Positions 1-64,000 of a DNA stretch of 64,000 nucleotides are shown here, piece after piece. The position numbers and the translations under genes were made by a program. Within the stretch, counting starts at the first letter, position 1; the number at the start of each line of letters is the position of its first letter. Source of the DNA: Gallionella sp. (GTDB taxonomy: Bacteria; Pseudomonadota; Gammaproteobacteria; Burkholderiales; Gallionellaceae); the NCBI GenBank assembly GCA_030652475.1, contig JAUSAO010000003.1, positions 12,960 to 76,959 of the forward strand, written 5' to 3'. A model generated the notes under the pieces. It did not search any database. It was not told where the DNA came from and worked only from the letters and a program-made list of their open reading frames with translations.

Positions 1-1
1 T

Positions 2-814
2 ACCGTCATTGGCGTGCTCAAGAATCAGGAACTGAAGGATGCCGAACTAGCCAAGCAGGAAGGCCGCGAACCCCGCCGCTATCATGGCGTGTTTGCCAGT
101 CACCCGGATAATGACACCCGCTTGCATCAGGCCGTTGGCGAAGCGGAAAAGAACGGCGCTGCACATGCACACTTTGAAGGCCGCCGGGAATTCCTTGCCG
201 CCACAGATGGCATGATATTTAACGACAACAGCGAGCAAGGCATCGTGCGCAACAACACCTTCTATCACGACGAACTCGGTATTGCCGTGCAATTCCCGAA
301 AAATTGGCAGGTACACAATCTGCCCACCTCGCTGGTGGCCGTCAGCCCGCAGGGTGAAGCGCAACTGCAAATGAAACTGGACGAATCACCCAGAGGCACA
401 CCGGGCGAATACGCACGCCGCCTGGTCGGCTCCGGCGCGCAGGTCAGGTCGCTGGATGTCAACGGCCTGCCCGCGGCGATATTCGATCTGCCCAACACGG
501 CAGGTGGCGTTGTTTTTCATAACAAACGCGCCTTCGTCCTGCAAGCCCAGGGCAAGACCCGCAACAACTTGACTGCGTATCGCGATGACATCATCAGTAC
601 GGTGCGCAGTTTTCATGCGCTCAGCGATGAAGAACGCCAACGTGTTAAACCGCTTACTCTGCATGTTATTACCGCACGAACCGGCGACACTTTTGCCAAT
701 CTGTCGCACAACTCGCCTCTCGGCCTATCGGCAGAAAGCTATTTGCGCCTGATTAACGCCCGCTACCCCAGCGGAGAACCGCAAGCCGGACAACTGATCA
801 AGGTCGTCAGGTAA
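2..814 (+). CDS. M48-family metalloprotease, C-terminal part (5'-truncated by the window), with LysM-like C-terminal tail
   Basis: Frame is open from the window edge. SHPDNDTR resembles the M48 'THP...R' motif; C-terminal ...GDTFANL...YLRLINA...GQLIKVV is LysM-like. Confidence 0.7.
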   Translation, partial: TVIGVLKNQELKDAELAKQEGREPRRYHGVFASHPDNDTRLHQAVGEAEKNGAAHAHFEGRREFLAATDGMIFNDNSEQGIVRNNTFYHDELGIAVQFPKNWQVHNLPTSLVAVSPQGEAQLQMKLDESPRGTPGEYARRLVGSGAQVRSLDVNGLPAAIFDLPNTAGGVVFHNKRAFVLQAQGKTRNNLTAYRDDIISTVRSFHALSDEERQRVKPLTLHVITARTGDTFANLSHNSPLGLSAESYLRLINARYPSGEPQAGQLIKVVR

Positions 815-847
815 GCCACGACGGCCACTTACCCCTGATTACCTGCC

Positions 848-2494
848 ATGTATTATCTCAAGCCCACCGACCCGCACCCCATCACGCCTGCCAAAGCCGT
901 GATGCTCGGTCTGCTTTGCATAGTCTGGGTCGGCATGGGCCTGGTCGGGCATGACCCGTGGAAACCGGATGATGCCTACAGCTTTGGCATCGTTTATTCC
1001 ATGTTGCAGGACGGAAATTGGCTGATCCCCACCCTTGCAGGCGAGCCGTTCATGGCCAATCCGCCCTTGTTTTACTGGACGGCAGCCTTATTCGCCAAGC
1101 TATTTGCGCCGCTGCTGCCACTGCATGATGGCGCGCGCCTCGCCAGCGGTTTGTACAGCGGATTAACCCTGCTTTTCCTCGGCCTCGCCGGACGCAAGTT
1201 GTATGGCGAAAATCGCGGCTGGGCCGCTGCCATCATCCTGATCGGCTGCCTCGGCATGCTGGTGCGCGCGCACCAGATCATCACCGACCTGGCACTGCTC
1301 GCCGGATGCGCGATGATGCTTTATGGCTTTGCACACAGCCAGGAACGCATACTGCGCGCCGGCATCTGGATCGGCATCGGCATCGGCATCGGCTTCATGG
1401 CCAAAGGCTTCATCGCGCCGCTGTTGTTCCTGCTGATCGCCATGCTGTTGCCCGCGTTATTCCAGAACTGGCGCAAACGACAGTACGCCTTCAGTCTCGG
1501 TATCGCCACACTTTTTTCCCTGCCCTGGCTCATCGTCTGGCCACTCATGCTGCACCAGCAGTCACCGGCCTTATTCACAGACTGGATGTGGTCGCACAAC
1601 CTCGGAAACTGGCTGAATCATGCGAAATCCGGGCCGGGTAAAGACGCCCTCTACTACCTTAAAAATCTCCCCTGGTTGGCATGGCCCGCCCTGCCTCTGG
1701 CAGCATGGGCGGTGTGGCGCGAACGCCGTCGCCTCGCGCAACGCGACGATTTACAATTGCCGCTGGTCAGCTTCCTTGTGATGCTCCTCACCCTCAGTCT
1801 GACGCCCAACATCAAGGAAGTGTTCGCACTGCCCATGCTGCTGCCCATCGCACTGCTGGCTACCGCCGCGTTATCCATGCTCAAACGCGGCGCGGCCAAC
1901 GCACTGGACTGGTTCGGTTTAATGACCTTCGCGTTACTTGCCATACTGATGTGGTGGGGATGGGCAGGACTGTTACTGGACAACCACGCCAAGATCACGC
2001 TATGGCTGAAAGATTACCAACCCGGTTTCGAACCGGTTTTCCAAACCACACCCTTCGCCATCGCTGTCATCGCCAGCACGCTATGGCTGGTACTGGTATG
2101 GCGCGTAGGCCGTTCGATGCGCCGTGCGGTGGTGAACTGGGCTTCAGGCATCACGCTGATCTGGATACTCGCGATGACTTTGTGGCTGCCCTGGCTGGAC
2201 AGCGGAAAAAGCTACCGCGGCATGGTTGCCTCACTCAAGCACTCCCTGCCAGCCGAATACAACTGCGTGGCGCGCAATGCCGGGCTTGGCGATAGCCAGC
2301 GCGCCATGCTGCATTACTTCGGTAACATCATCACCCGTCGTGACCCCGCACGTCGCTGCGAGTTACGTTTGATTCAGGGAGATAAAATATCCAGACCGCT
2401 GATGGATCACGCGCGCTATGAAAAAATCTGGGAAGGCAGTCGCAAGACCGACAAGACCGAACAATATCGTCTGTATCAGGAAATCAACAAATAG
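848..2494 (+). CDS. ArnT/GT39-family membrane glycosyltransferase
   Basis: N-terminal GHDPWKPDDAYSFG and GEPFMANPPLFYW motifs typical of ArnT-like proteins; many transmembrane segments. Confidence 0.8.
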   Translation: MYYLKPTDPHPITPAKAVMLGLLCIVWVGMGLVGHDPWKPDDAYSFGIVYSMLQDGNWLIPTLAGEPFMANPPLFYWTAALFAKLFAPLLPLHDGARLASGLYSGLTLLFLGLAGRKLYGENRGWAAAIILIGCLGMLVRAHQIITDLALLAGCAMMLYGFAHSQERILRAGIWIGIGIGIGFMAKGFIAPLLFLLIAMLLPALFQNWRKRQYAFSLGIATLFSLPWLIVWPLMLHQQSPALFTDWMWSHNLGNWLNHAKSGPGKDALYYLKNLPWLAWPALPLAAWAVWRERRRLAQRDDLQLPLVSFLVMLLTLSLTPNIKEVFALPMLLPIALLATAALSMLKRGAANALDWFGLMTFALLAILMWWGWAGLLLDNHAKITLWLKDYQPGFEPVFQTTPFAIAVIASTLWLVLVWRVGRSMRRAVVNWASGITLIWILAMTLWLPWLDSGKSYRGMVASLKHSLPAEYNCVARNAGLGDSQRAMLHYFGNIITRRDPARRCELRLIQGDKISRPLMDHARYEKIWEGSRKTDKTEQYRLYQEINK

Positions 2495-2537
2495 CGCTTA
2501 AGAAACAAAGCGCTTTTAAGCAAATACAATAAACAAA

Positions 2538-2822
2538 TCAATAATTTACTGTAGCCGTAGCGCCTGCCTCCGGCACACCGGAAGCTGCCATATTCGGGTT
2601 TTTCTTGTTTACGGCAAGTCCAACTGAAGAAGGCGTACCGGAAGAACAACTGACATTAATAATACTGACGTCCGTAGAGCCGGACGGAATACTGGCCGGT
2701 GCAACAACGGCACAGTTTCCAGTCACCGTCGCTGTGGCCCCGATTTCAGCTGTTGCAGCATGTACATTGGCAACTGTCAAAGCGATCATGACAGCAAATC
2801 CTGAAACGCCAGCTATATTCAT
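2538..2822 (-). CDS. Small secreted Csu/SCPU (spore coat U)-like pilin-domain protein
   Basis: Signal peptide ending VHA-A, then ATATVTGNC...INVSCSSGTP...VGL and terminal TATVNY, resembling SCPU pilins. ATG at 2822 is preceded by GGGGGA. Confidence 0.6.
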   Translation of the reverse strand: MNIAGVSGFAVMIALTVANVHAATAEIGATATVTGNCAVVAPASIPSGSTDVSIINVSCSSGTPSSVGLAVNKKNPNMAASGVPEAGATATVNY

Positions 2823-2925
2823 TTCATCCCCCACTCAGAGTTTACCAACGGCATTCCGAAAACAGGCAATCAAGCTATAGCCAAGTTACAAGGGTTAAGG
2901 AGATGCTGATTTACTCACCAAATCT

Positions 2926-3011
2926 GTCGTTGCGAGCGAAGCGTGTCAATCCATCATGTTGATTATAAAACGAATTATGGATTGCCACGTCGCTACGCTC
3001 CTCGCAAAGAC
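2926..3011. repeat. Imperfect inverted-repeat (REP/MITE-like) element, GTC(G)TTGCGAG...CAATCCA type
   Basis: Left arm gtcgttgcgagcgaagcgtgtcaatcca (2926-2953). Right arm tggattgccacgtcgctacgctcctcgcaaagac (2978-3011) is its imperfect reverse complement. The spacer is AT-rich. Confidence 0.65.
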
Positions 3012-3014
3012 GAT

Positions 3015-3197
3015 TTAATCAGCGCTTCTTTGGCACTCTACCACGGCAGCACGACGATACCACAAGCACAATCCTGCCCCGATTATCAGCGCCCAAGCTG
3101 CCAGACGCACCAGAGCGGCGATGCCGTATCCAAGTAACCCAAAGCCGGTGACGTGCGTCCAGTCGTCGTCAACTTTGGTTTGATTGGAAAATTCCAT
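3015..3197 (-). CDS. Hypothetical small membrane protein (60 aa)
   Basis: ATG-initiated ORF with a long hydrophobic stretch (GLLGYGIAALVRLAAWALIIGAGLCLWY), downstream of aroC. Confidence 0.35.
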   Translation of the reverse strand: MEFSNQTKVDDDWTHVTGFGLLGYGIAALVRLAAWALIIGAGLCLWYRRAAVVECQRSAD

Positions 3198-3266
3198 GCT
3201 TTACTCGAATTCAACGTCAATACCGCCGGGGTAGCCCGGCGGCTATATTACGCTAGGGTATGCGCT

Positions 3267-4361
3267 TTACCGAATTCTGGGGGTCGCACACACCACATCC
3301 CCGTTCTGTCCCCGATTCCGCAGCGCATGATCCATCAGCACCAGCGCCAGCATCGCCTCGGCAATCGGCGTGGCGCGGATGCCGACGCATGGGTCGTGGC
3401 GACCTTCGGTGGCGACTTTCACCGCCTCGCCTGCTATGTTGATCGAGTTGCGTTCGAGGCGAATGCTGGAAGTAGGTTTGATGGCGTAGTTCGCAACGAT
3501 GTCCTGCCCGGTAGAAATGCCGCCGAGGATGCCGCCCGCGTGATTGGATAAAAACCCGTCAGGCGTCATCTCGTCGCCGTGTTCGCTGCCCTTCTGCGTC
3601 ACGCAGCCGAAGCCCGCGCCTATCTCAACCCCTTTGACTGCATTGATATTCATCAACGCGTAGGCAATTTCGGCATCCAGCCGGTCAAACACCGGCTCAC
3701 CCCAGCCGACCGGGACATTCTGTGCGACTACAGTGAGCTTCGCGCCGATGGAATCACCGGATCTGCGCACCGCGTCCATGTAATCTTCCAGTTGTGCGAC
3801 ATAGCTCGCGTCAGCGACGAAAAAACTGTTACCCTCGGCGCGTACATCGTCCCAGCTTTTGAACGGCACTTCGATCTCGCCGAGTTGCGCAAGATAGCCG
3901 CGCACCACGACGCCGTATTTTTCATTCAGCCATTTTTTCGCGATCGCTCCTGCCGCAACACGGCTAGCCGTCTCGCGTGCAGATGCGCGCCCGCCGCCTC
4001 TGTGGTCGCGAAAACCATATTTTTGTGTGTAGGTGTAATCAGCATGTCCGGGACGAAAGGTCTCGGCAATATTACCGTAATCCTTGCTGCGCTGGTCTTC
4101 ATTGCGGATCAGCAAGGCGATCGGCGTGCCGGTCGTCTTGCCCTCGAACACGCCGGAGAGGATTTCCACCGTGTCCGACTCGCGCCGTTGCGTGACATGC
4201 CGCGATGTGCCGGGCTTACGTCTGTCCAGATCATGCTGGATATCCGCCTCGCATAGCGCCAAACCGGGCGGACAGCCATCCACCACACAGCCGATCGCCG
4301 CCCCGTGTGATTCGCCGAACGAAGTCACTGTAAATAATGTGCCGAGTGTATTTCCTGACAT
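3267..4361 (-). CDS. aroC: Chorismate synthase
   Basis: MSGNTLG...[25 protein letters not shown] and GRHDPCV signatures; start set at ATG 4361. Confidence 0.97.
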
Positions 4362-4419
4362 AAGTAATCCAGTCGAAAAGATGCGCAAATAAGGCGCGCA
4401 GTTTACCATACAGCACACC

Positions 4420-4532
4420 GTCATTCCGGCGCAGGCCGGAATCCAGCGGTTCTATTCAAAATGCCTTTAGAGCCTGGTATCCGCGTTGCGGATGATTATT
4501 TTTAACTGGATTCCGGCCTGCGCCGGAATGAC
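4420..4532. repeat. Paired-hairpin MITE/REP-like element with 27-bp perfect terminal inverted repeats
   Basis: gtcattccggcgcaggccggaatccag (4420-4446) and its exact reverse complement (4506-4532); each arm is itself a hairpin. Confidence 0.9.
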
Positions 4533-4550
4533 CCCTTTGGAGGTTTATTG

Positions 4551-5552
4551 ATGAAAGCCATCCTGATGACCGCAGCAGGCGATGCCAGCGTGCTGCAAAG
4601 CTGCGACATCGCCCGACCTGATCTGCCATCGCCGTACCACCTGCGCATCAAACTTGCCGCCGCTGGCGTTAATCCGCTGGACAGAAAATTACGCACCAAT
4701 CCGGCCTACTATCCCGCCCAGCTACCCGCGATACTCGGTTGTGATGGCGCAGGCACAGTGGAACAAACCGGCAGTCTGGTGACGCGCTTCAAAGCGGGCG
4801 ATGCAGTATTTTTCTGTAACGGCGGTTTGGGCGACGAACCCGGAAACTACGCGGAATACACCACGTTACACGAAGAATATTGCGCCGCCTGCCCCGCCAA
4901 CATTCCGTTGCAGGACGCGGCCGCCCTGCCACTGGTCTGCATTACCGTCTGGGAGGCATTGGTCGAACGCGCCCACCTGCAAGCCGGTCAGACGCTGCTG
5001 ATACACGCGGCTGCCGGCGGCGTGGGCCATATCGCCGTGCAACTTGCCCATCATCTGGGCGCACGCATCGCCGTCACCGTCAGCGACACCAAAAAGGCCG
5101 GGCTGGCACAGGCGCTCGGCGCTGAAAAAATCATCAATTACAAAGAACAGGACTTCGTGCAGGAAACACTGAACTGGACGGACGGCAAGGGTGCTGACAT
5201 CGTGTTCGACACAGTGGGCGGCGACACTTTTCTGAAATCGCTGCACGCTGCGTGCATCGGCGGCAAAATCGTCAGCATCCTTGCCACGCCGCTTGCCACA
5301 GCAGACGTGCAATTGGTGCGCTTGCGCAACCTGTCGCTATGCTACGAACTGATGCTCACACCACAGGTGTTGAAGCTGCACGACGAGCGCATCCGCCAGC
5401 GCAAGATACTGGAACAATGCACTGCGCTGGTTGAAAAGGGCGAACTCGGCGTGCTGGTCACGCAGCGGATTCCGCTGGAGCAGGCCGCCGAAGCCCACCG
5501 CCTGATCGAAGCGGGTGGCATGACAGGCAAAATCATTCTGACGATGGATTAA
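4551..5552 (+). CDS. NADPH:quinone oxidoreductase / zinc-independent MDR-family dehydrogenase
   Basis: MKAILM...AAGVNPLD, ILGCDGAG, LIHAAAGGVGH Rossmann motif and GKIIL C-terminus; GGAGG RBS before ATG 4551. Confidence 0.88.
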   Translation: MKAILMTAAGDASVLQSCDIARPDLPSPYHLRIKLAAAGVNPLDRKLRTNPAYYPAQLPAILGCDGAGTVEQTGSLVTRFKAGDAVFFCNGGLGDEPGNYAEYTTLHEEYCAACPANIPLQDAAALPLVCITVWEALVERAHLQAGQTLLIHAAAGGVGHIAVQLAHHLGARIAVTVSDTKKAGLAQALGAEKIINYKEQDFVQETLNWTDGKGADIVFDTVGGDTFLKSLHAACIGGKIVSILATPLATADVQLVRLRNLSLCYELMLTPQVLKLHDERIRQRKILEQCTALVEKGELGVLVTQRIPLEQAAEAHRLIEAGGMTGKIILTMD

Positions 5553-5553
5553 T

Positions 5554-6390
5554 ATGCTGATAGACACTCACTGCCATCTGGACGCCGCCGAGTTTGGCGC
5601 TGATCAGGACAAGTTGCTGCACGCGGCGCATCTTGCCGGTGTAACACGCCTCGTGGTGCCTGCTGTTGAACGCGCCGGTTTCGCTGGCGTGCGCACACTT
5701 TGCGAACGCTACCCGGCGTGCTCCCCCGCGTATGGCATCCATCCGATGTACGTGCCTCAGGCGCATAAGGATGACCTGATTGTGCTGCGCGACTATCTGC
5801 GCGACGGTCAGCCGGTCGCGATCGGTGAGATCGGCCTGGATTTTTATATCGAGCACTATGACCATGCGCAACAAGAATATTTTTTTGTCGAACAACTCAA
5901 GCTGGCCCGCGAATTCGACCTGCCGGTGCTGCTGCACATCCGCCGCGCGCAGGACACCGTACTCAAGCACCTGCGCAGATTTTATGGGAGCAACAACGCC
6001 CCTTCTAACAGGCTCAGGGCAGGCATCGCCCATGCCTTCAGCGGCAGCCGGCAACAGGCGGACGAATTCATCAAGCTGGGTTTCAGCCTCGGTTTTGGCG
6101 GGGCGATGACCTATCCGCGCGCCACGCGTCTGCGCGAACTCGCCGCAACCCTGCCGCTTTCCAGCATCGTGCTGGAAACCGATGCACCCGACATGCCGCC
6201 TGCATTCATCGAACGCGGATCTCCCAACAAACCCGAGTACCTGCAACGCATCGCAGAAACATTAGCGGAACTGCGCGGTATTTCAGCCGAGGAAATTGCC
6301 CAGGCAACGACCGAAAATGCGTTAGCCGTATTGCCCAAACTCAACATTCCCACCGTGACACTTCCATCAGAACAGACACCATCAGCATGA
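5554..6390 (+). CDS. TatD-family hydrolase
   Basis: IDTHCHLD, AIGEIGLD, HAFSGS and LETDAPD motifs. Confidence 0.92.
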   Translation: MLIDTHCHLDAAEFGADQDKLLHAAHLAGVTRLVVPAVERAGFAGVRTLCERYPACSPAYGIHPMYVPQAHKDDLIVLRDYLRDGQPVAIGEIGLDFYIEHYDHAQQEYFFVEQLKLAREFDLPVLLHIRRAQDTVLKHLRRFYGSNNAPSNRLRAGIAHAFSGSRQQADEFIKLGFSLGFGGAMTYPRATRLRELAATLPLSSIVLETDAPDMPPAFIERGSPNKPEYLQRIAETLAELRGISAEEIAQATTENALAVLPKLNIPTVTLPSEQTPSA

Positions 6391-6776
6391 CCGAAACCGC
6401 CAGCCTGCTTGCGCTTTTCACCAGCAGCTTCCTCGCCGCCACCCTATTACCCGGCGGTTCGGAAGCCGTGCTGTTTGCCGTACTCAAAGGCTATCCGGAG
6501 TCGTTATGGATAGCACTCGCACTCGCCACACTGGGAAATACGCTGGGTGGCATGGTCAGCTTCGTCATGGGTTGGTTACTGCCGCAGACCCAGCAATTAA
6601 GGCACGTAGAAAAATTGCGCCGCTACGGCACACCCGCCCTGCTGCTCGCCTGGATGCCGCTGATCGGCGATGCGCTGTGCCTCGCCGCCGGTTGGCTGCG
6701 CCTCAACGTATGGCAGACCGCGCTATTCATGGCAATCGGTAAATTCGCACGATACCTGGTGATCGCACAAATATAG
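6387..6776 (+). CDS. yqaA: YqaA-family (DedA/SNARE-like) membrane protein
   Basis: SSFLAATLLPGGSEAVL and WMPLIGDALCLAAGWLR motifs; ATGA overlap with tatD. Confidence 0.85.
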   Translation: MTETASLLALFTSSFLAATLLPGGSEAVLFAVLKGYPESLWIALALATLGNTLGGMVSFVMGWLLPQTQQLRHVEKLRRYGTPALLLAWMPLIGDALCLAAGWLRLNVWQTALFMAIGKFARYLVIAQI

Positions 6777-6780
6777 ATAG

Positions 6781-6825
6781 TGGGGAGTTACTCCCCACTC
6801 CCCACTCCCCACTCCCCACTCACCA
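6781..6825. repeat. Heptamer tandem array (CTCCCCA)x4 plus CTCACCA, preceded by one inverted unit
   Basis: Perfect units at 6791, 6798, 6805 and 6812; inverted tggggag at 6781-6787; lies at the convergent junction of yqaA and the M17 peptidase. Confidence 0.9.
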
Positions 6826-8422
6826 TTTTTAACCCCCAGCCCACCCCGAAACCCGTTACCTCGCTGGCCACGCTACCCAGCCCGCCTTCGCAGCGACTGG
6901 CGGACAAGTCTATATGCAGCCAGGGCGTATCGTGTTCTACGAAGCGCTTCAGAAATCGTGTAGCCAGAATGTGGTCGGCCTCACCGTCCAGCGTGCATTG
7001 TTTGATATCGGCCACTTTGGAATCAAGCGCGGCTTCATAGTCTTCATCCAGCGGAAAAGCACACAGGCGTTCGCCGCTTTGGCGACCGACGTTCACCGCG
7101 CGTTGCACCAGTTCATCACGGTTACCCAGTACGCCCGAATAGCGCGCACCCAAAGCCGTCGCCATGCTACCGGTCAGCGTGGCGAAATCGATCATCAGAT
7201 CCGGTTTCTCGCGTGATGCCAACGTCAGCGTATCAGCCAGCACCATGCGGCCTTCGGCATCGGTATGCATCACCTCTATCGTCGTTCCGTTGAGCGCCTT
7301 GACGATATCGTTCTGCTTATAGGCTTTGGGGCTGATGTGGTTCTGCGCCAGCGCCAGCCAGCAGTCGATGTTCACCGGCAGTTTCTGCTGGCTGGCGGCC
7401 AGCAAAATACCCAGTGCGACACCCGAACCGTTCATGTCCTCGTGCATGTTGTGCATGTAACGCGAGGGTTTGAGATTATGCCCGCCGGTATCGAAACAAA
7501 TACCTTTGCCGACCAGCGCCACGGTCTGCTTCGCTTTGGGGTGCTTGTAGGAGAGATGCACGATGGCGGCATCATCAATTTCGCTGCCCTGAGCCACCGC
7601 AACGAACGCACCTGCACCCATCTTGCGCAACGCCTTCATGTCGTATTCCGAATACTGCCATTCGTGCTCTTGCGCCAATTTCTTCACGCGCTTGCGGTAT
7701 TGCCCCGGCGTCAGCTCATTCGGTGGCAACACGGTCAACGCTCGGCACAATAGATTGCCCGCCGCCTGCGCCCTGAATTCCTCCAGCGCCTTGCTGTCGT
7801 CAAATCCGTAAATTGCGATTTTTTGCAGTGCACGGCGTTCATCTTTCTTCTTGTGCACCGGCAGCAACGCACCGTTTACCCATGCCGCATAGGCCGCCAA
7901 TCCGGCAGCCCGTTGCCGCTGGAGCGCATCACCCAGCACCACGATGGCGATAGATTTAGGATATTCGTCCAGTAACGGTTGCAATGCCTTGCGCACCACT
8001 GTTTGCAGCGCGAAGGTATCGCCTAATGGAAAGTCGCGTAGCGCTACGCTTGCCCCCTCGCCCGCAAAGCGGGAGATAACCAGCGACTTGCCCGCTTGCG
8101 GGCTTAGTCGAATGGCTAGTTGTTCCTCCAGGGTTGGGGTGAGGGAACGGGCATGAAGAGCCTTGCTTTTGGAAACTTCACCACGCCCGCTATCGAAATC
8201 CAGCATAGCCCACACGATCAGGCCGCCATTCGTCGCATTAGCCGCAACGGGCGACTTGGCCAGCTCTTCTGCTTTCATGCCGCGCCGTGCCAGCACCGCA
8301 CGGAGCAGATCAACATGCGGCACGCCTTCGGGCAAAGTCTTGGCCTTGGGGAAAATCACCAGCACATGCAGCGCGGAAAGCGTTTCTGGCGGAGTCTGAA
8401 ACAGGGTGAGTTGTGCTAGCAT
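6788..8422 (-). CDS. M17-family leucyl aminopeptidase (PepA paralogue) with an apparent in-frame insertion
   Basis: [18 protein letters not shown] and [12 protein letters not shown] metal-binding motifs. Confidence 0.9.
8052..8154 (-). repeat. Palindromic element in frame within the M17 peptidase, with a nested 54-bp insert (8076-8129)
   Basis: Minus strand reads catgcccgttccctcaccccaaccct[54 bp]ctcccgctttgcgggcgagggggc, similar to the intergenic element at 17411-17464. Confidence 0.7.
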
Positions 8423-8445
8423 TACGTCCTCATTTTTATTGGCTA

Positions 8446-8472
8446 GTCATTCCGTATCCCGCTGGGAATGAC
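8446..8472. repeat. Collapsed remnant of a GTCATTCC...GGAATGAC element
   Basis: gtcattcc-gtatcccgctg-ggaatgac has the same 8-bp termini as the 4420 and 29918 elements. Confidence 0.55.
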
Positions 8473-8502
8473 GTTACAAGAGCCGCGATTATACAGGCCA
8501 CT

Positions 8503-9297
8503 ATGCGCACCTACCTCGATCTCATGCAGCATGTGCTGGAACACGGCACAAAAAAATCAGACCGCACCGGAACCGGCACGGTCAGCGTCTTCGGCTACCA
8601 GATGCGCTTCGACCTGTCGCAGGGCTTCCCGCTAGTCACCACTAAAAAATGCCACATGAAATCCATCATTCACGAATTGCTGTGGTTTCTGCAGGGCGAC
8701 ACCAACATTCGCTACCTGAAGGAAAACGGTGTAAAAATCTGGGACGAGTGGGCTGATGAAAATGGCGATCTCGGCCCGGTGTACGGCAAACAATGGCGCT
8801 CATGGGAGTCGGTGGATGGACGCGTGATAGATCAAATCAAAGTCGCCGTCGAACAACTCAGGAACAACCCCGACTCGCGCCGCATTATCGTCTCGGCCTG
8901 GAACGTAGGCGAACTGGACAAAATGGCGCTCGCCCCCTGCCATGCGTTTTTCCAGTTCTATGTGGCGGACGGCAAGCTGTCCTGCCAACTCTACCAGCGC
9001 AGTGCCGACATCTTCCTCGGCGTGCCGTTCAACATCGCCTCCTACGCGTTGCTTACCATGATGATGGCGCAGGTATGCGACCTAGAACCGGGCGACTTCG
9101 TGCACACCTTCGGGGATGCACATTTGTACCTGAACCACATGGAACAGACGCAGTTGCAACTGTCGCGCGAACCCCACCCGCTGCCTGTCATGCATATCAA
9201 TCCAGACATTAAAGACATCCTCGGCTTCAAATATGAAGATTTCACGCTCGAAGGCTACGATCCTCACCCGGCCATTAAAGGGAAAGTAGCGGTATGA
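8503..9297 (+). CDS. thyA: Thymidylate synthase
   Basis: MRTYLDL...[38 protein letters not shown]. Confidence 0.98.
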
Positions 9298-9899
9298 CCT
9301 CAATCCTCAATCCTTCACGCAACAACTTGGTGCATAATCCAGTAGTTGTGAGGGAAAGTTCCTTGCGGGCTGAATCCTGTATGTCTATCATCGTCGCGAT
9401 GGCAAAGAACCGCACCATCGGTATCAACAACACGCTGCCGTGGCGCTGCCCGGAAGACCTGAAACACTTCAAGGCGCTGACCATGGGTCACCACATGATC
9501 ATGGGTCGCAAAACCTTCGAGTCTATCGGCAAGCCGCTACCGGGGCGCACCACGGTGGTCGTCACCCGAGACCGCGAGTTGAATATCGAGGGCTGTCTGG
9601 TCGCGCATTCGCTGCCTGACGCGCTTGCAGCCTGCTCAAACGACAGTCAGATTTTTATTGTCGGTGGTGCGGAGATTTACGCACAGGCCATGCCGCTGGT
9701 GGATACGCTGTATATCACCGAAATCCAGCAGGATGTAACAGGGGATGCGCATTTCCCGCACGTTGATAAATCAGCATGGCTGGAAGTGGCGCGCGAAATA
9801 CGGCATCAGGAAACGCCGCAAGCGCTGGAATATCACTTCGTCACTTATCGCAGTGCCCATATCAATTCTTGCAAGAGCAAAGCTCTTGGCAAGAATTGA
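9294..9899 (+). CDS. folA: Dihydrofolate reductase (core domain starts near 9381; N- and C-terminal extensions)
   Basis: [50 protein letters not shown] and GDAHFP. ATGA overlap with thyA at 9294; alternative ATG at 9381. Confidence 0.93.
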
Positions 9900-9911
9900 G
9901 TAGTTCCATCA

Positions 9912-10145
9912 ATGTTCGAATGGCCAACCCTGTGGAATCTGCTGATCTCCACCCTCGCGTTTTTTCTGGCCGTCTGGCATTTACGCCGATATCTCGATGA
10001 ACAGGGTATTCCCAAGGGGATGACGCGCGGCATACTGGTGTTGACACTGGCCTCAGTGGTGTCATGGGCCTCGGGAGAACTGGTGGACTGGGTGCAACAA
10101 GCGACTGATCGTACTATTGTCGCCGAACAGCCTGCCATACACTAA
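9912..10145 (+). CDS. Hypothetical small membrane protein (77 aa, two hydrophobic segments)
   Basis: ATG ORF directly after folA, ending just before the terminator. Confidence 0.6.
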   Translation: MFEWPTLWNLLISTLAFFLAVWHLRRYLDEQGIPKGMTRGILVLTLASVVSWASGELVDWVQQATDRTIVAEQPAIH

Positions 10146-10156
10146 CGACAGACAAC

Positions 10157-10187
10157 AAAAAGCCCGGAACTTTCGTTCCGGGCTTTT
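10157..10187. terminator. Bidirectional intrinsic terminator
   Basis: aaaaagcccggaac-tttc-gttccgggctttt hairpin with A/T tails, between convergent genes. Confidence 0.9.
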
Positions 10188-10205
10188 CTACAACTCAAGC
10201 GCTAA

Positions 10206-10409
10206 TTAAGCAGCCTGGATGTTAGAAGCTTGCTTGCCTTTTGGGCCTTGCGTAACTTCGAAGCTAACTTTTTGGCCTTCTTGAAGGGTCTTGAAACCGT
10301 TCATGTTGATTGCTGAAAAGTGTGCAAACAGATCTTCGCTGCCATCATCAGGAGTGACGAAACCGAAACCTTTTGCATCATTGAACCATTTAACTGTACC
10401 AGTTGCCAT
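10206..10409 (-). CDS. Cold-shock protein (CspA family)
   Basis: [17 protein letters not shown] and [11 protein letters not shown] motifs. Confidence 0.97.
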
Positions 10410-10522
10410 GTGACTACTTCCTTTTTTAAAAAACGGGAAAAACTCCCGCGAAACTATTTGATCTAAGGTTGCACATGGTAAAACCAGTACTGCAGTGACT
10501 TTGAATCAAACACGAAGGCTAC

Positions 10523-10551
10523 TTTATACGCGAACTTTAAAAACGTATCAA
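10523..10551 (-). promoter_or_regulatory. Sigma70 promoter of the csp gene (long 5' UTR)
   Basis: Minus strand TTGATA-17 bp-TATAAA, with the -10 about 114 bp upstream of the ATG. Confidence 0.65.
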
Positions 10552-10582
10552 GGAAAATCTTAAAAACAGGATTGACAAGCAA

Positions 10583-10651
10583 ATAGCCCGTAGCTTGTAG
10601 CCAAATCGACCAAAACGCTATTTCTTCGCCGCTACACGCTACCAGCTACAC
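10583..10651. repeat. Inverted pair of degenerate heptamer arrays (TAGC core / GCTA core)
   Basis: atagccc gtagctt gtagcca (10583-10603) ... gctacac gctacca gctacac (10631-10651). Confidence 0.65.
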
Positions 10652-10667
10652 ACTTATGCTGCTGACC

Positions 10668-12914
10668 CTATCTAACGCAGTCCACAAAATAGCGCTTCAC
10701 GCCATCCACTTCCTCGGCGACCAAACCATGAATATCGGTCTCAAAACCCGGCAATTTCTGACTGAAATCACGTGCGAATTTCAGATAATCAACGATAGTC
10801 CTGTTGAATATCTCGCCCGGGATCAGCAGAGGAATACCCGGCGGATAGGGGGTCAGCAATACCGCGGTGATGCGCCCTTCCAGATCGTCTATTTCCACGC
10901 GATCTATTTCATCGTGTGCCATTCTGGCGAAGGCTTCTGATGGCTTCATCGCCGGCTGCATGTCGGACAGATACATCTCGGTGGTCATGCGTGCCACGTT
11001 ATGCATGTTATAGGCATCGTGTATCTGCTGGCACAGGTCACGCAAGCCCACGCGCTCATAACGCGGATACTTCACCGCAAACTCCGGCAGAATGCGCCAG
11101 ATCGGCTGATTCTTGTCGTAGTCATCCTTGAACTGCTGCAGCGCGGTCAGCAGCGTGTTCCAGCGTCCCTTGGTGATGCCGATGGTAAACATAATGAAGA
11201 ACGAATACAGGCCGCACTTTTCGACGATCACGCCGTGTTCAGCCAGATACTTGGTCACCATCGAAGCGGGAATACCGCTATCGGAAAAATCGCCGTCCAC
11301 ATCCAGCCCGGGTGTGATGATGGTGGCCTTGATCGGGTCGAGCATATTGAACCCTTCGGCCAGATCGCCGAAACCATGCCACTTGTCAGAAGGCTTGAGC
11401 ACCCAATCTTCGCGCGAGCCCACGCCTTCCTCGGCGATGACGTCCGGCCCCCACACCTTGAACCACCAATCCAGCCCGAACTCCTCATCCACCTTACGCA
11501 TTGCACGGCGGAAATCCAGCGCCTCAGCGATGGATTCCTCCACCAGCGCTGTGCCTCCCGGCGGCTCCATCATCGCCGCCGCCACGTCACACGAAGCGAT
11601 AATCGCGTACTGCGGACTGGTAGAGGTATGCATCAGGTAGGCCTCGTTAAAAATATGCTTGTTGAGTTTGCGGCTTTGCGGTTCGCGCACCAGAATCTGC
11701 GATGCCTGACTCAGTCCCGCCAGCAATTTGTGGGTCGATTGGGTGGCAAAAATCATCGAACTCTGCGCGAGCGGCCTGTCACGACCTATAGCGTGCATGT
11801 CTTTGTAAAAATCATGGAATGCCGCATGCGGCAACCAGGCTTCGTCGAAATGCAGCGTGTCGATACGCCCGTCGAGCATCTGTTTCAGCATCTCAACGTT
11901 ATAAACCACGCCATCGTAGGTGCTCTGTGTGATGGTCAGGATGCGCGGCTTCTTGGTCTTATCTGCAATGAACGGATTCGCATCAATCTTGCGCTGTATG
12001 CTTTCCGGCTCAAACTCGGATTTCGGAATCGGCCCGATAATGCCGTAGTGATTGCGCGTCGGGGTCAGAAATACCGGCACCGCACCGGTCATCATGATCG
12101 AATGCAGGATGGACTTGTGGCAGTTGCGATCCACCACCACGATATCGCCGGGGGCAACCGTCGAGTGCCAGACGATCTTGTTCGAGGTCGAAGTACCGTT
12201 GGTGACAAAAAACAGATGATCCGCATTAAAAATACGCGCCGCGTTACGTTCAGAAGCCGCAACCGGGCCGGTATGATCGAGCAACTGCCCCAGTTCATCC
12301 ACCGCATTACACACGTCGGCGCGCAGCATATTTTCGCCGAAAAACTGGTGAAACATCTGTCCTACCGGCGACTTCAGGAAGGCCACGCCGCCGGAATGGC
12401 CGGGACAGTGCCATGAATAGGAACCGTCCTGCGCATAATGCAACAAGGCGCGGAAAAACGGCGGAGCCAGCGAATCCAGATAGGAGCGGGCTTCGCGAAT
12501 GATGTGGCGCGCCACAAATTCCGGCGTGTCCTCGTGCATGTGAATGAAACCATGCAACTCGCGCAACACATCATTCGGAATGTGCCGCGAGGTACGCGTT
12601 TCGCCATACAGATAAATCGGAATGTCGGCATTCTTGATACGGATTTCACGGACAAACGCGCGCAGACTCTTCAGCGCGACTTCGGTTTCCTCCTTGCTGC
12701 CACCGCCAAATTCCTCATCGTCAATCGACAACAGAAACGCCGACGCGCGGCTTTGCTGTTGCGCAAACGAGGTCAGATCGCCATAACTGGTGACGCCCAG
12801 CACTTCCATGCCCTCTTTTTCAAGCGCATCGGCCAGCGCACGTATGCCCAGACCACTGGCATTCTCGGAACGAAAATCTTCATCAATGATGACGATGGGA
12901 AAACGAAACTTCAT
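10668..12914 (-). CDS. Arginine/lysine/ornithine decarboxylase (PLP-dependent, wing-domain type)
   Basis: WHCPGHSGG, FVTNGTSTSN, DRNCHKS, HFDEAW and TQSTHKLL (PLP lysine). Confidence 0.93.
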   Translation of the reverse strand: MKFRFPIVIIDEDFRSENASGLGIRALADALEKEGMEVLGVTSYGDLTSFAQQQSRASAFLLSIDDEEFGGGSKEETEVALKSLRAFVREIRIKNADIPIYLYGETRTSRHIPNDVLRELHGFIHMHEDTPEFVARHIIREARSYLDSLAPPFFRALLHYAQDGSYSWHCPGHSGGVAFLKSPVGQMFHQFFGENMLRADVCNAVDELGQLLDHTGPVAASERNAARIFNADHLFFVTNGTSTSNKIVWHSTVAPGDIVVVDRNCHKSILHSIMMTGAVPVFLTPTRNHYGIIGPIPKSEFEPESIQRKIDANPFIADKTKKPRILTITQSTYDGVVYNVEMLKQMLDGRIDTLHFDEAWLPHAAFHDFYKDMHAIGRDRPLAQSSMIFATQSTHKLLAGLSQASQILVREPQSRKLNKHIFNEAYLMHTSTSPQYAIIASCDVAAAMMEPPGGTALVEESIAEALDFRRAMRKVDEEFGLDWWFKVWGPDVIAEEGVGSREDWVLKPSDKWHGFGDLAEGFNMLDPIKATIITPGLDVDGDFSDSGIPASMVTKYLAEHGVIVEKCGLYSFFIMFTIGITKGRWNTLLTALQQFKDDYDKNQPIWRILPEFAVKYPRYERVGLRDLCQQIHDAYNMHNVARMTTEMYLSDMQPAMKPSEAFARMAHDEIDRVEIDDLEGRITAVLLTPYPPGIPLLIPGEIFNRTIVDYLKFARDFSQKLPGFETDIHGLVAEEVDGVKRYFVDCVR

Positions 12915-13067
12915 GTGATGCTCCTAACAAAATATATTTCAGTGCGGACTCATCCGGGCCGCAGGCCGATGTGATGGCGAAACTAAACGCTGTTCATTAC
13001 CTGACTCCAACTGGCATGAAGGAAGTGGGGTGAGAATAGTCGCTGATTGATTCATCGTCAGATTTTA

Positions 13068-13292
13068 TTACTCGTCCTGCGACGCATAAGCGCTGACCAA
13101 TTCATCGATCAGCCCCGTCATCACATTGCGAAATTGTTGCTCATCGCAGCCCATCAGCACGGCATCTTCCAGCGCATCCTGGCATATCTGGCGAATTTCT
13201 TCGAGGTTCTCACCGAGAACCTTGTTCTTTTCCACGCAGGCGATGGTTACGCCCTTGGGCGAACGCCAGATGATGGGCTTGTTATGCGGCAC
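13068..13292 (-). CDS. Conserved-looking hypothetical protein (74 aa)
   Basis: GTG start 5 bp after the dcd stop; IACVEKNKVL...ENLEEIRQICQDALEDAVLMGC helical pattern. Confidence 0.6.
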   Translation of the reverse strand: MPHNKPIIWRSPKGVTIACVEKNKVLGENLEEIRQICQDALEDAVLMGCDEQQFRNVMTGLIDELVSAYASQDE

Positions 13293-13297
13293 GGCGG

Positions 13298-13864
13298 TTA
13301 CATCTTGGGCAAGGTCACGCCGACCTGGCCCTGATACTTGCCACCGCGATCCTTGTAGGACGTTTCACAAATTTCATCGCTCTCGAAGAACAGCACTTGT
13401 GCGACGCCTTCGTTGGCGTAAATCTTGGCGGGCAACGGCGTGGTATTGGAAAATTCCAGCGTCACATAGCCCTCCCATTCCGGCTCGAACGGCGTGACAT
13501 TGACGATAATGCCACAGCGCGCGTAAGTGGATTTACCCAGGCAAACGGTCAGTACGGAGCGTGGAATACGGAAATATTCCACGGTGCGTGCCAGCGCGAA
13601 GGAATTGGGCGGGATGATGCAGTAATCAGCCGTCACCTCAACGAAAGAATTCGGATCGAAATTCTTGGGATCAACAATAGTGCTGTTGATGTTGGTAAAC
13701 AACTTGAATTCGTTCGAGCAGCGAATATCGTAGCCGTAGCTCGATGTGCCGTACGACACGATACGCTTGCCGTCCACCTCTTTCACCTGAACGGGCGAAA
13801 AAGGTTCGATCATGCCGTGTTGCTCCGCCATGCGGCGTATCCATTTATCTGATTTGATGCTCAT
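13298..13864 (-). CDS. dcd: dCTP deaminase
   Basis: [28 protein letters not shown] and TPFEPEWEG. Confidence 0.97.
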
Positions 13865-13875
13865 AAAAATTCAGT

Positions 13876-13949
13876 TTCAAGCCACAAGGCACAAGCGACA
13901 AGGAAAACGATTCCCCTTGCACCTTGCAACTTGCGCCTTGTAACTTGTC
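13876..13949. repeat. Inverted pair of heptamer arrays (4x CAAG core, 5x CTTG core)
   Basis: ttcaagc cacaagg cacaagc gacaagg (13876-13903); ccttgca ccttgca acttgcg ccttgta acttgtc (13915-13949). Confidence 0.85.
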
Positions 13950-13953
13950 TCCT

Positions 13954-15048
13954 TTAAGTATTTTGAACGACGATCTTGGGGAACACCGCGCTGTGATCCT
14001 GCGCCATTTCCGCAACTTTTACCGCAACACGGCGCGCGATCTGCTTATACACTCTTGCGATACTGCCGTCAGGATCGGCCACCACGGTCGGACGGCCGGA
14101 ATCGGCCTGCTCGCGGATACGAATATCCAGCGGCAAGCCGCCGAGAAATTCCGTATGGAAATCGGCACACATTTTTTCGCCGCCGCCCGCGCCGAAGATA
14201 TGCTCTTCGTGTCCGCACCGAGAACAGATATGCGTGCTCATATTCTCCACGATGCCGATAATCTTGATATCTACTTTTTCGAACATTTTCAATCCCTTGC
14301 GCGCATCCAGCAAGGCAATATCCTGCGGCGTGGTAACGATCACCGCACCGGTAACCGGCACTTTTTGCGACAGCGTCAGTTGAATATCGCCGGTGCCCGG
14401 CGGCAAATCCACCACCAGATAATCCAGATCATCCCAACGCGTCTGACGCAACAATTGATCGAGCGCCTGTGTCACCATCGGGCCGCGCCAGATCATTGGC
14501 ACATCGTTATCTTCGATCATGTAGCCGATGGACATGGACTGTATGCCGTAATTCACCATCGGCTCGACGGATTTACCATCGGACGATTTCGGCTGACCGG
14601 AAATACCCAGCATGGTAGGTTGCGACGGGCCGTAAATATCGGCATCCAGTATGCCTACACGCGCCCCTTCTGCTGCCAGGGCCAGCGCCAGATTGACGGC
14701 GGTAGTGGACTTGCCCACACCACCCTTGCCGCTGGCTACCGCGATGATATTCTTCACGCCGTCCACCAGTTTCACCCCGCGCTGCACGGCGTGCGTCACG
14801 ACTTTGCTGGAAACCGTGACCTTAATCGTACCCGCATCAGGCAATGCAACTTTGAGATGCGCCGCTACCATCACGCGTATTTCATCCCACACACTTTTGG
14901 CCGGATAGCCCAGCACGATGTCCAGCGAGACGTCATTAGCACTGATCTTGATATTTTTCACCGACTTTCCGCTGACAAAATCCTTTTTAGTGTTCGGATC
15001 TATCAAGTTCTTCAACGCACTTTTTACGTCAGCATCGTTAAAACTCAT
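13954..15048 (-). CDS. apbC: Fe-S cluster carrier ATPase ApbC/Mrp
   Basis: VASGKGGVGKST, DADIYGPS, WRGPM, DLPPGTGD and CxxC motif (CSRC). Confidence 0.95.
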   Translation of the reverse strand: MSFNDADVKSALKNLIDPNTKKDFVSGKSVKNIKISANDVSLDIVLGYPAKSVWDEIRVMVAAHLKVALPDAGTIKVTVSSKVVTHAVQRGVKLVDGVKNIIAVASGKGGVGKSTTAVNLALALAAEGARVGILDADIYGPSQPTMLGISGQPKSSDGKSVEPMVNYGIQSMSIGYMIEDNDVPMIWRGPMVTQALDQLLRQTRWDDLDYLVVDLPPGTGDIQLTLSQKVPVTGAVIVTTPQDIALLDARKGLKMFEKVDIKIIGIVENMSTHICSRCGHEEHIFGAGGGEKMCADFHTEFLGGLPLDIRIREQADSGRPTVVADPDGSIARVYKQIARRVAVKVAEMAQDHSAVFPKIVVQNT

Positions 15049-15158
15049 CACAGCCTCTATTCGGTTATCAATATTTCAAGAGCGCAATTCTAACCAATTC
15101 GCCGCCAGTGCGCGCGATTTGCTAAAATCACCTCCTTTATCGAATCCGGCACGCCACC

Positions 15159-17375
15159 ATGACTACGCGAAAAATCCTCGTCACCTCCGCCCTGCCCTAT
15201 GCCAATGGCAGCATCCACCTGGGACATCTGGTCGAATACATCCAGACGGACATCTGGGTGCGCTTCCAGAAAATGCAGGGGAACGAGGTGCATTACGTCT
15301 GCGCCGACGACACCCACGGTACGCCCATCATGTTGCGCGCCGAAAAGGAAGGCATCACACCGGAGCAATTGATCGCGCGCGTGTGGCAGGAACACTACGA
15401 TGATTTCAGCGAATTTCACGTTGAGTTTGATCACTATGGCTCAACCAACTCGACTGAGACCCGCGAATCCGCCGAGACCATCTACCGCACGCTCAGGGAT
15501 AAAAACCTGATCGAGGTGCGTTCCATCGAGCAGTATTACGACCCGGTGAAAAATATGTTCCTGCCGGATCGCTTCATCAAGGGCGAATGCCCGAAATGCG
15601 CCGCAAAAGACCAGTATGGCGACAATTGCGAAGTCTGCGGCGCGGCCTATGCGCCGACCGAATTGATCTCACCTTATTCCGCCGTGTCGGGTGCAAATCC
15701 GGAATTGCGCAATTCCGACCACTATTTCTTCAAACTCTCCGCCGACAGCTGCCAGCAGTTTTTGCGCAACTGGACGAAGAGCGGCACGCTGCAAACCGAA
15801 GCGGCCAACAAGATGCAGGAATGGCTGGGCATCGAGGGTGAAAACAAACTGTCCGACTGGGACATCTCGCGTGACGCCCCCTACTTTGGTTTCGAAATTC
15901 CCGATGCACCGGGAAAATACTTTTACGTCTGGCTGGACGCACCGGTCGGTTACATGGGCAGCTTCAAACAGCTGTGCAACAAAAAACCCCATCCTCGCCC
16001 CAACCCTCCTAACCCCCCCATACCCCCCTTGTCAGGGGGGAGCCAATCAGGGAGGGAGACGGACACTCCTCCCCTGGCAAGGGGAGGCTGGGAGGGGTTA
16101 TTTGACGAGTTCTGGAAGGCCGGTTCAAAGACCGAGCTGTATCACTTCATCGGCAAGGACATCCTGTATTTTCACGCGCTGTTCTGGCCCGCGATGCTGG
16201 AACACGCAGGCTTCCGCACACCGACCAAGCTATTCGCGCACGGCTTCCTCACCGTCAATGGCGAGAAGATGAGCAAATCGCGCGGCACCTTCATCACCGC
16301 GCGCAGCTATGTGGATCACATCAAGAACACCGAATACCTGCGCTACTACTACGCGTCCAAACTGAACGGCACGATGGAGGACCTCGACCTCAGCCTGGAT
16401 GATTTCGTCACCAAGGTCAACAGCGATTTGATCGGCAAGTATGTCAACATCGCCAGCCGTTGTGCGGGGTTTATCAGCAAGCGCTTTGACGGCAAACTGG
16501 GCAATACGGATGCGGCGGCCAGCGCAGAATTTCAAGCGGCCTTTACCGGCGGCGAAATCGCACGTTGTTACGAAAATCGCGACTTCAGTCGTGCGCTGCG
16601 AGAAATCATGCGCCTGGCCGATGTCGCGAATCAGTACATCGCCGAAAAGAAACCCTGGGAACTGGCAAAACAGGAGGGCAAGGACGCCGAACTGCTGGAA
16701 GTGTGTTCGACAGCGCTGACACTGTTCCGCGACCTGACGCGCTACCTGAAACCCGTACTGCCCAAACTGGCAGCACAAGTTGAGGCATTCCTCAACATTC
16801 CACCCATGATCTGGGATGACCAATGGGCAGCACTGGGTAGCGGACATGTCATCAACACCTATCAACATCTGGCAACCCGCCTCGACCCCAAGCTGGTAGA
16901 AGCCATGGTGGCCGCCAATCAGGAATCCCTCCCACCCTCTCCGGCAAGCGTGCAAGGGGAAACGGTGCAGTCCGAACAGCGTCATGCCGTACATCAGCAA
17001 CACACGGCCAGCATCGAAGTAGCGCAGGCGGAAAAGGATTTTGAGCCCTTCATCAGCATCGAGGATTTCGCCAAGGTGGACTTGCGCGTGGCCAGGATCG
17101 TCAATGCCGAACAGGTGGAAGGCGCAGCGAAGCTGTTGAAGCTGACGCTGGATATCGGCGACGGAAATTCGCGCACCGTGTTCGCGGGGATCAAGTCGGC
17201 TTATGACCCGGAAAATCTCAAAGGCCGCCTGACTGTGATGGTCGCCAACCTCACGCCGCGCAAGATGAAGTTCGGCCTGTCGGAAGGCATGGTGCTCGCC
17301 GCTTCCGGCGAAGCCTCGGGACTGTTCATCCTGTCACCGGACGACGGCGCACAACCCGGTATGCGTATCAAATAA
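15159..17375 (+). CDS. metG: Methionine--tRNA ligase with C-terminal tRNA-binding domain and an in-frame palindromic insertion
   Basis: [13 protein letters not shown], Zn-knuckle CPKC/CEVC, KMSKS and C-terminal FAKVDLRVA...MKFGLSEGM. Confidence 0.97.
15987..16097 (+). repeat. C-rich/G-rich palindromic element in frame within metG
   Basis: cctcgccccaaccct...ccccccttgtcagggggg...ctcctcccctggcaaggggagg...gggagggg; encodes a Pro/Gly-rich stretch of about 37 aa. Confidence 0.8.
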
Positions 17376-17410
17376 GCCGGTTAACGTGAAACTCACGTAG
17401 TGGTACGTTT

Positions 17411-17504
17411 GCCCCTTCCCTCGCAAGGATTGCGGGGGAAGGTTGGGAAGGGGGACGGGCATGGCGGGTTTCATTATCAGGGGTGGTTACTTCCCCATGC
17501 CCGT
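17411..17504. repeat. Intergenic palindromic element plus 10-bp inverted repeat downstream of metG
   Basis: gccccttccctcgcaaggattgcgggggaaggttgggaagggggacgggcatgg; acgggcatgg (17455-17464) and ccatgcccgt (17495-17504) form a perfect IR. Confidence 0.7.
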
Positions 17505-17755
17505 TAGATTGGGTTTGAATCAACATTCCAGACTCACGCGAAGTGCTACAAACTCGCCGCCCTGGACTGCCTGCAGCAACTGAAACAAAGACAGGATTCA
17601 TAGCCCGTCCACGCTGGTGCGTGCATGGGTCTCACTGATGCCAACTCACTGACCATGTTGCCAAAATCTCATCGCTGATTTGCACATTGTGTCTTGCTAT
17701 CGTATCCTGCGCGTATCCAGCGCCCGGAAATTCTACGATACCTCCTGTGCCTAAC

Positions 17756-20356
17756 ATGCTTTTCACAGAGCATCCTGTCGTCCAGGACAAATTCCGGTTT
17801 GTCGCAAAACTGTTGCTCATCGCGCTGGCTTATTTCATCAGCGCTCAGTTGCGCATAACGCCCCCCTACTTTGACACCCACATCACACTGATCTGGTTAC
17901 CCACGGGCATTGCCGTGGCGACCTTACTGCGCTGGGGTTATGCCTATTGGCCGGGTATTTTTCTCGGTGCGGCAGCCAGCAATTTCTCCATTGATGCTTC
18001 ACCGTTGCTGGACATCAGCATTGCCTTGGGCAATACACTCGGTTCAATGCTGACCGTCTGGCTGCTGAGGCGGTTGAAATTCCATGGCGCGCTCCACCGC
18101 GCGCGCGACATCTTGTTTCTTGGACTGGCTGCCGCTGTCGGTGTACTGCTCAGCGCCAGTGGCGGGATAAGCAGCCTGGTGCTATTCGGCGTGTTATCCA
18201 TACAAAACGTCGGCACGGCCTGGCTGTCCTGGTGGGCAGGCGCTTTCGTCGGCGTGTTGCTCACGGCGCCACTGTTGCTCAACATCTCGCGCGCCGAGCT
18301 GTCCCTGTTATGGAAGCAGCGGATGGAATTTCTGATCTGGTGCATGACGACGCTTGCGGGTGGCGGGGTAATATTCGTGCTTAACAATGATGCCAACGGA
18401 AATTCCATGCCGCTGGTCTTCATGCTGTTGCCGCTGGTTGTCTGGCTAGCCATGCGCTTTGGAACGTTGGGTTCATCACTGGGTTTGCTGCTGCCGGTTT
18501 TCATCGCGATAATGGCGACCCGTTACGGGATGGGGCCATTTCACATCCAGGATACCCAGCAGGGCCTGCTCTTGATGTGGCTGTATCTTGTCACTATGCT
18601 GACGATAGGGTTGATGGTGCTGGCTCTGCAGGCGGAACGCAATCGTGCCGAGAAGGAACTTAAGGTCGCGCTACAACATGAGGCCGGAGCGCTCAATGAG
18701 TTACGCATCATGCTGGAGCGCTCAGGCGAGGGATACTGGAAGCTGGATCAAAGCGGCCACATCACCGAGGTCAATGATGCCTATTGCCATCTTAGCGGTT
18801 ATGCCAGAGACGAAATCATCGGCATGCATCTGGGGAAATTTGAAACCATCGAACAAGTTCCCGAGGCTGCCGCCCTGCATATCCAACATATCCTCGATCA
18901 GGGATACGACCGCTTCGAAACCATACACCGCCACCGTGACGGACATCTAATCGATATCGAGGTGTCCGTTTCCTTTATTACAGAAATGCATTGCCTGATT
19001 GCCTTTCTGCACGACATTAGCCAACGCAAACAGGCTGAGCGTGATATCCATCAACTGGCTTTTTATGATCCCTTGACCCAGCTAGCCAACCGCCGCCTGC
19101 TGATGGACCGTTTGCAACGCGCAATGGTGTCCAGCGCACGCAATGGCCAGCATGGTGCATTACTGCTTCTGGATTTGGATCATTTCAAAATGATCAACGA
19201 TACACAGGGTCATGCGACAGGCGACCTGTTGCTGATCGAAGTGACGCGCCGTTTACAAAACTGCACACGCGAGGGTGACAGCGTAGCGCGACTGGGTGGT
19301 GATGAATTCGTCGTGCTGCTGGAAGGACTGAGCAGCCAACAGGATGAGGCGGCAATACAGGCTGACAGGATTGCGGAAAATATACGCAGCGCGCTTAATC
19401 AGCCGTATCTGCTGAACGATTATGAATTCAATTCCACACCCAGCATCGGCATTGCTCTGTTCAACAGCCATCAGGAAAGTGTGGAAATTTTACTCAAGCA
19501 CGCAGATGTTGCCATGTATCAGGCCAAGTCAGACGGTCGCAACTCCATACGCTTCTTTGATCCGAAGATGCAAACGGCATTGGAGATACGCATCGCCATG
19601 GAAACCGATTTGCGTCATGCACTCGAAAAACAACAATTCCGTCTTTATTATCAGGTGCAGATGGACAATCACGGCAAGGCTATCGGCGCAGAAGTGCTGT
19701 TGCGCTGGCAACAGCCTGAGCGCGGTTTCGTATTTCCTGATCAGTTTATCCCGATGGCCGAAGAAACCGGATTGATCGTGCCTATCGGACTATGGGTATT
19801 AGCGACGGCCTGCGAGAAGCTCAAGACCTGGCAGCAAAATGTGCTGACCCGTGACTTGACTCTTGCAGTAAATGTCAGCGCCAAACAGTTCCATCAACCT
19901 GACTTTGTGGAACAGGTAAGTCGCGCATTACTGGAAAGTGATGCGAACCCGTCGCACCTCAAACTGGAACTGACGGAGAGCGCGGTACTGGGCAATATTG
20001 ATGCCACCATTGCCAAAATGCAGCAAATAAAATCACTCGGCGTGCGTTTTTCGATGGACGACTTCGGCACCGGTTATTCTTCGTTGCAATATTTGAAACG
20101 CTTGCCCTTGGCGCAAATCAAAATCGACAAATCATTTGTGCTCGACATCACCAACAATCCTGACGATGCCGCCATCGTCCAGACCATCATCGCGATGTCC
20201 AAGGCGCTGGGACTGAATGTGATTGCTGAAGGCGTCGAAACGGATGCCCAGCGTGCGTTTTTGGACCAGCATGGCTGTCACGCTTTTCAGGGATATCTAT
20301 TCAGCAAACCACTGCCTGTCGAGGAATTTGAGATGCGATTGAGCGGCTGGCTGTAA
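17756..20356 (+). CDS. MASE1-PAS-GGDEF-EAL diguanylate cyclase/phosphodiesterase
   Basis: N-terminal IWLPTGIAVA membrane domain, PAS (EVNDAYCHLSGYARDE), REGD I-site then GGDEF, EVL and DDFGTGYSSL; start uncertain. Confidence 0.9.
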   Translation: MLFTEHPVVQDKFRFVAKLLLIALAYFISAQLRITPPYFDTHITLIWLPTGIAVATLLRWGYAYWPGIFLGAAASNFSIDASPLLDISIALGNTLGSMLTVWLLRRLKFHGALHRARDILFLGLAAAVGVLLSASGGISSLVLFGVLSIQNVGTAWLSWWAGAFVGVLLTAPLLLNISRAELSLLWKQRMEFLIWCMTTLAGGGVIFVLNNDANGNSMPLVFMLLPLVVWLAMRFGTLGSSLGLLLPVFIAIMATRYGMGPFHIQDTQQGLLLMWLYLVTMLTIGLMVLALQAERNRAEKELKVALQHEAGALNELRIMLERSGEGYWKLDQSGHITEVNDAYCHLSGYARDEIIGMHLGKFETIEQVPEAAALHIQHILDQGYDRFETIHRHRDGHLIDIEVSVSFITEMHCLIAFLHDISQRKQAERDIHQLAFYDPLTQLANRRLLMDRLQRAMVSSARNGQHGALLLLDLDHFKMINDTQGHATGDLLLIEVTRRLQNCTREGDSVARLGGDEFVVLLEGLSSQQDEAAIQADRIAENIRSALNQPYLLNDYEFNSTPSIGIALFNSHQESVEILLKHADVAMYQAKSDGRNSIRFFDPKMQTALEIRIAMETDLRHALEKQQFRLYYQVQMDNHGKAIGAEVLLRWQQPERGFVFPDQFIPMAEETGLIVPIGLWVLATACEKLKTWQQNVLTRDLTLAVNVSAKQFHQPDFVEQVSRALLESDANPSHLKLELTESAVLGNIDATIAKMQQIKSLGVRFSMDDFGTGYSSLQYLKRLPLAQIKIDKSFVLDITNNPDDAAIVQTIIAMSKALGLNVIAEGVETDAQRAFLDQHGCHAFQGYLFSKPLPVEEFEMRLSGWL

Positions 20357-20380
20357 AACCTCAGGATACGTGTTACACCG

Positions 20381-23300
20381 CTAGCCATAAACCACGTTCA
20401 CATTTTCCGCGCCCAACACGGCGCGCAACTCCTTCAGCAGCTCATCATGCAGCGTCACCTGCCAGACTTCACCCAGCTGCAGCTGGCAATTTGCCACGGC
20501 ATTGCTGTAATTAATCAGCACCTTGCACTCCCCCTCGCGCCAAGGCGTGAGTATCTCCACCAGTTGCGCGGCTCTGGCGCTCTCATTGCAATTCAAGGCA
20601 AGATGTTGCGCAAAACGTGAGCGTGCCGTGGCGAAATCGAACAACTCCTCGCCGCTGACGCGCACATTGCCGGAATACTCGTCCAGACTGGCTTTGCCTT
20701 GCACCACCAGCAATTCGTCTTCCCTGATCCACGGACGGCTGCGCTCGTATTCCTCGTTGAATACCGTCAGTTCAATTTGGGCACTGCCATCGTCCAGCGT
20801 GATGACGGCCATGCGCCCGCGCCGCGTCTGCTGCAATCGCAGTCCGGACACGATGCCTGCCAATAATACCGGCACGCCGCGCCGTGCGCCGTAACCTCCA
20901 CCTGCACCGTTAGTCTTGCCGACGAAAGCCGGATTGAGATCGCCCAGCCCCACTCTGATAAAGTGCGTTAACTCCTGCTGATATTCCTGATAGGGGTGAC
21001 CGCCCAGATAAATACCCAGACTGACTTTTTCAAAGGCCAGTTGTTCACGCAATGTCCATCGCGGCACCTCGGCCTTCTGCTCGATCAGCACCGCATCGGC
21101 GTCATCTTCTCCAAACAGGCTGTCCTGATTGACGGCTCTGGCCTGCTGATCGGCACTGGCCAGTGCCGCATCGACACTGGCCATCAATGCAGCGCGATGA
21201 TCGCTGATGGCGTCAAACGCACCTGCCTTGATCAGTGCCTCGATGGTACGGCGGTTAACCGTGCGCTTGTCCACGCGTCGGCAGAAATCGAATAAATCCT
21301 TGAACGGCCCGCTCACCCGCGCGTTGACGATACCGGCGATCGCCGCCTCGCCCGTACCCTTGACCGCGCCCAGCCCGTAGGCAATGGTTTTTTCATCGGT
21401 GGGCGAAAACGCATAACCGGAACTATTCACATCCGGCAGCAGTATGGTGATGCCCTGCTGCAGCGTGTCCGCGTAGAAAGTGCGCACCTTCTCGGTATTA
21501 TCCAGATCGCCCGACAGGGTCGCCGCCATGAACGCCGCCGGATGGTGCGCCTTGAGGTAGGCAGTCTGATAAGCCACCAGCGCGTAAGCCGCCGAGTGTG
21601 ATTTATTGAAGCCGTAACCGGCAAACATTTCCATCAAGTCGAACAGGCGGGTGGCCAGATCCTTGTCGATGTCGCGCCCCACTGCACCGACCACAAAAAT
21701 ATCGCGCTGGCGGGCCATCTCCACCGGATCTTTCTTGCCCATCGCGCGGCGCAACATGTCCGCGCCGCCCAGCGTATAGCCGCCGATGATTTGCGAAATC
21801 TGCATCACCTGCTCCTGATACACGATCACGCCATAGGTGGGCTTGAGTGACACCTCCAGGTCGGGGTGAAAATAATCCGCTTCTGCCCGCCCGTGTTTAC
21901 GGTTGATAAAGTCGTCCACCATGCCGGATTCCAGCGGGCCGGGGCGGAACAGCGCGACCAGCGCCACGATATCCTCGAAGGTATCCGGCTGTAATCGCTT
22001 GATCAGATCCTTCATGCCGCGCGATTCCAGCTGGAACACGGCGGTGGTGTTACATGCTTTCAGCAGGTCGTAGCTGGCCTTGTCGTCCAGCGGCAGCGAT
22101 TCCAGCGCAAACGGCGCCGTACCGCCCGCCAGCCGTGCCACATGGCGCATCGCCCAGTCGATGATGGTCAGCGTGCGCAGCCCCAGAAAGTCGAATTTCA
22201 CCAGTCCGATTGCCTCGACGTCGTCCTTGTCGAACTGGCTAACCGCCTTGCCTTCCTCTGAGGCATGCGCATTTTCGGTGCAATACAGCGGGCAGAAATC
22301 GGTCAGTTGTCCGGGGGCGATCAACACGCCGCCCGCATGCATGCCGACATTGCGCGTCAGATCTTCCAGACGCGCGGCCAGTTCCAGCAACTCCGGCACG
22401 CCTTCTTCGCTCTCGGCTATCGCGTTGATCTCCGGCTCCGTCTCGCGCGCTTTCTTCAGCGAAACCGGCTTCACGCCTTCCAGCGGGATCAGCTTGGACA
22501 GACGGTCGCACAGACCATACGGAAACTCCATCACGCGACCGACATCGCGGATCACCGCCTTGGAAGCCATGGTGCCGAAGGTAGCGATCTGCGACACGCA
22601 GGCCGCGCCGTATTTCTTCTTCACATAATCGATGACCAGTTCGCGCCCGTCCTGGCAGAAATCCACGTCGAAGTCGGGCATGGATACGCGTTCTGGGTTG
22701 AGGAAACGCTCGAACAGCAGCTCGTAGCGCAACGGGTCAAGGTCGGTGATGAGCAGACAGTAGGCCACCAGCGAACCCGCTCCCGAACCCCTGCCTGGGC
22801 CGACCGGCACGCCATTGGGAAACGCCCCGGAACGGAATGCCTTCGCCCAGCGGATAAAGTCCGCCACAATCAGAAAGTAACCGGGGAAACCCATCTTGAT
22901 GATGGTATCCAGCTCGAACACCAGCCGGGCGTGATACTCAGGAAATTCTGCCGCACGCACCGTCTCGTCCGGATAAAGCAAGGCCATGCGCTGTTCCAGG
23001 CCGCGTTCAGACTCGCTGCGCAGGAAGTCATCCAGGCTCTCGTCATTCGGCGTAGGAAAATCCGGCAGGCTGGGCTTGCCCAGCACCAGCGAGAGATTGC
23101 AGCGTCGCGCGATCTCCACACTATTCTGCAACGCCTCGGGAAAGTCGGCGAACAGTTCAGCCATCTCAGCCTGTGTCTTGAAATACTGCTGCGGCGTAAA
23201 GGCCTTGACGCGGCGCTTGTCGTTCAGCACATAGCCTTCGGCGATGCACACCCGTGCCTCATGCGCCTTGAAATCCTCGACGCTCAGAAACTGCACCGGG

Positions 23301-23902
23301 TGCGTGGCCACCACAGGCAAATCGAGTTCGGCGGCAAGCAGCGTGGCGGCGTGTATATATTGTTCTTCATCGGCAAAGCCGATGCGCTGCACTTCGATGT
23401 AATAGCGGTTGTCGAACAGCCCGCCCCATTCCCCTGCAAACTGGCGCGCAAGCTCCGCATTACCCGACAGCAGCGCGCTGCCGACATCACCCAGATGTGC
23501 GCCGGATAAGGCAATCAGCCCGCTGGTGCCGTCCTGATGAAACCATTCGCGGCGCAACTCGGCACGATCATGGTACTGGTTGGAAAGATAGGCACGCGAC
23601 AGCAAACGGCACAGACGCAGATAACCCTCGCGCGACTGGCAGAGCAATAGCAGCCGGTATGGCCTGTCGCGGTCCGCCTCATTGGTGATGAACACATCAC
23701 AGCCGATCACAGGCTTGATGCCCTTGCCGCGCGCTTCCTTGTAGAACTTCACCAGACCGAAGAAATTGGAGAGATCGGTCAGCGCCAGCGCGGGCATCCC
23801 GTCGCCTTGCGCGGCCGCAACCGCCTCCTCAATACGCACCATTCCATCCGAAATGGAATATTCGCTGTGCAGACGGAGATGGATAAAAGCGGGTGACGAC
23901 AT
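20381..23902 (-). CDS. dnaE: DNA polymerase III alpha subunit
   Basis: FIHLRLHSEYS PHP motif, GPGRGSGAGS, ERVSMPDFDVDF, HAGG, GYGFNKSHS and C-terminal OB fold. Confidence 0.97.
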   Translation of the reverse strand: MSSPAFIHLRLHSEYSISDGMVRIEEAVAAAQGDGMPALALTDLSNFFGLVKFYKEARGKGIKPVIGCDVFITNEADRDRPYRLLLLCQSREGYLRLCRLLSRAYLSNQYHDRAELRREWFHQDGTSGLIALSGAHLGDVGSALLSGNAELARQFAGEWGGLFDNRYYIEVQRIGFADEEQYIHAATLLAAELDLPVVATHPVQFLSVEDFKAHEARVCIAEGYVLNDKRRVKAFTPQQYFKTQAEMAELFADFPEALQNSVEIARRCNLSLVLGKPSLPDFPTPNDESLDDFLRSESERGLEQRMALLYPDETVRAAEFPEYHARLVFELDTIIKMGFPGYFLIVADFIRWAKAFRSGAFPNGVPVGPGRGSGAGSLVAYCLLITDLDPLRYELLFERFLNPERVSMPDFDVDFCQDGRELVIDYVKKKYGAACVSQIATFGTMASKAVIRDVGRVMEFPYGLCDRLSKLIPLEGVKPVSLKKARETEPEINAIAESEEGVPELLELAARLEDLTRNVGMHAGGVLIAPGQLTDFCPLYCTENAHASEEGKAVSQFDKDDVEAIGLVKFDFLGLRTLTIIDWAMRHVARLAGGTAPFALESLPLDDKASYDLLKACNTTAVFQLESRGMKDLIKRLQPDTFEDIVALVALFRPGPLESGMVDDFINRKHGRAEADYFHPDLEVSLKPTYGVIVYQEQVMQISQIIGGYTLGGADMLRRAMGKKDPVEMARQRDIFVVGAVGRDIDKDLATRLFDLMEMFAGYGFNKSHSAAYALVAYQTAYLKAHHPAAFMAATLSGDLDNTEKVRTFYADTLQQGITILLPDVNSSGYAFSPTDEKTIAYGLGAVKGTGEAAIAGIVNARVSGPFKDLFDFCRRVDKRTVNRRTIEALIKAGAFDAISDHRAALMASVDAALASADQQARAVNQDSLFGEDDADAVLIEQKAEVPRWTLREQLAFEKVSLGIYLGGHPYQEYQQELTHFIRVGLGDLNPAFVGKTNGAGGGYGARRGVPVLLAGIVSGLRLQQTRRGRMAVITLDDGSAQIELTVFNEEYERSRPWIREDELLVVQGKASLDEYSGNVRVSGEELFDFATARSRFAQHLALNCNESARAAQLVEILTPWREGECKVLINYSNAVANCQLQLGEVWQVTLHDELLKELRAVLGAENVNVVYG

Positions 23903-24124
23903 GGCGTGGATATCAGAATGTTCAGCGGGGATTTTACCACCCCATATTTTTTCGCGTATCCGGAATTGGCACTTGAAATGCACAATGCCCGATATTTTCT
24001 CCATCTGAAAACAGCAGAATTATGTGGTATGAAATGACGGGCGGCCCACTACCGCAATCAATACAAAGCGTTGTTTAATGAACGTCACTGGTAGAATGCC
24101 GCCCACGCAAAAAAATTTGTCTCC

Positions 24125-25342
24125 ATGCAGCCCACACCCCTCACCCCGCAACGCGAACGTTATTTGCTGCTGACCCTGGCCGGCATGCAGTTCAGCCACA
24201 TCCTCGATTTCATGATCATGATGCCGCTGGGACCTATCCTGATGAAGGAATTTTCCATCACTACCCATGAGTTCGGCTTCCTGGTCGCCTCCTACAGCTT
24301 CAGTGCGGCATTGGCAGGACTGCTCGCCGCGACCTTCGTAGACAGGTTCGAGCGTAAGCGCCTGCTGCTGATCGTGTTCACGCTGTTCGGCCTGGCGACA
24401 CTGGCATGCGGCTTATCGCCCAGTTACGCGACGCTATTGTTTGCGCGCGGCCTGGCAGGCGCATTCGGCGGCGTTATGGGGGCGATGGTACAAACCCTGG
24501 TCGGCGATCTGATTCCGTTCGAACGGCGCGCCACCGCAAGCGGGGTCATTTCCGCTTCATTTTCACTTGCCACCGTGGCCGGTGTGCCGCTGTCGTTATG
24601 GCTGACGGACTACTTCCAGTGGCGTGCGCCATTCATTCTGATCGCCGGTACCACCGTGCTGTTCATCATTGTCGCACTGCGCCACCTGCCGGAAGTGCGA
24701 CATCACATCAGCCAGGACAAGCGCGCGCATCCGTTCTCGGCGATGTTCGCGGTATTGGCGGATGCCAATCATCTGCGCGCCCTGCTGTTTACCATGCTGA
24801 TTTTGTTTTCCGGCTTCACCGTAATTCCGTACATCACCGTTTATGCGGTCGCGAATGTCGGCATTTTACAACAGGATATTTTCTATATTTACCTGATCGG
24901 GGGCGCCGCAACCCTGATTACCTCGCGGCGGATCGGACGCTGGGCGGATGCGCGCGGCAAAGTAAAAATTTATCGCATCATGGCGGTTTCCGCGACGTTG
25001 CCATTACTCGCAGTCACTCATATCGGTACTGCGCCACTCTGGCTATGGCTGGTTTGCACCACGGCATTCTTCATACTGGTCTCGGGCCGCATGATTCCGG
25101 CGATGGCCATCATCACCTCGGCGGCTGAACCAAAACTGCGCGGTACCTTCATGTCGCTCAATGCCGCCATGCAGCAACTGGCTAGCGGCCTGGCAGCTAC
25201 GCTGGCAGGATTCATCACCACGCAAAATTCAGCGGGACAGATCATCGGTTATGACCAGGTTGGCTATGTGGCAATTTTTGCAAATATTCTGGCCATCGCG
25301 TTCGTCTCACGTATCGTGATGCACGATCAGCAGGTAAAATGA
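24125..25342 (+). CDS. MFS transporter (DHA1-like efflux)
   Basis: About 12 TM segments; motif A-like FVDRFERKR and GRWADARG. Confidence 0.85.
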   Translation: MQPTPLTPQRERYLLLTLAGMQFSHILDFMIMMPLGPILMKEFSITTHEFGFLVASYSFSAALAGLLAATFVDRFERKRLLLIVFTLFGLATLACGLSPSYATLLFARGLAGAFGGVMGAMVQTLVGDLIPFERRATASGVISASFSLATVAGVPLSLWLTDYFQWRAPFILIAGTTVLFIIVALRHLPEVRHHISQDKRAHPFSAMFAVLADANHLRALLFTMLILFSGFTVIPYITVYAVANVGILQQDIFYIYLIGGAATLITSRRIGRWADARGKVKIYRIMAVSATLPLLAVTHIGTAPLWLWLVCTTAFFILVSGRMIPAMAIITSAAEPKLRGTFMSLNAAMQQLASGLAATLAGFITTQNSAGQIIGYDQVGYVAIFANILAIAFVSRIVMHDQQVK

Positions 25343-25395
25343 CGGGCGCGATAATTCCGGTCAGTATCTTAAAATAGGCGACAAGCAAGGCGGGA

Positions 25396-25469
25396 TGGAG
25401 CGGGTGAAGGGGATCGAACCCTCGTCACTTGCTTGGGAAGCAAGAGCTCTACCATTGAGCTACACCCGC
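25396..25469 (-). tRNA. tRNA-Gly (CCC)
   Basis: Reverse complement folds as a cloverleaf: gcgggtg acceptor, D arm gctc/gagc, anticodon loop ttcccaa, T loop ttcgatc, encoded CCA; 74 nt. Confidence 0.96.
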
Positions 25470-25506
25470 CTGAAGGACTCGCATTCTAGCTTAGGCAAGG
25501 AGTAAA

Positions 25507-25716
25507 TTGAAAGTGATTACTGTTCACATCAACGGCGCAGCGCGCCAACTAAGCGATGCATGCAGCGTCGCGTCGCTGATAGCCGAACTGGGCTATACAG
25601 GGAAACGCATCGCGACGGAGCGCAACGGCGATATCGTGCCACGCAGCCGGTATGCTGAAACAGCCTTGGCCGAGGGCGACAGGCTGGAGATCGTGGTGGC
25701 GGTGGGCGGCGGCTAA
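25507..25716 (+). CDS. thiS: Sulfur carrier protein ThiS
   Basis: Ubiquitin-like, C-terminal EIVVAVGGG; AAGGAG RBS; start TTG 25507 or GTG 25513. Confidence 0.93.
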
Positions 25717-25765
25717 ACCCCGCGCAACAGAAGTATTTGTTCAATGTAATCAAAAGGATAACAAT

Positions 25766-26560
25766 ATGACCGACTCGCTCATCATCGCAGGAAAAAGCTA
25801 CGCATCCCGACTGCTGGTCGGCACCGGGAAATACAAGGATTTCACCGAAACCCGCGCGGCGCTGGACGCCAGCGGCACCGAGATCGTCACGGTCGCGATC
25901 CGCCGCACCAACCTCGGGCAGAATCCGAATGAACCGTCGTTGCTGGATGCCGTGCCGCCGTCTAAATTCACCTATCTGCCCAATACCGCCGGTTGCTACA
26001 GCGCCGACGATGCGGTGCGCACGCTGCGTCTGGCGCGCGAACTGCTGGACGGCCACAGCCTGGTGAAACTGGAAGTGCTGGGCGACCCGCAATCACTCTA
26101 CCCCAACGTGATCGAAACCATCGCCGCCGCCAAAACACTGGTCGCGGAAGGCTTTCAGGTGATGGTCTATACCTCTGACGACCCTATCATCGCCAAACAG
26201 CTCGAAGACATCGGCTGCGTGGCCATCATGCCGCTGGCCTCCCTGATTGGCTCGGGCATGGGCATACTCAACCCGTGGAATCTGCAACTCATCATGGACC
26301 GCGTCAGCGTGCCGGTGATCGTGGATGCGGGCGTGGGCACCGCCTCGGATGCCGCCATCGCGATGGAGCTGGGCTGTGCAGGTGTATTGATGAACACGGC
26401 CATCGCCGGTGCGCAGAATCCTGTGCTGATGGCCTCCGCGATGAAAAAAGCCACCGAAGCCGGACGTGAAGCCTTTCTCGCCGGACGTATGCCGAAAAAA
26501 CTTTACAGCGCCAGCCCGAGTTCGCCGACCGCAGGCATCATCGCCTCGGCACGCAGCTAA
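25766..26560 (+). CDS. thiG: Thiazole synthase
   Basis: [24 protein letters not shown] and [11 protein letters not shown]. Confidence 0.97.
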
Positions 26561-26603
26561 ACCCTAAAACCTTATCTGCGGATAATATTTATCTTTTCAT
26601 ACT

Positions 26604-27284
26604 ATGACCGACGACCTAACCAAACGCCACATCCGCAGCTACGTACTCAGGCAGGGCAGGGTCACGGTCGCGCAACAGCGTGCCGTTGACACGCTGCAAC
26701 CCGTTTTCGGCATACCCTACAGCGTGCAACCGCTCGATCTGGCTCAGGCCTTTGGCCGCAGCGCACCCAAGATACTGGAGATCGGCTTCGGCATGGGCGA
26801 CAGTACAGCGCTCATCGCCAAAGACCATCCCGAAAACGATTACCTGTGCCTGGAAGTGCATACCCCGGGCGTGGGCAATCTATTCAAGGTGATGGACGAA
26901 CAGAAACTGACCAATATCCGCATCATCCAGCACGACGCGGTAGAAGTGCTGCGCGACATGATAGGCGAAGCTACGCTGGACGGCGTACACATCTTCTTCC
27001 CCGACCCGTGGCACAAGGCGCGCCACAACAAGCGCCGCCTGATTCAGGGGCCGTTCATCACAAAGCTGATGACCAAGCTCAAACCCGACGGCTATATCCA
27101 CGTCGCGACCGACTGGCAGGATTACGCCGAACAGGTGTTACAGGTATTGAGCGACGAGCCGCTGCTGGAAAACACCGCCACCGACTACGCCCCCCGCCCC
27201 GACTACCGCCCGCTCACCAAGTTCGAGAAGCGCGGCCTTAATCTGGGACACGGCGTGTGGGATCTGGTGTTTAAAAGGAAGTAA
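26604..27284 (+). CDS. trmB: tRNA (guanine-N7)-methyltransferase
   Basis: [37 protein letters not shown] and TKFEKRG. Confidence 0.97.
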
Positions 27285-27326
27285 CCACCGTAGGCTGGCG
27301 GTGAGGAACGAACCCCAGCTGGGCTG

Positions 27327-27626
27327 TTATACCAGATGAACCTCTACGCGCTTGCCCAGCGCGGCGGCGTATTTGCGCAAAGTGCTCAGGCTGGGCGAAT
27401 GTTTGCCGGTAGCCAGTGCACTCTCCAGCCTTGCGATGGCGGGCGCTTTTGTTCCCATACGTTCAGCGACCTGCGCCTGCGACAATCCAGCGGCACGGCG
27501 CGCAGCCAGTATCTCGTCCAGAATAGCGAATTCTTCACGGTTGAGGCGTTCGTGTTCAACACGAACCTCAGGATTTTCCAGCATCTTCGCGACCATCTGT
27601 TCATGCGTCATGGTTTCGGTTTTCAT
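27327..27626 (-). CDS. XRE/HTH antitoxin (HigA-like)
   Basis: AARRAAGLSQAQVAERMGTKAPAIARLES HTH and SPSLSTLRKYAAALG; ATGA overlap with the toxin stop. Confidence 0.88.
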   Translation of the reverse strand: MKTETMTHEQMVAKMLENPEVRVEHERLNREEFAILDEILAARRAAGLSQAQVAERMGTKAPAIARLESALATGKHSPSLSTLRKYAAALGKRVEVHLV

Positions 27627-27946
27627 TTCCTTATCTCCTTCATTCTTTCTTCGGCAATCCGGCGCTCCCTGATCGGCGTTTTCTGCGATTTCTTCACAAA
27701 GGTATGCAACATGACGATACGGCGACCCACCAGTGTGCAATAAAACACCCGTGCGACACCTTCAGCACCCTTGAGACGCAACTCGAACAATCCGCCGCCA
27801 AATGCTTTCGTGTGTGGCTCGCCCAGATTCGCGCCATATTCCATCATTCGCACAGTCAGCCCGATATAACGCGCCTGCAAAGTCGCAGGCAATACCATAA
27901 TTTCGGCTTGCACCGCATCGTTGTAATAGGTGATGGTATAGGACAT
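27623..27946 (-). CDS. RelE/ParE-superfamily toxin (HigB / Gp49-like)
   Basis: [10 protein letters not shown]...GLFELRLKG...RVFY...[15 protein letters not shown] pattern; toxin-first order. Confidence 0.88.
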
Positions 27947-27955
27947 GCGCAAATA

Positions 27956-27971
27956 ATAACAAATATGTTAT
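27956..27971. promoter_or_regulatory. Palindromic putative antitoxin operator
   Basis: ataaca-aata-tgttat, 10-25 bp upstream of the toxin ATG. Confidence 0.55.
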
Positions 27972-28105
27972 CAAAATTCAAGTTCGCCCCGACTACCGCC
28001 CGCTCACCAAGTTCGAGAAGCGCGGCCTTAATCTGGGACACGGCGTGTGGGATTTGGTGTTTAAGCGGAAGTAAGCACCTACCGTACTTCACCCTCTCAC
28101 AGCCT

Positions 28106-29311
28106 TTAAGGCTGCGCCGGTTCGTCCTTCAGGAATACTTCCAGCAAATCGTTCAAGAACCGTTGCCCCTGTAGCGTCGGGGCGATGCGCTGGTGGTCGC
28201 GCTGCAACAATCCGCGCTTCTCGGCGACCAGTAATTCGCGCTGTATCGCAATCAGCGGCAGGCTGGTGCGCTCATTGAACAGCACGGAATCGAAACCTTC
28301 GTTCAAGCGCAGTGCGTTCATCATGAATTCGAATGCCAGCTCATCGCGCCCGACTGCATTCTCGGTCTGTATCGGCGCGCCTTGCGCCACTTGCTGCATA
28401 TAGGCCTGCGGCTGCTTGTAGCGCGCCTGGCGGATGATCTTGTCCGGAAAACTGATCTTGCTGTGCGCGCCCGCGCCTATCCCCAGATAGTCGCCGAATT
28501 TCCAGTAGTTGAGATTGTGCTTGGCGCGGCGATTGGCTTGTGCGAACGCGGAGGTCTCGTAATGCTGATAGCCGTTTTCCGCCAGCAGATGCTCTATGCT
28601 TTGCTGCATGTCGGAACTGGCATCGTCGTCCGGCAAGGACGGCGGATTACGGTAAAACAGCGTGTTCGGCTCCAGCGTCAGGTGATAGGCGGACAAGTGC
28701 TGCGGCCTGAATTCCAGCGCAGTCTGCACATCCTGCAAAGCCTGCGCCAGCGTTTGGTTCGGCAGCGCATACATCAGGTCGAGGTTGATGTTGTCGAAGT
28801 GCTGCTGGGCGATGGCGATGGCGGCTTTCGCCTCGTCAGCAGAGTGGATGCGTCCCAGCGCCTTGAGATGAGTATCGTTAAAACTCTGTATCCCCATCGA
28901 CAGGCGGTTAACACCCGCCTCGCGGAAAGCGGCAAACTTGTCCGCTTCCACCGTACCCGGATTAGCCTCCAACGTAATTTCCGCATCGCCTGCGAGTGGC
29001 AGCAGCATGCGCACCTGACGCAATATCTCCTCGACGCCAGCGCCGGAGAGCAGGCTGGGCGTGCCGCCGCCGAAGAACACCGTATATACCTTGCGTCCCC
29101 AGATTTGCGGTAAGGCCATCTCCAGATCGCGGGTCAGCGCGGCAACGTATTCTTTTTCCGGGAAAGCGGCCTTCGCTTCATGCGAATTGAAGTCGCAGTA
29201 CGGGCATTTCTTCACGCACCACGGGATATGGATGTACAGCGATAGCGGCGGCAAGGCCGTCGTGAAGTGGACGGATTGCGATTTGAATGAAACCGGTTGC
29301 AGCGAAATCAT
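28106..29311 (-). CDS. hemW: Radical SAM heme chaperone HemW
   Basis: LYIHIPWCVKKCPYCDFNSH, FFGGGTPS, LEANPG and NYWKFGDYLGIGAGAH. Confidence 0.93.
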   Translation of the reverse strand: MISLQPVSFKSQSVHFTTALPPLSLYIHIPWCVKKCPYCDFNSHEAKAAFPEKEYVAALTRDLEMALPQIWGRKVYTVFFGGGTPSLLSGAGVEEILRQVRMLLPLAGDAEITLEANPGTVEADKFAAFREAGVNRLSMGIQSFNDTHLKALGRIHSADEAKAAIAIAQQHFDNINLDLMYALPNQTLAQALQDVQTALEFRPQHLSAYHLTLEPNTLFYRNPPSLPDDDASSDMQQSIEHLLAENGYQHYETSAFAQANRRAKHNLNYWKFGDYLGIGAGAHSKISFPDKIIRQARYKQPQAYMQQVAQGAPIQTENAVGRDELAFEFMMNALRLNEGFDSVLFNERTSLPLIAIQRELLVAEKRGLLQRDHQRIAPTLQGQRFLNDLLEVFLKDEPAQP

Positions 29312-29901
29312 GGCTCGTACCGCAATTTCTCCAACAGCACCTGCATCGCACGGCCTCTGTGGCTGATGGCGTGTTTCTCGTCACGGGACAATTCTGCACT
29401 CATTTTGCCCAGTTCCGGCAGCCAGAACAGCGGGTCATAGCCGAAGCCGCCTTCCCCCTGCTCCAGATGCGCAATCTCGCCGTGCCATTCGCCCTCGGCG
29501 ATGATGGGCTGCGGGTCGTCCGCGTGACGCACCAGCACCAGCACGCAGTAATAATGCGCACGGCGGTCAGTCATGCCTTGCATATCCTGCATCAGCTTGT
29601 CGTTGTTGGCCTGATCCGATTTTGGGCTGTCGCCTGCATAGCGTGCTGAGTACACACCCGGCGCACCGCCCAGAGCTTCGACACAGATACCGGAATCATC
29701 CGCCAGGGCGGGCAGGCCGCTCAAGCTACTGACATGACGCGCCTTGGCCAGCGCATTCTCGATGAACGTCACATGCGGCTCTTCCGCCTCACTGATCCCG
29801 AGTTGCGCCTGCGTGATAACTTCGATACCCAGTGGCACCAGCATGTGCTGAAATTCGCGCAGCTTGCCGGGGTTATTGGAGGCGATGACGAGTTTTTTCA
29901 T
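29308..29901 (-). CDS. rdgB: dITP/XTP pyrophosphatase RdgB
   Basis: LVIASNNPGK, ADDSG, PGVYSARY, GFGYDP and SHRG. Confidence 0.95.
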   Translation of the reverse strand: MKKLVIASNNPGKLREFQHMLVPLGIEVITQAQLGISEAEEPHVTFIENALAKARHVSSLSGLPALADDSGICVEALGGAPGVYSARYAGDSPKSDQANNDKLMQDMQGMTDRRAHYYCVLVLVRHADDPQPIIAEGEWHGEIAHLEQGEGGFGYDPLFWLPELGKMSAELSRDEKHAISHRGRAMQVLLEKLRYEP

Positions 29902-29917
29902 AAGTAAAGCACCCTGT

Positions 29918-30021
29918 GTCATTCCCGCGAAAGCGGGAATCCAGACAGTCCATAATCCCCGCGCAGCGGAACAAAAGTCCTTTTAATAAAAACGCTGGAT
30001 TCCCGCTTTCGCGGGAATGAC
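29918..30021. repeat. Paired-hairpin MITE/REP-like element with 27-bp perfect terminal inverted repeats
   Basis: gtcattcccgcgaaagcgggaatccag (29918-29944) and its exact reverse complement (29995-30021); between rph and rdgB. Confidence 0.9.
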
Positions 30022-30029
30022 GGCACAAT

Positions 30030-30746
30030 TTAATCTTGCAGCGCCGTTTTCTGCATCCTGATCAACTCAGCGATACCTGAACTGGCCAACCCCAGCAGTT
30101 CGTCCATTTCGGCGCGACTGAAGGCATGGCCTTCGGCCGTTCCCTGCACTTCGACGAAGTGACCATTGCCCAGCATCACTACGTTCATGTCGGTGTCGCA
30201 GGCGGAATCTTCGAGGTAATCCAGATCCAGCACCGGAACGCCCTGGTAGATGCCGACCGAGATCGCGGCGATGGATTCTTTTATTGGGCTTTCCTGCAGC
30301 AGACCTTTTTCAATCAGGCCGCTCACTGCATCGTGCAGCGCGACGTACGCGCCGGTGATGCTGGCGGTACGTGTGCCACCATCGGCCTGAATCACGTCAC
30401 AGTCAATCTGAATAGTGCGCTCGCCGAGCTTGCCCAGATCCACCACCGCGCGCAGGCTACGGCCGATCAGCCGCTGAATTTCCTGAGTACGGCCGGATTG
30501 TTTGCCCTTGGCGGCTTCACGCTGCATGCGGCTGCCGGTGGAACGCGGCAACATGCCATATTCCGCCGTCACCCAGCCCTCGCCGCTGCCCTTCTTGTGC
30601 GGCGGCACGCGCTCTTCGACGCTGGCGGTGCAAATGACTTTAGTGTCACCGCATTCGATCAACACCGAACCTTCGGCGTGTTTGGTGTAGTGACGGGTAA
30701 TGCATATTTCACGCAGTTGATTTGCAGATCTTTGACTGGGTCGCAT
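30030..30746 (-). CDS. rph: Ribonuclease PH
   Basis: [28 protein letters not shown] and [12 protein letters not shown]. Confidence 0.97.
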
Positions 30747-30760
30747 AAGAGAATTATAGA

Positions 30761-30781
30761 TGGTGAGTGGTGAGTGGTGAG
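30761..30781. repeat. Heptamer tandem array (TGGTGAG)x3
   Basis: Three perfect units in the short PP2C-rph intergenic region. Confidence 0.75.
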
Positions 30782-30798
30782 TTGGCAGGGCGGCTGCG

Positions 30799-31584
30799 TT
30801 ATTGGATGTCGAGTATATGGCTGATTACAACGTCAGTGTCGTGTAAGGATTCGCTGTTCCCCCAACGCATGGCCAAACCGGTTACATTATCCGACTTGCC
30901 ATTTTCGCGCTTCAGGGCGACCACAATCAGCTTATCCAGCGCGACATCCACCGGACTGCCGACAAAGGCGGATACCAGTTCCTTGTCAACAAACGGGCCG
31001 CACAAGCCATCGCTGCAAAGCAGCACCACATCGCCGGATTGCAGCGCAACGGATTTCCCCAGTGCGATCTCGAACAGGTCTTCAACCCCTCCGAGGCAAT
31101 TGGTAATCTGGTTGCGCCTGGGGTGGGTACGCGCTTCGTCCTCGTCTATCACGCCCAGTTCCAGCCACATCTGCACCATGGAATGATCCAGCGTTTTGGA
31201 TAACACCGCGCCTTTGCGCAGCAGGTACAAACGCGAATCACCAGCATGCCCCCAGTGCATTTGACCATCCTGAATCAGGGCAGCAACGCAGGTGGTACCG
31301 GGAAAGCTTTGGTCTTTATGCTGCGGCAAATCCATGATGCGCTGATGTGCACGACGCATGGTATCGGACAGAAATGCTTGCGGGTCGGTAATCTGCGCAT
31401 GTTGCGCAAACGACTCGACAAACGTGTCCATAGCCATACTGGCTGCCACTTCACCGTGCAAATGCCCGCCCATACCATCGGCCAGCACCAGCAACAATAC
31501 GTCCTTGCTGTACGCATAAGCGACGCGATCCTGGTTGTATTTGCGGTTGCCGATATGGCTGGCCTGATGTATCGAGAAATTCAT
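30799..31584 (-). CDS. PP2C-family Ser/Thr protein phosphatase
   Basis: [28 protein letters not shown] and SDNVT motifs. Confidence 0.92.
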
Positions 31585-31657
31585 AGTTCGCAATCGTAAT
31601 ATAATGCACGCCTAGCGCACAGCCTTTTATTTATTCCATCCCCCTGAAAGCCACAAC

Positions 31658-32521
31658 ATGATTCTAAGCATGACCGGTTATGCCAATACCAGCGCAGATT
31701 TTGCCACCGGTTCACTGTCGCTGGAGCTGCGCGCCGTCAACCATCGCTATCTGGATATTCAACTGCGCATGCCGGAGGAATTGCGCGTATTTGAAAGTGC
31801 ACTACGCGAGTTGATTACCGCACAATTGCAGCGCGGCAAGGTTGAGTGCCGGATCAACTATGCGGCGCGTGATGTACAGGGCGGCACGACACTGAACCAC
31901 GATCTGTTGCTGCAACTCGCCAACTGGAATAAAGAAGTGCAAGCCGCCTTGCCGGAGGCGCAAACCTTGAGCGTCGCCGATGTGCTGCGCTGGAACGGCG
32001 TTCTGCAAACGCCCGCCGCCTCTGCCGACGAATTGCGCGCTACCCTGCTCGCCTTGATGCAAACGGCATTGCAGGAGTTTTCCGCCTCGCGCGCCCGTGA
32101 AGGCGAAAAACTGAAAGATTTTTTATTCGTCCGTCTGGAAAAGATCGAGGCCTTGCGCACCGACGTGATGCCGCATGTACCCACTGCGATTGCCGCCTAC
32201 GAATTGAAACTGACCAACCGGCTGCGCGATGCCTTGCAAGGTGCGGAAGATGAACGCATACGCCAGGAAATCACGCTGTTTGCCAGCAAGATCGACGTGG
32301 ACGAAGAGTTGTCGCGGCTTGCCAGCCATCTCAGCGAGATGCGCCGTATCCTCAAACAGGGCGGCGCAGTAGGCAAACGACTGGACTTTCTAATGCAGGA
32401 ACTGAACCGCGAAGCCAACACCCTGGGCTCAAAATCAGTGGATGCCGAAGTATCGCGCAGCGCAATGGAAATGAAAATTCTCATCGAACAAATGCGCGAA
32501 CAAATTCAGAATCTTGAATAG
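31658..32521 (+). CDS. yicC: YicC/YloC-family endoribonuclease
   Basis: SMTGYA, AVNHRYLD, GKRLDFLMQELNREANTLGSK and EQIQNLE. Confidence 0.93.
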   Translation: MILSMTGYANTSADFATGSLSLELRAVNHRYLDIQLRMPEELRVFESALRELITAQLQRGKVECRINYAARDVQGGTTLNHDLLLQLANWNKEVQAALPEAQTLSVADVLRWNGVLQTPAASADELRATLLALMQTALQEFSASRAREGEKLKDFLFVRLEKIEALRTDVMPHVPTAIAAYELKLTNRLRDALQGAEDERIRQEITLFASKIDVDEELSRLASHLSEMRRILKQGGAVGKRLDFLMQELNREANTLGSKSVDAEVSRSAMEMKILIEQMREQIQNLE

Positions 32522-32651
32522 AAACAAAATGTTAACCAACACAACCCACTCAATTATTGCTAAGAGCTACGCGCTTGCGAGCATTGAGGCGGGAAAGTAA
32601 GTTTTTTGCTTATTTGTTGCCCTCACACAATACCAATCGTTTGGAGTTTTT

Positions 32652-33269
32652 ATGTCAGGAAGTTTATTCGTCATCAGCGCACCCTCCGGTGCCGGCAAGA
32701 CCAGTCTGGTACACGCCTTGCTCGGCACCAATCCACAAATTGCCTTATCGGTTTCCTACACCACGCGCGCACCGCGCAAGGGCGAACAGGATGGCGTTGC
32801 CTACAACTTCGTCAGCCGCGCAACCTTTACAGAGATGGCGGGACGCGGCGAATTTCTGGAAAGTGCCGAGGTATATGGTAATTATTACGGCACATCGCAA
32901 AGCTGGATCAGCCAGGAAATTGCCAAAGACCGTGACATCCTGCTGGAAATAGACTGGCAGGGCGCAGCACAGGTGCGGCGCTTATTCCCAAACTGTATCA
33001 GCATTTTCATCCTGCCGCCGTCAATAGCGGCACTGGAACAACGCCTTACGGGGCGCGGCCAGGACGATAGCGAGGTCATCGCCAAACGCATGGCGGCCGC
33101 TCGTGAAGATGTCGCGCATGTTGCCGAATTCGATTATGTTATTATCAACGACAATTTGAATGAAGCATTGCGGGAATTCAATGCCGTCGTGCTGGCCGCA
33201 AGGCTGCGCGCGTCCAGCCAACTGGCTCGCCATCAAAACTTAATTAACCAATTACAAAATCCGGAGTAA
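32652..33269 (+). CDS. gmk: Guanylate kinase
   Basis: SAPSGAGKTS, SYTTRAPR and LEIDWQGA. Confidence 0.97.
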   Translation: MSGSLFVISAPSGAGKTSLVHALLGTNPQIALSVSYTTRAPRKGEQDGVAYNFVSRATFTEMAGRGEFLESAEVYGNYYGTSQSWISQEIAKDRDILLEIDWQGAAQVRRLFPNCISIFILPPSIAALEQRLTGRGQDDSEVIAKRMAAAREDVAHVAEFDYVIINDNLNEALREFNAVVLAARLRASSQLARHQNLINQLQNPE

Positions 33270-33272
33270 ATC

Positions 33273-33479
33273 ATGGCTCGTATTACCGTAGAAGAATGTT
33301 TGGAATATATCCCTAACCGTTTTGACCTGACGCTGGCCGCAGCTTTTCGCGCACGCCAGATCGCCAATGGTGCCACGCATCTGGTAGCAGACAGCAAGGA
33401 TAAACCGACTGTTGTCGCGCTACGTGAAATCAGCAAGGGCAAAGTCGGCCTGGAGATACTCAATCGCGGTCAGGCTTGA
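33273..33479 (+). CDS. rpoZ: RNA polymerase omega subunit
   Basis: MARITVEEC...NRFDL...[10 protein letters not shown]. Confidence 0.96.
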
Positions 33480-33597
33480 TTTCACAGCATCCCCTGCCGC
33501 ACCCCGGAGTGCGCGGACGTGTCCGTGTGTATTTGAAACCAGCGTGCTCATGCCCGCACTCCATAAATAGCGGATTCAGGATAAAGCAGTAAGCACT

Positions 33598-35715
33598 ATG
33601 GCTGACGCGGAATTACTCATCAAGGAAGTTTCCAGCTACCTGAAACCGCAGGATGTTGAACACGTCCGCGTTGCGATTGAATTCAGCCGCGTCGCCCATC
33701 AAGGCCAGACTCGCCACTCCGGCGATCCTTATGTCACGCACCCCATCGCGGTGGCGCTCATCCTCACGCCGCTGCACCTTGATGTGCAATCCATCATCGC
33801 CGCCCTGCTGCATGATGTGGTTGAAGACACCGAAATAAGCTCCGAACAGATTGCTGAAAAATTCGGCCTGCCGGTCGCCGAACTGGTGGATGGCTTGAGC
33901 AAGCTGGAAAAAATTCATTTCGAGACCCGCGAAGATGCACAGGCGGAAAACTTCCGCAAGATGCTGCTGGCCATGGCACGCGATGTGCGCGTCATTCTCA
34001 TCAAACTGGCTGATCGTCTGCACAACATGCGCACACTGGGTTCCATGCGACCCGAGCAATGCGAACGCATCGCCCGCGAAACCATGGAGATTTACGCCCC
34101 CATCGCCAATCGTCTTGGCCTGAATGACATCTATCAGGAGTTACAGGACCTCAGCTTCAAGCATTTACACCCGAATCGCTACGCCGTGCTGGCAAAAGCG
34201 CTCAAGGTCGCGCGCGGCAATCGTCGCGAAGTGGTCAGCAAGATACTCGACTCCATTATTCAGCAACTGGCCAAAAAACATATACACGCCGAAGTCACCG
34301 GCAGAGAAAAGAACATCTACAGCATCTACAAGAAAATGCAGATCAAGTCGCTGGCCTTTTCTGAGGTGCTGGATATTTACGGTTTCCGCGTGCTGGTGGA
34401 CGATGTTGACGCATGCTATGTCGCGCTGGGCATACTGCATGCCTTGTATAAACCGATTCCGGGGAAATTCAAGGATTACATTGCCATCCCCAAATCCAAC
34501 GGCTACCAGTCGCTGCATACCACGTTGTTCGGGCCGTTCAGTACGCCCATAGAAATCCAGATACGCACCCGCGAAATGCACAAGATTGCCGATGCGGGCG
34601 TCGCATCGCACTGGCTGTACAAAAGCGGACATTCGTCCATCAACGAACTGCACAAAAAAACCCACCAGTGGTTGCAGGAGCTTCTGGAAAGCCTCAACGA
34701 AAGCAGCAATTCAGCCGAGTTCATGGAGCACCTGAAGGTGGATCTGTTTCCCGATGCGGTGTATGTATTTACCCCCAAAGGCAAGATACTCTCACTGCCG
34801 CGCGGAGCCACGGCGGTTGATTTCGCTTACAGCGTACATACCGACATCGGTAACCGCTGCATTGCCGTCAAGATCAATCATGAACTGGTGCCGCTGCGTA
34901 CCGAACTCAGAAATGGCGATCGCGTGGAAATCATCACCGCGCCGCACGCCAAACCCAATCCGGCCTGGCTCTCCTACGTCACTACCAACAAGGCACGCAG
35001 CCACATCCGCCACTTCTTCAAGACCATGCAGTCCGACGAATCCGCGCAACTCGGCGAACGTTTACTTAATCAGGCCTTGCAGGCGCTGGGAATCAAGCCA
35101 TCGGAAATAAGGGAAAGCTGCTGGGACAAGCTGCTCAGAGATACCGGCGTAAAAACGCGTCAGGAAATGCTCGCCGATATTGGCCTGGGGCGCCGCCTGA
35201 ATATGGTGGTTGCACGGCAACTGGCCTGCAGCGGAGAATCCATCTCCATTGAAAACATAGCCAACCCGGTCATCACCATTCAAGGTACGGAAGGCATGGC
35301 GGTACAATTCGCCACCTGCTGCCGCCCGATACCCGGCGACCCCATCATCGGCGTAATCAAGAGCGGACAGGGACTGGTGGTGCATACGCACGACTGCGCT
35401 TCCCTGCGCAAAGGCCACAACAGCAACAACGGACAATGGCTGGATGTCGTATGGGACAAAAACATCACGCGCACCTTCGCGGTCAGCCTCAAACTGCTGG
35501 TCGCCAATCAGCGCGGCGTGCTGGCCAAAGTCGCGGCTGCCATCGCCGAAGCGGAATCGAACATCGAGAACGTCAGCTTTGCCAACGAAGGCGAATACAC
35601 CGCGTTGCACTTCACACTGGAAGTAAATAACCGCCAGCACCTTGCAGGAAGAATGCGCAGCATGCGCATGATCCCCGAAGTGATCAGAATATTCCGGGTG
35701 CAGAACACGGGATAA
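33598..35715 (+). CDS. spoT: Bifunctional (p)ppGpp synthetase/hydrolase
   Basis: HD motif (LLHDVVEDT), KLADRLHNMRT, synthetase YQSLHT, TGS and ACT domains; follows gmk-rpoZ. Confidence 0.95.
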   Translation: MADAELLIKEVSSYLKPQDVEHVRVAIEFSRVAHQGQTRHSGDPYVTHPIAVALILTPLHLDVQSIIAALLHDVVEDTEISSEQIAEKFGLPVAELVDGLSKLEKIHFETREDAQAENFRKMLLAMARDVRVILIKLADRLHNMRTLGSMRPEQCERIARETMEIYAPIANRLGLNDIYQELQDLSFKHLHPNRYAVLAKALKVARGNRREVVSKILDSIIQQLAKKHIHAEVTGREKNIYSIYKKMQIKSLAFSEVLDIYGFRVLVDDVDACYVALGILHALYKPIPGKFKDYIAIPKSNGYQSLHTTLFGPFSTPIEIQIRTREMHKIADAGVASHWLYKSGHSSINELHKKTHQWLQELLESLNESSNSAEFMEHLKVDLFPDAVYVFTPKGKILSLPRGATAVDFAYSVHTDIGNRCIAVKINHELVPLRTELRNGDRVEIITAPHAKPNPAWLSYVTTNKARSHIRHFFKTMQSDESAQLGERLLNQALQALGIKPSEIRESCWDKLLRDTGVKTRQEMLADIGLGRRLNMVVARQLACSGESISIENIANPVITIQGTEGMAVQFATCCRPIPGDPIIGVIKSGQGLVVHTHDCASLRKGHNSNNGQWLDVVWDKNITRTFAVSLKLLVANQRGVLAKVAAAIAEAESNIENVSFANEGEYTALHFTLEVNNRQHLAGRMRSMRMIPEVIRIFRVQNTG

Positions 35716-35742
35716 CTCTGCCCCTCACCGCCTGCAGATTGC

Positions 35743-37068
35743 CTATGACTCACCGCTGTACAGTCGCAGCAACGCCAGCATCGCTGATGCTTTGTCCAGT
35801 GTCTCCTGATACTCGGCATCGCATTGCGAATCAGCGACGATGCCGCCGCCCGCCCAGCAGCGAATCTCATCCTGCGCATAAACCAGCGTGCGGATGACGA
35901 TGTTGCTGTCCATGTTACCGTCGAAACCGACATAGCCGATGGCACCGCAGTACACGCCGCGCCGGTTCGGCTCCAGTTGTTCGATGATCTGCATGGCGCG
36001 CTGTTTGGGGGCGCCGGTGATTGAGCCGCCGGGAAAGCAGCCCCGCAACACATCCAGCGCATCGCATCCCTCAGCCAGTTCGCCCTGCACCGTGCTGACC
36101 AGATGATGGACGTTGGCATAGCTCTCCACCTTAAACAATTCAGGCACACGCACCGAGCCGGGTTTGCAGCTCTTGCCCAGATCGTTGCGCAGCAGGTCGA
36201 CGATCATCAGATTCTCGGCCCTGTCCTTGGGATGCCCGCTCAACTCTTCAGCCAGTTGCCGGTCGCGCACCGGGTCGCTGTCGCGCGGTCGCGTGCCTTT
36301 AATCGGCCGGGTTTCTACCAGACCGTTGCTCACACTGATGAAGCGTTCCGGCGAAGCGCACAGAATCTGTGCCTGTGGGAAGTTCAGATACGCCGAATAG
36401 GGCGCGGGGCTCAGTTTTCGCAGTTTAAGGTAGGCACTCAGCGCATCACCTGTCGCGTCAGCCGAGAAGCGCTGCGCGAGATTGACCTGATAACAGTCTC
36501 CGGCCTGTAAATAGCCTTGTATCTTGGCAAACGCCTCGGAATAACTTTCCCGGGTAAAATTGCAGCGTACCTTTCCCTGTACGCTGAAGGTGTCAGAAGG
36601 CAGTGTTGAAAGTGCTTGCAGGCGCTGCAAAATATGCGGCAACAGCGCGGCTGTTTCTGGATAGCGCAGATGAGATACCAGTCGCGCCGTATGCTCCTGA
36701 TGATCCAGCACCAGCGCCCAGTCGTAGAGGCCGACAGCCATGACAGGCAGGCGTTCGCCGGCTTCCGCAATAGACGGCAGACTCATCATGCTGCGCGCCA
36801 GATCATAGCTCCAGTAGCCCAGCGCACCACCGGCAAACGGCACACCGGCTACAGGCGCAACCGTCGCGCCCAGTTCACTGCGCAGTGCAGCGAACGGATC
36901 ACCGCATGACGCATCCGGCAACAGCATGTGGTGCGGTGCGGCAGTCAGAATGTCGAAACGCGCCATGCCGCCGCTATCCAGCCACGCTGAGCAGGGCAAG
37001 TCTGCTATTGCTGCAAAGTAGCGCGCCGCATCGGGTTGATAAGGCAGTTCACGGCAGTAGAAACTCAT
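35743..37068 (-). CDS. pabB: Aminodeoxychorismate synthase component I
   Basis: GDCYQVNLAQ, SPERF, TRPIKGT, KDRAENLMIVDLLRNDLG and FPGGSITGAPK. Confidence 0.9.
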   Translation of the reverse strand: MSFYCRELPYQPDAARYFAAIADLPCSAWLDSGGMARFDILTAAPHHMLLPDASCGDPFAALRSELGATVAPVAGVPFAGGALGYWSYDLARSMMSLPSIAEAGERLPVMAVGLYDWALVLDHQEHTARLVSHLRYPETAALLPHILQRLQALSTLPSDTFSVQGKVRCNFTRESYSEAFAKIQGYLQAGDCYQVNLAQRFSADATGDALSAYLKLRKLSPAPYSAYLNFPQAQILCASPERFISVSNGLVETRPIKGTRPRDSDPVRDRQLAEELSGHPKDRAENLMIVDLLRNDLGKSCKPGSVRVPELFKVESYANVHHLVSTVQGELAEGCDALDVLRGCFPGGSITGAPKQRAMQIIEQLEPNRRGVYCGAIGYVGFDGNMDSNIVIRTLVYAQDEIRCWAGGGIVADSQCDAEYQETLDKASAMLALLRLYSGES

Positions 37069-38024
37069 GGCGCTTGCGGGCTATTAACTACGGGCTGCAG
37101 CATCGCACGAGCCGACTTTTTCTCGGCGGTGATCTTTTGCAATCTGTCGCGTATCTGCGGCAAGACTGCAGTTGCCGCGTCTTCACCTATTTTTATCAGA
37201 CGCAACTTGCTGCTTTCATCGATTTCCGGCGTAACGCCGATCTCGGGCCGAATCACGACTTGCGCGTATTCCAGTTCATCCCCCAGGACAGACTGCCGCA
37301 TGATACGCAAACTCTGTTTAAGGATATCCAGGATATTTTTCAGGACAGGATAATCTTTCGGCTGTTGCGAAATATCCACGGCAATGATGAAATCAGCACC
37401 CATTTCTCGCGCCAGCCTTACCGGCACGGGCTTTTTCAAATCACCATCCACATATTCCTCGCCGCCTATCCGCACCGGATAAAACACGCCGGGTATACTG
37501 CTGGACGCCCGCACCGCCATGCCGGTATTGCCGTGATTAAACGCGACCGTTTTACCGCTGCCGAGCTGAGTGGCAATCGCAAAAAAAGGTCTTTCCAGTT
37601 GTTCGATAGAGCGATTATCCAGGGTGCGATTAATAAAATCCTGCAATTGTTCACCGCGCACATAACCACGCATGGAAAAATCAAAGTCCTTCAGCTTGCC
37701 CCTGTCCATCTCCAGCGCCAGCTTTTCCAACGCGATGCCGTTGTAGCCACCCGCATACAGCGCACCTACCACGCTACCCGCGCTGGTGCCCAAAACGATG
37801 TCTATGCCAATATCATTGGCCTCCAGCACTTTTATGACACCGATGTGGGCAAAACCCCGGTCTCCTCCACTTCCCAGCGCCAACGCCACGACAGGCTGAT
37901 CCGAGCGAACAGGCGCAATGAATATCGACTGAGGTTCGACCAAATCGTTGTACTGTATCGATGGCGTGGCACAGGATGCCAGCAACAATGGAAGACACAG
38001 CAGTGCGCAAAGTTTAAACAGCAT
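37065..38024 (-). CDS. Patatin-like phospholipase, probable lipoprotein
   Basis: LLASC lipobox, GSGGDRG loop, GTSAG nucleophile motif and DGD variant of DGG. Confidence 0.85.
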   Translation of the reverse strand: MLFKLCALLCLPLLLASCATPSIQYNDLVEPQSIFIAPVRSDQPVVALALGSGGDRGFAHIGVIKVLEANDIGIDIVLGTSAGSVVGALYAGGYNGIALEKLALEMDRGKLKDFDFSMRGYVRGEQLQDFINRTLDNRSIEQLERPFFAIATQLGSGKTVAFNHGNTGMAVRASSSIPGVFYPVRIGGEEYVDGDLKKPVPVRLAREMGADFIIAVDISQQPKDYPVLKNILDILKQSLRIMRQSVLGDELEYAQVVIRPEIGVTPEIDESSKLRLIKIGEDAATAVLPQIRDRLQKITAEKKSARAMLQPVVNSPQAP

Positions 38025-38086
38025 AGCCTTAATAAAAATGCAGCGTGAGTATCATGCTCGAAGGACGCATGGTATCACTCTACAGC

Positions 38087-39226
38087 TCAATCCCAGCTTA
38101 ACGATCCGCCCGTCTGATATTCAGTCACACGTGTTTCAAAGAAGTTCTTTTCCTTCTTCAGGTCTATCATTTCCGCCATCCACGGGAACGGGTTGGTCGC
38201 GCCCGGATACAAGATATCCACACCGATCTGCTGGCAGCGACGATTGGCGATAAAACGCAAATATTCCTTGAACATGGTGGAATTCAGGCCAAGGATGCCG
38301 CGCGGCATGGTGTCTTCGGCATAGGCATATTCCAGTTCCACGCCTTTTTGCATCAGGCCGCGGATTTCCTCGCGGAACTCAGGCGTCCACAGATGCGGAT
38401 TTTCCATCTTGATCTGATTGATCAGATCCACACCGAAATTCAAATGCATGGATTCGTCGCGCAGGATGTACTGATACTGCTCCGCCGCACCGGTCATCTT
38501 GTTCTGGCGACCCAAAGCCAGAATCTGCACGAAGCCGACATAGAAAAACAGCCCTTCCATGATGCAGGCGAATACGATCAGGCTGCGCAGCAAGGCGCGA
38601 TCGGTCTCCGGCGTGCCGGTCTTGAATTCAGGGTTGGTCAGCACGTCGATATACGGCAGCAGGAATTCATCCTTGTTACGGATGCTGGGCACTTCGTGGT
38701 ACATGTTGAAGATTTCGCCCTCATCCAGCCCCAGACTCTCCACGATGTACTGGTAGGCGTGGGTGTGTATCGCCTCCTCGAAGGCCTGACGCAGCAGGAA
38801 CTGGCGGCATTCCGGGTTGGTGATATGGCGATACGACCCCAGCACGATGTTGTTCGCCGCCAGGCTGTCCGCGGTGGTGAAGAAGCCCAGATTGCGCTTG
38901 ACCAGACGGCGCTCGTCATCGGAGAGCTTGTCGCTCTTCCACAACGCGATGTCCGCCGTCATATTCACTTCCTGCGGCATCCAGTGGTTCGCGCAGGCAG
39001 CCAGGTATTTCTCCCACGCCCATTTGTATTTGAAGGGAACCAGCTGGTTCACGTCCGCGTTGCAATTGATGATGCGTTTGTCTTCCACGCGAATGCGGCC
39101 GGTGGATGCCGTCGCAGGTGTTGTCACCGGCGCGAACGCAGGCGTCTTGACAGGCGCAGTATTGAAAGCGCCTGTCACACCCGCAGACGCCGCAGTCGGC
39201 TTGATTTCTTCGTCAAATATCAGCAT
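38087..39226 (-). CDS. nrdB: Ribonucleotide reductase class Ia beta subunit
   Basis: [27 protein letters not shown] and C-terminal [11 protein letters not shown]. Confidence 0.95.
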
Positions 39227-39246
39227 TTTGTTTCCTTAAATTAGTA

Positions 39247-39313
39247 GTGAGTCGTGAGTGGCAAGTGGTAAGTCGCAAGTAAGCAGGTTTTTCACTCACC
39301 ACTTTCCACTCAC
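39247..39313. repeat. Inverted pair of heptamer arrays (AGT / ACT cores)
   Basis: gtgagtc gtgagtg gcaagtg gtaagtc gcaagta ... cactcac cactttc cactcac, between nrdA and nrdB. Confidence 0.75.
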
Positions 39314-39399
39314 CGCTTTACTGACATGCTTCACATTCCGGATTGTGGCTCCGCCATTATTTAACTTTTGGTGTCGCCGAAACCCGGAATTCGAGCATG

Positions 39400-42240
39400 T
39401 TACTGACACGCCTCGCATTCCGGGTTGTCAATCGAGCAGAATTGCGTCTCCTGCGCCTCGCCTCCACCAACGGCGACAGCATTCAGCGCACCGGCGCGCC
39501 CGGTGGATTTCTCGGCCGATGTCGCGCCCATCGTGCGCAGATAATAGGTGGTCTTCAGGCCGCGCACCCAGGCCAGCTTGTAGGTATCATCCAGCTTGCG
39601 ACCGGACACCCCCGCCATGTAGATGTTCAGGGATTGCGCCTGATCTATCCACTTCTGACGACGTGACGCGGCTTCGATCAGCCAGCTGGGTTCGACTTCG
39701 AACGCCGTGGCATACAGGCTGCGCAACTCGGCCGGCACACGGTCGATCTTCGCCAGACTGCCGTCGAAGTATTTCAGGTCTGAGATCATCACCTCATCCC
39801 ACAAGCCCAGCTCCTTCAGGTCAGCAACCAGATTGTCGTTGATCACGGTGAACTCGCCGGACAGATTCGATTTCACAAAAATGTTCTGGTAAGTCGGCTC
39901 TATGCAGGCCGATACGCCGATGATGTTCGAGATCGTCGCGGTCGGGGCAATCGCAACGCAATTGGAATTGCGCATGCCGTATTGCTCGATGCGGGAACGC
40001 AGCGCATCCCAGTCCATGCTGACCGACATGTCCACTTCGACATAGCCGCCGCGCTCTTCGCGCAACAGATCCAGCGTGTCCTGAGGCAGGATGCCGCAAT
40101 CCCACAGGCTGCCTTTATATGAAGCGTAGCGGCCGCGCTCCTGCGCCAGTTCGGTGGAGGCCCAGTATGCGTAATAGCACACCGCTTCCATCGAACGGTC
40201 GGCGAATTCGACCGCCGCCTCGGAAGAGTACGCGGTGCGCAACTGGTGCAGACAATCCTGGAAACCCATGATGCCCAGACCGACCGGACGGTGCTTGAGA
40301 TTGGAATTGCGCGCCTTGGCGACCGCGTAATAGTTGATGTCGATCACGTTATCCAGCATGCGCATCGCGGTGTTGACGGTGCGGCGCAGCTTGTCATGGT
40401 CGATCTGCCCGGCACGTTCGTGCCCCTTGGGGTAGAGGTGCGCCGGCAGATTGACCGATCCCAGATTGCATACGGCGATCTCGTCGGCATTGGTGTTCAG
40501 GGTGATTTCGGTACACAGATTCGAGCTGTGCACCACGCCGACGTGTTGCTGCGGCGAACGGATATTGCAGGGGTCCTTGAAAGTGATCCACGGGTGTCCG
40601 GTCTCGAACAGCATGGTCAGCATCTTGCGCCACAGACTGGCCGCCTGCACCGTCTTGTACAACTTGATTTCGCCGCGCTCGGCACGCGCCTCGTAGGCGA
40701 TGTATGCCTGCTCGAAATCCTTGCCGAACAGGTCGTGCAAATCCTTCACGTCAGAAGGCGAGAACAGCGTCCAGTTGCCGCCTTCCATCACGCGCTTCAT
40801 GAACAGGTCGGGAATCCAGTTGGAGGTATTCATATCATGGGTGCGGCGACGGTCATCGCCGGTGTTCTTGCGCAAGTCCAGGAACTCTTCGATGTCCAGA
40901 TGCCATGTTTCCAGATAGGCGCACACCGCGCCCTTGCGCTTGCCGCCCTGATTGACCGCGACCGCCGTATCGTTCACCACCTTGAGGAACGGCACCACGC
41001 CCTGCGACTGTCCGTTGGTCCCCTTGATGTGCGCCCCCAGTGCACGCACCGGCGTCCAGTCGTTGCCCAGACCACCGGCAAATTTCGCCAGCAGCGCGTT
41101 TTCCTTGATCGCGTCATAAATGCCTTCCAGATCATCTTCCACTGTGGTCAGATAGCACGAAGACAGTTGTGAACGGCGTGTTCCGGAATTGAACAACGTC
41201 GGTGTGGAACACATGAAGTCGAAGCCGGACAACAGACGATAAAACTCGATCGCGCGCGCCTCCCTGTCTATCTCGTTCAATGACAGCCCCATGGCGACGC
41301 GCATAAAGAACACTTGCGGCAATTCGATACGCGTTTCCTCGACATGCAGGAAATAACGGTCGTACAACGTTTGCAGACCCAGGTAACCGAATTGCAGATC
41401 GCGCGATGCGTCCAGTTCAGCCGCCAGACGCGGCAGGTCGTATCCCGCCAGACGCTCATCCAGCAACTCGGCGGCAATGCCGCGCTTGATATATTTCGGG
41501 AAATATTCCACATAGCGCGCATCCATGTCGGCTGGCGTCACTTCTTCGCCCAATACTTCGCAGCAGATATTGTTCAACAACAGCCGCGCGGTAACAAAAT
41601 TATATGCCGGTTCATTTTCGATCAGCGCGCGCGCCGACAGAATCAGACATTTGTGTACCTCATGCATAGGCACGCCATCGTACATATCCTTCAAGGCGCT
41701 GCGTATGACTTTTTCTGCATCGACCACGTCGCCCAGGCCCGCACAGGCGGATTGCACCAGAACAGTGAAACGGTCCAGATCCAGTGGGCGCACCACCCCG
41801 TCTTCGCTGGTGACGTTTATGACGTGAACCGGCTCCTGCGTTCTGGATTTGGCGCGTGAGCGTGAATGTTCTTCGCGATACAACACATAGGCGCGCGCAA
41901 CATCATGTTCACCGGAGCGCATCAGACCCAATTCAACCTGATCCTGAATATCCTCGATATGCAGCGTGCCGCCATGCGGCTGACGGCGCATCAACGCGCT
42001 GACCACCCCGCCGGTGAGTTGCTCGACGATTTCGCGGACACGTGCGGAAGCCGCACCCTGGCCACCGCTCACGGCGATGAAAGCCTTGGTTAACGCGACC
42101 GAGATTTTCGCTGGCTCAAACACCACCACAGAACCATTGCGTCGAATAACCTTGTATTGATCAAACTGCTGCCCTGCAGATGCAACAGTATTGGCAGACG
42201 AAAAAGAAGCGGAGGCGCTATAAGCAGCGGAATTTGGCAT
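39400..42240 (-). CDS. nrdA: Ribonucleotide reductase class Ia alpha subunit
   Basis: ATP cone (VIRRNG), STPTLFNSG, LSSCY, SNLCTEI, APTATIS, GLKTTYYLR and C-terminal CEAC; start uncertain (42240 or 42246). Confidence 0.95.
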   Translation of the reverse strand: MPNSAAYSASASFSSANTVASAGQQFDQYKVIRRNGSVVVFEPAKISVALTKAFIAVSGGQGAASARVREIVEQLTGGVVSALMRRQPHGGTLHIEDIQDQVELGLMRSGEHDVARAYVLYREEHSRSRAKSRTQEPVHVINVTSEDGVVRPLDLDRFTVLVQSACAGLGDVVDAEKVIRSALKDMYDGVPMHEVHKCLILSARALIENEPAYNFVTARLLLNNICCEVLGEEVTPADMDARYVEYFPKYIKRGIAAELLDERLAGYDLPRLAAELDASRDLQFGYLGLQTLYDRYFLHVEETRIELPQVFFMRVAMGLSLNEIDREARAIEFYRLLSGFDFMCSTPTLFNSGTRRSQLSSCYLTTVEDDLEGIYDAIKENALLAKFAGGLGNDWTPVRALGAHIKGTNGQSQGVVPFLKVVNDTAVAVNQGGKRKGAVCAYLETWHLDIEEFLDLRKNTGDDRRRTHDMNTSNWIPDLFMKRVMEGGNWTLFSPSDVKDLHDLFGKDFEQAYIAYEARAERGEIKLYKTVQAASLWRKMLTMLFETGHPWITFKDPCNIRSPQQHVGVVHSSNLCTEITLNTNADEIAVCNLGSVNLPAHLYPKGHERAGQIDHDKLRRTVNTAMRMLDNVIDINYYAVAKARNSNLKHRPVGLGIMGFQDCLHQLRTAYSSEAAVEFADRSMEAVCYYAYWASTELAQERGRYASYKGSLWDCGILPQDTLDLLREERGGYVEVDMSVSMDWDALRSRIEQYGMRNSNCVAIAPTATISNIIGVSACIEPTYQNIFVKSNLSGEFTVINDNLVADLKELGLWDEVMISDLKYFDGSLAKIDRVPAELRSLYATAFEVEPSWLIEAASRRQKWIDQAQSLNIYMAGVSGRKLDDTYKLAWVRGLKTTYYLRTMGATSAEKSTGRAGALNAVAVGGGEAQETQFCSIDNPECEACQ

Positions 42241-42281
42241 GGACATATCCCCAGGGTTGGCTAATCGAAAGTTACTCAAAA

Positions 42282-42328
42282 CCACTATATATAGTATTTT
42301 TTTAAGTGGTGGGCGCTGATTGTAGTGT
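42282..42328. promoter_or_regulatory. NrdR box, plus a possible second degenerate box 31 bp away
   Basis: Perfect palindrome actatatatagt at 42284-42295 matches the NrdR-box consensus core; weaker gcgctgattgtagtgt at 42313-42328; upstream of nrdA. Confidence 0.7.
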
Positions 42329-42436
42329 TATGAATAAATATTGCAAGCATAAAGAATCACCACTTCGGCACTTAAGGAGCAGGGTTGCACGGATAAACCA
42401 AAAGGAAACAATGAGTAGCAAATAAAAGCTGATATC

Positions 42437-42979
42437 CTACTCGACGGATAATTTGACGAGATAACGCAGCCAGTCGAAACAGGGGCCGGGATCTGTCTTG
42501 CGGTCGGGTGCAATATGGCTGTGACCGGCGATGCCACGGATGGGGAACACTGCGCGCAATGTCAGGGTCAGTTGATGCAGCACGGCGTATTGCGCATCGG
42601 TGAACGGCACAGAATCTGTGCCTTCCAGTTCGACGCCGATAGCAAAATCATTGCAGCGCGCCCTACCCTGCCAGACGGATGCCCCCGCATGCCAGGCACG
42701 CTGCAAAACGGATACGAACTGTATCAACTGCCCGTCGCGACGAATATAAAAATGCGATGACACCCGCCCTTCAGGAATCGTCCGATAATACGGATGCGCA
42801 TTCCTGTCCAGTGTGTTGGTGAACAGACGTTGCACGCCGTCACCGCCAAATTCGCCAGGAGGCAGGCTGATATTGTGTATCACCAGCAGGTCGATATCAC
42901 CTGCAGTTCGCGCGTCAAAATTGGGGGAGGCAAGATGCTCGCAACCTTGCAGCCAGCCATTGCCGTCAATCAGCATCAT
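42437..42979 (-). CDS. ampD: 1,6-anhydro-N-acetylmuramyl-L-alanine amidase
   Basis: SPNFDAR, IHNISLPPG, VSSHF, RAWHAG, GVELEG and RKTDPG. Confidence 0.93.
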   Translation of the reverse strand: MMLIDGNGWLQGCEHLASPNFDARTAGDIDLLVIHNISLPPGEFGGDGVQRLFTNTLDRNAHPYYRTIPEGRVSSHFYIRRDGQLIQFVSVLQRAWHAGASVWQGRARCNDFAIGVELEGTDSVPFTDAQYAVLHQLTLTLRAVFPIRGIAGHSHIAPDRKTDPGPCFDWLRYLVKLSVE

Positions 42980-44357
42980 CAGTACCGTTCGGGCTTTTAA
43001 TGCCCAGCCTGTCCATACGGTAGCGCATGGTTCGGAAAGTCAGCCCCAGCAGCCTGGCGGCAGCGGTGCGATTAAAGTTGGTTTGTTGCAAGGCTTCCAG
43101 CAGCGCTTCTTTCTCGACACGATCCAGATAGTCCGGCAGCGGATATTTATCGCTTACCTCGCCCACCTCCGATTGATTGCACTCCATCGGGGTCAGATGC
43201 AAGTCCTGAACGGTGATCACTCCATCCGAACACAAAGCCAGCGCCCGCTCGATAATATTTTCCATTTCACGAACGTTTCCCGGAAAATCATATCGTTGCA
43301 AAGCACTCAAGGCTTCTGCGGAAAAACGCACCGGTACACCCGCACGCAACCGTTCCAGCGCATGACAGGCAATTTCCACAATATCTTCACGCAGTTCGCG
43401 TAACGACGGCATCTGAATGGGAATGACATTCAAACGATAATAGAGATCCTGCCTGAACTGCCCCTGTCTCACGCATTCGGCCAGATCGTTATGCGTCGCG
43501 CTGATGAGGCGCACATCCACTTCTTCTTCACTGGTTGCGCCCACTTTGCGGACGCGTTTTTCCTGAATCGCACGCAACAGCTTGACCTGCATGAGCAAGG
43601 GTAAATCGGCCACCTCATCGAGAAACAGGGTCCCGCCGTTCGCGGCCTGAAAAAAACCATCCCGTTCCTTATCCGCCCCGGTGAAAGCGCCTTTTTTATA
43701 ACCGAAAAATTCGCTTTCCATCAGATTCTCAGGAATCGCGCCGCAATTCACCGCAATCATAGGCTGATCCGCGCGCGACCCGCTTTGCACGATCAGCCTG
43801 GCCGCCAATTCTTTGCCGCTGCCCGATTCGCCGCTGATGTACACAGGCGCCTGACTGCGCGCAACGCGCTCGATCAGGTCACGCACCTTCTGCATCCCCG
43901 GCGCGTGACCGAGTAACAGCTTGTCACCCGGCGCACGGGGTGACGGCAGATTCAGCGCGGACTTCACCAGAGTGCGCAGCTGCTCCAGCGAGAGCGGCTT
44001 GGCAAGGTAATCGAAGGCGCCCGCCTTGAGCACGGTGATTGCATTTTCCATATTGCCGTGCGCGGTAATCACCGCGACAGGCACATCCGGATTGTTCTGC
44101 GCAATGTAACGCACGACTTCCAGACCATCGCCATCCGGCATGCGCATATCAGTCAGGCACAAATCATAGTGACACGCATCCAGTTTAGTCAGGGCCTCGC
44201 GCACGTTACCCGCCTTATCCACAACCAGCCCCATTTTGAGCATGGCCATTTCCAGCAATTCCAGGATATCCGGCTCATCATCCACCAGCAGTACACGAGC
44301 CGTCTTGTCCCGTTCTTCCTGCAATATGTCGCGTTTGTTTTTTTGATTATCTGCCAT
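42966..44357 (-). CDS. pilR: Sigma54-dependent response regulator (PilR-like)
   Basis: Receiver LVDD/LTDMRMPD, AAA+ GESGSGKE, ESEFFGYKKGAFTGA, FRQDLYYRLNV and Fis HTH. Confidence 0.82.
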   Translation of the reverse strand: MADNQKNKRDILQEERDKTARVLLVDDEPDILELLEMAMLKMGLVVDKAGNVREALTKLDACHYDLCLTDMRMPDGDGLEVVRYIAQNNPDVPVAVITAHGNMENAITVLKAGAFDYLAKPLSLEQLRTLVKSALNLPSPRAPGDKLLLGHAPGMQKVRDLIERVARSQAPVYISGESGSGKELAARLIVQSGSRADQPMIAVNCGAIPENLMESEFFGYKKGAFTGADKERDGFFQAANGGTLFLDEVADLPLLMQVKLLRAIQEKRVRKVGATSEEEVDVRLISATHNDLAECVRQGQFRQDLYYRLNVIPIQMPSLRELREDIVEIACHALERLRAGVPVRFSAEALSALQRYDFPGNVREMENIIERALALCSDGVITVQDLHLTPMECNQSEVGEVSDKYPLPDYLDRVEKEALLEALQQTNFNRTAAARLLGLTFRTMRYRMDRLGIKSPNGTDDAD

Positions 44358-46110
44358 GCTCACGCTCCGGTCTTTTCCCCAGTCGCCTCTCGCCAAAAGT
44401 AATCTGGAAGTGTGCTCCTAGCTTGTGCGCAGCCGATTCATGATATTCCAGCCATGCGCCATTCGCTTCGCACAACTCGCGTGCGATGTACAAACCCAGC
44501 CCTGTTCCCTGCTCTGCGGTAGTAAAAAACGGTTCAAACAGGCGCGCCTGATTTTCCGCTGAGATGCCGGGCCCATCATCATGCACATCCAGTATCACCC
44601 GCCCATGCTCGACAGCTAACAATAACACCAGACTGCCAGGCAACTTTTTCCCGTAATGCAGCCCGTTGCTGCACAAATTCCACAACACCTGACGCAAATG
44701 CCCCTTGTCAAAGGTAACCGTGCTGACTTGCTCAGCCTGCAACACCAACACACCGGGGGCGACCCGTTCAGACTGGACAAATTCATCGACAAACACCCGC
44801 AGCAGTACCGCCAGGTCAAACGTTTCGGACTGTGCGCGGTCGCGCCGATTCAGCTGCATCACGTCTTGCACGATGCGGTTTATGCGCTGGGTGTTATCCC
44901 TGATCAACTGCAATAACCGCTCTTGCCGCACACTACCCGGCTCTTCCTGTAATAATTCAGTCGCATAGCTGATGGCAGACAAGGGGTTGCGCACTTCATG
45001 AGCCAGATTCGCCGTCAAACGCCCCAGTGCGGCCAATTTGATTTGCTGCGCTTCAGCCTGAACATGCTGCATATCTTCCAGAAATATTACCGCACCCTGC
45101 GCCACATCGCGTTCCACACCGATAAATCTCAATCTTGCCTGCAAGCCGCCATCCAGCTGTATCGTATCGCGACTGCTGAATGTTTCGTTCTTCCACAACA
45201 GATACTGCCCGTACAGCAGCGGAAAACTGTCAGCCAGCCTGCCTGCCGATGCCTCGGTGTTACGCAGCAAACGGGCAGCGCTGGGATTCATCTGCATGAT
45301 ATGGCCGTGCTCATCCACCACCAGCACGCCATCATACATATCCCTCATCACTAGGCGATTCGCTTCCGCCATACCGATTAAATCACGGCCCCGACGCTGC
45401 GCCAGCTTTTGATTGACCAGCGCATATTTTGCCAGTTTGTGCGCCAGTCCTGCCACCGCAAAATAAGATATGCACAACAAACCGACTTGAACATATTGAG
45501 TGACTGGCGCCTCGTCGTGCCACACGGCGAAGGTATGTTCCAGTAACGCGGCGATGCTGGCCAGTGCCGCAAAAAACAGAGTGTCACGGCCACGGCTGAT
45601 GATACCCGCGACAGCCAGCGAGACCATAATCAACAGGCCAACGCTGCTCTGTATTCCGCCGCTGGCATGCGCCAGCACGGTCAAAGCGACGATATCGCTA
45701 CACACCTGCACCGCCAATTGCCATGAGAACGGCAGCCAGCGCATGTGCAGCGGAATAAAGGACAACATCACGGCGGTCGCATAAAACCAGGCCGTCATCA
45801 CAAATAGCCGCCCTTTTTCTGCGCCGAATAAACCTTCAGCGTCAAAAGCCAGAGCGATAAAAACGATAAAGCCGACTAATGCCAGACGATAGAGATTGAA
45901 ATAATTCAGCGAACGCCAGAAATCGGCGGGAATGACATCCTCGGCTTTAGCGTGAAATTCACGCAGCGATTCGTCGGCGCCGAACTCCCCGTTCAACCTT
46001 GCTTCCAATGAGGGAAGAATAAGTTGCGGTTCTCCTGCCGCTAAGCCGGCATGGCGTGCTTCCTCGCCGAAAGCGGCATCTTTGCCATGAATGTCAGAAT
46101 GCGTACTCAA
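44347..46110 (-). CDS. pilS: Sensor histidine kinase (PilS-like)
   Basis: NYFNLYRL membrane start, AHEVRNPL H-box, N-box NGL, LFEPFFTT and GTGLGLY; start uncertain. Confidence 0.8.
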   Translation of the reverse strand: MSTHSDIHGKDAAFGEEARHAGLAAGEPQLILPSLEARLNGEFGADESLREFHAKAEDVIPADFWRSLNYFNLYRLALVGFIVFIALAFDAEGLFGAEKGRLFVMTAWFYATAVMLSFIPLHMRWLPFSWQLAVQVCSDIVALTVLAHASGGIQSSVGLLIMVSLAVAGIISRGRDTLFFAALASIAALLEHTFAVWHDEAPVTQYVQVGLLCISYFAVAGLAHKLAKYALVNQKLAQRRGRDLIGMAEANRLVMRDMYDGVLVVDEHGHIMQMNPSAARLLRNTEASAGRLADSFPLLYGQYLLWKNETFSSRDTIQLDGGLQARLRFIGVERDVAQGAVIFLEDMQHVQAEAQQIKLAALGRLTANLAHEVRNPLSAISYATELLQEEPGSVRQERLLQLIRDNTQRINRIVQDVMQLNRRDRAQSETFDLAVLLRVFVDEFVQSERVAPGVLVLQAEQVSTVTFDKGHLRQVLWNLCSNGLHYGKKLPGSLVLLLAVEHGRVILDVHDDGPGISAENQARLFEPFFTTAEQGTGLGLYIARELCEANGAWLEYHESAAHKLGAHFQITFGERRLGKRPEREHGR

Positions 46111-46121
46111 TATACGACAGA

Positions 46122-46334
46122 CTATTTAAGATGCGCGTCGCGATGTTCGGCACAGCAATATTGCTGCCCCTCTGCCTGTATGCTTTCCCCTGCGGGCAGA
46201 TGCACGCCGCAATGAGCGCAACGCACCATATCCTCGGCAATGGCCTGTTTATTTGGAGGCGCCTTCTTGCGATAGGCTTTGAACAGAAAATATACCAGCG
46301 CTACGATGGCAAACAGAAATATCAGACGACTCAT
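46122..46334 (-). CDS. PP0621-like small protein (TM plus CxxC...C Zn motif)
   Basis: MSRLIFLFA...EDMVRCAHCGVHLP...YCCAEH; typical position upstream of pilS. Confidence 0.8.
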   Translation of the reverse strand: MSRLIFLFAIVALVYFLFKAYRKKAPPNKQAIAEDMVRCAHCGVHLPAGESIQAEGQQYCCAEHRDAHLK

Positions 46335-46460
46335 GGCAGATGAACCCCGTTGCGGATGGATGGGACTAATACATCGATGTAAAAAGACAGCATTTACCAA
46401 CTGTAGCGCGCATCGCAAACATGCACCGTGCAATCAGTTCAGATTTTTTCGCCCGCACTT

Positions 46461-46479
46461 GATAATGATAAAGCTAATC
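46461..46479. promoter_or_regulatory. Putative Fur-box-like site
   Basis: gataatgataaagctaatc matches GATAATGATAATCATTATC at 15/19 positions; intergenic, upstream of the PP0621-pilS-pilR operon. Confidence 0.35.
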
Positions 46480-46507
46480 TTTTCGCCTCTTTCGTGAACT
46501 GCGGATT

Positions 46508-47476
46508 TTAAAATTCCCGCGTAGCAGCAAAGTGCGCCAATTTTATCAGTGATTGTTTGTACTCGGAGTCAGCCAGCACAGCAAGGGCTGCGCAGGCAAA
46601 TTCCACCTCGCGCATGGCCTGCAAACGGGTAAAGTCCAGCGCGCCGGTGTCATGAATAATCTTCAGCACCTCGGAAAACTTGCCCACATCGCCCTGCTCA
46701 ATCGCACCCCGCACTACGGCGGCCTGCTCGGGTGTACCGTGCTGCATGGCATAAATCAGCGGCAGAGTAGGCTTGCCCTCACTGAGGTCATCGCCGAGAT
46801 GTTTACCCGTTTCAACTTCGTCAGCCGAATAATCCAGCACATCGTCCACCAGCTGAAATGCCGTGCCCAGATGCATGCCATACTTGGCAACGGCAGCTTC
46901 ATCCGCATCGGAAGCACCGGCCAGAATCGCGCCGAGACGCATCGCCGCCTCGAACAGTTTGGCCGTCTTGTAATGAATTACCCGCATGTAATTGTCTGCG
47001 TCAACGCCCGCATCATGACAGTTAAGCAGTTGCAACACCTCACCTTCGGCAATCACATTGGTTGCGTCTGCCAGCGTCTGCATCACGCGCATCTCGCCGA
47101 CTTCGACCATCATCTGGAACGCCCGCGAATACAGAAAATCGCCTACCAGCACGCTGGCCGCATTGCCAAACAGGGCATTCGCCGTCTCACGCCCGCGACG
47201 CAGACCGGATTCATCCACCACATCGTCGTGCAGCAGGGTCGCGGTATGGATAAACTCGACCACCGCAGCCAGATCGTGGTGATGCGTGCCCTGATAGGAA
47301 AATGCCCGTGCAGACAACACGACCAGAGCCGGGCGCAACCGTTTGCCGCCGCTATTGATGATGTATTCACCAACCTGATTGACCAGCAGCACTTCCGAGT
47401 GCAAGCGCTTGCGTATCACCTGATCTACTGCCGCCATATCGGCCGCGAGCAATTGTTTGAGATTATCTAAAAACAC
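46508..47476 (-). CDS. ispB: Octaprenyl-diphosphate synthase
   Basis: GGKRLRP, LLHDDVVDES, LVGDFL, FQLVDDVLDY and GKPTLP. Confidence 0.92.
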   Translation of the reverse strand: MFLDNLKQLLAADMAAVDQVIRKRLHSEVLLVNQVGEYIINSGGKRLRPALVVLSARAFSYQGTHHHDLAAVVEFIHTATLLHDDVVDESGLRRGRETANALFGNAASVLVGDFLYSRAFQMMVEVGEMRVMQTLADATNVIAEGEVLQLLNCHDAGVDADNYMRVIHYKTAKLFEAAMRLGAILAGASDADEAAVAKYGMHLGTAFQLVDDVLDYSADEVETGKHLGDDLSEGKPTLPLIYAMQHGTPEQAAVVRGAIEQGDVGKFSEVLKIIHDTGALDFTRLQAMREVEFACAALAVLADSEYKQSLIKLAHFAATREF

Positions 47477-47562
47477 GATCCATCCTAGAAGATTACTGGC
47501 AGCTGGCTATAAACCACACCGTGCCTGCGCTAACGAATCGCGCATTGTCGCATAAAAGCCAT

Positions 47563-48834
47563 TTAACCGTACACGCCCGACTTGTCGCCACGCCACAAAT
47601 ACAGACCGATCAACACGCCCACAGCGCTCAGCAGCAGCACGTAATGCGCCGGCGCCAGCGGATCAAGCGGCAGGAACATGCTCACCAGAACCGGTGTCAG
47701 TCCACCGAATACCGCATAGGCCACATTATATGAAAATGACAAACCGGAGAATCGGACCACGGCCGGAAAGGCGCTTACAGCCACACCAGGAATCACCCCT
47801 ATTACGCCGACAGAAAATCCGCACAGCGCATAGAGAGCATTGATGTGTTGCGGAGTGACTGACATTTGGTTGTAGAGCAGCATTGAGGTATAGCCCAACA
47901 TCACACAACCCGCCATCATCACCCGCCCCGGGCCGAAACGATCAGATAATGCACCGAACACGATGCAGCCGAGGCTTAGGAACAGAGTGGCGATGCTATT
48001 CGCCTGCAAAGCCACGGTGGCCGGGATGGCATAGAGCTTTTGTAACATTATCGGCGTCATTAATATCATCACGATGATCGCCGCCGACAACAGCCAGGTC
48101 ATGGCCATGGTCAACATTACCGCAGGCCGGTGGGCTCGAATCACGGTTTTCAGCGGCAGTTCGTCGGCCAGCGTCTGTCGTGCCTGCATCTCTTTAAATA
48201 CCGGTGTTTCATTCAGCCACTGGCGCAACCACACCGACAATAATCCAAACAAACCGCCCAGAATAAAAGGCACCCGCCACCCTTCACTCAGCAGCTCAGC
48301 TGGCGTATAGATTTCATTGATTGCGCTTGCCACCAGAGAGCCCAGCAGAATTCCGCCTGTCAGGCCAGCCGTCAGAGTGCCGCAGGCAAACCCGACATGC
48401 CGAGCGGGTACATGCTCAAAGACAAACACCCATGCACCGGGAATTTCACCCCCTATGGCCGCGCCCTGCATGATGCGCAATGCCAGCAACAACAAGGGTG
48501 CCCAGATACCGATCACGGCATAGGTAGGCAACAGACCGATCGCCAGGGTAGGCAAAGACATCAACAGAATACTCAGCATGAACATACGCTTGCGCCCGAG
48601 CAGATCGCCAAAGTGTGCCATCACAATACCGCCCAGCGGGCGCGCCAGATAACCCGCAGCAAAGATGCCGAAGGTTTGCAACTGCCTTAACCAGTCCGGC
48701 ATATCCGGCGGAAAAATCAACTGCCCGATTACGACTGCGAAGAACACGAAAATGATGAAGTCATAGAACTCCAGCGCCCCGCCCAAAGCCGATAATGCCA
48801 GTGTCTGATAATCCTTGCGACTCAGTGTCGACAT
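47563..48834 (-). CDS. MHS-family MFS transporter (ProP/YhjE-like)
   Basis: ALEFYDF, RPLGGIVMAHFGDLLGRK and QGAAIGGE. Confidence 0.88.
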   Translation of the reverse strand: MSTLSRKDYQTLALSALGGALEFYDFIIFVFFAVVIGQLIFPPDMPDWLRQLQTFGIFAAGYLARPLGGIVMAHFGDLLGRKRMFMLSILLMSLPTLAIGLLPTYAVIGIWAPLLLLALRIMQGAAIGGEIPGAWVFVFEHVPARHVGFACGTLTAGLTGGILLGSLVASAINEIYTPAELLSEGWRVPFILGGLFGLLSVWLRQWLNETPVFKEMQARQTLADELPLKTVIRAHRPAVMLTMAMTWLLSAAIIVMILMTPIMLQKLYAIPATVALQANSIATLFLSLGCIVFGALSDRFGPGRVMMAGCVMLGYTSMLLYNQMSVTPQHINALYALCGFSVGVIGVIPGVAVSAFPAVVRFSGLSFSYNVAYAVFGGLTPVLVSMFLPLDPLAPAHYVLLLSAVGVLIGLYLWRGDKSGVYG

Positions 48835-48966
48835 CCCCACTCCCATAATTTCAAAAATCGTGGCAGTGTATGTTAAGCCATGCCCATCACGCAATGCATA
48901 AGCCACCGGCTTACACTGCGACAGCTCTGCGGTGTCGCATATCACACCCGCAAGCGAGCAAAAACG

Positions 48967-48992
48967 ACAAAGGGCACGACTAGCGTGCCCCT
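48967..48992. terminator. Possible intrinsic terminator after the pentapeptide gene
   Basis: aaagggcacg-acta-gcgtgcccctt hairpin, with a T-rich tail on the minus strand. Confidence 0.45.
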
Positions 48993-49089
48993 TGTTACTA
49001 ACCAGCAGGTCATTTTTGCTTCGCAGGCCGCCTCGAAACTATGGCAGCGCAACCTTTACACTTCCGAGCCTTAGCGGATCGGCATGCAC

Positions 49090-50046
49090 TCAGTTCTTTT
49101 GCTCAACCCGGCAACTGCTGTTATTCACTTTTCCGTCCGGCATAATCGTGTTGCACAAAATCGCACCGGACAATGCGGCTCCTGAAATATTGGCACCGGA
49201 CAAATCCGCATCAGACAAATCCGCATTCAGCAGAATGGCCCCGGTCAGATTGGCGCGTTCCAGTTGCGCGCCACGCAGCGTGGCCTTGCTCAGATTCGCT
49301 TCCGTCAGATTCGCTTGCGACAGGTTGGCGCTGGTAAGATTGGCGCGTGCCAGATTGGCTTCTGTCAGATTCGACTTGCCGAGATTGGCTTTGAACAGAT
49401 TGGCTTGCGCCAGATTGGCCATGTAAAGCTGCGCACCGGACAAATTGGCCGAACCAAGATTAGCCTCCGCCAACGAGGCATTCAGACATACACTGCGTGG
49501 CTGAATGAGACAACCGTTGACAGATGCTTCCCCAGCACTGGCCTGAAGCGCCGCAGCAGCTGTTTTTGCAGAACAGTTTGCACCGCTGTTAATTATGCCA
49601 TTCGGCATCACAGTACGGCAAAACACCGCCTTACTGAACTTAGCCCCGTTAATTTCTGCATTGCTCAGATCGGTATCGGTGAGATTGGCCTCGCTCAGGT
49701 TCGCATTTTTAAGTTTGGCGCCGGTCAGATTCGCGCCAGTCAGATTCGCGCCAGTCAGGTCGGCGTTATACAGCGTGATGCCTGCCATATTCGCTTCGGT
49801 GAAATTACCCCCCGTCAACTTGCCGTGATAAATGTTTGCGCCCTGAAGATTGGCCTTGGTTAAATTGGCTTTGGACAGATCGCCTTCCAACAACTGGGCG
49901 CCCTGCAGGTTAGCATTTTCCAGATTTTTTCCGGAAAACTGGGCGTGTGGACACTGCGTGTTCGGGATGATCGAACACTCTATCCAACCCGCATTCGCAC
50001 TCAGCGAAGTCAATAACAATAGCGATCCCAATAAAACTTTTTTCAA
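49090..50046 (-). CDS. Secreted pentapeptide-repeat protein with two Cys-capped repeat domains
   Basis: Signal peptide (MKKVLLG...SANA), many A(N/D)Lxx repeats in two blocks, each flanked by Cys; GGAG RBS before TTG 50046. Confidence 0.88.
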   Translation of the reverse strand: MKKVLLGSLLLLTSLSANAGWIECSIIPNTQCPHAQFSGKNLENANLQGAQLLEGDLSKANLTKANLQGANIYHGKLTGGNFTEANMAGITLYNADLTGANLTGANLTGAKLKNANLSEANLTDTDLSNAEINGAKFSKAVFCRTVMPNGIINSGANCSAKTAAAALQASAGEASVNGCLIQPRSVCLNASLAEANLGSANLSGAQLYMANLAQANLFKANLGKSNLTEANLARANLTSANLSQANLTEANLSKATLRGAQLERANLTGAILLNADLSDADLSGANISGAALSGAILCNTIMPDGKVNNSSCRVEQKN

Positions 50047-50139
50047 AATATTCTCCAATGGAAATTGCAAAGGTCTTCTAACCTTATGCGCACGTGCAAA
50101 CCATGCACGCGCCGTCTGACGGGCAATGTTCCAGAAAGT

Positions 50140-51675
50140 TCAAAGCTGCGGATGCGCGCGCTGCAAATTGTCATGCAACTTGTTCAGGGCATCCAGATAG
50201 GCCTGGGCAGAAGCCACCACGATATCGGTATCCGCGCCTTGCCCGTTCACAATGCGCCCTCCCTTAGCCAGACGCACCGTCACTTCACCCTGCGCATCGG
50301 TACCACTGGTGATGTTATTCACCGAATACAGCTGCAACTCGGTACCGCTATGCACGATGTGCTCTATCGCCTTAAATGTCGCGTCCACCGGGCCGCCACC
50401 TTGCATCTCGGCTTCGTGTTGTTCATCACCTATGCTTATCAGCACCCGGGCGACAGGCAAAATTCCGGTTTCACTGTGGGCGCGCAATGAGAGCAAACGA
50501 TAATGTTCATTAACTTCTGCAATGGCTTCATCGCTCACCAGAGCCTGCAAGTCCTCATCAAAGATTTCGTGTTTGCGATCAGCCAATTCCTTGAAACGCT
50601 GAAACGCTGCATTAAATGCCTCTTCCGAGGCAAATTCGATGTTCAACGCCGCAAAACGCTGACGCAAGGCATTGCGGCCAGAAAGCTTGCCCAGCGTCAG
50701 TTTATTGGCATTCCAGCCCACATCTTCGGCACGCATAATCTCGTAGGTTTCCCTGTGTTTGAGCACGCCATCCTGATGAATGCCGGACTCATGCGCAAAA
50801 GCATTCGCACCCACTATCGCCTTGTTCGGCTGCACCGGATAGCCGGTAATACTGGAAACCAGCTTGGAAGTCGGCACGATCTGCGTCGTGTCGATGCGCG
50901 TTTCCAGATTGAATACGTCGCGACGGGTTTTTACCGCCATGACGATTTCTTCCAGCGAGGCATTGCCGGCGCGCTCCCCCAGACCATTGATGGTGCACTC
51001 AACCTGACGCGCACCATTCAGCACCGCTGACAGGGAATTTGCCACGGCCAGACCCAGATCGTTGTGACAATGGGTGGACCAGATCACTTTGTCCGAATTC
51101 GGCACACGGGCTATCAATTGGTTAATGCGCTCACCCCATGCCGCGGGGATGGAATAACCGACCGTATCCGGCACATTCAGCGTTCTGGCACCTGCCTGAA
51201 TCACCGCATCGAACACACGCACCAGAAAATCCATGTCTGAACGCACCGCATCCTCAGCGGAAAATTCTACGTCGTCGGTATATTCCAGCGCCCATTTCAC
51301 CGCAGCTACAGCGCGTTCAACCACCTGATCCTCGCTCATGCGCAACTTGTGCTGCATATGTATAGGGCTGGTAGCGATAAAGGTGTGGATACGGCCCGAT
51401 TTGGCTGGCTGTATCGCCTCGCCCGCGCGGCGCACATCATTTTCGCTGGCACGGGCCAGCGAACATACCGTCGCGTCCTTGACTGTTTCAGCAACTGCAC
51501 GGACTGCCGCAAAATCGCCCGGACTGGCGGCAGCAAAACCCGCCTCGATCACATCCACGCCCAATTTTTCCAGCTGACGTGCAATGCGTATTTTCTTTTC
51601 GCGGGTCATCGCCGCGCCCGGGCTTGGTTCGCCATCACGCAATGTAGTGTCGAATATAATTAACTGGTTTGTCAT
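50140..51675 (-). CDS. leuA: 2-isopropylmalate synthase (RDGEP variant motif)
   Basis: [32 protein letters not shown] and C-terminal regulatory domain. Confidence 0.92.
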
Positions 51676-51756
51676 GCTGAACTCCTGATGAAATAGATTA
51701 ACCTGCGCAATCACCGAGGATTGACGCACTTGATACTTCAAATTTCGGGTATAGGA

Positions 51757-51837
51757 TTAGCGCGCGCCGCGCAGCAACAGCGCAGCCAGCAAGCTGAATG
51801 TGGAATGAAGCTGAGAGATTTGGCGTGAAAAATGCAT
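51757..51837 (-). CDS. Putative leu leader peptide MHFSRQISQLHSTFSLLAALLLRGAR
   Basis: 26-codon uORF ending 82 bp upstream of leuA, with 5 Leu codons in a 7-codon cluster near its end. Confidence 0.65.
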   Translation of the reverse strand: MHFSRQISQLHSTFSLLAALLLRGAR

Positions 51838-51864
51838 GTCGCGAATATAACGAGTTTTGACGAC

Positions 51865-52608
51865 TCACGCAATGGGCTTGCTGCGCCGCCGCACAAACCA
51901 CATCACAAAGCCTGACAAGGCATAGCAAAGAAACAAGCCAAATAATACGCGCGGAGGATCGCTCGAAATCAGCACAAAGAACAGCGCCGCGAGAAAAATT
52001 ACCAGGAACGGCACGCTCTTGCGCATATTGATGGTTTTAAAACTGTAAAACGGCAGATTGCTGACCATGCTCAGCCCGGCAAACACCGTGAGTGCGGCTG
52101 CATACCAGCGCAGTTCATCGCCCTTAAAGCCGTAATCCAACATCACCCAGACAAAACCCGCCACCAAGGCAGCTGCAGCCGGGCTGGGCAAGCCCTGAAA
52201 ATAATTCTTATCGACAATATCGATGTTGGTATTGAAACGCGCCAGACGCAAGGCAGTCGCCACGCAATAAATGAAAGCGGCAAACCACCCCCACTTGCCC
52301 ATGCCCTTCAATGCCCATTCGTACATGACCAGCGAAGGCGCGACACCGAATGAAACCATGTCAGACAAGCTGTCATATTCCGCACCGAATTCACTTTGCG
52401 TGTGCGTCATACGCGCCACACGCCCATCCAGCCCGTCCAGCACCATGGCGATGAAAATTGCCACCGCTGCATACTCGAACCTGCCGTTCATCGCCTGCAC
52501 AATGGCATAGAACCCCGCAAATAGTGCGCCCGTGGTAAACAAATTGGGCAGCAGATAGATGCCGCGGCGGCGTAGATTCATCGGCTTGCGTGTATTGAAT
52601 TCGTCCAT
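51865..52608 (-). CDS. pssA: CDP-diacylglycerol--serine O-phosphatidyltransferase
   Basis: LPNLFT, DGLDGRVAR...GAEYDSLSD, ALRLARFN and FQGLPSPAAA. Confidence 0.94.
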   Translation of the reverse strand: MDEFNTRKPMNLRRRGIYLLPNLFTTGALFAGFYAIVQAMNGRFEYAAVAIFIAMVLDGLDGRVARMTHTQSEFGAEYDSLSDMVSFGVAPSLVMYEWALKGMGKWGWFAAFIYCVATALRLARFNTNIDIVDKNYFQGLPSPAAAALVAGFVWVMLDYGFKGDELRWYAAALTVFAGLSMVSNLPFYSFKTINMRKSVPFLVIFLAALFFVLISSDPPRVLFGLFLCYALSGFVMWFVRRRSKPIA

Positions 52609-52688
52609 GACCGAAGATTAACCGTTTTGTGTCAATACTGCCAGCAGTAGAACTCACTGACGGCGAAAATTCATGAGAGTCAAACAGA

Positions 52689-52785
52689 GGAAGTGGAAAG
52701 TGGGGAAATCCACTACAAAAAATTGGGGAGTAGTCAGTGAGAAACCGCTCCCACTCACTACTCCCCACTGACCACTTATTACTTC
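52689..52785. repeat. Degenerate inverted heptamer arrays (AGT / ACT cores)
   Basis: ggaagtg gaaagtg ... ggggagt agtcagt ... ccactca ctactcc ccactga ccactta ttacttc, directly after the ilvC stop. Confidence 0.65.
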
Positions 52786-53918
<1,133 letters not shown>

Positions 53919-53925
53919 TTTTAAT

Positions 53926-54417
53926 TCACAGTTTCAAAATCCTGTTGCCACGCCCGATGCCGGACGCGCCGGTACGTACCGTTTCCAGAATCAGGTCACG
54001 GCCAATTGCATCGATAAAACTATCCAGCTTAACTCTCGAACCGGTCAATTCGATAGTGTAGGTGTGATCCGATACATCCAGAATCCGCCCGCGAAAAATA
54101 TCTGTCAGACGCTTCAGCTCTTCACGAGCCTCACCCTCAGCGCGCAGTTTAAGCAACATCAGCTCGCGCTCGATATGCTCACCTTCGCTCAAGTCCATCA
54201 CCGACACGACATCGACCAGCTTATTGAGTTGCTTGTTAATCTGCTCGATGACCGCATCCGAACCGCTGGTGACGATAGTCATGCGCGACAGGGTAGCATC
54301 TTCAGTCGGCGCCACCGTCAGCGATTCGATATTGTAACCGCGTGCAGAAAACAAACCTGCCACGCGCGACAACGCGCCCGCTTCGTTTTCCATCAACAAA
54401 GAAATGATATGGCGCAT
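53926..54417 (-). CDS. ilvH: Acetolactate synthase small subunit
   Basis: MRHIISLLMENEAGALSRV, RGYNIESL and ETVRTG. Confidence 0.95.
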   Translation of the reverse strand: MRHIISLLMENEAGALSRVAGLFSARGYNIESLTVAPTEDATLSRMTIVTSGSDAVIEQINKQLNKLVDVVSVMDLSEGEHIERELMLLKLRAEGEAREELKRLTDIFRGRILDVSDHTYTIELTGSRVKLDSFIDAIGRDLILETVRTGASGIGRGNRILKL

Positions 54418-56126
54418 TATAAATCCTCCGCCAGAACAACTTCAGACAAACCCTTGCCGCCAGGCACCATAGGGAACACATTTTCGGTCGAGTCCGTACG
54501 GAAGTCCATGAACACCAGATCATTCTTGCGCGAGAAGGCTTCTTTCATCGCAGGTTCCACATCAGCCGGTTTATCAATACGCATGCCGATATGGCCATAC
54601 GCTTCAGCCACTTTCACGAAGTCAGGCAACGCGTCCATGTAGGATTCCGAAAAACGGTTGCCGTGGAAAAATTCCTGCCACTGGCGCACCATACCCAAAT
54701 AGCCGTTGTTCAGTGACAGCACCTTGATCGGCAGATGATATTGCTTGCAGGTGGACAATTCCTGAATATTCATCTGGATACTGCCCTCACCCGTCACGCA
54801 AGCCACCGTCTCTCCCGGATGTTTGAGTTGCACACCCATCGCCGCCGGCAATCCGAAACCCATCGTACCCAGACCGCCGGAGTTGATCCAGCGACGCGGA
54901 TGATTGAATTTGTAATACTGCGCCGCCCACATCTGGTGCTGCCCCACATCGGAGGTGACAAACGCATCACCGCCTGTCAGCTTATGCAGCGTCTCAATCA
55001 CGAATTGCGGCTTGATGATCTCGCTGGAGTTTTTGTAGCGCAAACCACCGCCTGTCACGCGCCATTCATCGACCTGCTTCCACCATGCCGCCATTTCGGC
55101 CGCATCCGGCTTTTGACGACTGGCGCGCAATACTTCCAGCAATTCAGTCAGAACCAGCTTCAAGTCACCGACTATCGGCACATCCACCTTGACGCGCTTG
55201 GCAATCGAAGAGGGGTCGATGTCGATATGAATGATTTTGCGCGGCACCTGAGCAAAATGTTCGACGTTGCCGATTACGCGGTCGTCAAAACGCGCGCCGA
55301 TGGCCACCAGCACATCGCAATGCTGCATCGCCATGTTGGCTTCATAGGTGCCGTGCATGCCCAGCATGCCGACGAACTGCTTGTCATTGGCAGGAAAGCC
55401 ACCCAACCCCATCAGGGTATTGGTGCACGGGAAACCCAGCAAACGAACCAGATCGGTCAACTGCGCAGACGAATCGGACAGTACCACGCCGCCACCCGCA
55501 TAAATCATTGGCCGCTTGGCCTCCAGCATCATCTGCGCCGCATGTCTGATCTGCGCGCTATCGCCACGACCTTGCGGATGATAAGAACGAATATTGACGC
55601 TGGCCGGATAAACAAACTCGGTTTTATGGCCGGAAACGTCTTTCGGTATATCCACCAGAACCGGGCCTGGACGACCCGACTTGGCCAGATAAAAAGCCTT
55701 TTTAATCGTCGAGGCGATGTCTTTCACATCCTTTACCAAGAAGTTGTGCTTCACGCAGGGTCGGGTAATACCGACCGCATCCACCTCCTGAAACGCATCC
55801 TCACCGATCGCAAACGTCGGCACCTGGCCACTGATTACCACCATCGGTATCGAATCCAGATAGGCGGTTGCAATCCCGGTCACTGCATTCGTCAAGCCGG
55901 GACCGGAAGTAACCAGCGCAACGCCCACCTTATCAGAGGAACGCGCGTAGCCGTCAGCCGCATGCACGGCTGCCTGTTCATGGCGCACCAAAATATGCTT
56001 GACCTTGTCCTGCTGGAACAGCGCATCGTAAATGTGCAGTACCGCCCCGCCCGGGTAGCCGAATAAATATTCAACACCCTCTTCTTGTAAACAACGGATG
56101 GTTATTTCCGCACCGGTCATCTCCAT
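54417..56126 (-). CDS. ilvI: Acetolactate synthase large subunit
   Basis: FGYPGGA, RHEQAA, GMLGMHG, SDVGQHQ, SGGLGTMG and GEGS...NN ThDP motif. Confidence 0.93.
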   Translation of the reverse strand: MEMTGAEITIRCLQEEGVEYLFGYPGGAVLHIYDALFQQDKVKHILVRHEQAAVHAADGYARSSDKVGVALVTSGPGLTNAVTGIATAYLDSIPMVVISGQVPTFAIGEDAFQEVDAVGITRPCVKHNFLVKDVKDIASTIKKAFYLAKSGRPGPVLVDIPKDVSGHKTEFVYPASVNIRSYHPQGRGDSAQIRHAAQMMLEAKRPMIYAGGGVVLSDSSAQLTDLVRLLGFPCTNTLMGLGGFPANDKQFVGMLGMHGTYEANMAMQHCDVLVAIGARFDDRVIGNVEHFAQVPRKIIHIDIDPSSIAKRVKVDVPIVGDLKLVLTELLEVLRASRQKPDAAEMAAWWKQVDEWRVTGGGLRYKNSSEIIKPQFVIETLHKLTGGDAFVTSDVGQHQMWAAQYYKFNHPRRWINSGGLGTMGFGLPAAMGVQLKHPGETVACVTGEGSIQMNIQELSTCKQYHLPIKVLSLNNGYLGMVRQWQEFFHGNRFSESYMDALPDFVKVAEAYGHIGMRIDKPADVEPAMKEAFSRKNDLVFMDFRTDSTENVFPMVPGGKGLSEVVLAEDL

Positions 56127-56275
56127 GACACACACCCTATGATTAAACTAAAAAGAACTGCGTAAGATAAAGGGAAGCGGCATTTTGGTCAACTACTTAC
56201 GTCGCATACCCACATGTTTTCTGGCTAAAAACACCGTAATTTGTTAGTATTCGCACTCATTGCAAGGAGTAAAAA

Positions 56276-56845
56276 CTGGCAACCCAAGCTGAATTAAGCG
56301 ATTTTCTGAGCCGCATCGAACGCCGTGCTTACAAACATGCCGCCTTTGCTGTGCACGATAGCCATACCGCGCTGGATATCGTTCAGGACGCCATGATCAA
56401 ACTGGCGGAAAGGTATGGCGACAAGCCTGCCGACGAATTGCCTTTGTTGTTCCATCGTATTTTGCAGAACACTATTCGTGACCATTACCGTCGTCAAAAG
56501 GTGCGCACGCACTGGATATCACTATTCTCCGCCTTTCAGCCCAAGCACGACGAAGAGGAATTCGACCCGCTGGATGTGCTTGAGGATGACAACAATCAAA
56601 GTACCCCTGCAACCCCGGATTCGGCCATGCAACAAAAGCAGATTTTGGCCTTGATCGAACAGGCCTTAAGCAAACTCCCGCTGCGTCAACGCGAAGCCTT
56701 TCTGCTGCGTTACTGGGAAGGGTTGGATACAGCCGAAACAGCCAGGGCGATGGGATGTACCGAAGGCAGCGTCAAAACCCACTGTTCGAGAGCGAATCAC
56801 GCTTTAGCCGCGACGCTAAAAGCTAAAGGAGTTGAATTACCATGA
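56276..56845 (+). CDS. ECF RNA polymerase sigma factor, probably CTG-initiated
   Basis: Region 2 (DIVQDAMIKL) and region 4 (LPLRQREAFLLRYWEG...GSVKTHCSRA). CTG at 56276 follows AAGGAG, with an in-frame TAA at 56270. Confidence 0.85.
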   Translation: MATQAELSDFLSRIERRAYKHAAFAVHDSHTALDIVQDAMIKLAERYGDKPADELPLLFHRILQNTIRDHYRRQKVRTHWISLFSAFQPKHDEEEFDPLDVLEDDNNQSTPATPDSAMQQKQILALIEQALSKLPLRQREAFLLRYWEGLDTAETARAMGCTEGSVKTHCSRANHALAATLKAKGVELP

Positions 56846-57192
56846 AACCATATAAGCAAGACCTGAATCACACGCTCATAGCTGAATTGCTCACGCAAAG
56901 CAGCGGGCAACTTGATGAGCATATTGTCACTACACTACGTCAGGCGCGCGCCATTGCATTGCAAAAGCAAAAACTGCGCGAGCCCGTCCTGTCGTTGAGC
57001 GCGATAGGCCATCGCGCCCACGCGCTTATGCCGCATTCCACCCATCAATGGCTGGCGACAGCCATGCTGATCGCGGCGATCATCGTCAGCGTGACCAGCT
57101 ATTGTCAATACACGCAAGAACATCAGGGTAGCCATCTGGATATCGCCATTCTGACCGACGATTTGCCCATGGAAGTGTTCATAGATCATTAA
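56842..57192 (+). CDS. DUF3619-like membrane protein (putative anti-sigma)
   Basis: LRQARAIAL, one TM segment and LDIAILTDDLP; overlaps the sigma stop. Confidence 0.7.
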   Translation: MKPYKQDLNHTLIAELLTQSSGQLDEHIVTTLRQARAIALQKQKLREPVLSLSAIGHRAHALMPHSTHQWLATAMLIAAIIVSVTSYCQYTQEHQGSHLDIAILTDDLPMEVFIDH

Positions 57193-57196
57193 GCAC

Positions 57197-57559
57197 ATGA
57201 AAATACTCATCGCCGCGTTTGCATTCTGCTGCTCGCTCAACGTCTCCTTGGTCGCTGCCTCACCGGAGCCCTGGCACAAGCTCACCTCTTCCGAACAGGC
57301 AGCGCTTGCGCCAGTGCAGTCGCAATGGAGCAGCTTATCCGAAGCGCAGCAACGTAACTTTCTGGATATCGCTCATCATTATCCTGATCTTAATCCGAGC
57401 GAAAAACAGCGTTTCCTGAGCCGATTAGCAACATGGGCCAAACTCACTCCGGAACAACGTCAGGCAGCGCGCGACAAATATCGTGCCTTTAGCAAGATAC
57501 CGGAAGAAAAACGCGAGCAGGTCAAACAGATGATTACACAAGACCAGAAAAACAAATAA
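57197..57559 (+). CDS. DUF3106-like periplasmic protein
   Basis: Signal peptide and repeated W..L/T..Q motifs (WHKLTSSEQ, WSSLSEAQQ, WAKLTPEQR). Confidence 0.72.
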   Translation: MKILIAAFAFCCSLNVSLVAASPEPWHKLTSSEQAALAPVQSQWSSLSEAQQRNFLDIAHHYPDLNPSEKQRFLSRLATWAKLTPEQRQAARDKYRAFSKIPEEKREQVKQMITQDQKNK

Positions 57560-57585
57560 GCCGTCTCCCGCCTTCAACAACACGA

Positions 57586-58662
57586 TCAGCGCCGTTCTAT
57601 CCACCACAGCATCACACCACCCAGCAACAAAAACAGGCCTGTCATTGCCGTGGCGCTGAGCACGGGTTGCCAGCCATTGAGTGCGCCCAGACTGGCGAAC
57701 AGACGACCGGCAAAGTGAAACACCAGCCCCAGCACAATCCCCATGAATATCATCACGCTGATACCGCCCTTGCGCCGCTGATAAGACGCGAAAGGCAATG
57801 CCAGCACCATCATCACCAGCAAGGCAAACGGGTAAACCAGCTTGTTCCACATTGCGATTTCGTAACGCACACTCTGCTGCTTGTTTTCTTTCAGATGGGT
57901 CGCGTATTTATACAAATCGATGGCAGACATTTGTTCAGGCACCACCAGCATCACGCTCAGTATCCCCGGCGTCAGCGCGGATTTCCATGGCTGATTTTGT
58001 AACTCAGTGGTCGTTACGCCGCGCTTGTCAAAACGCGTCTCCAGCACCTCCCCCAACAGCCAGCTTCCCGGCTTGACATAGCTTGCCTGTTTGGCGCTGA
58101 TAATCGCCTGCAAATGAAAAGCCTCGTCAAAACTGTAAATCGTGATGTCCGACAAGCTGGTGTCAGGCATCACGCTTCTGACATTGACGAAACTGCGATC
58201 ATCCTTCACCCATACGCCGGAGCGGAATGCCTGCAAGGAAACCTGCGTATGCATCGCTTCAAGTCGCAATTTCTGCGCCATACGTTCGCTGGGCGGCGCC
58301 AGCAATTCACCGCAGATAAAACTGAGCATGACCATGGGCAACGCAATTTTTCCCAGCGCGACCAGCATCTGCACTGTCGACGCCCCTGAAGCACGATATA
58401 TCGTCACCTCTGAGCGTGCCGCCATTTGCACCAGCGCAACGATAGTGCCCACCAGCACCGCCACCGGAAACAGCTCGTAGATATGCCCCGGCATCGTCAG
58501 TACAACGAACAGCAAGACGTAGCCCAGGCCGTATTGACCATAACCCATCACGCTCAGCTCATGAATAAAATCAAGGAAAGCAAACAACATGATAAGCGCG
58601 GCAAACACCAGCGCGACACTGGCGTATATTTCCTTAGCCAGATAGCGAGTCAATAAATTCAT
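57586..58662 (-). CDS. lptG: LPS export ABC transporter permease LptG
   Basis: MNLLTRYLA, ARSEVTIYRASG and AMWNKLVYP; translationally coupled to lptF. Confidence 0.9.
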   Translation of the reverse strand: MNLLTRYLAKEIYASVALVFAALIMLFAFLDFIHELSVMGYGQYGLGYVLLFVVLTMPGHIYELFPVAVLVGTIVALVQMAARSEVTIYRASGASTVQMLVALGKIALPMVMLSFICGELLAPPSERMAQKLRLEAMHTQVSLQAFRSGVWVKDDRSFVNVRSVMPDTSLSDITIYSFDEAFHLQAIISAKQASYVKPGSWLLGEVLETRFDKRGVTTTELQNQPWKSALTPGILSVMLVVPEQMSAIDLYKYATHLKENKQQSVRYEIAMWNKLVYPFALLVMMVLALPFASYQRRKGGISVMIFMGIVLGLVFHFAGRLFASLGALNGWQPVLSATAMTGLFLLLGGVMLWWIERR

Positions 58663-59792
58663 TTCCTGAGCACCCTGCGCAGCGAGAACAACGACATGCG
58701 CCAATAAAATAACAACACGGTGATCAGCAACATCAACACATGTATGCCCCACAGCCCGATACCGGGCGACAGCTTGCCCTGCCCAACCCACGCGTTGGTC
58801 ACACTAATCATGTTGCTGTACAGCATGTACAGCACAATAGCCATAATCAGGTTCAACGAACGTCCAGCACGGGGATTGACATAACTCAAGGCAATGGCCA
58901 GCAATGAAAGCACGGCCGCGCTTATCGGCAACCCTAAACGCCATTCCAGTTCAGACAGGTTCCAGGTCGTGGGATTACGCCACAATTCCGGGGTAGTCAT
59001 CGTGCGCGCATTCGGCTGCGCCTGCTTGGTCGCTACGCTGTCTATACGCATTGCATAACGTTCAAATTCCACGATGCGATAATCGCGCTGACCCGGCGTA
59101 CCCTCATAACGCGTGCCATTCAATAACACCAGAAAACGGTCACCGTTCGGCAACGTTTCCTGAAAGCCCTGGCGTGCCACCATCGTGCCCAGTTGCTTAT
59201 TTTGCACAGAACGCACGAAGATATTACCGACCTGATTGCTGCTCACATCGACATCCTCGACAAAATACACTCTGTCCGCCTGATTCGACTCGCGAAACAC
59301 GCCGGGTTTCACCATGGCAACTTCATCACGGCTTTCCAGTTTGTTTTTATATACCTCCGCTTTTTGCAAAGCCCACGGTGACAACACCAGACTGAGCAGC
59401 GCAATCAACACCACCACGGGGATGGAATACCATAACACCGGTCGTATCCAGCGCGTCAGGCCGATACCGGCACAGAACCACACCACCATTTCACTGTCGC
59501 GATAACAGCGCGACAGCGTCAGCAAAATGGATATAAACAGACTGATCGAAAGCAGCACAGGCAGATAATTCAAGGCGCTAAAACCAAGCAGTGCCAATAC
59601 GCCATCCGCGGCCAGCTTGCCGCTGACTGCGGCACCCAGAAAACGAATCAGCTGACTGACCACCACAATGCCCAGCAAGGTTGCAAATACCAGCAAGCCA
59701 TTGCCGACAAACTCAAGCACCAGAGCACGCTGAAAGAGGTCGCGGCGAAACAACTTTGACTTTACACGGGAAGTTTGCGGATAATCAGGCAT
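58659..59792 (-). CDS. lptF: LPS export ABC transporter permease LptF
   Basis: RCYRDSEMVVWFCAG, GTRYEG, ELEWRLGLP and YVNPRAGR; start uncertain; divergent from pepA. Confidence 0.9.
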   Translation of the reverse strand: MPDYPQTSRVKSKLFRRDLFQRALVLEFVGNGLLVFATLLGIVVVSQLIRFLGAAVSGKLAADGVLALLGFSALNYLPVLLSISLFISILLTLSRCYRDSEMVVWFCAGIGLTRWIRPVLWYSIPVVVLIALLSLVLSPWALQKAEVYKNKLESRDEVAMVKPGVFRESNQADRVYFVEDVDVSSNQVGNIFVRSVQNKQLGTMVARQGFQETLPNGDRFLVLLNGTRYEGTPGQRDYRIVEFERYAMRIDSVATKQAQPNARTMTTPELWRNPTTWNLSELEWRLGLPISAAVLSLLAIALSYVNPRAGRSLNLIMAIVLYMLYSNMISVTNAWVGQGKLSPGIGLWGIHVLMLLITVLLFYWRMSLFSLRRVLRK

Positions 59793-59823
59793 CGGAACAT
59801 AAAATTGAATGAGGGAGCAACGC

Positions 59824-61314
59824 GTGGAATTTAGCATAAAACAAAGCAGTCCGGAAAATCAGCGCAGCGCGTGCATCGTTCTGGGCGTTTTTGAGGGCGG
59901 CCAGTTGTCCCCCGCCGCACAAATTCTCGATCAAGCGACCGGACACCAGTTAAGCAAACTGGTCACACGCGGCGATGTGACGGGCAAAACAGGCAACACC
60001 GCGTTGCTTCATACCCTGTCCGGCGTGAACGCCGAACGCGTGTTGCTGATAGGCCTGGGCAAAGCCCGTGAGTTTAACGCCAAACAATTTCTCGATGCGC
60101 TGCGCACCACCTTTGCTGTACTGCAGAAAACAATCTGCAAAGACGCCGTACTCTATTTCACCGACCTTACCGTCCAGCAGCGCGATGAGGCCTGGAAAAT
60201 CAACCAGATCGTATTGCTCGCTGCCGAGTCTGCGTATCGTTGCGACCAGCTCAAGAGCAAACCGGCCGATAAGCCGAGCTTGCGCAAAATCCTGCTGGGC
60301 TGTGTAAAAAAACCGGGTAATGCCGCTCAAACCGCACTACTTCAGGCCAGCGCCACGGCACACGGCATGAAATTAACCAAGGATTTGGGTAATTTGCCCG
60401 GCAATATCTGCACCCCGACTTATCTGGCGGAGCAGGCACGCAAGCTGGCCGAAACCTATAAGTTCAAGGTGACCGTCCTGGAAGAGAAGGATATGGAAAA
60501 ATTGGGCATGCATTCGCTGCTGTCCGTCACGCGTGGCAGCCGTCAACCCGCCAAACTGATTACGCTGGAATATCACGGCGGCGACAAGAAACAAAAACCC
60601 GTGGTACTGGTTGGCAAGGGACTCACCTTTGACTCCGGCGGTGTCTCGCTCAAACCCGGCGCGTCGATGGACGAGATGAAGTACGACATGTGCGGCGCGG
60701 CCAGTGTGCTGGGCACCATGCAGGCGATTGCCGAAATGGGTCTGAAGCTCAACGTGGTCGCCGTCATTCCAAGCAGCGAAAACATGCCGGATGGTGCGGC
60801 CAGCAAGCCCGGCGACATCGTAAAAAGCATGGCCGGGCTGACCATCGAAATCCTCAATACCGATGCCGAAGGCCGTTTGATACTGTGCGATGCGCTGACC
60901 TATGCCGCGCGATTTGAACCGGACACTGTGTTAGATATCGCCACCCTCACCGGCGCCTGCGTGATCGCGCTGGGCGGCGTCGCCAGCGGCCTGTTCAGCA
61001 ATCAGGATGAACTAGCCCGCGAATTGGCTGAAGCAGGCGAATATTCAAATGACCGCGCATGGCACATGCCGCTATGGGACGATTACCAGCAACAGCTGGA
61101 CAGTAATTTTGCCGACATGCAGAACATCGGTGGACGCGAGGCGGGCAGCATTACCGCCGCGTGCTTTTTGTCACGCTTCACCAAGAATTACCGCTGGGCG
61201 CATCTGGATATCGCGGGTACGGCCTGGAAATCCGGCAAGGACAAGGGTTCGACCGGGCGTCCGGTACCACTGCTCACGCGCTATTTGATCCAGCGGGCTC
61301 AAGCCGCAAAATAA
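59824..61314 (+). CDS. pepA: Cytosol leucyl aminopeptidase
   Basis: LVGKGLTFDSGG, MKYDMCGAA and NTDAEGRLILCD; lptF-pepA-holC-valS context; GTG start. Confidence 0.95.
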   Translation: MEFSIKQSSPENQRSACIVLGVFEGGQLSPAAQILDQATGHQLSKLVTRGDVTGKTGNTALLHTLSGVNAERVLLIGLGKAREFNAKQFLDALRTTFAVLQKTICKDAVLYFTDLTVQQRDEAWKINQIVLLAAESAYRCDQLKSKPADKPSLRKILLGCVKKPGNAAQTALLQASATAHGMKLTKDLGNLPGNICTPTYLAEQARKLAETYKFKVTVLEEKDMEKLGMHSLLSVTRGSRQPAKLITLEYHGGDKKQKPVVLVGKGLTFDSGGVSLKPGASMDEMKYDMCGAASVLGTMQAIAEMGLKLNVVAVIPSSENMPDGAASKPGDIVKSMAGLTIEILNTDAEGRLILCDALTYAARFEPDTVLDIATLTGACVIALGGVASGLFSNQDELARELAEAGEYSNDRAWHMPLWDDYQQQLDSNFADMQNIGGREAGSITAACFLSRFTKNYRWAHLDIAGTAWKSGKDKGSTGRPVPLLTRYLIQRAQAAK

Positions 61315-61745
61315 TGACCAGAGTAGATTTTTATACAGGCTCTCCCGACAAGCTGCGCACCGCTTGTCAGTTGAGCCATAAAGCCATGCAAAACGGCCTG
61401 CACACCATCATCAGCCTGCCCGATGCTGCGAGTTGCGATGCGCTGGATCGGTTGTTGTGGCATTACCCTGACACCGCCTTCATCCCGCATTGCCGCAGCG
61501 ACGCGGAACAGGCAGCACAGACACCGGTTGTTCTGAGCCACGACAACGATAAATTTCCGCACCACGACTTGTTGATCAGCCTGCATGGCGAGTGCATGCC
61601 CTTTTTCAGCCGCTTTGATCGCGTCATCGAAATCGTCGGCATGAGCGAGGAAGAAAGCCGCCTGGGGCGTGAGCGCTACGCGTTTTACCGGGATCGCGGC
61701 TACGAACTGCGCCATTTCGACCTGAACAAGGCCAATGAGCCATGA
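61314..61745 (+). CDS. holC: DNA polymerase III chi subunit
   Basis: MTRVDFY, LDRLLW...FIPH, FSRFDRVIEIV and RERYAFYRDRGY. Confidence 0.92.
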   Translation: MTRVDFYTGSPDKLRTACQLSHKAMQNGLHTIISLPDAASCDALDRLLWHYPDTAFIPHCRSDAEQAAQTPVVLSHDNDKFPHHDLLISLHGECMPFFSRFDRVIEIVGMSEEESRLGRERYAFYRDRGYELRHFDLNKANEP

Positions 61746-62116
61746 CACCGCAGAACATTTATTCTAGCGATGACTTGCCTTTGCTGACCGAGGTGGTCAA
61801 CCATCCTGATTTTAACGACTTGCCGATACTCACCGAGGTCGTTGCCGAAGAGACACAGACCGGCGAACCTCATTCCATAGCCGATCAGCCAACCGCCAGC
61901 GCAGCCGTGCTGCCACGCACCTTGAGCGCCGAAGAGATGCAGTATCTGTTGCAGCAACTTGAAACGCATCTGGAAACCGTATTTACCGGCAAACTAAACA
62001 GACACATCGAGCAACTGCAAAAACTCGCCGTTGATCTGGCGATCAGCGAACTCAAAGCCGAACTACCCCAATTGCTGCGTGATGCGCTGTCAAAGACGGC
62101 CGGTGGTAAGTGGTAA
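61742..62116 (+). CDS. Hypothetical protein (DUF2486-like) with duplicated DLPxLTEVV motif
   Basis: SDDLPLLTEVV and NDLPILTEVV, then an acidic linker and a helical C-terminus; between holC and valS. Confidence 0.65.
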   Translation: MTPQNIYSSDDLPLLTEVVNHPDFNDLPILTEVVAEETQTGEPHSIADQPTASAAVLPRTLSAEEMQYLLQQLETHLETVFTGKLNRHIEQLQKLAVDLAISELKAELPQLLRDALSKTAGGKW

Positions 62117-62158
62117 GTGGTAAGTGGTCGAACAGTTTACTCACTACTCACGACTCAC
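62105..62158. repeat. Inverted pair of heptamer arrays (GGTAAGT)x3 / (NACTCAC)x3
   Basis: Perfect ggtaagt at 62105, 62112 and 62119; tactcac tactcac gactcac at 62138-62158. Confidence 0.85.
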
Positions 62159-62221
62159 CGCCCCTGTCGTATAATCGCCCCCTTCATAAAAGCCCGACCC
62201 GTTCGCCATCAAGGTATTGCC

Positions 62222-64000
62222 ATGGAACTCACCAAAAGTTTTGAACCCAAAGAAATCGAATCGCGCTGGTATCCCAAGTGGGAGGAATCAGGCTACTTCA
62301 AGGCAGGACTCGATCCGGCCAAGACCGCATCTTTTTGCATCCAGCTGCCGCCGCCTAATGTAACCGGCACGCTGCATATGGGTCATGGCTTCAACCAGAC
62401 GCTGATGGACACGCTGACCCGCTATCACCGTATGCGCGGCGACAATACCCTGTGGCAACCGGGCACAGATCACGCGGGCATTGCCACGCAAATCGTGGTC
62501 GAGCGCCAGCTTGATGCCCAGGGCATCAGTCGTCACGACCTGGGACGCGAGGCATTCATAGCAAAAGTCTGGGAGTGGAAAAAAATCTCCGGCGACACCA
62601 TCACCCGCCAGATGCGTCGTCTGGGTACCTCGCCGGATTGGTCGCGCGAACGCTTTACCATGGATCCCGCGCTGAACAAGACTGTCACCGAGACTTTCGT
62701 GCGTCTATTCAACGAAGGCCTGATCTATCGCGGCAAACGTCTGGTGAACTGGGACCCCAAGCTGCACACCGCCGTGTCCGACCTGGAAGTGGTGCAGGAA
62801 GAAGAAGACGGCTTCATGTATCACATCCGTTATCCGCTGGCCGCACCCGATACCGTACATGGCCTGACACATCTCACCGTGGCCACCACCCGCCCCGAGA
62901 CCCTGCTGGGTGACGTCGCGGTGATGGTGCATCCGGAAGACGAACGCTACGCGCATCTGATCGGCAAAAGCGTCAGACTGCCTTTATGCGACCGTGACAT
63001 CCCTATCATCGCCGACGACTATGTGGACCGCGAATTCGGCACCGGCGTAGTGAAAGTCACGCCTGCGCATGATTTCAACGACTATGCGGTAGGACAGCGT
63101 CACAAGCTGGCCATGATTTGCATCCTTACTCTGGATGCCAGAATCAACGATGAGGCGCCAGAAAAATATCGCGGCATGGATCGCTTCGATGCCCGCAAGC
63201 AGATCGTCGCCGACCTCGAAACGGCAGGCGTGTTCGACAAGGCCGAGAAGCACAAACTCAAAGTGCCGCGCGGCGACCGTACCGGCGTGGTGATCGAACC
63301 TATGCTCACCGACCAGTGGTTTGTCGCGATGAGCAAGGCCGGCCCCGAAGGCAAGAGCATCACCGAACAAGCACTGGAATGCGTAAGCTCCGGCGAAATC
63401 AAGTTCCACCCCGAAAACTGGGTCAACACTTACAACCAGTGGCTGAACAACATCCAGGACTGGTGCATCTCGCGCCAGCTGTGGTGGGGTCATCAGATAC
63501 CGGCCTGGTATGGCGTGAACGGCGAAGTGTTTGTCGCGCATGATGAAGCCGAGGCTCGCCGTCAGGCTGACAAAGCTGGTTATGCCGGTCAGCTCGACCG
63601 CGACAACGATGTGCTCGACACCTGGTTTTCCTCCGCGCTGTGGCCGTTCTCCACGCTGGACTGGCAGGAGGGCAAGAACTTTGAAGAGCAGAATGCCTTC
63701 GTTCAGCAATACCTGCCCTCCACGGTGCTGGTCACCGGCTTCGACATCATCTTCTTCTGGGTCGCGCGCATGGTGATGATGACCAAACACATCACCGGCC
63801 GGATTCCGTTCAGGGACGTGTATGTGCACGGACTGATCCGCGACTCGGAAGGACAGAAGATGTCCAAGTCCAAGGGTAACGTGCTCGACCCCATCGATTT
63901 GATCGACGGCATCGCGCTCGATGAACTGGTGCAGAAGCGCACCACCGGCCTGATGAATCCGAAACAGGCCGCACAAATCGAGAAGCACACCCGCAAGGAG
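62222..64000 (+). CDS. valS: Valine--tRNA ligase (3'-truncated by the window)
   Basis: Translated by hand from ATG 62222: MELTKSFEP...[37 protein letters not shown] and KMSKS. Confidence 0.96.

Follow-up and report, generated by a model that had tools for sequence, protein, structure and literature searches.

Short arrays of 7-nt units lie at gene junctions throughout this stretch of the Gallionella sp. genome (the window, 64,000 nucleotides), many of them as a run of units followed by a run of reverse-complement units, which raises the question of what these arrays are and how they came to be where they are. TRF called period-7 repeats in the window at 6790-6825, 9298-9314, 10630-10651, 13878-13947, 30761-30782, 39257-39319 and 62103-62158. 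Six of the eight loci listed in an earlier sequence-only reading were among these calls; the other two, at 52689 and 53827, are degenerate and gave no TRF call, yet were visible by eye in the sequence, and the array at 9298-9314 had been omitted. That reading also described most arrays as inverted pairs, which was the case at six of the nine window loci, but 30761 is a single arm and the loci at 9297 and 53827 are decayed. The nine loci are the following:

6777..6828, unstranded: hairpin between convergent genes (TRF 6790-6825, 96% matches; fold -17.6 kcal/mol, z -4.4)
9297..9380, plus strand: decayed element at the thyA-folA junction (TRF; sequence; orthologous series; 87-nt open frame)
10583..10651, unstranded: inverted pair of the TAGC/GCTA family (TRF 10630-10651; fold -19.4 kcal/mol, z -4.0)
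13872..13952, minus strand: gene-less hairpin filling the apbC-dcd junction (TRF; fold -40.7 kcal/mol, z -5.9)
30757..30785, minus strand: single arm, CTCACCA x3 on the minus strand (TRF, 100% matches; sequence)
39239..39322, minus strand: gene-less hairpin of the GTGAGTG/CACTCAC family at the nrdA-nrdB junction (TRF; fold -33.7 kcal/mol, z -5.4)
52684..52782, minus strand: ilvC-pssA junction with two neighbouring hairpins, both GGGGAGT/CCCACT (sequence; fold -43.4 kcal/mol, z -5.5)
53826..53922, minus strand: decaying member of the AGTCGTT/AACGACT family at the ilvH-ilvC junction (conserved centre; fold z only -1.25)
62098..62161, plus strand: gene-less hairpin between a 124-aa ORF and valS (TRF, 100% and 92% matches; fold -27.1 kcal/mol, z -2.9)

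At 6777..6828 the short G-arm (TAGATAGTGGGGAGT) starts within the stop codon of a DedA/VTT-type gene (a Pfam VTT domain match under the gathering cut-off) and the C-arm is ACTCCCC x5; on the minus strand this array encodes the end of pepA, its last ~11 codons plus stop (pepA assigned by NCBIfam). The decayed element at 9297..9380 consists of CCTCAAT x2.4, a small hairpin (GCAACAACT..AGTTGTG) and CTGAATCC, and its frame is open throughout, linking the ancestral ATGA start with folA. The pair at 10583..10651 lies 3' of a lysine/arginine-decarboxylase-like gene with the units ATAGCCCG TAGCTTG TAGCC ... GCTACAC GCTACCA GCTACAC, and the same family flanks four-helix-bundle (4HB) genes at guaB-guaA in congeners. 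The apbC-dcd hairpin is of the CAAGG/CCTTG family, with about five units in each arm. The single arm at 30757..30785 stops 14 nt short of the rph start codon; it has no partner arm and its fold shows no hairpin. At 62098..62161 the arms are GGTAAGT x3.7 ... TACTCAC x3, and the first arm includes, in its second unit, the stop (TAA) of the upstream 124-aa ORF. The gene names proposed earlier were confirmed for dcd, apbC, nrdA, nrdB, ilvC, ilvH and valS, as were rph, pssA, thyA and folA near these loci, but the 124-aa ORF, named holC before, had no NCBIfam match at E <= 1e-10.

That period-7 arrays are real and enriched over periods 6 and 8 was borne out in the whole genome. TRF found 112 period-7 repeats in intergenic DNA, against 12 of period 6 and 17 of period 8. 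Our own detector counted 146 strict period-7 arrays, with about 8 in block shuffles (79 intergenic and 67 ORF-covered vs 1.2 and 7), 42 arrays of period 6, with 4.6 (7 and 35 vs 0.4 and 4.2), and 9 of period 8, with 0.8 (4 and 5 vs 0 and 0.8). With arrays of at least three 7-nt units in excess of both chance and the neighbouring periods, these repeats belong to the heptanucleotide tandem repeat class (STRR or long SSR). At least eight unit families occur side by side in this genome. The most frequent canonical units are AACGACT, ACTGAGG, ACTAGCG and AATCCTC, AGTCGTT being the commonest family (30 arrays), and the published units CCCCAGT, TTGGTCA, CAACAGT, GGGAATC and TAACTGA were not found among the 25 commonest. 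The suggestion of a process that fixes the period rather than the sequence is better replaced by several families of elements, every one having a unit of its own.

The two arms follow a fixed order. Both arm types were present at 33 loci of the genome, with the G-rich arm preceding the C-rich arm in 30 and the reverse order in none, so that the pairs are convergent inverted pairs like those of Xanthomonas. Divergent junctions held no arm pair, where 13-20% would be expected. RNA folding gave z-scores of -4.0 to -5.9 at five window loci, and since the hairpins fold well it is plausible, as far as predicted structures go, that they act as mRNA stem-loops. The layout of an intrinsic terminator (GC-rich stem and U tract) was seen only at 52684-52782, where a U6 run follows the first hairpin, and at C46:21833; the other loci examined had no U tract. 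The C46 locus encloses a classical bidirectional terminator.

Comparison of the same junctions in relatives demonstrated a presence/absence polymorphism with exact boundaries. The earlier reading had regarded the arrays as possible empty-site scars of a small mobile gene, and a gene was indeed found between the arrays at two orthologous junctions. The thyA-folA junction exists as a virgin ATGA overlap, with arms and gene, with a decayed gene and with arrays only, and guaB-guaA carries arrays at 29 of 29 junctions, with the gene in 12 and without it in 17. At the dcd, nrdB and ilvC junctions, by contrast, no 4HB gene was detected in any of 25-30 relatives per locus. These sites were virgin or held gene-less hairpins of other unit families: at apbC-dcd 10 of 23 congeners had a hairpin of various units and 6 had none, at nrdA-nrdB three other families or nothing were found, and at ilvH-ilvC 14 of 30 congeners were virgin (19-35 nt) and 13 had a gene-less hairpin. 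Such a distribution indicates independent insertions of gene-less elements rather than in-place gene loss as the origin of the window pairs, which are non-autonomous, MITE-like relatives of the gene-bearing cassette. Since the truly empty sites (the ATGA overlap of thyA-folA and the 19-35 nt gap of ilvH-ilvC) are free of arrays, the arrays come in with the element. The co-binned contig C77, about 90% identical, carries an AGTCGTT-type hairpin at nrdA-nrdB in place of GTGAGTG/CACTCAC, a GGGGAAG/CCCTTC hairpin at ilvC-pssA, and a REP-like palindrome instead of a heptamer hairpin at the 62098 junction. Homologous recombination via the conserved flanking genes could, as an alternative to transposition, account for such swaps of unit family at one junction.

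In the congeners essentially every 4HB gene (TIGR02436/PF05635) had a G-type array upstream and a reverse-complement array downstream, with rare exceptions (e.g. L253 and L255), and such cassettes were located inside guaB-guaA, thyA-folA and dnaK-dnaJ. The ORF lies inside the inverted-repeat stem in most congener cassettes, whereas the window arrays enclose no ORF. Among 80 4HB loci from many phyla a strict period-7 array was detected within 150 nt upstream in 45 and downstream in 41, with an arm polarity of 40:5 and 34:7, respectively; periods 5, 8, 9 and 10 scored 0 at the same loci and distal control windows gave 0 and 1. The link between TIGR02436 genes and heptamer arrays, proposed before, proved right and strong (~50 congener gene loci and the 80 cross-phylum loci, period 7 alone), and this architecture and its period specificity are demonstrated here. 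We found no paper that states a general rule linking heptamer arrays with 4HB cassettes. Two intact 4HB genes are present in this genome, both adjoining heptamer arrays: C94:40483-40851 on both sides and C79:9113-9466 by a downstream arm only. Over the full profile the C79 and C94 proteins score above the curated cut-offs of TIGR02436 (128.2 and 110.6 bits, cut-off 24) and PF05635 (138.2 and 114.6 bits, cut-off 33.8).

The copy number of a unit family varied sharply. The centre AGTTAAACCCGCGCAGCGGACAACGAAAACT of the AGTCGTT/AACGACT family occurs at 10 places in this genome, and a closely similar centre with two substitutions lies in another species (G006), at its nrdA-nrdB junction; several shared-centre copies are orthologous between close relatives, which counts against a direct demonstration of recent movement. 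Among 61 congeners, which are phylogenetically related and hence not independent, 34 had no AGTCGTT hit and four had 55-97, each of the latter keeping an intact cognate gene, while genomes with only a pseudogene had 3-5 and a reversed-pattern control gave 0-1. The association is incomplete: G032 carries the gene but gave no strict hit, and in G006, G031 and G035 (18-49 hits) a cognate gene was not detected. Each gene subfamily brings its own unit along, and the units multiply in bursts confined to particular lineages.

The elements are integrated into the translation of the neighbouring genes. The first arm starts between -26 and +15 nt from the upstream stop codon in 18 of 23 co-directional pairs. 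At all 14 folA junctions the second arm leaves the folA frame open, as far as an ATG located 1-5 nt past the 4HB stop, and at L075 every third unit is altered, avoiding an in-frame TGA. The second arm, being G-poor, contains few start and few stop codons.

We consider it probable that these arrays make up the two arms of small hairpin elements that can insert and together form a family, and that the window loci are short forms or decay products that arose by independent insertion. The full form would be an IVS-like cassette of a G/T-rich heptamer array, a 4HB gene of about 120 codons (TIGR02436/PF05635, '23S rRNA intervening-sequence protein', Avd-like) and a reverse-complement C/A-rich array; the short form would have these two arms with a centre of 10-60 nt between them. 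Elements come to lie in the gap from the stop codon of one housekeeping gene to the start codon of the next, the first arm supplying or overlapping the stop codon of the upstream gene and the second holding the downstream start codon or being translated as an N-terminal extension. The eight or nine loci of the window would then represent independent insertions of several unit families, together with slippage in unit number. By analogy with the Coxiella S23p IVS, the arms may pair in the transcript as a long stem cut by RNase III; rnc is present in the genome, and the median for arm-to-arm duplexes spanning the 4HB gene is -41 kcal/mol. The gene-less forms probably rely in trans on a cognate cassette, and the elements appear to be selfish rather than host-functional.

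Alternatively, the arrays might serve the host as RNA elements (intercistronic mRNA stabilisers, terminators or translational controls), perhaps as a regulon to which the 4HB or another RNA-binding protein binds in trans. Their location in transcribed junctions, immediately 5' of start codons that in many cases have no Shine-Dalgarno sequence, the strong folding of most hairpins, the U6 run at 52684 and the terminator enclosed at C46 are consistent with such a role, as are the tendency of an array family and its cognate gene to co-occur and the similar placement of the TAACTGA repeats of Beggiatoaceae, for which a trans-bound regulon was proposed (MacGregor 2015, PMC4679880). However, half of the congeners are without any element at the same essential-operon junctions, unit families are freely exchanged at single junctions, and old copies decay without compensatory changes (z -1.25 at 53826; five changes in one arm vs one in the other in the C77 comparison). 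RNA stability showed no bias between the sense and antisense strands (13 vs 12, p = 0.68), and arrays persist in genomes where the 4HB gene was not found (G009 and G015). Host service is therefore an unlikely explanation. Plain simple-sequence repeats built in place by polymerase slippage favouring 7-nt units, with the inverted layout secondary, are more improbable still. Orthologous copies do vary in unit number (3 units at C22:72414 vs 7 in G044; (GGGAAGA) x7 at L226), and, as cited in PMC4679880 and PMC4692102, many prokaryotes have heptamers as their most frequent long SSR class, and Mrazek (2007) proposed slippage for the heptamer LSSR excess. Slippage leaves unexplained, however, the fixed order of reverse-complement arms (30 to 0), the non-repetitive centre common to 10 loci, the exact all-or-none boundaries at stop codons, the joint movement of unit and gene subfamily between loci, and family bursts beside zero copies in near relatives. 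G-quadruplex or i-motif structures, as for Xanthomonas GGGAATC and Nostoc GGGGAYT, are highly improbable: some families do have G runs (e.g. GGGGAGT and GGGAGAA) and such repeats form G4 in vitro (Rehm 2015, PMC4692102), but the commonest family, AGTCGTT, has none, nor have CAAGGTG, GGTAGCN and GTGAGTG, and the neighbouring complementary arm favours a duplex.

The insertable hairpins are similar to several known systems. With the 23S rRNA IVS (Coxiella burnetii helix 45, Leptospira and others) they share a small, often decaying PF05635/S23p 4HB ORF within the loop closed by a long inverted-repeat stem, heptamers of variable copy number directly upstream of the ORF, a highly transcribed host unit, and a sporadic distribution with apparent horizontal transfer. 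In Coxiella tandem GACAGAT heptamers in strain-variable number precede the S23p ORF, RNase III makes its 5' cut at the first repeat, and excision was demonstrated (Warrier et al. 2016, PMC4990558), whereas here RNase III excision would hold by analogy. The elements described here differ in lying in mRNA operons between stop and start codons, in having heptamer arrays as both arms, in being woven into the neighbours' reading frames, and in the excess of gene-less over gene-bearing forms (~100:1 in this genome). An rRNA-borne IVS (helix 25 or 45 of 23S) was rejected, as every locus examined was flanked by protein-coding genes; the assembly contains no 23S gene. Like MITEs and REP/BIME palindromes, the elements are short, non-coding, multicopy hairpins in operon intergenic DNA, with nested insertion permitted (L264), shared internal sequence (one centre in 10 copies) and presence/absence polymorphism (virgin and occupied junctions; 0-97 copies per genome). 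Unlike these, their arms are variable-number heptamer arrays rather than fixed terminal inverted repeats, insertion is exact at stop/start codons, and comparison of virgin with occupied junctions revealed no target-site duplication. The candidate autonomous partner has no known transposase or RAYT: the 4HB gene, the sole linked gene, belongs to no known transposase family, and we know of no mobility mechanism for the elements. The cores of an integron attC site run RYYYAAC ... GTTRRRY on either strand; by inspection the GTTAGAC/GTCTAAC units fit these cores but with GTTRRRY leading, the reverse of the attC arrangement, and none of the other families fits, and this candidate was rejected. The 4HB protein shares its fold and family with Avd of diversity-generating retroelements (bAvd, PF22296; PMC10053308), which the C79 protein matches weakly (31.7 bits, cut-off 40), but no reverse transcriptase or template/variable repeat pair adjoins the 4HB genes, the three RT genes of the genome sitting elsewhere.

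Intergenic heptamers such as cyanobacterial STRR, Xanthomonas GGGAATC (70-75 convergent inverted pairs; Rehm et al. 2015, PMC4692102) and Beggiatoaceae TAACTGA likewise have period 7, a strong intergenic bias near gene ends and starts, length and sequence that vary among close relatives, and no known function. The published accounts describe one unit per organism and no gene link, whereas each of the families here (at least eight) is tied to a 4HB-cassette subfamily. We tentatively suggest that heptamer-armed hairpins could be a widespread, undescribed insertable class, with an autonomous-like form carrying an Avd-like 4HB gene and numerous MITE-like forms devoid of it, which homes to operon stop/start junctions and is rendered harmless by stops, starts and readable extensions; the classical ORF-bearing IVSs would be its rRNA-borne members, and by spreading, decaying and slipping in unit number it would be the main source of the bacterial heptamer excess (STRR, Xanthomonas GGGAATC, Beggiatoa TAACTGA and LSSR). 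The elements may in this way account for the abundance of heptamer repeats in bacteria.

The sequence-only reading had listed eight period-7 loci in the window (6781, 10583, 13876, 30761, 39247, 52689, 53827 and 62105). TRF called six of these, and the other two, 52689 and 53827, were degenerate yet visible in the sequence; TRF also detected one period-7 array beyond that list, at 9298-9314. Across the assembly containing the window (C92:12960-76959; 3.06 Mb, 146 contigs, 54% G+C) the program found 240 period-7 arrays, and the suspected excess over neighbouring periods was borne out in DNA outside long ORFs (112 arrays of period 7 versus 12 of period 6 and 17 of period 8). Similar results were obtained with a second detector, a simple self-match, for which shuffles of 100-nt blocks served as the control.

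Tandem arrays found by the self-match detector, observed and in shuffled sequence
Period 7: observed 79 intergenic and 67 ORF-covered; shuffled 1.2 and 7
Period 6: observed 7 intergenic and 35 ORF-covered; shuffled 0.4 and 4.2
Period 8: observed 4 intergenic and 5 ORF-covered; shuffled 0 and 0.8

The heptamer arrays are real and are not ordinary. Their unit families in the whole genome include AACGACT (30 arrays), ACTGAGG, ACTAGCG, AATCCTC, AAGTGGG/AAGTGGT, ACTCCCC and others. The z score of RNA folding lay between -4.0 and -5.9 for five window loci and was -2.9 at 62098 and -1.25 at 53826; the locus at 30757 is a single arm.

The suggestion that TIGR02436-type genes are often flanked by such arrays agreed with the data at both scales of comparison, about 50 four-helix-bundle (4HB, TIGR02436/PF05635) gene loci across 61 congeners and a cross-phylum set of 80 loci (Planctomycetota, Acidobacteriota, Bacteroidota, Clostridia, Chloroflexota, Desulfobacterota, Cyanobacteria and others). 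In this genome, whole-genome tblastn detected two intact 4HB genes and one fragment on contig C112, and heptamer arrays adjoin both intact genes; the closest named relatives of the cassette protein are from betaproteobacterial MAGs. The congener genes carry a G-type array up to the start codon and its reverse complement from or within the stop codon, with rare exceptions (for example loci L253 and L255), and these cassettes lie within guaB-guaA, thyA-folA, dnaK-dnaJ and a few further junctions. The heptamer unit tracks the protein subfamily rather than the locus, as seen for GGATTGA/TCAATCC, which occurs with the VWQKAMDLVT subfamily at two separate loci. In the cross-phylum set, strict period-7 arrays within 150 nt of the gene were found upstream at 45/80 and downstream at 41/80 loci, the upstream arm being G-type in 40 cases versus 5 and the downstream arm C-type in 34 versus 7. 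No arrays of period 5, 8, 9 or 10 and only two of period 6 were found beside the same 80 genes, and control windows 300-450 nt away held 0 and 1 period-7 arrays. Flanking of the 4HB gene by heptamer arrays is a general rule and is specific to period 7. In one congener cassette of the AGTGGGG type (L245, G066:C3:7044-7752) the G-arm contains long irregular G runs (GGGGGTGGGGGGGGGAGTGGGGGGGGGGGAGG), possibly an artefact of sequencing or of assembly within the repeat. A 129-aa ORF next to the array at 6781 was rejected as a divergent 4HB gene, its sole match being a weak VTT/DedA domain below the Pfam cut-off, and none of the three reverse transcriptase genes of the genome adjoins a cassette.

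The interpretation of the arrays as scars of a small mobile gene or as mRNA stem-loops was supported in part, and orthologous junctions separate the parts: an inserted gene between the arrays was found in relatives at thyA-folA and guaB-guaA (12/29), but not at the dcd, nrdA-nrdB and ilvH-ilvC junctions, where the 4HB gene was absent from all of the approximately 85 examined. The thyA-folA junction, which lies inside the window, was compared in 30 congeners. At virgin sites, which hold no array, the folA ATG overlaps the thyA TGA (ATGA); occupied sites measure 429-482 nt (arm, gene, arm), with the thyA stop now a TAG or TAA within the first unit; decay is represented by a gene truncated at its 5' end (349 nt) and by a 191-nt remnant; and gene-less arrays, the window's own junction included, span 50-83 nt. 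Arrays occurred in all 29 scorable guaB-guaA junctions, 12 with the gene and 17 as gene-less pairs of 46-138 nt belonging to several unit families. Upstream of dcd, hairpins with various units were present in 10 of the 23 congeners having this junction and none was found in 6. At nrdA-nrdB, hairpins of at least three families were seen in 11/30, the array-free junctions being 18-60 nt long, and at ilvH-ilvC a virgin junction of 19-35 nt was found in 14/30 and a gene-less hairpin in 13/30. Since virgin sites lack arrays, the arrays arrive as part of the element. Recent in-place loss of the gene was rejected for most loci because tblastn returned nothing beyond the two intact genes and the C112 fragment. 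The gene-less hairpins were inserted independently, each with a separate history. At ilvH-ilvC of one congener (L264, G067:C33) a second hairpin is nested in the loop at the centre of an AGTCGTT-type element, where cassettes hold the gene. Right after the nrdA stop codon of the window lies an insert of about 82 nt (39323-39402), ending with a second copy of the last nrdA codons (CCACAATCCGGAATGTGAAGCATGTCAGTAA, encoding ..NPECEACQ*) preceded by its partial reverse complement, and hence a palindromic element; it is absent from the closest relative, G044, and variants are present in several congeners.

A second copy of part of the region, contig C77 (29,885 nt, same bin), is syntenic with window positions 38089-64000 and about 90% identical; it presumably represents a co-binned related population, in agreement with the 4.9% contamination estimate. 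The alignment of the two breaks exactly at the repeat-bearing junctions. C77 has another unit family at nrdA-nrdB and ilvC-pssA and the same element as the window at ilvH-ilvC. At holC-valS of this contig (C77:24470-24530), orthologous to the heptamer hairpin at window 62098-62161, a REP-like palindrome was observed (GTAGGGTGGGCAATATGCCCAC...GTGGGCAATATGCCCACCCTAC).

Gene-less forms also show signs of multiplication. Ten loci of this genome, in both orientations, share the centre AGTTA...CCGCGCAGCGGACAAC..AACT, and a close variant of it with two substitutions was found at nrdA-nrdB of another species. An exact-pattern search for this centre matched 4/61 genomes, several matches being orthologous to the copies of this genome; such few and partly orthologous matches are no direct proof of recent movement. 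The AGTCGTT-family pattern had no copies in 34 of the 61 congeners and 97, 59, 56 and 55 copies in four genomes, all with an intact cognate gene; 3-5 copies per genome were present where only a pseudogene remains, and the reversed-pattern control gave 0-1. A tie between copy number and the cognate gene is suggestive only, the relation being imperfect and the genomes not independent. By nrdB identity, the nearer relatives G046 and G004 have no AGTCGTT-family copies and the more distant G064 and G067 have many, and the distribution is therefore not one of simple inheritance. The number of units is also subject to drift, with 3 versus 7 in one pair of orthologous copies. An attC-like reading of the GTTAGAC/GTCTAAC units was rejected, as the order is reversed and other unit families do not fit. 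A second repeat family, outside the window, consists of CACGAAA motifs spaced 9-10 nt (CCACGAAAGGCACGAAATTCACGAAAG ... CTTTCGTGAATTTCGTGCCTTTCGTGG) that make up the inverted termini of an approximately 120-nt element (for example C3:4651-4767, C4:38966-39082 and C10:8636-8802), found at roughly 110 places genome-wide, several of them at contig ends; its appearance is that of a MITE carrying binding-site repeats in subterminal position.

Among pairs of opposite G/C bias within 60 nt, the G-rich arm came first in 30 and second in 0. Because an inverted repeat reads identically on either strand, this fixed order is a real constraint. The 30 classified pairs lay between co-directional (25) or convergent (5) genes and never between divergent ones, divergent junctions making up 13% of the baseline by count and 20% by length; in 18/23 co-directional pairs the first arm started at -26 to +15 nt relative to the stop codon of the preceding gene. 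Sense and antisense folding energies of the 25 co-directional pairs (13 versus 12, p = 0.68) indicated no strand-specific stability.

The arms are integrated into translation. First arms hold the stop codons of pepA, the putative holC and thyA, and the guaA start codon lies within a last unit (ACTAATG). Each of the 14 thyA-folA junctions above 40 nt leaves the folA frame open in the upstream direction across the second arm, mostly as far as an ATG, which lies 1-5 nt past the stop codon of the 4HB gene or is the original start within ATGA (GTG/TTG in two). In the window, the old start and folA are connected by an open frame of 87 nt. At congener locus L075 every third unit is CCCAAAT instead of CCTGAAT, which removes an otherwise in-frame TGA, and at L076 seven CTCAATC units read as an 18-codon extension. 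DHFR with a C-arm upstream of folA is predicted to carry an N-terminal extension, for example MPSSTLNPESQILNPESQ.... We infer a possible reason for arm polarity from base composition: the G/T/A-rich first arm would supply stop codons in all frames, as 7 is not a multiple of 3, and the G-poor second arm would be devoid of ATG/GTG starts and TAG/TGA stops. Longest-ORF calling overextends folA by 28 codons through a repeat remnant (window 9294-9899) and extends the pepA C-terminus through the array (6788-8422). Automated annotation beside heptamer arrays is likely to be off.

ORF-bearing rRNA intervening sequences (IVSs) were already known in the 1990s. For the mechanism, the sole experimental precedent is the Coxiella 23S IVS, which has an S23p ORF after tandem GACAGAT heptamers of strain-dependent number and is excised by RNase III, which cuts at the first repeat (PMC4990558). 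Here, arm-to-arm pairing across the 4HB gene had a median of -41 kcal/mol and the genome encodes rnc; on these two grounds we propose, by analogy, that RNase III would cut the paired-arm stems in operon transcripts. The 4HB protein is not among the known transposases, no target duplication was seen in the junction comparison, and the assembly lacks any 23S gene in which an IVS could be sought. The elements described here differ from IVSs in lying outside rRNA and in having abundant MITE-like derivatives, and we class them as a variant form of IVS. In published work the excess of heptamers, the STRR of cyanobacteria, the convergent GGGAATC pairs of Xanthomonas and the TAACTGA repeats of Beggiatoaceae all appear as repeats that lack an explanation (PMC4692102, PMC4679880), and no paper located by our literature search identified heptamer arrays as arms of a four-helix-bundle cassette. 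The present analysis adds the series of junctions that includes virgin sites, the separate history and the bursts of gene-less elements, the strict order of the arms and their integration into reading frames.

For annotation, ORF ends and starts beside heptamer arrays are often miscalled, proteins may bear heptamer-encoded extensions with a 7-residue period, and heptamer repeats break MAG assemblies. The same essential-operon junctions show virgin, occupied, decayed and gene-less states, and insertion is tolerated in an unusual manner within translationally coupled pairs, the upstream stop being donated and the downstream frame kept open through the repeat. One concrete, testable object in this genus connects three separate, decades-old puzzles: the dominance of heptamers among long simple repeats of bacteria, the role of the very large '23S rRNA IVS protein'/four-helix-bundle family, and the origin of ORF-bearing rRNA intervening sequences.

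Follow-up and report, generated by a model that had tools for sequence, protein, structure and literature searches.

The M17 Peptidase Gene and Its Insertion

The window analyzed here, a stretch of 64,000 nt of DNA from Gallionella sp., carries on its minus strand (6788..8422) an intact gene for a 544-amino-acid peptidase of the M17 (leucyl aminopeptidase) family, recognized by a match to Pfam PF00883 over residues 225-527 (E = 2e-101). Its catalytic motifs are invariant among orthologues, and sequence matches in the PDB cover the catalytic domain only. A six-frame search found an orthologue in 12 of 30 related genomes, and all 12 matched the window protein as two pieces, residues 1-78 and about 135-537, that are contiguous in the orthologue DNA. 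Among the best 120 database matches, nearly all homologues are 477-490 amino acids long. Protein and DNA alignments with the 12 orthologues give the window gene exactly 168 extra bases. Comparison with orthologues and alleles places this in-frame insertion of 56 codons at 8025..8192 on the minus strand (+/-1 nt), where it encodes SGRGEV...RDFPL. The original prediction, made from the window sequence, had proposed an in-frame insertion of about 58 codons at 8021-8194. The frame is indeed preserved, but the net gain is 56 codons, with 58 codons here replacing two; the orthologues thus have only these two codons where a segment of equal length would have spoken against an insertion.

The closest allele without the insert (P0002) is ~90% identical to the window gene. 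Another allele (P0001), 92% identical and located on a separate metagenome contig, has the same 56-residue insert at the identical position. Since this second metagenome shares the insert at the same site, the insert is not an artefact of assembly. It is real and, on the scale of the genus, recent. Outside the insert, the window gene and P0001 differ at 38 of 486 residues and at 112 of 486 third codon positions. Residue differences so far below third-position differences argue that the gene is functional and under purifying selection, and the catalytic domain is likewise intact and under purifying selection.

The 168-nt insert, hereafter the composite, contains no stop codon. It would be read through as a loop of 56 residues, predicted to be disordered, at a strand/helix junction of the N-terminal domain. 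In an AlphaFold2 model built with 48 homologues, which was poor overall (mean pLDDT 46.8), the N-terminal domain alone was modeled confidently (pLDDT 71-91), and residues 79-135 (pLDDT 22-29) formed an excursion between strand 68-74 and helix 133-151.

The Outer Repeat Element

Once the minus-strand segment 8076-8129 is taken out, the remaining 114 nt of the composite match, over their full length, a repeat family of this genome, which we call the outer family. Its members are palindromic, MITE/REP-like, about 115-125 nt long, and have the termini TAACGGGCATGG...CACGTTA; full-length members read TAACGGGCATGG-(spacer)-CCATGCCCGTT-CCCTCACCCC..CTCTCCCGCaagcGGGCGAGGGGG-CAAACGAATCGCTACGCGAGTTTCACGTTA, and the terminal repeat, TAACG(G/T)G, is short and imperfect. 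The edges that the orthologues define for the M17 insert fall on the family's termini, TA(A/G)CGGGC(A/G)TGG ... C(A/G)TTA, and the insertion point lies at codon ~79 of the gene. No target duplication is seen where the outer element entered M17, and one of TA is not supported, since the empty allele has no TA there.

Alignment with full-length members identifies a left arm of 63 nt (8130..8192, minus strand), made up of a diverged terminal hairpin, AGCGGGCGTGG...CATGCCCGTT, followed by a C-rich arm, CCCTCACCCCAACCCT. Alignment with the family right arm likewise identifies 51 nt at 8025..8075 (minus strand), consisting of a hairpin, CTCCCGCtttGCGGGCGAGGGGG, and then CAAGCGTAGCGCTACGCGACTTTCCATT; the profile of this arm matches the window copy (C92:20983-21022) at E = 5e-8 in nhmmer. 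The 14-bp palindrome at 8036-8049 that was first noticed beside the split motif is present, but it is a diverged part of this right arm (consensus CAAACGAATCGCTACGCGAGTTTCACGTTA) and not a separate element.

A search with the right-arm profile finds about 58 outer copies in the genome, about 15 of which sit within long ORFs. The peptide that the family encodes resembles HARSLTPTL...GEGANESLREFHV. Uninterrupted copies of the outer element, which the original prediction had proposed to look for, do occur. By family alignment, one of 125 nt lies in the window itself, in the intergenic DNA just downstream of metG (17382..17506, minus strand), and others are found on contigs C23, C44, C83, and C94 of G000.

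The Inner Hairpin Element

The segment that splits the outer copy (8076..8129, minus strand, delimited by covariance model) is an element of 54 nt with an 11-nt 5' tail, GGAGGAACAAC (family consensus GATGAAACNAC). A 54-bp segment with its own hairpin had been described at this position from the start, and its boundaries were correct. The window copy scores 63 bits (E = 7e-11) against the covariance model of the family and folds at -21.1 kcal/mol (z = -3.0 versus shuffles). It lies between the C-rich arm and the central hairpin of the outer copy, flanked by ...aaccct and ctcccgc..., as in the uninterrupted C94 copy. In the family fold, three stems are stacked on the minus strand: P1 at 8113-8118/8077-8082, P2 at 8106-8110/8084-8088, and P3 at 8099-8103/8090-8094. 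Across the family, the 5' tail is conserved and single-stranded (GATGAAACnAC), P1 pairs UAGCCA with UGGUUA, P2 pairs CGACU with AGUCG, and P3 is a variable hairpin that gives rise to element lengths of 54, 59/60, or 72 nt.

This fold is supported by covariation. Among 22 diverse copies, 98.7% of the cells in P1 and P2 are paired, and six of the 11 pairs show compensatory double changes. None of 500 shuffles reached the observed pairing values, and controls with slid pairing dropped to 7-54% paired. At one P1 position, 18 sequences have G.U and four have A-U, so the hairpin structure is strand-specific. A scan of 7900-8300 against Rfam (E <= 10) returned no match. We also considered a hammerhead-like reading of CUGAUGA...GAAAC and rejected it, as the two motifs are adjacent and stem II would have no room.

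The 54-bp unit is multi-copy, in keeping with its earlier reading as an inserted repeat: the genome holds 79 covariance-model matches, and BLAST finds the family in more than 50 places. No autonomous version, with the halves of the element split by a gene, was found in this genome. Of 18 congeneric genomes, 17 contain the family, which is missing from all 12 genomes examined in other families of the order; exact copies occur in public MAGs labelled Gallionella sp. On this sampling, the inner family is restricted to the genus.

Insertion Sites of the Inner Element

The inner element integrates precisely and in a single orientation, 3' of YT, with the junction YT^GATGAAAC...TAT^ (a caret marks an insertion point). 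Among 63 full-length copies, base -1 is T in 61 and base -2 is C or T, again in 61. Empty sites keep the YT, which makes it part of the target. Neither terminal inverted repeats nor a target-site duplication were found in the copies or in filled/empty pairs. Among such pairs are paralogous outer copies: those on C23, C44, C83, and C76 are empty and read ...ccccctct^cccaaaggg..., and those on C98, C37, and C29 are filled and read ...ccccctct^GATGG...GGTTAT^cccaaaggg..., the difference being exactly the inner element.

Most inner copies sit within other repeat families or each other (49 of 62 classifiable copies, about 79%). Outer-type elements account for 18 of the 62 and the REP family cccgcNNNNgcggg for another 18, six lie in the REP family ...ctcct^cgcaaagac, seven are inside or abut another inner copy, and 13 are in unique DNA. 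For two of these last 13, orthologous loci were compared. Downstream of groEL, a terminator-like hairpin, caaaccccgcTTcggcggggtttg, is empty in G014, G016, and G008, and in G000 and G006 exactly 60 nt lie between the T's of its loop, ccccgcT^Tcggcgggg. At the 3' end of nuoG, a 60-nt copy follows ...gatt in G000 and G006, adding 20 residues in frame; the site is empty in G014 and G016. The preferred targets are thus the loops or feet of GC-rich hairpins, namely three REP-type families, the element's own copies, and a terminator. These contexts, together with filled and empty alleles that differ by exactly the element, bear out the earlier suggestion that repeats here target earlier repeats.

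Order of Insertion Events

The nesting itself implies that the outer sequence is older than the entry of the inner element into outer sequence. The original prediction had envisaged successive palindromic insertions piling up at the M17 site. Nested layers are there, but they are two and not three, and the composite may have come as one unit. We consider it close to an even chance that the inner element was already nested when the composite entered the M17 gene in one event, with no second insertion there. Nested composites occur at 15 or more loci, and certain inner subtypes accompany certain outer ones (one group on C98, C37, C29, C57, and C77, another comprising C28:988 and C135:13754). Among the best 120 database matches, no M17 allele carried just the outer element. 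In tsaD, moreover, the comparable insert of 47 codons (versus G008) is built of an inner element of 59 nt plus 82 nt, of which only the sum is a multiple of three. A stepwise route would there need a frameshifted intermediate, which suggests that the composite arrived at tsaD in one step.

Against a single event at M17, both parts are multiples of three in this gene (114 + 54), which makes the stepwise route feasible. The inner subtype seen in M17, with its short P3 (GCCCGCAAGCGGGC), is found in four host contexts (C92, C109, C19, and C28:7001) and hence moves on its own, and the left arms differ between the tsaD and phosphoesterase composites.

Frame Preservation and Other Interrupted Genes

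Three frames of the inner consensus are open, two of them sense (DETTSHSTK... and LMKQLAIRLS...) and one antisense. In the remaining sense frame the sequence runs TGA TGA ... TAG ... TAA, and altogether three of the six frames carry stops. Every intragenic inner copy, of which there are at least 10, occupies a stop-free frame. That the M17 insert is an artefact of the 146-contig assembly, in which repeats are often at contig ends, or else an intron or intein removed from RNA or protein, is scarcely credible: the independent metagenome contig has the same nested insert at the same site, the stop-free frames would be needless if the segment were excised, and it has neither an Rfam match nor intein or intron features.

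Frame preservation in such a case had been ascribed to either filtering by selection or elements whose length is a multiple of three, and of the two the former is supported. Inner lengths are mostly multiples of three (54, 60, 72, 51, and 45 nt), but 13 copies are 59 nt long, and given the small number of subfamilies the excess is statistically not meaningful. In tsaD, which is probably essential, neither layer is a multiple of three and only their sum is, which argues for selection on total length. We infer that frame preservation is a survivorship effect of selection and not a property of element length. Insertions causing a frameshift, or reading in one of the three frames with stops, would have been lost.

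About 15 or more genes contain such in-frame inserts, including tsaD, xerD-like, hypD, mutM, hsdM/R, fadE, nuoG, and the M17 peptidase gene. Pfam matches span the inserts in eight genes besides M17 and tsaD, encoding a phosphoesterase, HypD, a XerD-like recombinase, CheB, an RfbB-like dehydratase, HsdM, Fpg/MutM, and an RNB exoribonuclease; domains that run across the inserts indicate that these interrupted ORFs are genuine genes. Inspection added HsdR (with two inserts), FadE, a MnhA-like antiporter subunit, and a helicase.

Low Divergence of the Insert Between Alleles

The insert is less diverged than the gene around it. Between the window and P0001, 163 of its 168 positions are identical (97%), compared with 89.6% identity over the remainder of the gene (binomial p about 3e-4). 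In the insert, 2 of 56 third codon positions differ, versus 112 of 486 (23%) elsewhere, a six-fold lower divergence, and the block of high identity reaches about 40-60 nt into each flank. Had the insert simply been carried along neutrally since the two alleles separated, such conservation would not be expected. It could stem from constraint on the DNA or peptide, from a recent recombination tract, or from consensus effects of metagenome assembly.

The low divergence of the insert and of both flanks could be taken to mean that the 56-residue loop, or its DNA or RNA hairpin, has been co-opted for a function and is maintained by selection, which we think unlikely. Three of the five differences within the insert are non-synonymous and one disrupts a P2 base pair, so that structural conservation is not evident. 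Co-option also sits poorly with the predicted disorder of the segment and with its absence from all other orthologues, and a recombination tract or an assembly consensus effect would account equally well for the low divergence.

Proposed Mechanism of Mobilization and Candidate Enzymes

The anatomy and insertion rules of the inner element are firmly established by its copies. Taken as a whole, we regard our account as likely: an inner element nested in an outer one, insertion by the rules described above, an inferred single-strand mobilization, and survivorship of the reading frame. In the proposed mechanism, the inner element would be non-autonomous and would be moved as single-stranded DNA by an enzyme of the HUH/Y1 type acting in trans, similar to those of IS200/IS605 elements or to RAYTs, with hairpin loops serving as single-stranded targets. 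A strand-specific hairpin, the lack of inverted repeats and target duplication, a fixed orientation beside a short motif, and single-stranded targets all point to single-strand transposition by HUH/Y1 enzymes and not to DDE transposition. Our confidence in an HUH/Y1-type mechanism is a little under even.

We think it quite improbable that a DDE transposase moves the inner element as a conventional MITE, or that recombination between hairpins, or replication slippage between them, accounts for its spread. REPs are, to be sure, known targets of DDE and DEDD insertion sequences: IS1397 and ISKpn1 enter REP loops, and IS621 and ISPpu9, of the IS110 family, also target REPs (PMC1525189, PMC3184786). 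However, the filled/empty pairs lack the terminal inverted repeats and target duplication that mark a classical MITE, the orientation to YT is strictly fixed, and unique sites with no relation to one another, the groEL terminator and nuoG among them, harbour the same element.

The genome encodes several enzymes of this type, namely an IS605-like tnpA plus tnpB, an IS200-like tnpA, five RAYT paralogues, and one further Y1-like gene. None of the Y1/HUH genes examined could be linked to the inner element. RAYTs cleave at CT dinucleotides next to REP hairpins (PMC3479197). Flanking the RAYT gene on C124 is a GTAG-type REP of its own, GTAGGGCGCAATAACCAACGGGCATTGCGCC, which is unlike the inner element and has about six copies, and the covariance model of the inner element found no match at this locus. 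Across 18 congeners, presence of a RAYT or of the further Y1-like gene does not track inner copy number. G015 has 22 inner copies and neither gene, G013 has 16 copies without a RAYT, and G013, G015, and G018 have 16-22 copies and no RAYT; conversely, G003 has both a RAYT and the further Y1-like gene and no inner copies. We also considered the IS605-like element on C127 as a source and rejected it: an inner copy lies 250 bp away, but the ends are dissimilar by eye. In the complete genome G008, with the origin placed at dnaA (1.566 Mb), no replication-strand bias was found (top strand leading in 31 copies versus lagging in 28), although copies carried passively in composites blur this test of orientation.

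We offer, as a tentative proposal that we rate below the HUH/Y1 mechanism itself, that the inner element (54-72 nt) may represent a new minimal class of mobile DNA, a non-coding, single-hairpin, single-strand transposon that would insert into loops or feet of other hairpins (REPs, terminators, and its own copies), 3' of a YT, and be moved by an HUH enzyme in trans. If this is true, such a transposon would directly generate nested, BIME-like mosaics of repeats and, riding on intragenic palindromes, add peptide segments to housekeeping proteins. Because the junction is well defined and the element small, candidate HUH enzymes can readily be tested on it in vitro.

Comparison with Known Systems

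That REPs are targets of full-size insertion sequences and that repeats can lie in frame inside genes is already known (PMC1525189, PMC3184786, PMC10969869). A literature search found no paper connecting Gallionella with REP elements.

The intragenic outer element resembles the Rickettsia palindromic elements (RPEs), inserted in frame in many unrelated genes (Ogata et al., 2000, 2002, as described in PMC10969869). In that description, as here, palindromic repeats of ~100-150 bp lie in frame in unrelated housekeeping genes, encode a conserved peptide, and form loops compatible with the fold. In-frame palindromic repeats of this kind were found here in M17 (168 nt that 12 orthologues lack) and in tsaD (47 extra codons), and Pfam domains extend across the inserts of eight further genes. 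The RPEs differ in their host, an obligate intracellular alphaproteobacterium, as opposed to a free-living betaproteobacterium. Homology with RPE-1 to RPE-10 is not expected, the present element being found in one betaproteobacterial genus only, and the sequence families are probably unrelated. The intragenic outer element also hosts a second, smaller element, a nesting that does not form part of the RPE description in the source cited.

With REP, BIME, and REPIN sequences, the inner element shares short imperfect hairpins, conserved single-stranded flanks, high copy number, and mosaic and inverted-doublet patterns. RAYT cleavage at CT beside the hairpin (PMC3479197) resembles the inner junction after YT. 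Unlike REPs and REPINs, however, the inner element has no 5' GTAG or CGTC tag, its tail being GATGAAACnAC and its foot UAGCCA. It does not flank the RAYT gene on C124, and it inserts precisely into both repeats and unique sites, with filled and empty alleles.

IS200/IS605 elements and PATEs resemble the inner element in having no terminal inverted repeats or target duplications, in lying in one orientation 3' of a short sequence, and in their strand-specific imperfect hairpins and single-stranded target. IS200/IS605 elements have two subterminal hairpins, and the targets of known members are 4-5 nt long, compared with 2 nt for the inner element. IS608 and ISDra2 show an orientation bias relative to the replication strand. 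The inner element differs from this family in its size of 54-72 nt, its single hairpin, the lack of a matching autonomous IS, and the even strand distribution in G008.

Insertion sequences that target REPs likewise use REP hairpins as favoured landing sites, but they are autonomous elements of 1-1.5 kb with their own transposases, and IS1397 duplicates its target, whereas the inner element is a non-coding hairpin of 54 nt. Palindromic 'selfish DNA' lying in frame within proteins is familiar chiefly from Rickettsia, and it occurs at a similar frequency here in a free-living iron oxidiser. The present system has a further layer in a tiny hairpin element for which other hairpins are the landing sites and whose filled and empty alleles are clean, and this offers a testable route to mosaic REP/BIME-like arrays and to short peptide insertions seeded in conserved enzymes.

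Nested Modules in the Outer and Inner Families

In several copies of the outer family, the palindromic MITE/REP-like repeat, CATGCCCGTTCCC is followed by an inserted third module, some 60 nt in length (GAGCGTGGTTGTTGCCGACTTGTCGGCTATACAACCACGGCCTGCCCCTTGCGGGTAC). These copies were located in the genome holding the window (G000) on contigs C22, C28 (C28:14103 and C28, -58292), C49, and C126. Thus, the inner hairpin is not the only kind of insert nested in the outer element. A 51-nt variant of the inner hairpin element, with different P1 and P2 stem sequences (GATAAGACTACTCAATTTTGGCTAAGGGCTAAAGCCCAAGCCATCATTGAT), was observed inserted into ordinary inner copies, in their 5′ tail after ...ACT (G000 C119:5421-5513, C133, C32, C11, and C100). 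The inner family therefore nests in itself.

Further Sites in the M17 Gene Family and Other Window Genes

A second hot spot for insertions in the M17 aminopeptidase gene family lies in the linker that leads directly into the catalytic domain, following ...KIELYG. Different lineages carry several unrelated, REP-like inserts here, each 20-45 residues long (for example, VGANSFAQGSKNGRMNSPLQ); they were seen in orthologues from two related genomes (L007 in G016 and L011 in G008) and in the database proteins P0009, P0042, P0051, P0078, P0084, and P0112. At the 3′ end of the window's M17 gene (6781-6800), the final nine or so codons enter an array of 7-bp period, GGGGAGT-like in sequence. The length of the C-terminus varies among alleles, and it is here that identity to P0001, the allele with the same nested insert, collapses.

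Within metG (15159-17375), about 37 Pro- and Gly-rich residues are encoded in frame at 15987-16097 (plus strand), and this segment looks like another palindromic C-rich/G-rich element. The DHFR gene encodes 201 aa in the window, as compared to 164-175 aa in neighboring alleles. Its 3′ end (9861-9910, minus strand) gave a weak match to the covariance model for the inner element (19 bits, E = 0.06), and this match may represent a decayed copy.

Transposase-Related Genes and Element Doublets

In the complete congeneric genome G008, 10 of the 59 inner copies are grouped within 45 kb (C1:1.142-1.187 Mb), in a cluster that adjoins a Y1-like gene (1176647-1177072) and has the M17 orthologue roughly 5 kb away. 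Five RAYT paralogues were found in G000. One RAYT gene (L027; C124:18793-19450) has its own REP, GTAGGGCGCAATAACCAACGGGCATTGCGCC, on both sides, and the 9-mer AACGGGCAT occurs both in this flanking REP and in the outer family's terminal hairpin. G000 also holds an IS605-like unit (C127:~330-2140) in which the tnpB and tnpA (Y1) genes are divergent; this unit is located 250 bp from a REP and an inner-element doublet. Inner elements also occur as inverted pairs (for example, C135:55275-55395), the two copies being separated by a 7-nt REP remnant (...GGTTAT tcgcggg ATAACC...). Such inverted pairs recur at many contig ends, including those of C24, C26, C80, C81, and C127, and constitute REPIN-like doublets.

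Follow-up and report, generated by a model that had tools for sequence, protein, structure and literature searches.

The BoxC/PIT/TMECO class of repeats has been known since the 1990s. Its members are intrastrand-triplex-motif repeats that occur in E. coli and in more than 260 genomes (Holder et al. 2015, PMC4666352, where Hoyne et al. 2000 is cited). In the triplex motif, a loop of 3–6 nt joins a C-rich stem to a G-rich one; after a further loop of 3 nt comes another G-rich block, which can serve as the third strand and mirrors the purine stem via G·G, A·A or T·A (PMC4666352). These repeats were described as intergenic and as being without a mobility gene (PMC4666352).

Three other systems are close enough to be compared. 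Rickettsia palindromic elements (RPEs) sit in frame in many unrelated housekeeping genes, where they are translated in a function-compatible way (Ogata et al. 2000/2002, as summarised in PMC10969869). Most REPs are defined by a GTAG/CGTC tag (PMC3733652), and REPs are linked to RAYTs (REP-associated tyrosine transposases). Finally, DUF559 is placed in the Vsr group of PD-(D/E)XK nucleases (PMC3424549), and I-Bth0305I is a Vsr-like homing endonuclease (PMC3239194).

The locus studied here lies in a window (the whole stretch of DNA analysed, 64,000 nt, C92:12960–76959) from a Gallionella sp. MAG of 3.06 Mb, 146 contigs and 54% GC. Here an essential gene carries, in frame, a copy of a mobile triplex-motif palindrome; the copy is genuine and inherited, and the site that it occupies is remarkably polymorphic. 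Overall, the 111 nt of the insert are best explained, and with high probability, as a composite of mobile triplex-motif palindromic repeats that is kept in frame and tolerated in the methionyl-tRNA synthetase (MetRS).

Like BoxC/PIT/TMECO, the family at this locus has a three-block architecture and is G/C-rich, multi-copy and dispersed, often as inverted pairs on opposite strands; both are also tied to local variability between close strains. Unlike the published repeats, which begin CCCTCNCCC.., the metG dialect begins CCTCCCCT.. and has 8-nt stems. Additionally, here a quarter of the clusters are in frame in genes, units nest in loops, and DUF559 genes are flanked.

The resemblance to RPEs is of the "works like" kind: in both cases a palindromic repeat lies in frame in protein-coding genes and does not break them. 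However, RPEs are ~100–150 bp long, whereas the units found here measure ~31–36 nt and the composites 75–111 nt. Moreover, the units carry the triplex motif in a free-living, iron-oxidising host whose genome measures 3 Mb, and the family spans phyla, with one site filled by several dialects. The Rickettsia comparison drawn in the earlier note thus holds for the in-frame behaviour but not for the type of repeat, which is the BoxC/PIT/TMECO triplex motif and not a Rickettsia family.

With the REP/REPIN-RAYT systems the locus shares short palindromic units, single or in inverted doublets, that far outnumber a small gene bracketed by cognate units. The bracketed gene is, however, a Vsr-fold DUF559 nuclease and not a Y1 transposase, and the GTAG/CGTC tag is missing. 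DUF559 falls in the same fold group as the proven homing endonuclease I-Bth0305I (PMC3239194, PMC3424549), and this kinship provides a precedent for a selfish, site-directed role. Unlike in that system, no intron or intein is involved here, and in relatives the DUF559 domain is read through in frame within MetRS and other proteins.

An in-frame insert in metG

The host gene, metG (15159..17375, + strand), encodes a MetRS of 738 aa with a C-terminal tRNA-binding domain. The complete insert occupies 15987..16097 on the same strand, that is 111 nt or 37 codons (P277–G313). Empty MetRS alleles have a 3-residue linker, G-I/M-D, at the point where metG has the 37 additional codons. The insert contains no stops in frames +0, +1 and −1, so that 3 of its 6 frames are open.

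When 16 solved MetRS sequences were aligned with the query, each matched in two blocks, 3–276 and 315–737. Only 4–5 residues separate these blocks in the solved chains, and the insert therefore comes after residue ~271 of the E. coli enzyme. On its N-terminal side is a helix whose last residue is K276; on the other side follows FDEFW, a segment that belongs to the second half of the Rossmann fold. At the DNA level, the TGC codon of ...LC-N-K lies 12 nt ahead of the palindrome. A native stem-loop, CAGCT-TCAAAC-AGCTG (15959..15974, + strand), is located immediately 5′ of the insertion point; it is present in empty alleles too and is a possible target feature.

Since both the length and the sequence of the insert hold the frame open, the DNA would be translated as a 37-residue Pro/Gly-rich stretch. 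Tolerance of indels, together with the alignment to PDB sequences, suggests that this stretch forms a disordered surface excursion accepted by MetRS. An AF2 model built from 44 close homologues was poor (mean pLDDT 54.7); in it the insert had a pLDDT of 24–30 and no secondary structure, as did other parts of the model.

Anatomy of the composite

The earlier note had reported a palindromic element translated in frame within MetRS, with about 37 Pro/Gly-rich residues, two hairpins and C-rich and G-rich arms, and all of these were located at 15987–16097. The hairpins are ccccccttgtcagggggg at 16023–16040 and ctcccctggcaaggggag at 16069–16086; one of the outer arms is C-rich and the other G-rich.

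Closer reading resolves the insert into three repeat units, two of which form an inverted pair while the third is nested within the left hairpin, in its loop. The first part of the outer left unit (15987..16009, − strand) comprises a degenerate C-rich tail and the 5′ hairpin arm (CCCCATCCTCGCCCCAACCCTCC), and it carries an in-frame 6-nt indel relative to the congener genome G006. It is followed by the nested inner unit TAACCCCCCCATACCCCCCTTGTCAGGGGGGAGCCAA (16010..16046, − strand, ~36 nt), within which a triplex unit was called at 16012–16041. The second part of the outer left unit (16047..16058, − strand) consists of a loop remnant and the 3′ hairpin arm (TCAGGGAGGGAG). A spacer without strand assignment (ACGGACACT, 16059..16067) separates the two inverted outer units. 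The right unit, CCTCCCCT-GGCA-AGGGGAGG-CTG-GGAGGGGT (16068..16098, + strand), has 8-nt stems, a perfect hairpin and a perfect mirror third block (0 mismatches).

Together, the two inverted units make up a palindrome of ~75 nt (AACCC...GGGGTT). We aligned the DNA of empty, simple and nested metG alleles. The allele of G023 is a plain (−)unit-spacer-(+)unit palindrome, while those of this genome (G000) and G006 are palindromes of the G023 type plus an extra unit of ~36 nt in the left hairpin loop. The alignment indicates that the third unit landed in this loop later than the inverted pair. Loop-nesting of the same kind was also found beside the DUF559 gene on contig C57 and in further MetRS alleles, P0066 for example.

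By RNA folding energy the insert stands out only modestly (z = −2.08, with 3 of 200 shuffles reaching as low an energy). Structure alone is thus unconvincing, and the case that the insert is more than chance rests on its membership in a repeat family.

Inheritance of the insert

The same in-frame insert is present in the independent congener genome G006, whose MetRS has 96% amino acid identity, and in two database proteins, P0001 and P0002. Between G000 and G006, nucleotide identity is 93.5% in the insert and in the rest of metG alike, and the 6-nt change is the single indel. Given this equal divergence and the in-frame indel, the insert is inherited, stable and frame-kept. The C7, C6 and G6 runs, to which a slippage hazard had been ascribed, are the same in both genomes and hence stable over ~6.5% nucleotide divergence.

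The data also bear on whether the insert might be removed before the mature enzyme is formed, in the manner of an intron or intein, or be an artefact of assembly or binning. The source is a MAG of 146 contigs, and repeats of the family lie at the ends of 20 of them, and both points count in favour; but independent assemblies carry the same insert in frame, which speaks against the misassembly raised in the earlier note. As for removal, 37 residues are far too few for an intein, and no Rfam family came near its threshold (the best, a miRNA model, scored 25.6 bits against a gathering score of 72). Frame and freedom from stops are kept in every allele, in-frame indels included, which would be needless for a spliced RNA. 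We consider removal or artefact an extremely improbable account. An intein or a self-splicing intron was rejected as a candidate on the same two grounds of length and Rfam result.

A family of triplex-motif repeats in the genome

A BLAST search of the element against its own genome placed the 3′ unit at about a dozen further sites with 88–97% identity, often with an inverted partner 8–12 nt distant. A profile search brought in ~70 more units, which belong to a sister dialect whose loop is TTCAA. The units share one architecture: C-stem, loop, G-stem, 3-nt loop and mirror G-block. A finder based on this architecture called 147 units in the genome, both intact metG units included, compared with 3 in a block-shuffled genome. 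Block shuffling served as the control because the reversed genome does not discriminate: palindromic G/C elements survive reversal (50 matches).

A control that accepted a direct copy in place of the mirror block, at ≤1 mismatch, yielded 120 units versus 147 mirror units and is not discriminating either. We therefore turn to 68 units that were chosen independently, with no mirror rule applied. In this set the third block is a perfect mirror in 59 of 68 units and a perfect direct copy in 27 of 68; compared unit by unit, the mirror is better in 35 and worse in 4.

The 147 units form 98 clusters, among them 16 (−)(+) pairs and 10 (+)(−) pairs, and in 20 cases the cluster is located at the end of a contig. 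Reading of the sequence shows 5 of the 6 frames of a single unit to be open. Within the window, an intergenic relative with a larger first loop (CCCCTTCCC..GGGGGAAGGTTGGGAAGGGGG) is found at 17412..17454 (+ strand), 37 nt after the metG stop. By reading, a further in-frame nested repeat insert of related architecture was located in an M17 aminopeptidase gene (8021..8194, − strand).

The metG units do not match the TMECO consensus CCCTCNCCC-N3-6-GGGNGAGGG-N3-GGGNGAGGG. With its loops slightly relaxed, the published consensus was found at 13 other sites in this genome and at 25–53 in congeners. As the triplex architecture is there but the sequence differs, the metG insert is assigned by its architecture to the intrastrand-triplex-motif class (BoxC/PIT/TMECO), as a sister dialect and not as TMECO proper.

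The organisation in inverted doublets resembles that of REPINs, and the genome does contain Y1-transposase matches. One might take the element for an ordinary REP/REPIN that owes its mobility to a RAYT, but this is highly improbable. The RAYT-like gene at C124:18859–19431 is flanked by a different, GTAG-tagged REP (GTAGGGCGCAATAACCAACGGGCATTGCGCC), the genes of IS200-type TnpA have no units nearby, and the units themselves have neither a GTAG nor a CGTC tag. On the sequences that flank these genes, both RAYT and IS200 were rejected as movers.

The ends of the units are inverted (AACCC../..GGGTT). At the filled sites inspected, neither a consistent target-site duplication nor a defined cut site was apparent. 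An IS-derived MITE was rejected as a candidate, since the inspected filled sites have no consistent target duplication and no transposase-bearing parent was found.

The family is not restricted to this genome. An exact 30-nt unit occurs in at least 120 stretches of other species' genomes, mostly Gallionellaceae; among the matches listed there are also Geobacter, Trichlorobacter, Thiothrix, Omnitrophota and CPR bacteria. In these distant genomes the full doublet is conserved, on long contigs of 35–45% GC. On one Paceibacterota contig, it lies 50 nt after a DUF559 gene.

A polymorphic site in MetRS

The majority of the 22 congeners with a MetRS match have only G-I/M-D at the insert point. The 120 nearest MetRS sequences in the database comprise 35 empty and about 83 filled ones, and the fillings belong to at least four dialects. 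Dialect A is read as PLSGEE...PLTRGGWEG, dialect B as PLEGEG...PLQGEGWGGDG, and dialect C, which is of TMECO type, as LSHGERE...SPSGRGAGGEG; dialect D is a GGATTC heptad array read as SRIEDxGS. In the DNA of one allele each of A, B and C, the arrangement is (−)unit-spacer-(+)unit, and ACCC starts exactly 12 nt past the TGC codon. These alleles share orientation and frame, differ in their peptides, and fold as palindromes with −47 to −84 kcal/mol.

Some insert is present here in most of the nearest MetRS and the frame is always kept, as would be expected of a selected peptide module, for example a protein-interaction loop, in which palindromy is incidental. On the other hand, near-identical MetRS alleles lack the insert, the peptides of the dialects are wholly different while the DNA palindrome is kept, and the same DNA is found between genes and in unrelated genes in several frames. 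A selected module is thus very improbable. The pattern is likewise the reverse of a protein-level insert shared by orthologues without a DNA palindrome, which the earlier note had named as evidence against its claim: where their DNA was read, the inserts are palindromes, and it is the peptides that change with the dialect. The constraint that shapes the insert would accordingly lie at the DNA level, and selection would act only on the frame and on the absence of stops.

To follow the site through the family, a MetRS tree of 143 Gallionellaceae rows was built with the linker left out. The site states are scattered over it and 63 changes are needed; when only well-supported branches are counted, the minimum is 19 changes each for "empty" and A, 17 for C, 9 for B and 7 for D. 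Even in the clade of our own sequence (11 MetRS, 100% support), A, D and empty alleles are mixed.

We see two readings of this polymorphism, a recurrent hotspot or a long-lived polymorphism. In the first, units would have been inserted repeatedly at one nucleotide, with the native stem-loop just 5′ of it. In the second, one old filled allele would have persisted beside empty ones through recombination, with dialects replaced in place. The filled A, B and C alleles have a derived right flank, P-L-N, in common, with differing synonymous codons. Because of this shared flank the second reading gains, and the scatter on the tree may reflect allelic recombination and in-place replacement of dialects.

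In-frame copies in other genes

Inside the same genome, 24 of the 98 clusters fall within ORFs that reach at least 100 codons on both sides. For random 80-nt windows the proportion is 41%, and thus the family is merely mildly kept out of genes. Hosts confirmed by Pfam are ValRS, CysRS, ThiL, AroE, Mfd, an E2 acyltransferase (in the linker) and a P-type ATPase; reading of the flanks adds HsdM, a UvrD-like helicase, an SNF2 helicase and a type IIG-like methyltransferase as further apparent hosts. With MetRS, ValRS and CysRS, three aminoacyl-tRNA synthetases carry in-frame copies. Family DNA also lies between genes and in unrelated genes, in several frames.

The proposal of a selfish palindromic repeat that an essential synthetase tolerates, much as in Rickettsia, has therefore held up: the family is dispersed, near-identical alleles are empty, and many genes are occupied in frame.

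Association with DUF559 genes

This genome has two DUF559 genes, at C57:5625–5983 (A dialect) and C35:36992–37375 (B dialect). Both are bracketed by units, and for the gene on C57 the units are of the metG dialect. Across the genus, a unit is present within 200 nt of DUF559 in 23 of 26 loci, compared with 0.22 units/kb elsewhere in these loci. The usual arrangement has the (+) unit upstream of the gene and the (−) unit downstream of it.

On the DUF559 tree, read with rows L079, L084 and L087, which were translated on the wrong strand, left out, clades follow the dialect of the flanking units, with support of 99/97 for the A clade, 95/94 for the C clade and 99–100 for the B clades. Eight changes of dialect are needed on this tree, as opposed to 11.9 with shuffled labels. 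In genome G056, a (+)unit-DUF559-(−)unit cassette occupies the exact site in the type IIG-like methyltransferase gene at which our genome holds a (+)(−) doublet.

Unit numbers point the same way. With the A/B and C patterns summed, five good DUF559-negative genomes have 0, 0, 0, 8 and 17 units and five DUF559-positive ones 27–55; these genomes are relatives, and so the comparison is not one between independent samples. The 8 and 17 units of the two genomes without a detected DUF559 are of C type, so that the repeats can survive loss of the gene or occur where it is absent. In unit-bearing loci of other genomes, DUF559 is nearby in 1 of 80, so that it may be a passenger which homes into the repeats and does not move them; given ~50 units per gene, the figure is uninformative.

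Additionally, the entire (+)unit-DUF559-(−)unit cassette reads through in frame in relatives. It is found in the MetRS linker that precedes the C-terminal tRNA-binding domain in G008, G019 and 9 of 120 database MetRS, and in frame in other proteins of 929–1186 residues as well.

Our search of the literature on DUF559 in connection with repeats found nothing relevant.

How the units may spread

We tentatively propose, at rather less than even chances, that the DUF559 nuclease spreads or converts the units in trans. Units would be spread, or replaced in place, by the Vsr-fold DUF559 nuclease, whose genes are bracketed by units of the cognate dialect, much as in REP/RAYT but with an unrelated enzyme. 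They would land by preference in the loops of hairpins and in DNA next to hairpins.

It is also conceivable, if rather unlikely, that no dedicated enzyme takes part. Triplex or hairpin DNA would then provoke replication stalling, template switching and gene conversion, general recombination would spread and swap the copies, and DUF559 would accumulate at them or home into them. This fits the report of Holder et al. (PMC4666352), who link local instability of the genome to these motifs and did not find mobility genes. It also fits the persistence of units in two genomes without DUF559, the filled sites inspected, where target duplication was not seen, and the shared P-L-N flank, which suggests in-place replacement. 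What such a process leaves unexplained is how near-identical doublets came to reside in distant phyla with genomes of 35% GC, why DUF559 clades match the dialect of the flanking units, and why units flank DUF559 in 23 of 26 loci.

Significance of the repeats

The broadest form of the DUF559 proposal is that this nuclease and the triplex-motif repeats constitute a widespread selfish system of enzyme plus site, which resembles RAYT/REPIN in function without being related to it, and that DUF559 cassettes and repeats are routinely read through in essential proteins. In such a system the nuclease would recognise cognate units in folded form, among them copies already resident as well as host DNA that resembles a hairpin, after which repair would copy in a unit of the donor dialect. 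We regard this broad form as doubtful. If true, such a system would explain the loop nesting, the swapping of dialects at one nucleotide of metG and the spread of BoxC/PIT/TMECO. In any case, the bracketing of DUF559 by cognate units provides a concrete candidate for the enzyme that BoxC/PIT/TMECO repeats have been missing.

There is a practical side as well: the repeats break assemblies and inflate the "low-complexity" segments of annotated proteins. Among close relatives the MetRS position may be vacant or occupied by any of four or more dialects and by nested copies, and this variation amounts to a natural experiment on landing, replacement and tolerance. To our knowledge, in-frame palindromic selfish DNA has so far been regarded as peculiar to Rickettsia. 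The free-living iron oxidiser described here has a Rickettsia-like in-frame habit at a comparable scale, with 24 clusters and three synthetases.

A nuclease domain within MetRS and a DNA methyltransferase

In several Gallionellaceae, an entire DUF559 domain (PF04480 + PF18741), a Vsr-fold nuclease, lies in frame within MetRS, in the linker preceding the C-terminal tRNA-binding domain. We observed this arrangement in the genomic loci L037 (genome G008, C1:1211526-1214180) and L045/L084 (genome G019, contig C6), as well as in the database sequences P0026, P0035, P0047, P0063, P0072, P0081, P0100 and P0108. The reading frames that hold the domain are stop-free and 848-891 aa long, and peptides encoded by the repeat (..GRGAGGEG.. 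/ ..SPLTPLP..) flank it on either side.

A type IIG-like DNA methyltransferase of genome G056 (L076, C11:2-2788) likewise carries a (+)unit-DUF559-(-)unit module in frame, inserted at ..AAWY.K.A.YM|..|K/TKI..AFVSTNSITQGEQ. In contrast, the orthologous site of the Gallionella sp. genome itself (C124:31995-32060) holds only a (+)(-) doublet. The two look like one site in two states, filled and lacking the gene.

Other inserts at or near the MetRS site

In some lineages, the codon position of the metG insert is occupied by a short array of GGATTCA-like heptads, encoding SRIEDxGS / RMQDSGxGIQ peptides (L034 in G024, L045 in G019, L047 in G013 and L097, i.e., P0044). These arrays are a repeat class distinct from the triplex-motif units and are possibly the same as the period-7 arrays of the window. 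Additionally, a separate insert of ~38 residues (SQPESGMDARRQGGGDADIP.GRLGAADA..NADAPS) was observed ~6 residues downstream of the site, after FDEYWLPQ, in otherwise empty alleles (L038 in G010, P0080, P0106, P0107 and P0118).

Repeats in the window and the rest of the genome

The window carries a nested repeat insert in the M17 aminopeptidase gene (8021-8194, minus orientation) and a free copy 37 nt past the metG stop codon (17412-17454, plus orientation). Both retain the general architecture of the metG units, but their first loops are larger and contain small hairpins of their own.

Elsewhere in the genome, beyond the window, a gene for a RAYT-like Y1 transposase (C124:18859-19431) has inverted GTAG-tagged REP copies (GTAGGGCGCAATAACCAACGGGCATTGCGCC) on both flanks, forming a second REP system of the classical type.

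Because units of 20 out of 98 repeat clusters are located no more than 300 nt from contig ends (for example at positions 12-40 of each of C30, C66 and C136), the triplex-motif family is one of the main reasons why the assembly of this MAG is broken up. The family's actual copy numbers probably exceed those counted.

Copies in distant phyla

Near-identical copies of the A-dialect doublet, one of the sequence variants of the repeat, are present in CPR genomes of 35-45% GC (L125, L127, L170, L171 and L174) as well as in groundwater relatives of Geobacter (Desulfuromonadales loci L103, L131 and L135). In the CPR copies, TAC/GTA lengthens the palindrome at both ends, and on the CPR contig L127 a DUF559 gene is found 50 nt from the doublet.

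Follow-up and report, generated by a model that had tools for sequence, protein, structure and literature searches.

How does the 3' end of a housekeeping gene come to occur twice in one genome, once in the working gene and once stranded behind a toxin-antitoxin (TA) module? The question is raised by a locus in the window, the 64,000-nt stretch of Gallionella DNA analyzed here, which is part of a 79-kb contig of a metagenome bin (G000; 146 contigs, 4.9% contamination). On the left of the locus is an intact trmB gene (26604-27284, plus strand) encoding a 226-aa tRNA (guanine46-N7)-methyltransferase, with matches to PF02390 (E=1e-54) and, as an equivalog, to TIGR00091 (183 bits; cut-off 112.65). 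On the right, and convergent with trmB, is hemW (28106-29311, minus strand), which encodes a radical-SAM haem chaperone (TIGR00539 equivalog, 372 bits; PF04055 and PF06969). Between the two genes are a REP-like hairpin, a HigBA-type TA module and a second trmB 3' end. We assign a probability of about 55% to the reading that this structure is the scar of an integrase-free recombination with related Gallionella DNA, which would have introduced the cargo and left the gene end in two copies.

A repeat search identified the duplication as a direct repeat of 95 nt, 96% identical, with copies 790 nt apart from start to start. Copy 1 (27195-27289, plus strand) consists of the last 29 codons of the working trmB, in frame with the gene, its stop codon and 5 further nucleotides; copy 2 (27985-28079, plus strand) is the stranded end, in which the reading frame is intact. 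The original prediction of a 90-bp trmB end recurring at 27985-28074 was exact for the coding part, and the full repeat extends 5 nt 3' of the stop codon. The copies differ at four positions, three of them coding (CTG/TTG, AAA/AAG and AGG/CGG in copy 1/copy 2) and the fourth beyond the stop codon (TAACCACC vs TAAGCACC), and identity is unbroken over at most 69 nt, at the repeat start. Because the repeat is unique, with exactly two copies in the 3.06-Mb genome, it is neither a chance match nor a dispersed repeat.

Translation of both copies confirmed that the three coding mismatches are all synonymous and yield the same 29-residue peptide, an outcome with a chance probability of 0.013-0.021. 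The codon states of copy 2 (TTG/AAG/CGG) occur together in the functional trmB of another Gallionella genome, G063; at least two of the three look derived in the non-functional copy and nevertheless agree with this natural allele. Since all coding differences are synonymous and the copy 2 states are found together in a working gene, the two ends look like alleles under purifying selection rather than a gene and its decayed duplicate, and the earlier suggestion that they come from different alleles holds.

The TA module lies on the minus strand between the repeat copies. The predicted toxin (27623-27946, 107 aa) is of the HigB type in the Gp49/RelE-ParE superfamily (PF05973, E=1e-24, 86.9 bits against a cut-off of 23.9), with the NCBIfam RelE/ParE model scoring below its cut-off, and the predicted HigA-type antitoxin (27327-27626, 99 aa) belongs to the XRE/HTH_3 type (PF01381, E=4e-11, 43.2 bits against a cut-off of 23). 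These profile matches agree with the gene calls made previously, namely TrmB, HemW, a Gp49/HigB-type toxin and an HTH_3 antitoxin. The gene order and domains resemble those of the type II HigBA pair in PDB 6AF3: the toxin gene comes first, the antitoxin start, which has an AAGGAG ribosome-binding site, overlaps the toxin stop by 4 nt, and both chains are matched, albeit distantly (E=3.7e-5 for HigB and 2.6e-8 for HigA). A promoter scan placed the TA promoter at 27953-27981 (minus strand), at the right edge of the unit, with a -35 box TTGAAT, a 17-nt spacer and an extended -10 box TATTAT. A predicted operator palindrome, TAACAAATATGTTA, is inside the spacer, and in type II HigBA systems the palindrome likewise lies within the promoter.

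Across 12 homologous TA loci with unrelated flanks, conservation stops at the -35 box. The family occurs in many unrelated contexts, with sharp edges that run from this box to the antitoxin stop codon, which supports the proposal that the pair was acquired. The same family is present at about 60 other loci, mostly without flanking repeats, and repeat flanking was therefore rejected as a universal trait of the family. A phage or plasmid origin was also rejected, given that plasmid and phage matches are only distant (65-75% nucleotide identity) and viral contigs gave none. No exact-protein match was found for the antitoxin or for TrmB.

The pair and its operator had been described as the only contents between the repeats. 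Both are there, together with REP-like hairpin sequence (GTAGGCTGGCGGTGAGGAACGAACCCCAGC, 27284-27319), including a 32-nt hairpin (27288-27319) directly behind the trmB stop codon. Its family is spread over the genus in some 50 copies, 90-97% identical and often arranged as inverted pairs, and the hairpin is native to the trmB flank in this clade, being found behind the trmB stop codon also in G097, G116, L137, L138 and L140. A terminator-like match on the minus strand (27302-27284) falls in the hairpin, which could possibly act as a bidirectional terminator. At the other end, copy 2 starts 3 nt past the edge of the TA unit, and the spacer that separates it from the hemW stop codon (28080-28105) was matched neither by any of 155 congeners nor by JGI metagenome contigs.

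We hypothesize that donor DNA from a related Gallionella would have carried a trmB 3' end, the clade-typical REP hairpin and, downstream, HigBA, and that in the recipient chromosome hemW would have followed directly after trmB. Homologous exchange inside trmB would have joined one end of the incoming DNA, and an illegitimate joint, some 90 nt before the resident stop codon, would have taken up the other end. This joint might have formed during integration, by homology-facilitated illegitimate recombination (HFIR), which would entail 3-10 bp of microhomology to the donor, or the fragment might have been circularised earlier and then have entered by a RecA single crossover. By either route the product would be trmB with the end of one allele, the cargo, the end of the other allele (perhaps copy 2 as the resident one) and hemW. 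The duplication would have affected the gene end because trmB and hemW, convergent and nearly or actually overlapping, leave the resident trmB 3' end as almost the only place for a neutral joint. Copy 1 and the hairpin match the native flank of the closest relatives, the five genomes listed above, which supports the recombination scar. The position of copy 2, 3 nt from the TA edge, is surprisingly neat for a joint formed at random, unless it was trimmed by a later deletion. Competence genes are present in G000; being nearly universal, they say little about how DNA entered.

Experiments in Escherichia coli show that an integrase-free route to exactly such a structure exists (PMC3240628). In that study, which also defined HFIR, single crossover of a circular molecule with truncated homology accounted for 56 of 60 events, and in all 14 clones that were sequenced a gene-end duplication of 109-950 bp flanked the insert (PMC3240628). 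The product is the same as the one seen here, a gene end followed by foreign DNA and a partial copy, and the duplications are variable, about 100 nt or longer. Those insertions were laboratory events with engineered plasmids, whereas the present locus would be a natural scar with a 95-nt repeat made of two alleles.

Comparison with relatives at the trmB-hemW junction revealed both the empty sites and the other cargo that the original prediction had looked to. The two genes overlap at empty sites in six genomes (G004, G009, G044, G046, G073 and G090), and REP-only spacers separate them in others, including G098, G164, G166, G096 and L138. The cargo found elsewhere comprises MazEF (G050), small secreted proteins (G084, G146, G126, G113 and G007), a BFD-like gene (G019 and G149), two genes in L137 and 2.1 kb in G006. 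Duplications at the junction are equally varied: the hemW end is duplicated in G019, the trmB tail and REP over about 110 nt in G097, and 41 nt around a REP doublet within the BFD-like gene in G149. The convergent junction is a general hotspot in which the point of insertion is not fixed. A TrmB more than 90% identical was not found among 5.8 billion proteins, and a conspecific empty site is therefore not available; the searches returned neither such a site nor a donor haplotype in which trmB, hairpin and TA occur without the duplication. Sliding-window comparison with G098, G097, G164 and G006 gave no usable breakpoint, and no crossover point is visible because the relatives are only 82-90% identical at the nucleotide level.

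The locus had been interpreted as a 790-bp mobile element that uses trmB as its attB, and this interpretation was not supported by the comparisons. Only one of the other Gallionella genomes, among 148 with trmB, has a stranded trmB end (G006, with unrelated cargo, a decayed repeat and an end of the overlap type), and a sample of 300 genomes from the whole order has none; the remaining inserts at this junction are positioned elsewhere or duplicate hemW. Four order-level double trmB matches proved to be split matches in one gene or a full-length paralogue, and in G069 a TrmB match that seemed truncated is explained by 18 aa inserted in frame shortly before the repeat boundary rather than by an att event. 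Phages, plasmids and viral contigs, against which the repeat and the TA had been proposed for comparison, include none that carries the trmB repeat, as an att or otherwise, or this TA. The 79-kb contig encodes no integrase, the G000 genome has no third att copy, and no integrase-bearing insertion at trmB was found in the 148 genus or 300 order genomes. The locus is most likely not an element with an attachment site of its own; an att/integrase system was looked for and not found.

Related classes of elements were rejected as well. An integron cassette would have an attC-type imperfect palindrome around the TA, GTTRRRY boundaries and an integron integrase or attI close by, but the TA is flanked by no such palindrome, its boundaries do not fit GTTRRRY and the contig lacks an integrase; an IMEX/Xer element would have a dif-like site, and the repeat is trmB coding sequence. 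As to a tRNA or tmRNA att site, the only tRNA is tRNA-Gly at 25396-25469, and Rfam identified nothing else.

One alternative, which we regard as unlikely, is that the locus is a decayed genomic island or CIME-like unit that entered by a tyrosine or serine recombinase through an attP containing the last 95 nt of trmB, and from which deletions spared only the addictive TA; a cognate integrase encoded elsewhere could mobilise it. CIMEs are att-flanked remnants of ICEs or IMEs that lack an integrase and are cis-mobilizable (ICEberg 2.0, PMC6323972; review, PMC5704250), and the locus resembles them in its small cargo, in direct repeats from the 3' end of a protein-coding gene, as att-flanked elements require, and in the lack of its own recombinase. 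The repeats reach through the stop codon, as in target-restoring elements, their copies are alleles, TA modules are typical island cargo, and in G000 there are some 15 tyrosine recombinase genes as well as tRNA-integrated islands. Furthermore, the left boundaries of the stranded copies in G000 and G006 fall at nearly the same point of trmB, about 9 nt apart at most, although cargo and repeat type differ, as expected with a common attP; by a rough estimate, random illegitimate joints would coincide in this way about 5% of the time, which counts against such a joint. However, CIMEs are defined by the att of a known ICE or IME family with an acting integrase, and the missing integrase, third att copy and integrase insertions at trmB described above all speak against this origin, as does the lack of the att in plasmids, phages and viral contigs, as do the differing positions and duplicated genes of the other junction inserts. 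With hardly any stranded trmB ends in other genomes, a decayed island at a common attB was not kept as the leading explanation.

The duplication signature, in which cargo lies beside a second allele of a gene end that is in frame and differs mostly by synonymous changes, is not specific to trmB, as the idea of a trmB-specific unit would have it, nor to TA cargo. Partial duplicates of a gene end flank cargo at C47, C11, C52 and C25 in G000 and in G058. The four additional loci in G000 involve the 3' end of a pabB-like gene with CcdAB (11 synonymous and 3 non-synonymous codons), the 5' end of an MBOAT gene with DegT (11:3), a 5' end at C52 (3:1) and a 5' end at C25 duplicated beside RhuM. In G058, a GNAT 3' end beside a HigBA homologue has an architecture identical to that at trmB (15:5), and a VOC 3' end is duplicated beside HigBA homologues in L122 and L098. 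Under the island explanation, the pabB, MBOAT, GNAT and VOC signatures would each need a different integrase.

These loci also bear on the possibility that the trmB end was duplicated in place as the TA landed, for instance through fill-in of a widely staggered break or a switch of template during replication, with identical copies diverging later. The variable lengths of the G149 and G097 duplications and the start of copy 2 at the TA unit edge would suit such an origin. We consider it quite improbable, because the differences at trmB are exclusively synonymous even though one copy is non-functional, and because those that look derived in the dead copy equal a natural allele. The copies at C47, C11 and G058 are 12-15% apart with strong synonymous bias and intact frames, which fits imported alleles and not drift; moreover, the REP hairpin lies between the repeats, yet is native to the trmB flank of relatives.

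Very doubtful, in our view, is a mobile circle, in which the 790-bp trmB end and TA would re-insert into trmB by homology under the protection of addiction. Loop-out at the trmB repeats would generate such a circle, and contig C131 of the same assembly hints that circles of cargo and a gene end may exist in the community: it is circular-looking, with a 2,222-nt unit that combines a two-gene module with the last 354 nt of spoT, including the stop codon. However, the spoT copy is only 90% identical to the spoT of G000, and C131 may represent a tandem array or belong to a different organism of the bin. A second occurrence of the trmB unit or of its joints was found nowhere, and the TA family usually lacks gene-end repeats. 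That assembly joined two strain haplotypes through a common trmB end is scarcely credible, notwithstanding the fragmented and partly contaminated bin and contig ends indicative of k=141, because the 69-nt identical run is shorter than this apparent k, making graph collapse unlikely, the joint between TA and copy 2 has no common sequence to mislead the graph, and equivalent structures occur in the independent assemblies G006, G058, L122 and L098.

All components of the locus are known ones, and as a recombination scar it would offer a clear example from nature rather than a new mechanism. How chromosomal TA pairs move without mobility genes is a long-standing question, and the locus and its parallels, which are CcdAB at the pabB-like gene within G000 and, in other genomes, HigBA homologues beside GNAT and VOC genes, offer a concrete and testable picture: TA pairs would travel with a piece of a neighbouring gene by homologous and illegitimate recombination, and the repeats would last since loss of the TA would be lethal. 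In this uncultivated iron-oxidiser lineage, the convergent, overlapping trmB and hemW genes can serve as a recurrent landing pad. We tentatively extend this picture to a possibility that we hold to be less probable than not by a wide measure, that small two-gene addiction modules of Gallionella (HigBA, CcdAB and others) move chiefly by hitch-hiking on the end of an adjacent housekeeping gene. Short fragments of gene end and module, perhaps as free circles like C131, would then insert by host recombination into the homologous gene of a related cell, and addiction to the module would block the reverse loop-out, amounting to integrase-free, self-stabilising TA movement. Such hitch-hiking would explain the razor-sharp TA boundaries at many unrelated sites.

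Chromosomal TA loci limit large deletions, and the TA of the SXT element promotes its maintenance. In these known cases a large island, ICE or superintegron is stabilized, whereas here the TA would stabilize only itself and a 95-nt duplication. As in those cases, the TA lies between direct repeats, and its loss is predicted to expose the cell to the longer-lived toxin. The 69-nt identical stretch should permit RecA loop-out of HigBA; cells that lost the module would be poisoned by the stable toxin, and the repeat-flanked state would persist. It is plausible that addiction preserves the repeats in this way, and the idea gains indirect support from the over-representation of TA cargo among repeat-flanked inserts.

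The trmB/HigBA locus is best read as a scar of natural recombination, in which a HigBA module was inserted and the end of trmB duplicated. A repeat search of the window (G000:C92:12960-76959) found a single two-copy direct repeat (95 nt, 96% identity, spacing 790), with copy 1 at 27195-27289, the end of the working trmB (26604-27284, forward strand), and copy 2 at 27985-28079, a stranded trmB 3' end beside hemW (28106-29311, reverse strand). This repeat occurs exactly twice in the whole Gallionella bin (G000; 3.06 Mb, 146 contigs, completeness 99.5%, contamination 4.9%). The first 90 nt of both copies encode the same 29-residue peptide, since the three coding mismatches (CTG/TTG, AAA/AAG and AGG/CGG) are all synonymous, and the fourth mismatch lies just 3' of the stop codon. 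Between the copies, on the reverse strand, are genes for an XRE antitoxin (27327-27626) and a Gp49/HigB toxin (27623-27946); toxin and antitoxin match chains A and B of one solved HigBA complex, 6AF3. Their promoter (27981-27953) comprises a -35 hexamer TTGAAT, a 17-nt spacer with the palindrome TAACAAATATGTTA, and a -10 hexamer TATTAT. The structure is real and tidy, and the original prediction of a duplicated trmB end with synonymous-only differences around a toxin–antitoxin (TA) pair described it well. The TA pair and its operator do lie between the copies, but not alone, as had been claimed: a 32-nt REP-like hairpin (27288-27319) directly follows the trmB stop codon. The nearest TrmB and HigB relatives carry the names Gallionella, Sideroxydans or Nitrosomonadales.

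Many congeners carry homologues of the TA pair (74-79% nucleotide identity), located on different contigs from trmB. When 12 of these were aligned with the G000 pair, similarity extended from the antitoxin stop codon to the -35 hexamer, with unrelated flanks in 12 of 12, so the portable unit is a promoter-to-stop module of ~655 bp. Copy 2 starts 3 nt past the edge of this module. The closest relatives (85-89% protein identity), from Gallionellaceae-type MAGs and metagenome contigs, are in no case near trmB or hemW. A link to phages or plasmids was not borne out: these yielded only distant, partial TA matches, the viral contigs searched contained no TA relative, and the 95-nt repeat was absent from plasmid, phage and viral-contig collections. 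Most of the ~60 TA-homologue loci are without gene-end repeats. A paralogous HigBA (70% nucleotide identity; L002, C100:6233-9845) sits elsewhere in the bin amid PIN/Phd-like and BrnT/BrnA-like TA pairs, adjoining a flagellin gene.

Judged by its codons, copy 2 looks like a natural trmB allele. All three variant codons of copy 2 are found in the working trmB of another genome (G063), and this match, combined with a probability of 0.013-0.021 that all three differences would be synonymous by chance in a dead copy, disfavors a drifted duplicate. The hairpin lies at the same distance after the trmB stop in the nearest relatives (G097, G116, L137, L138 and L140), and therefore copy 1 and the hairpin represent a clade-typical haplotype. 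The sequence separating copy 2 from hemW is unique: it matches nothing in 155 congeners or JGI metagenome contigs, and resembles the post-REP flanks of L138 and G098 only over short stretches. No crossover point is visible in the trmB comparison, in which relatives are only 82-90% identical at the nucleotide level; no TrmB more than 90% identical is on record.

trmB and hemW are adjacent and convergent in one clade of the genus, where their junction is highly variable and includes both empty sites and other cargos. The 3' ends overlap by ~35 nt in six genomes (G004, G009, G044, G046, G073 and G090), which are true empty sites; in L007, L014 and L084 (the first three of these genomes) the coding regions overlap tail-to-tail on opposite strands, and, relative to such overlapping genes, both proteins have new C-terminal residues in the free-standing alleles. 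Other junctions consist of 40-190 nt, chiefly REP-type palindromes (G098, G164, G166, G096, G127, G054, G042, G016, G118, G128 and L138), or contain MazE/MazF, a different TA pair, without gene-end duplication (L079, G050:C12:11050-12700), small secreted proteins (G084/G146/G126 and G113/G007), one 0.84-kb gene (G119), a BFD-like ferredoxin (G019/G149), an oxygenase and a methyltransferase (L137), or a Crp-like regulator and an OMP beta-barrel protein within 2.1 kb (G006). In G006 there is also a stranded trmB end of the overlap type, decayed, with a 3-nt deletion and two stop codons. The stranded end in G019 is instead the 3' end of hemW and spans about 58 codons (at least 174 nt), and in G097 the final ~25 nt of trmB recur in degenerate form beside hemW, together with the hairpin and ~40 nt of flank. 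The duplications at this junction are not site-specific. Stranded trmB ends occur only in G000 and G006 among the 148 genus genomes with trmB, and in none besides G000 among 300 high-quality genomes sampled across the order, which argues against trmB as an attB. Four double trmB matches at the order level were rejected as split within-gene matches or a full-length paralogue.

Other irregularities were also seen near these genes. In G149 (L075, C6:33400-34600) a ~125-nt REP doublet lies inside the 3' end of the BFD-like [2Fe-2S] gene, flanked by a perfect ~41-nt duplication of the gene's end; G019 has the uninterrupted version. The trmB of G069 (L085, C26:~52935-52990) has an in-frame insertion of ~18 aa (VEVSTPHPCAAGIVDCLPL) that lies a short way upstream of the point at which the repeat begins in G000. 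Two contigs (L069, G097:C43:~3140-3476; L071, G116:C121:1-190) end soon after the trmB hairpin within a common sequence, ..TTTCGGGTTCGTCATTCGAG.., which has no Rfam match and resembles the terminus of a multi-copy mobile element.

Self-comparison of the bin revealed about a dozen unique two-copy repeats flanking small cargos, several of which are gene ends. In addition to trmB with HigBA on contig C92 (synonymous:nonsynonymous codons 3:0), these include a pabB-like 3' end, its stranded copy in frame, with CcdAB (C47:3783-4860; 11:3), the 5' end of an MBOAT gene with a DegT-type aminotransferase gene (C11:8047-9566; 11:3), the 5' end of a gene for a 273-aa protein with two genes (C52:25464-28301; 3:1), and the 5' end of a gene starting MNRHVNAIAGRL with a RhuM-like gene (C25:29386-31108). 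At C47 a 56-nt remnant of an older ccdA adjoins the stranded copy. The layout in G058 (L061) is that of G000: a full GNAT gene, a convergent HigBA homologue with its promoter ~44 nt from the fragment start, and then a stranded GNAT 3' end (176 nt; 15:5). In two other organisms (L122 and L098) HigBA homologues lie between duplicated VOC/glyoxalase 3' ends, with repeats of 244 and 340 nt.

These structures are more likely products of host recombination with related DNA than of a dedicated att/integrase system, because the duplicated genes differ among loci, either gene end can be duplicated, repeat lengths vary from 41 to ~390 nt, the copies are allelic, and the cargo is not always a TA pair. 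In E. coli conjugation assays aimed at homology-facilitated illegitimate recombination (HFIR), single crossovers by a circular molecule that had shed part of its homology accounted for 56 of 60 events, and a gene-end duplication of 109-950 bp lay beside the insert in the 14 sequenced clones; in true HFIR the joint at the non-homologous end falls in microhomologies of 3-10 bp (PMC3240628). Either route, a single crossover with a circle or HFIR, yields the structure seen in G000. At C47 and G058 the two copies share only about 85-88% identity and contain identical runs of ~23 nt, which would argue for homologous exchange deeper in the gene plus an illegitimate joint, and not for a crossover within the repeat. 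Given the compact, often overlapping ends of trmB and hemW, the second joint may have had almost nowhere to land without harm except the resident trmB tail, and the gene end would be duplicated for this reason. The bin encodes ComEC and DprA, both of which are also found in most bacteria.

Two features are left unexplained by host recombination. The stranded trmB copies of G000 and G006, which are clearly independent events, have start points no more than about 9 nt apart, at a C-rich tract adjoining an internal GACTAC..GACTAC repeat, and the joint between the TA module and copy 2 is 3 nt away from the functional edge of the TA. Possible causes are a local breakage or deletion hotspot, later trimming, or site-specific activity. 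For these reasons we retain as the main, if improbable, rival an origin as a decayed island or an att-flanked, integrase-less remnant of an integrative element (CIME). The locus is not considered a new integrase-less element with trmB as its attB, as originally proposed. The bin has roughly 15 tyrosine-recombinase matches, none of them on the trmB contig.

Under host recombination, the HigBA module may stabilize the repeat-flanked scar. The first 69 nt of the two copies are identical, which by established minimal homology lengths is enough for occasional RecA-mediated deletion, and loss of HigBA should be counter-selected. Gene-end repeats occur at about 4-5 of 60 TA loci versus ~10 such structures among ~3,000 genes in the bin (a rough comparison, not a formal test, with the gene number estimated from 3.06 Mb), which suggests that TA cargo is enriched among repeat-flanked inserts; this apparent enrichment would fit survivorship through addiction. 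The locus is a new example of known processes, and as a model for the spread of TA cassettes it is moderately interesting.

The bin also includes circular-looking contigs. C131 (L101, 1-2363) has identical 141-nt ends that close it into a 2,222-nt cycle, and carries a conserved pair of 75-aa and 259-aa genes without a Pfam family, also paired in 11 other congeners in other contexts, together with the last 354 nt of spoT through the stop codon (90% identical to 35362-35715 of the window), a (GGTTTGC)x4 repeat and a RhuM-like 3' fragment. No replication gene is present on the contig, which could be a free circle of cargo plus gene end, a tandem array, or DNA of another organism in the bin. As it encodes a Rep_trans replication protein, the closed 1.6-kb contig C132 is a small rolling-circle replicon. 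The ends also overlap in C6 (70.5 kb), C46 (40.9 kb) and C118 (17.9 kb), which may likewise be circular replicons.
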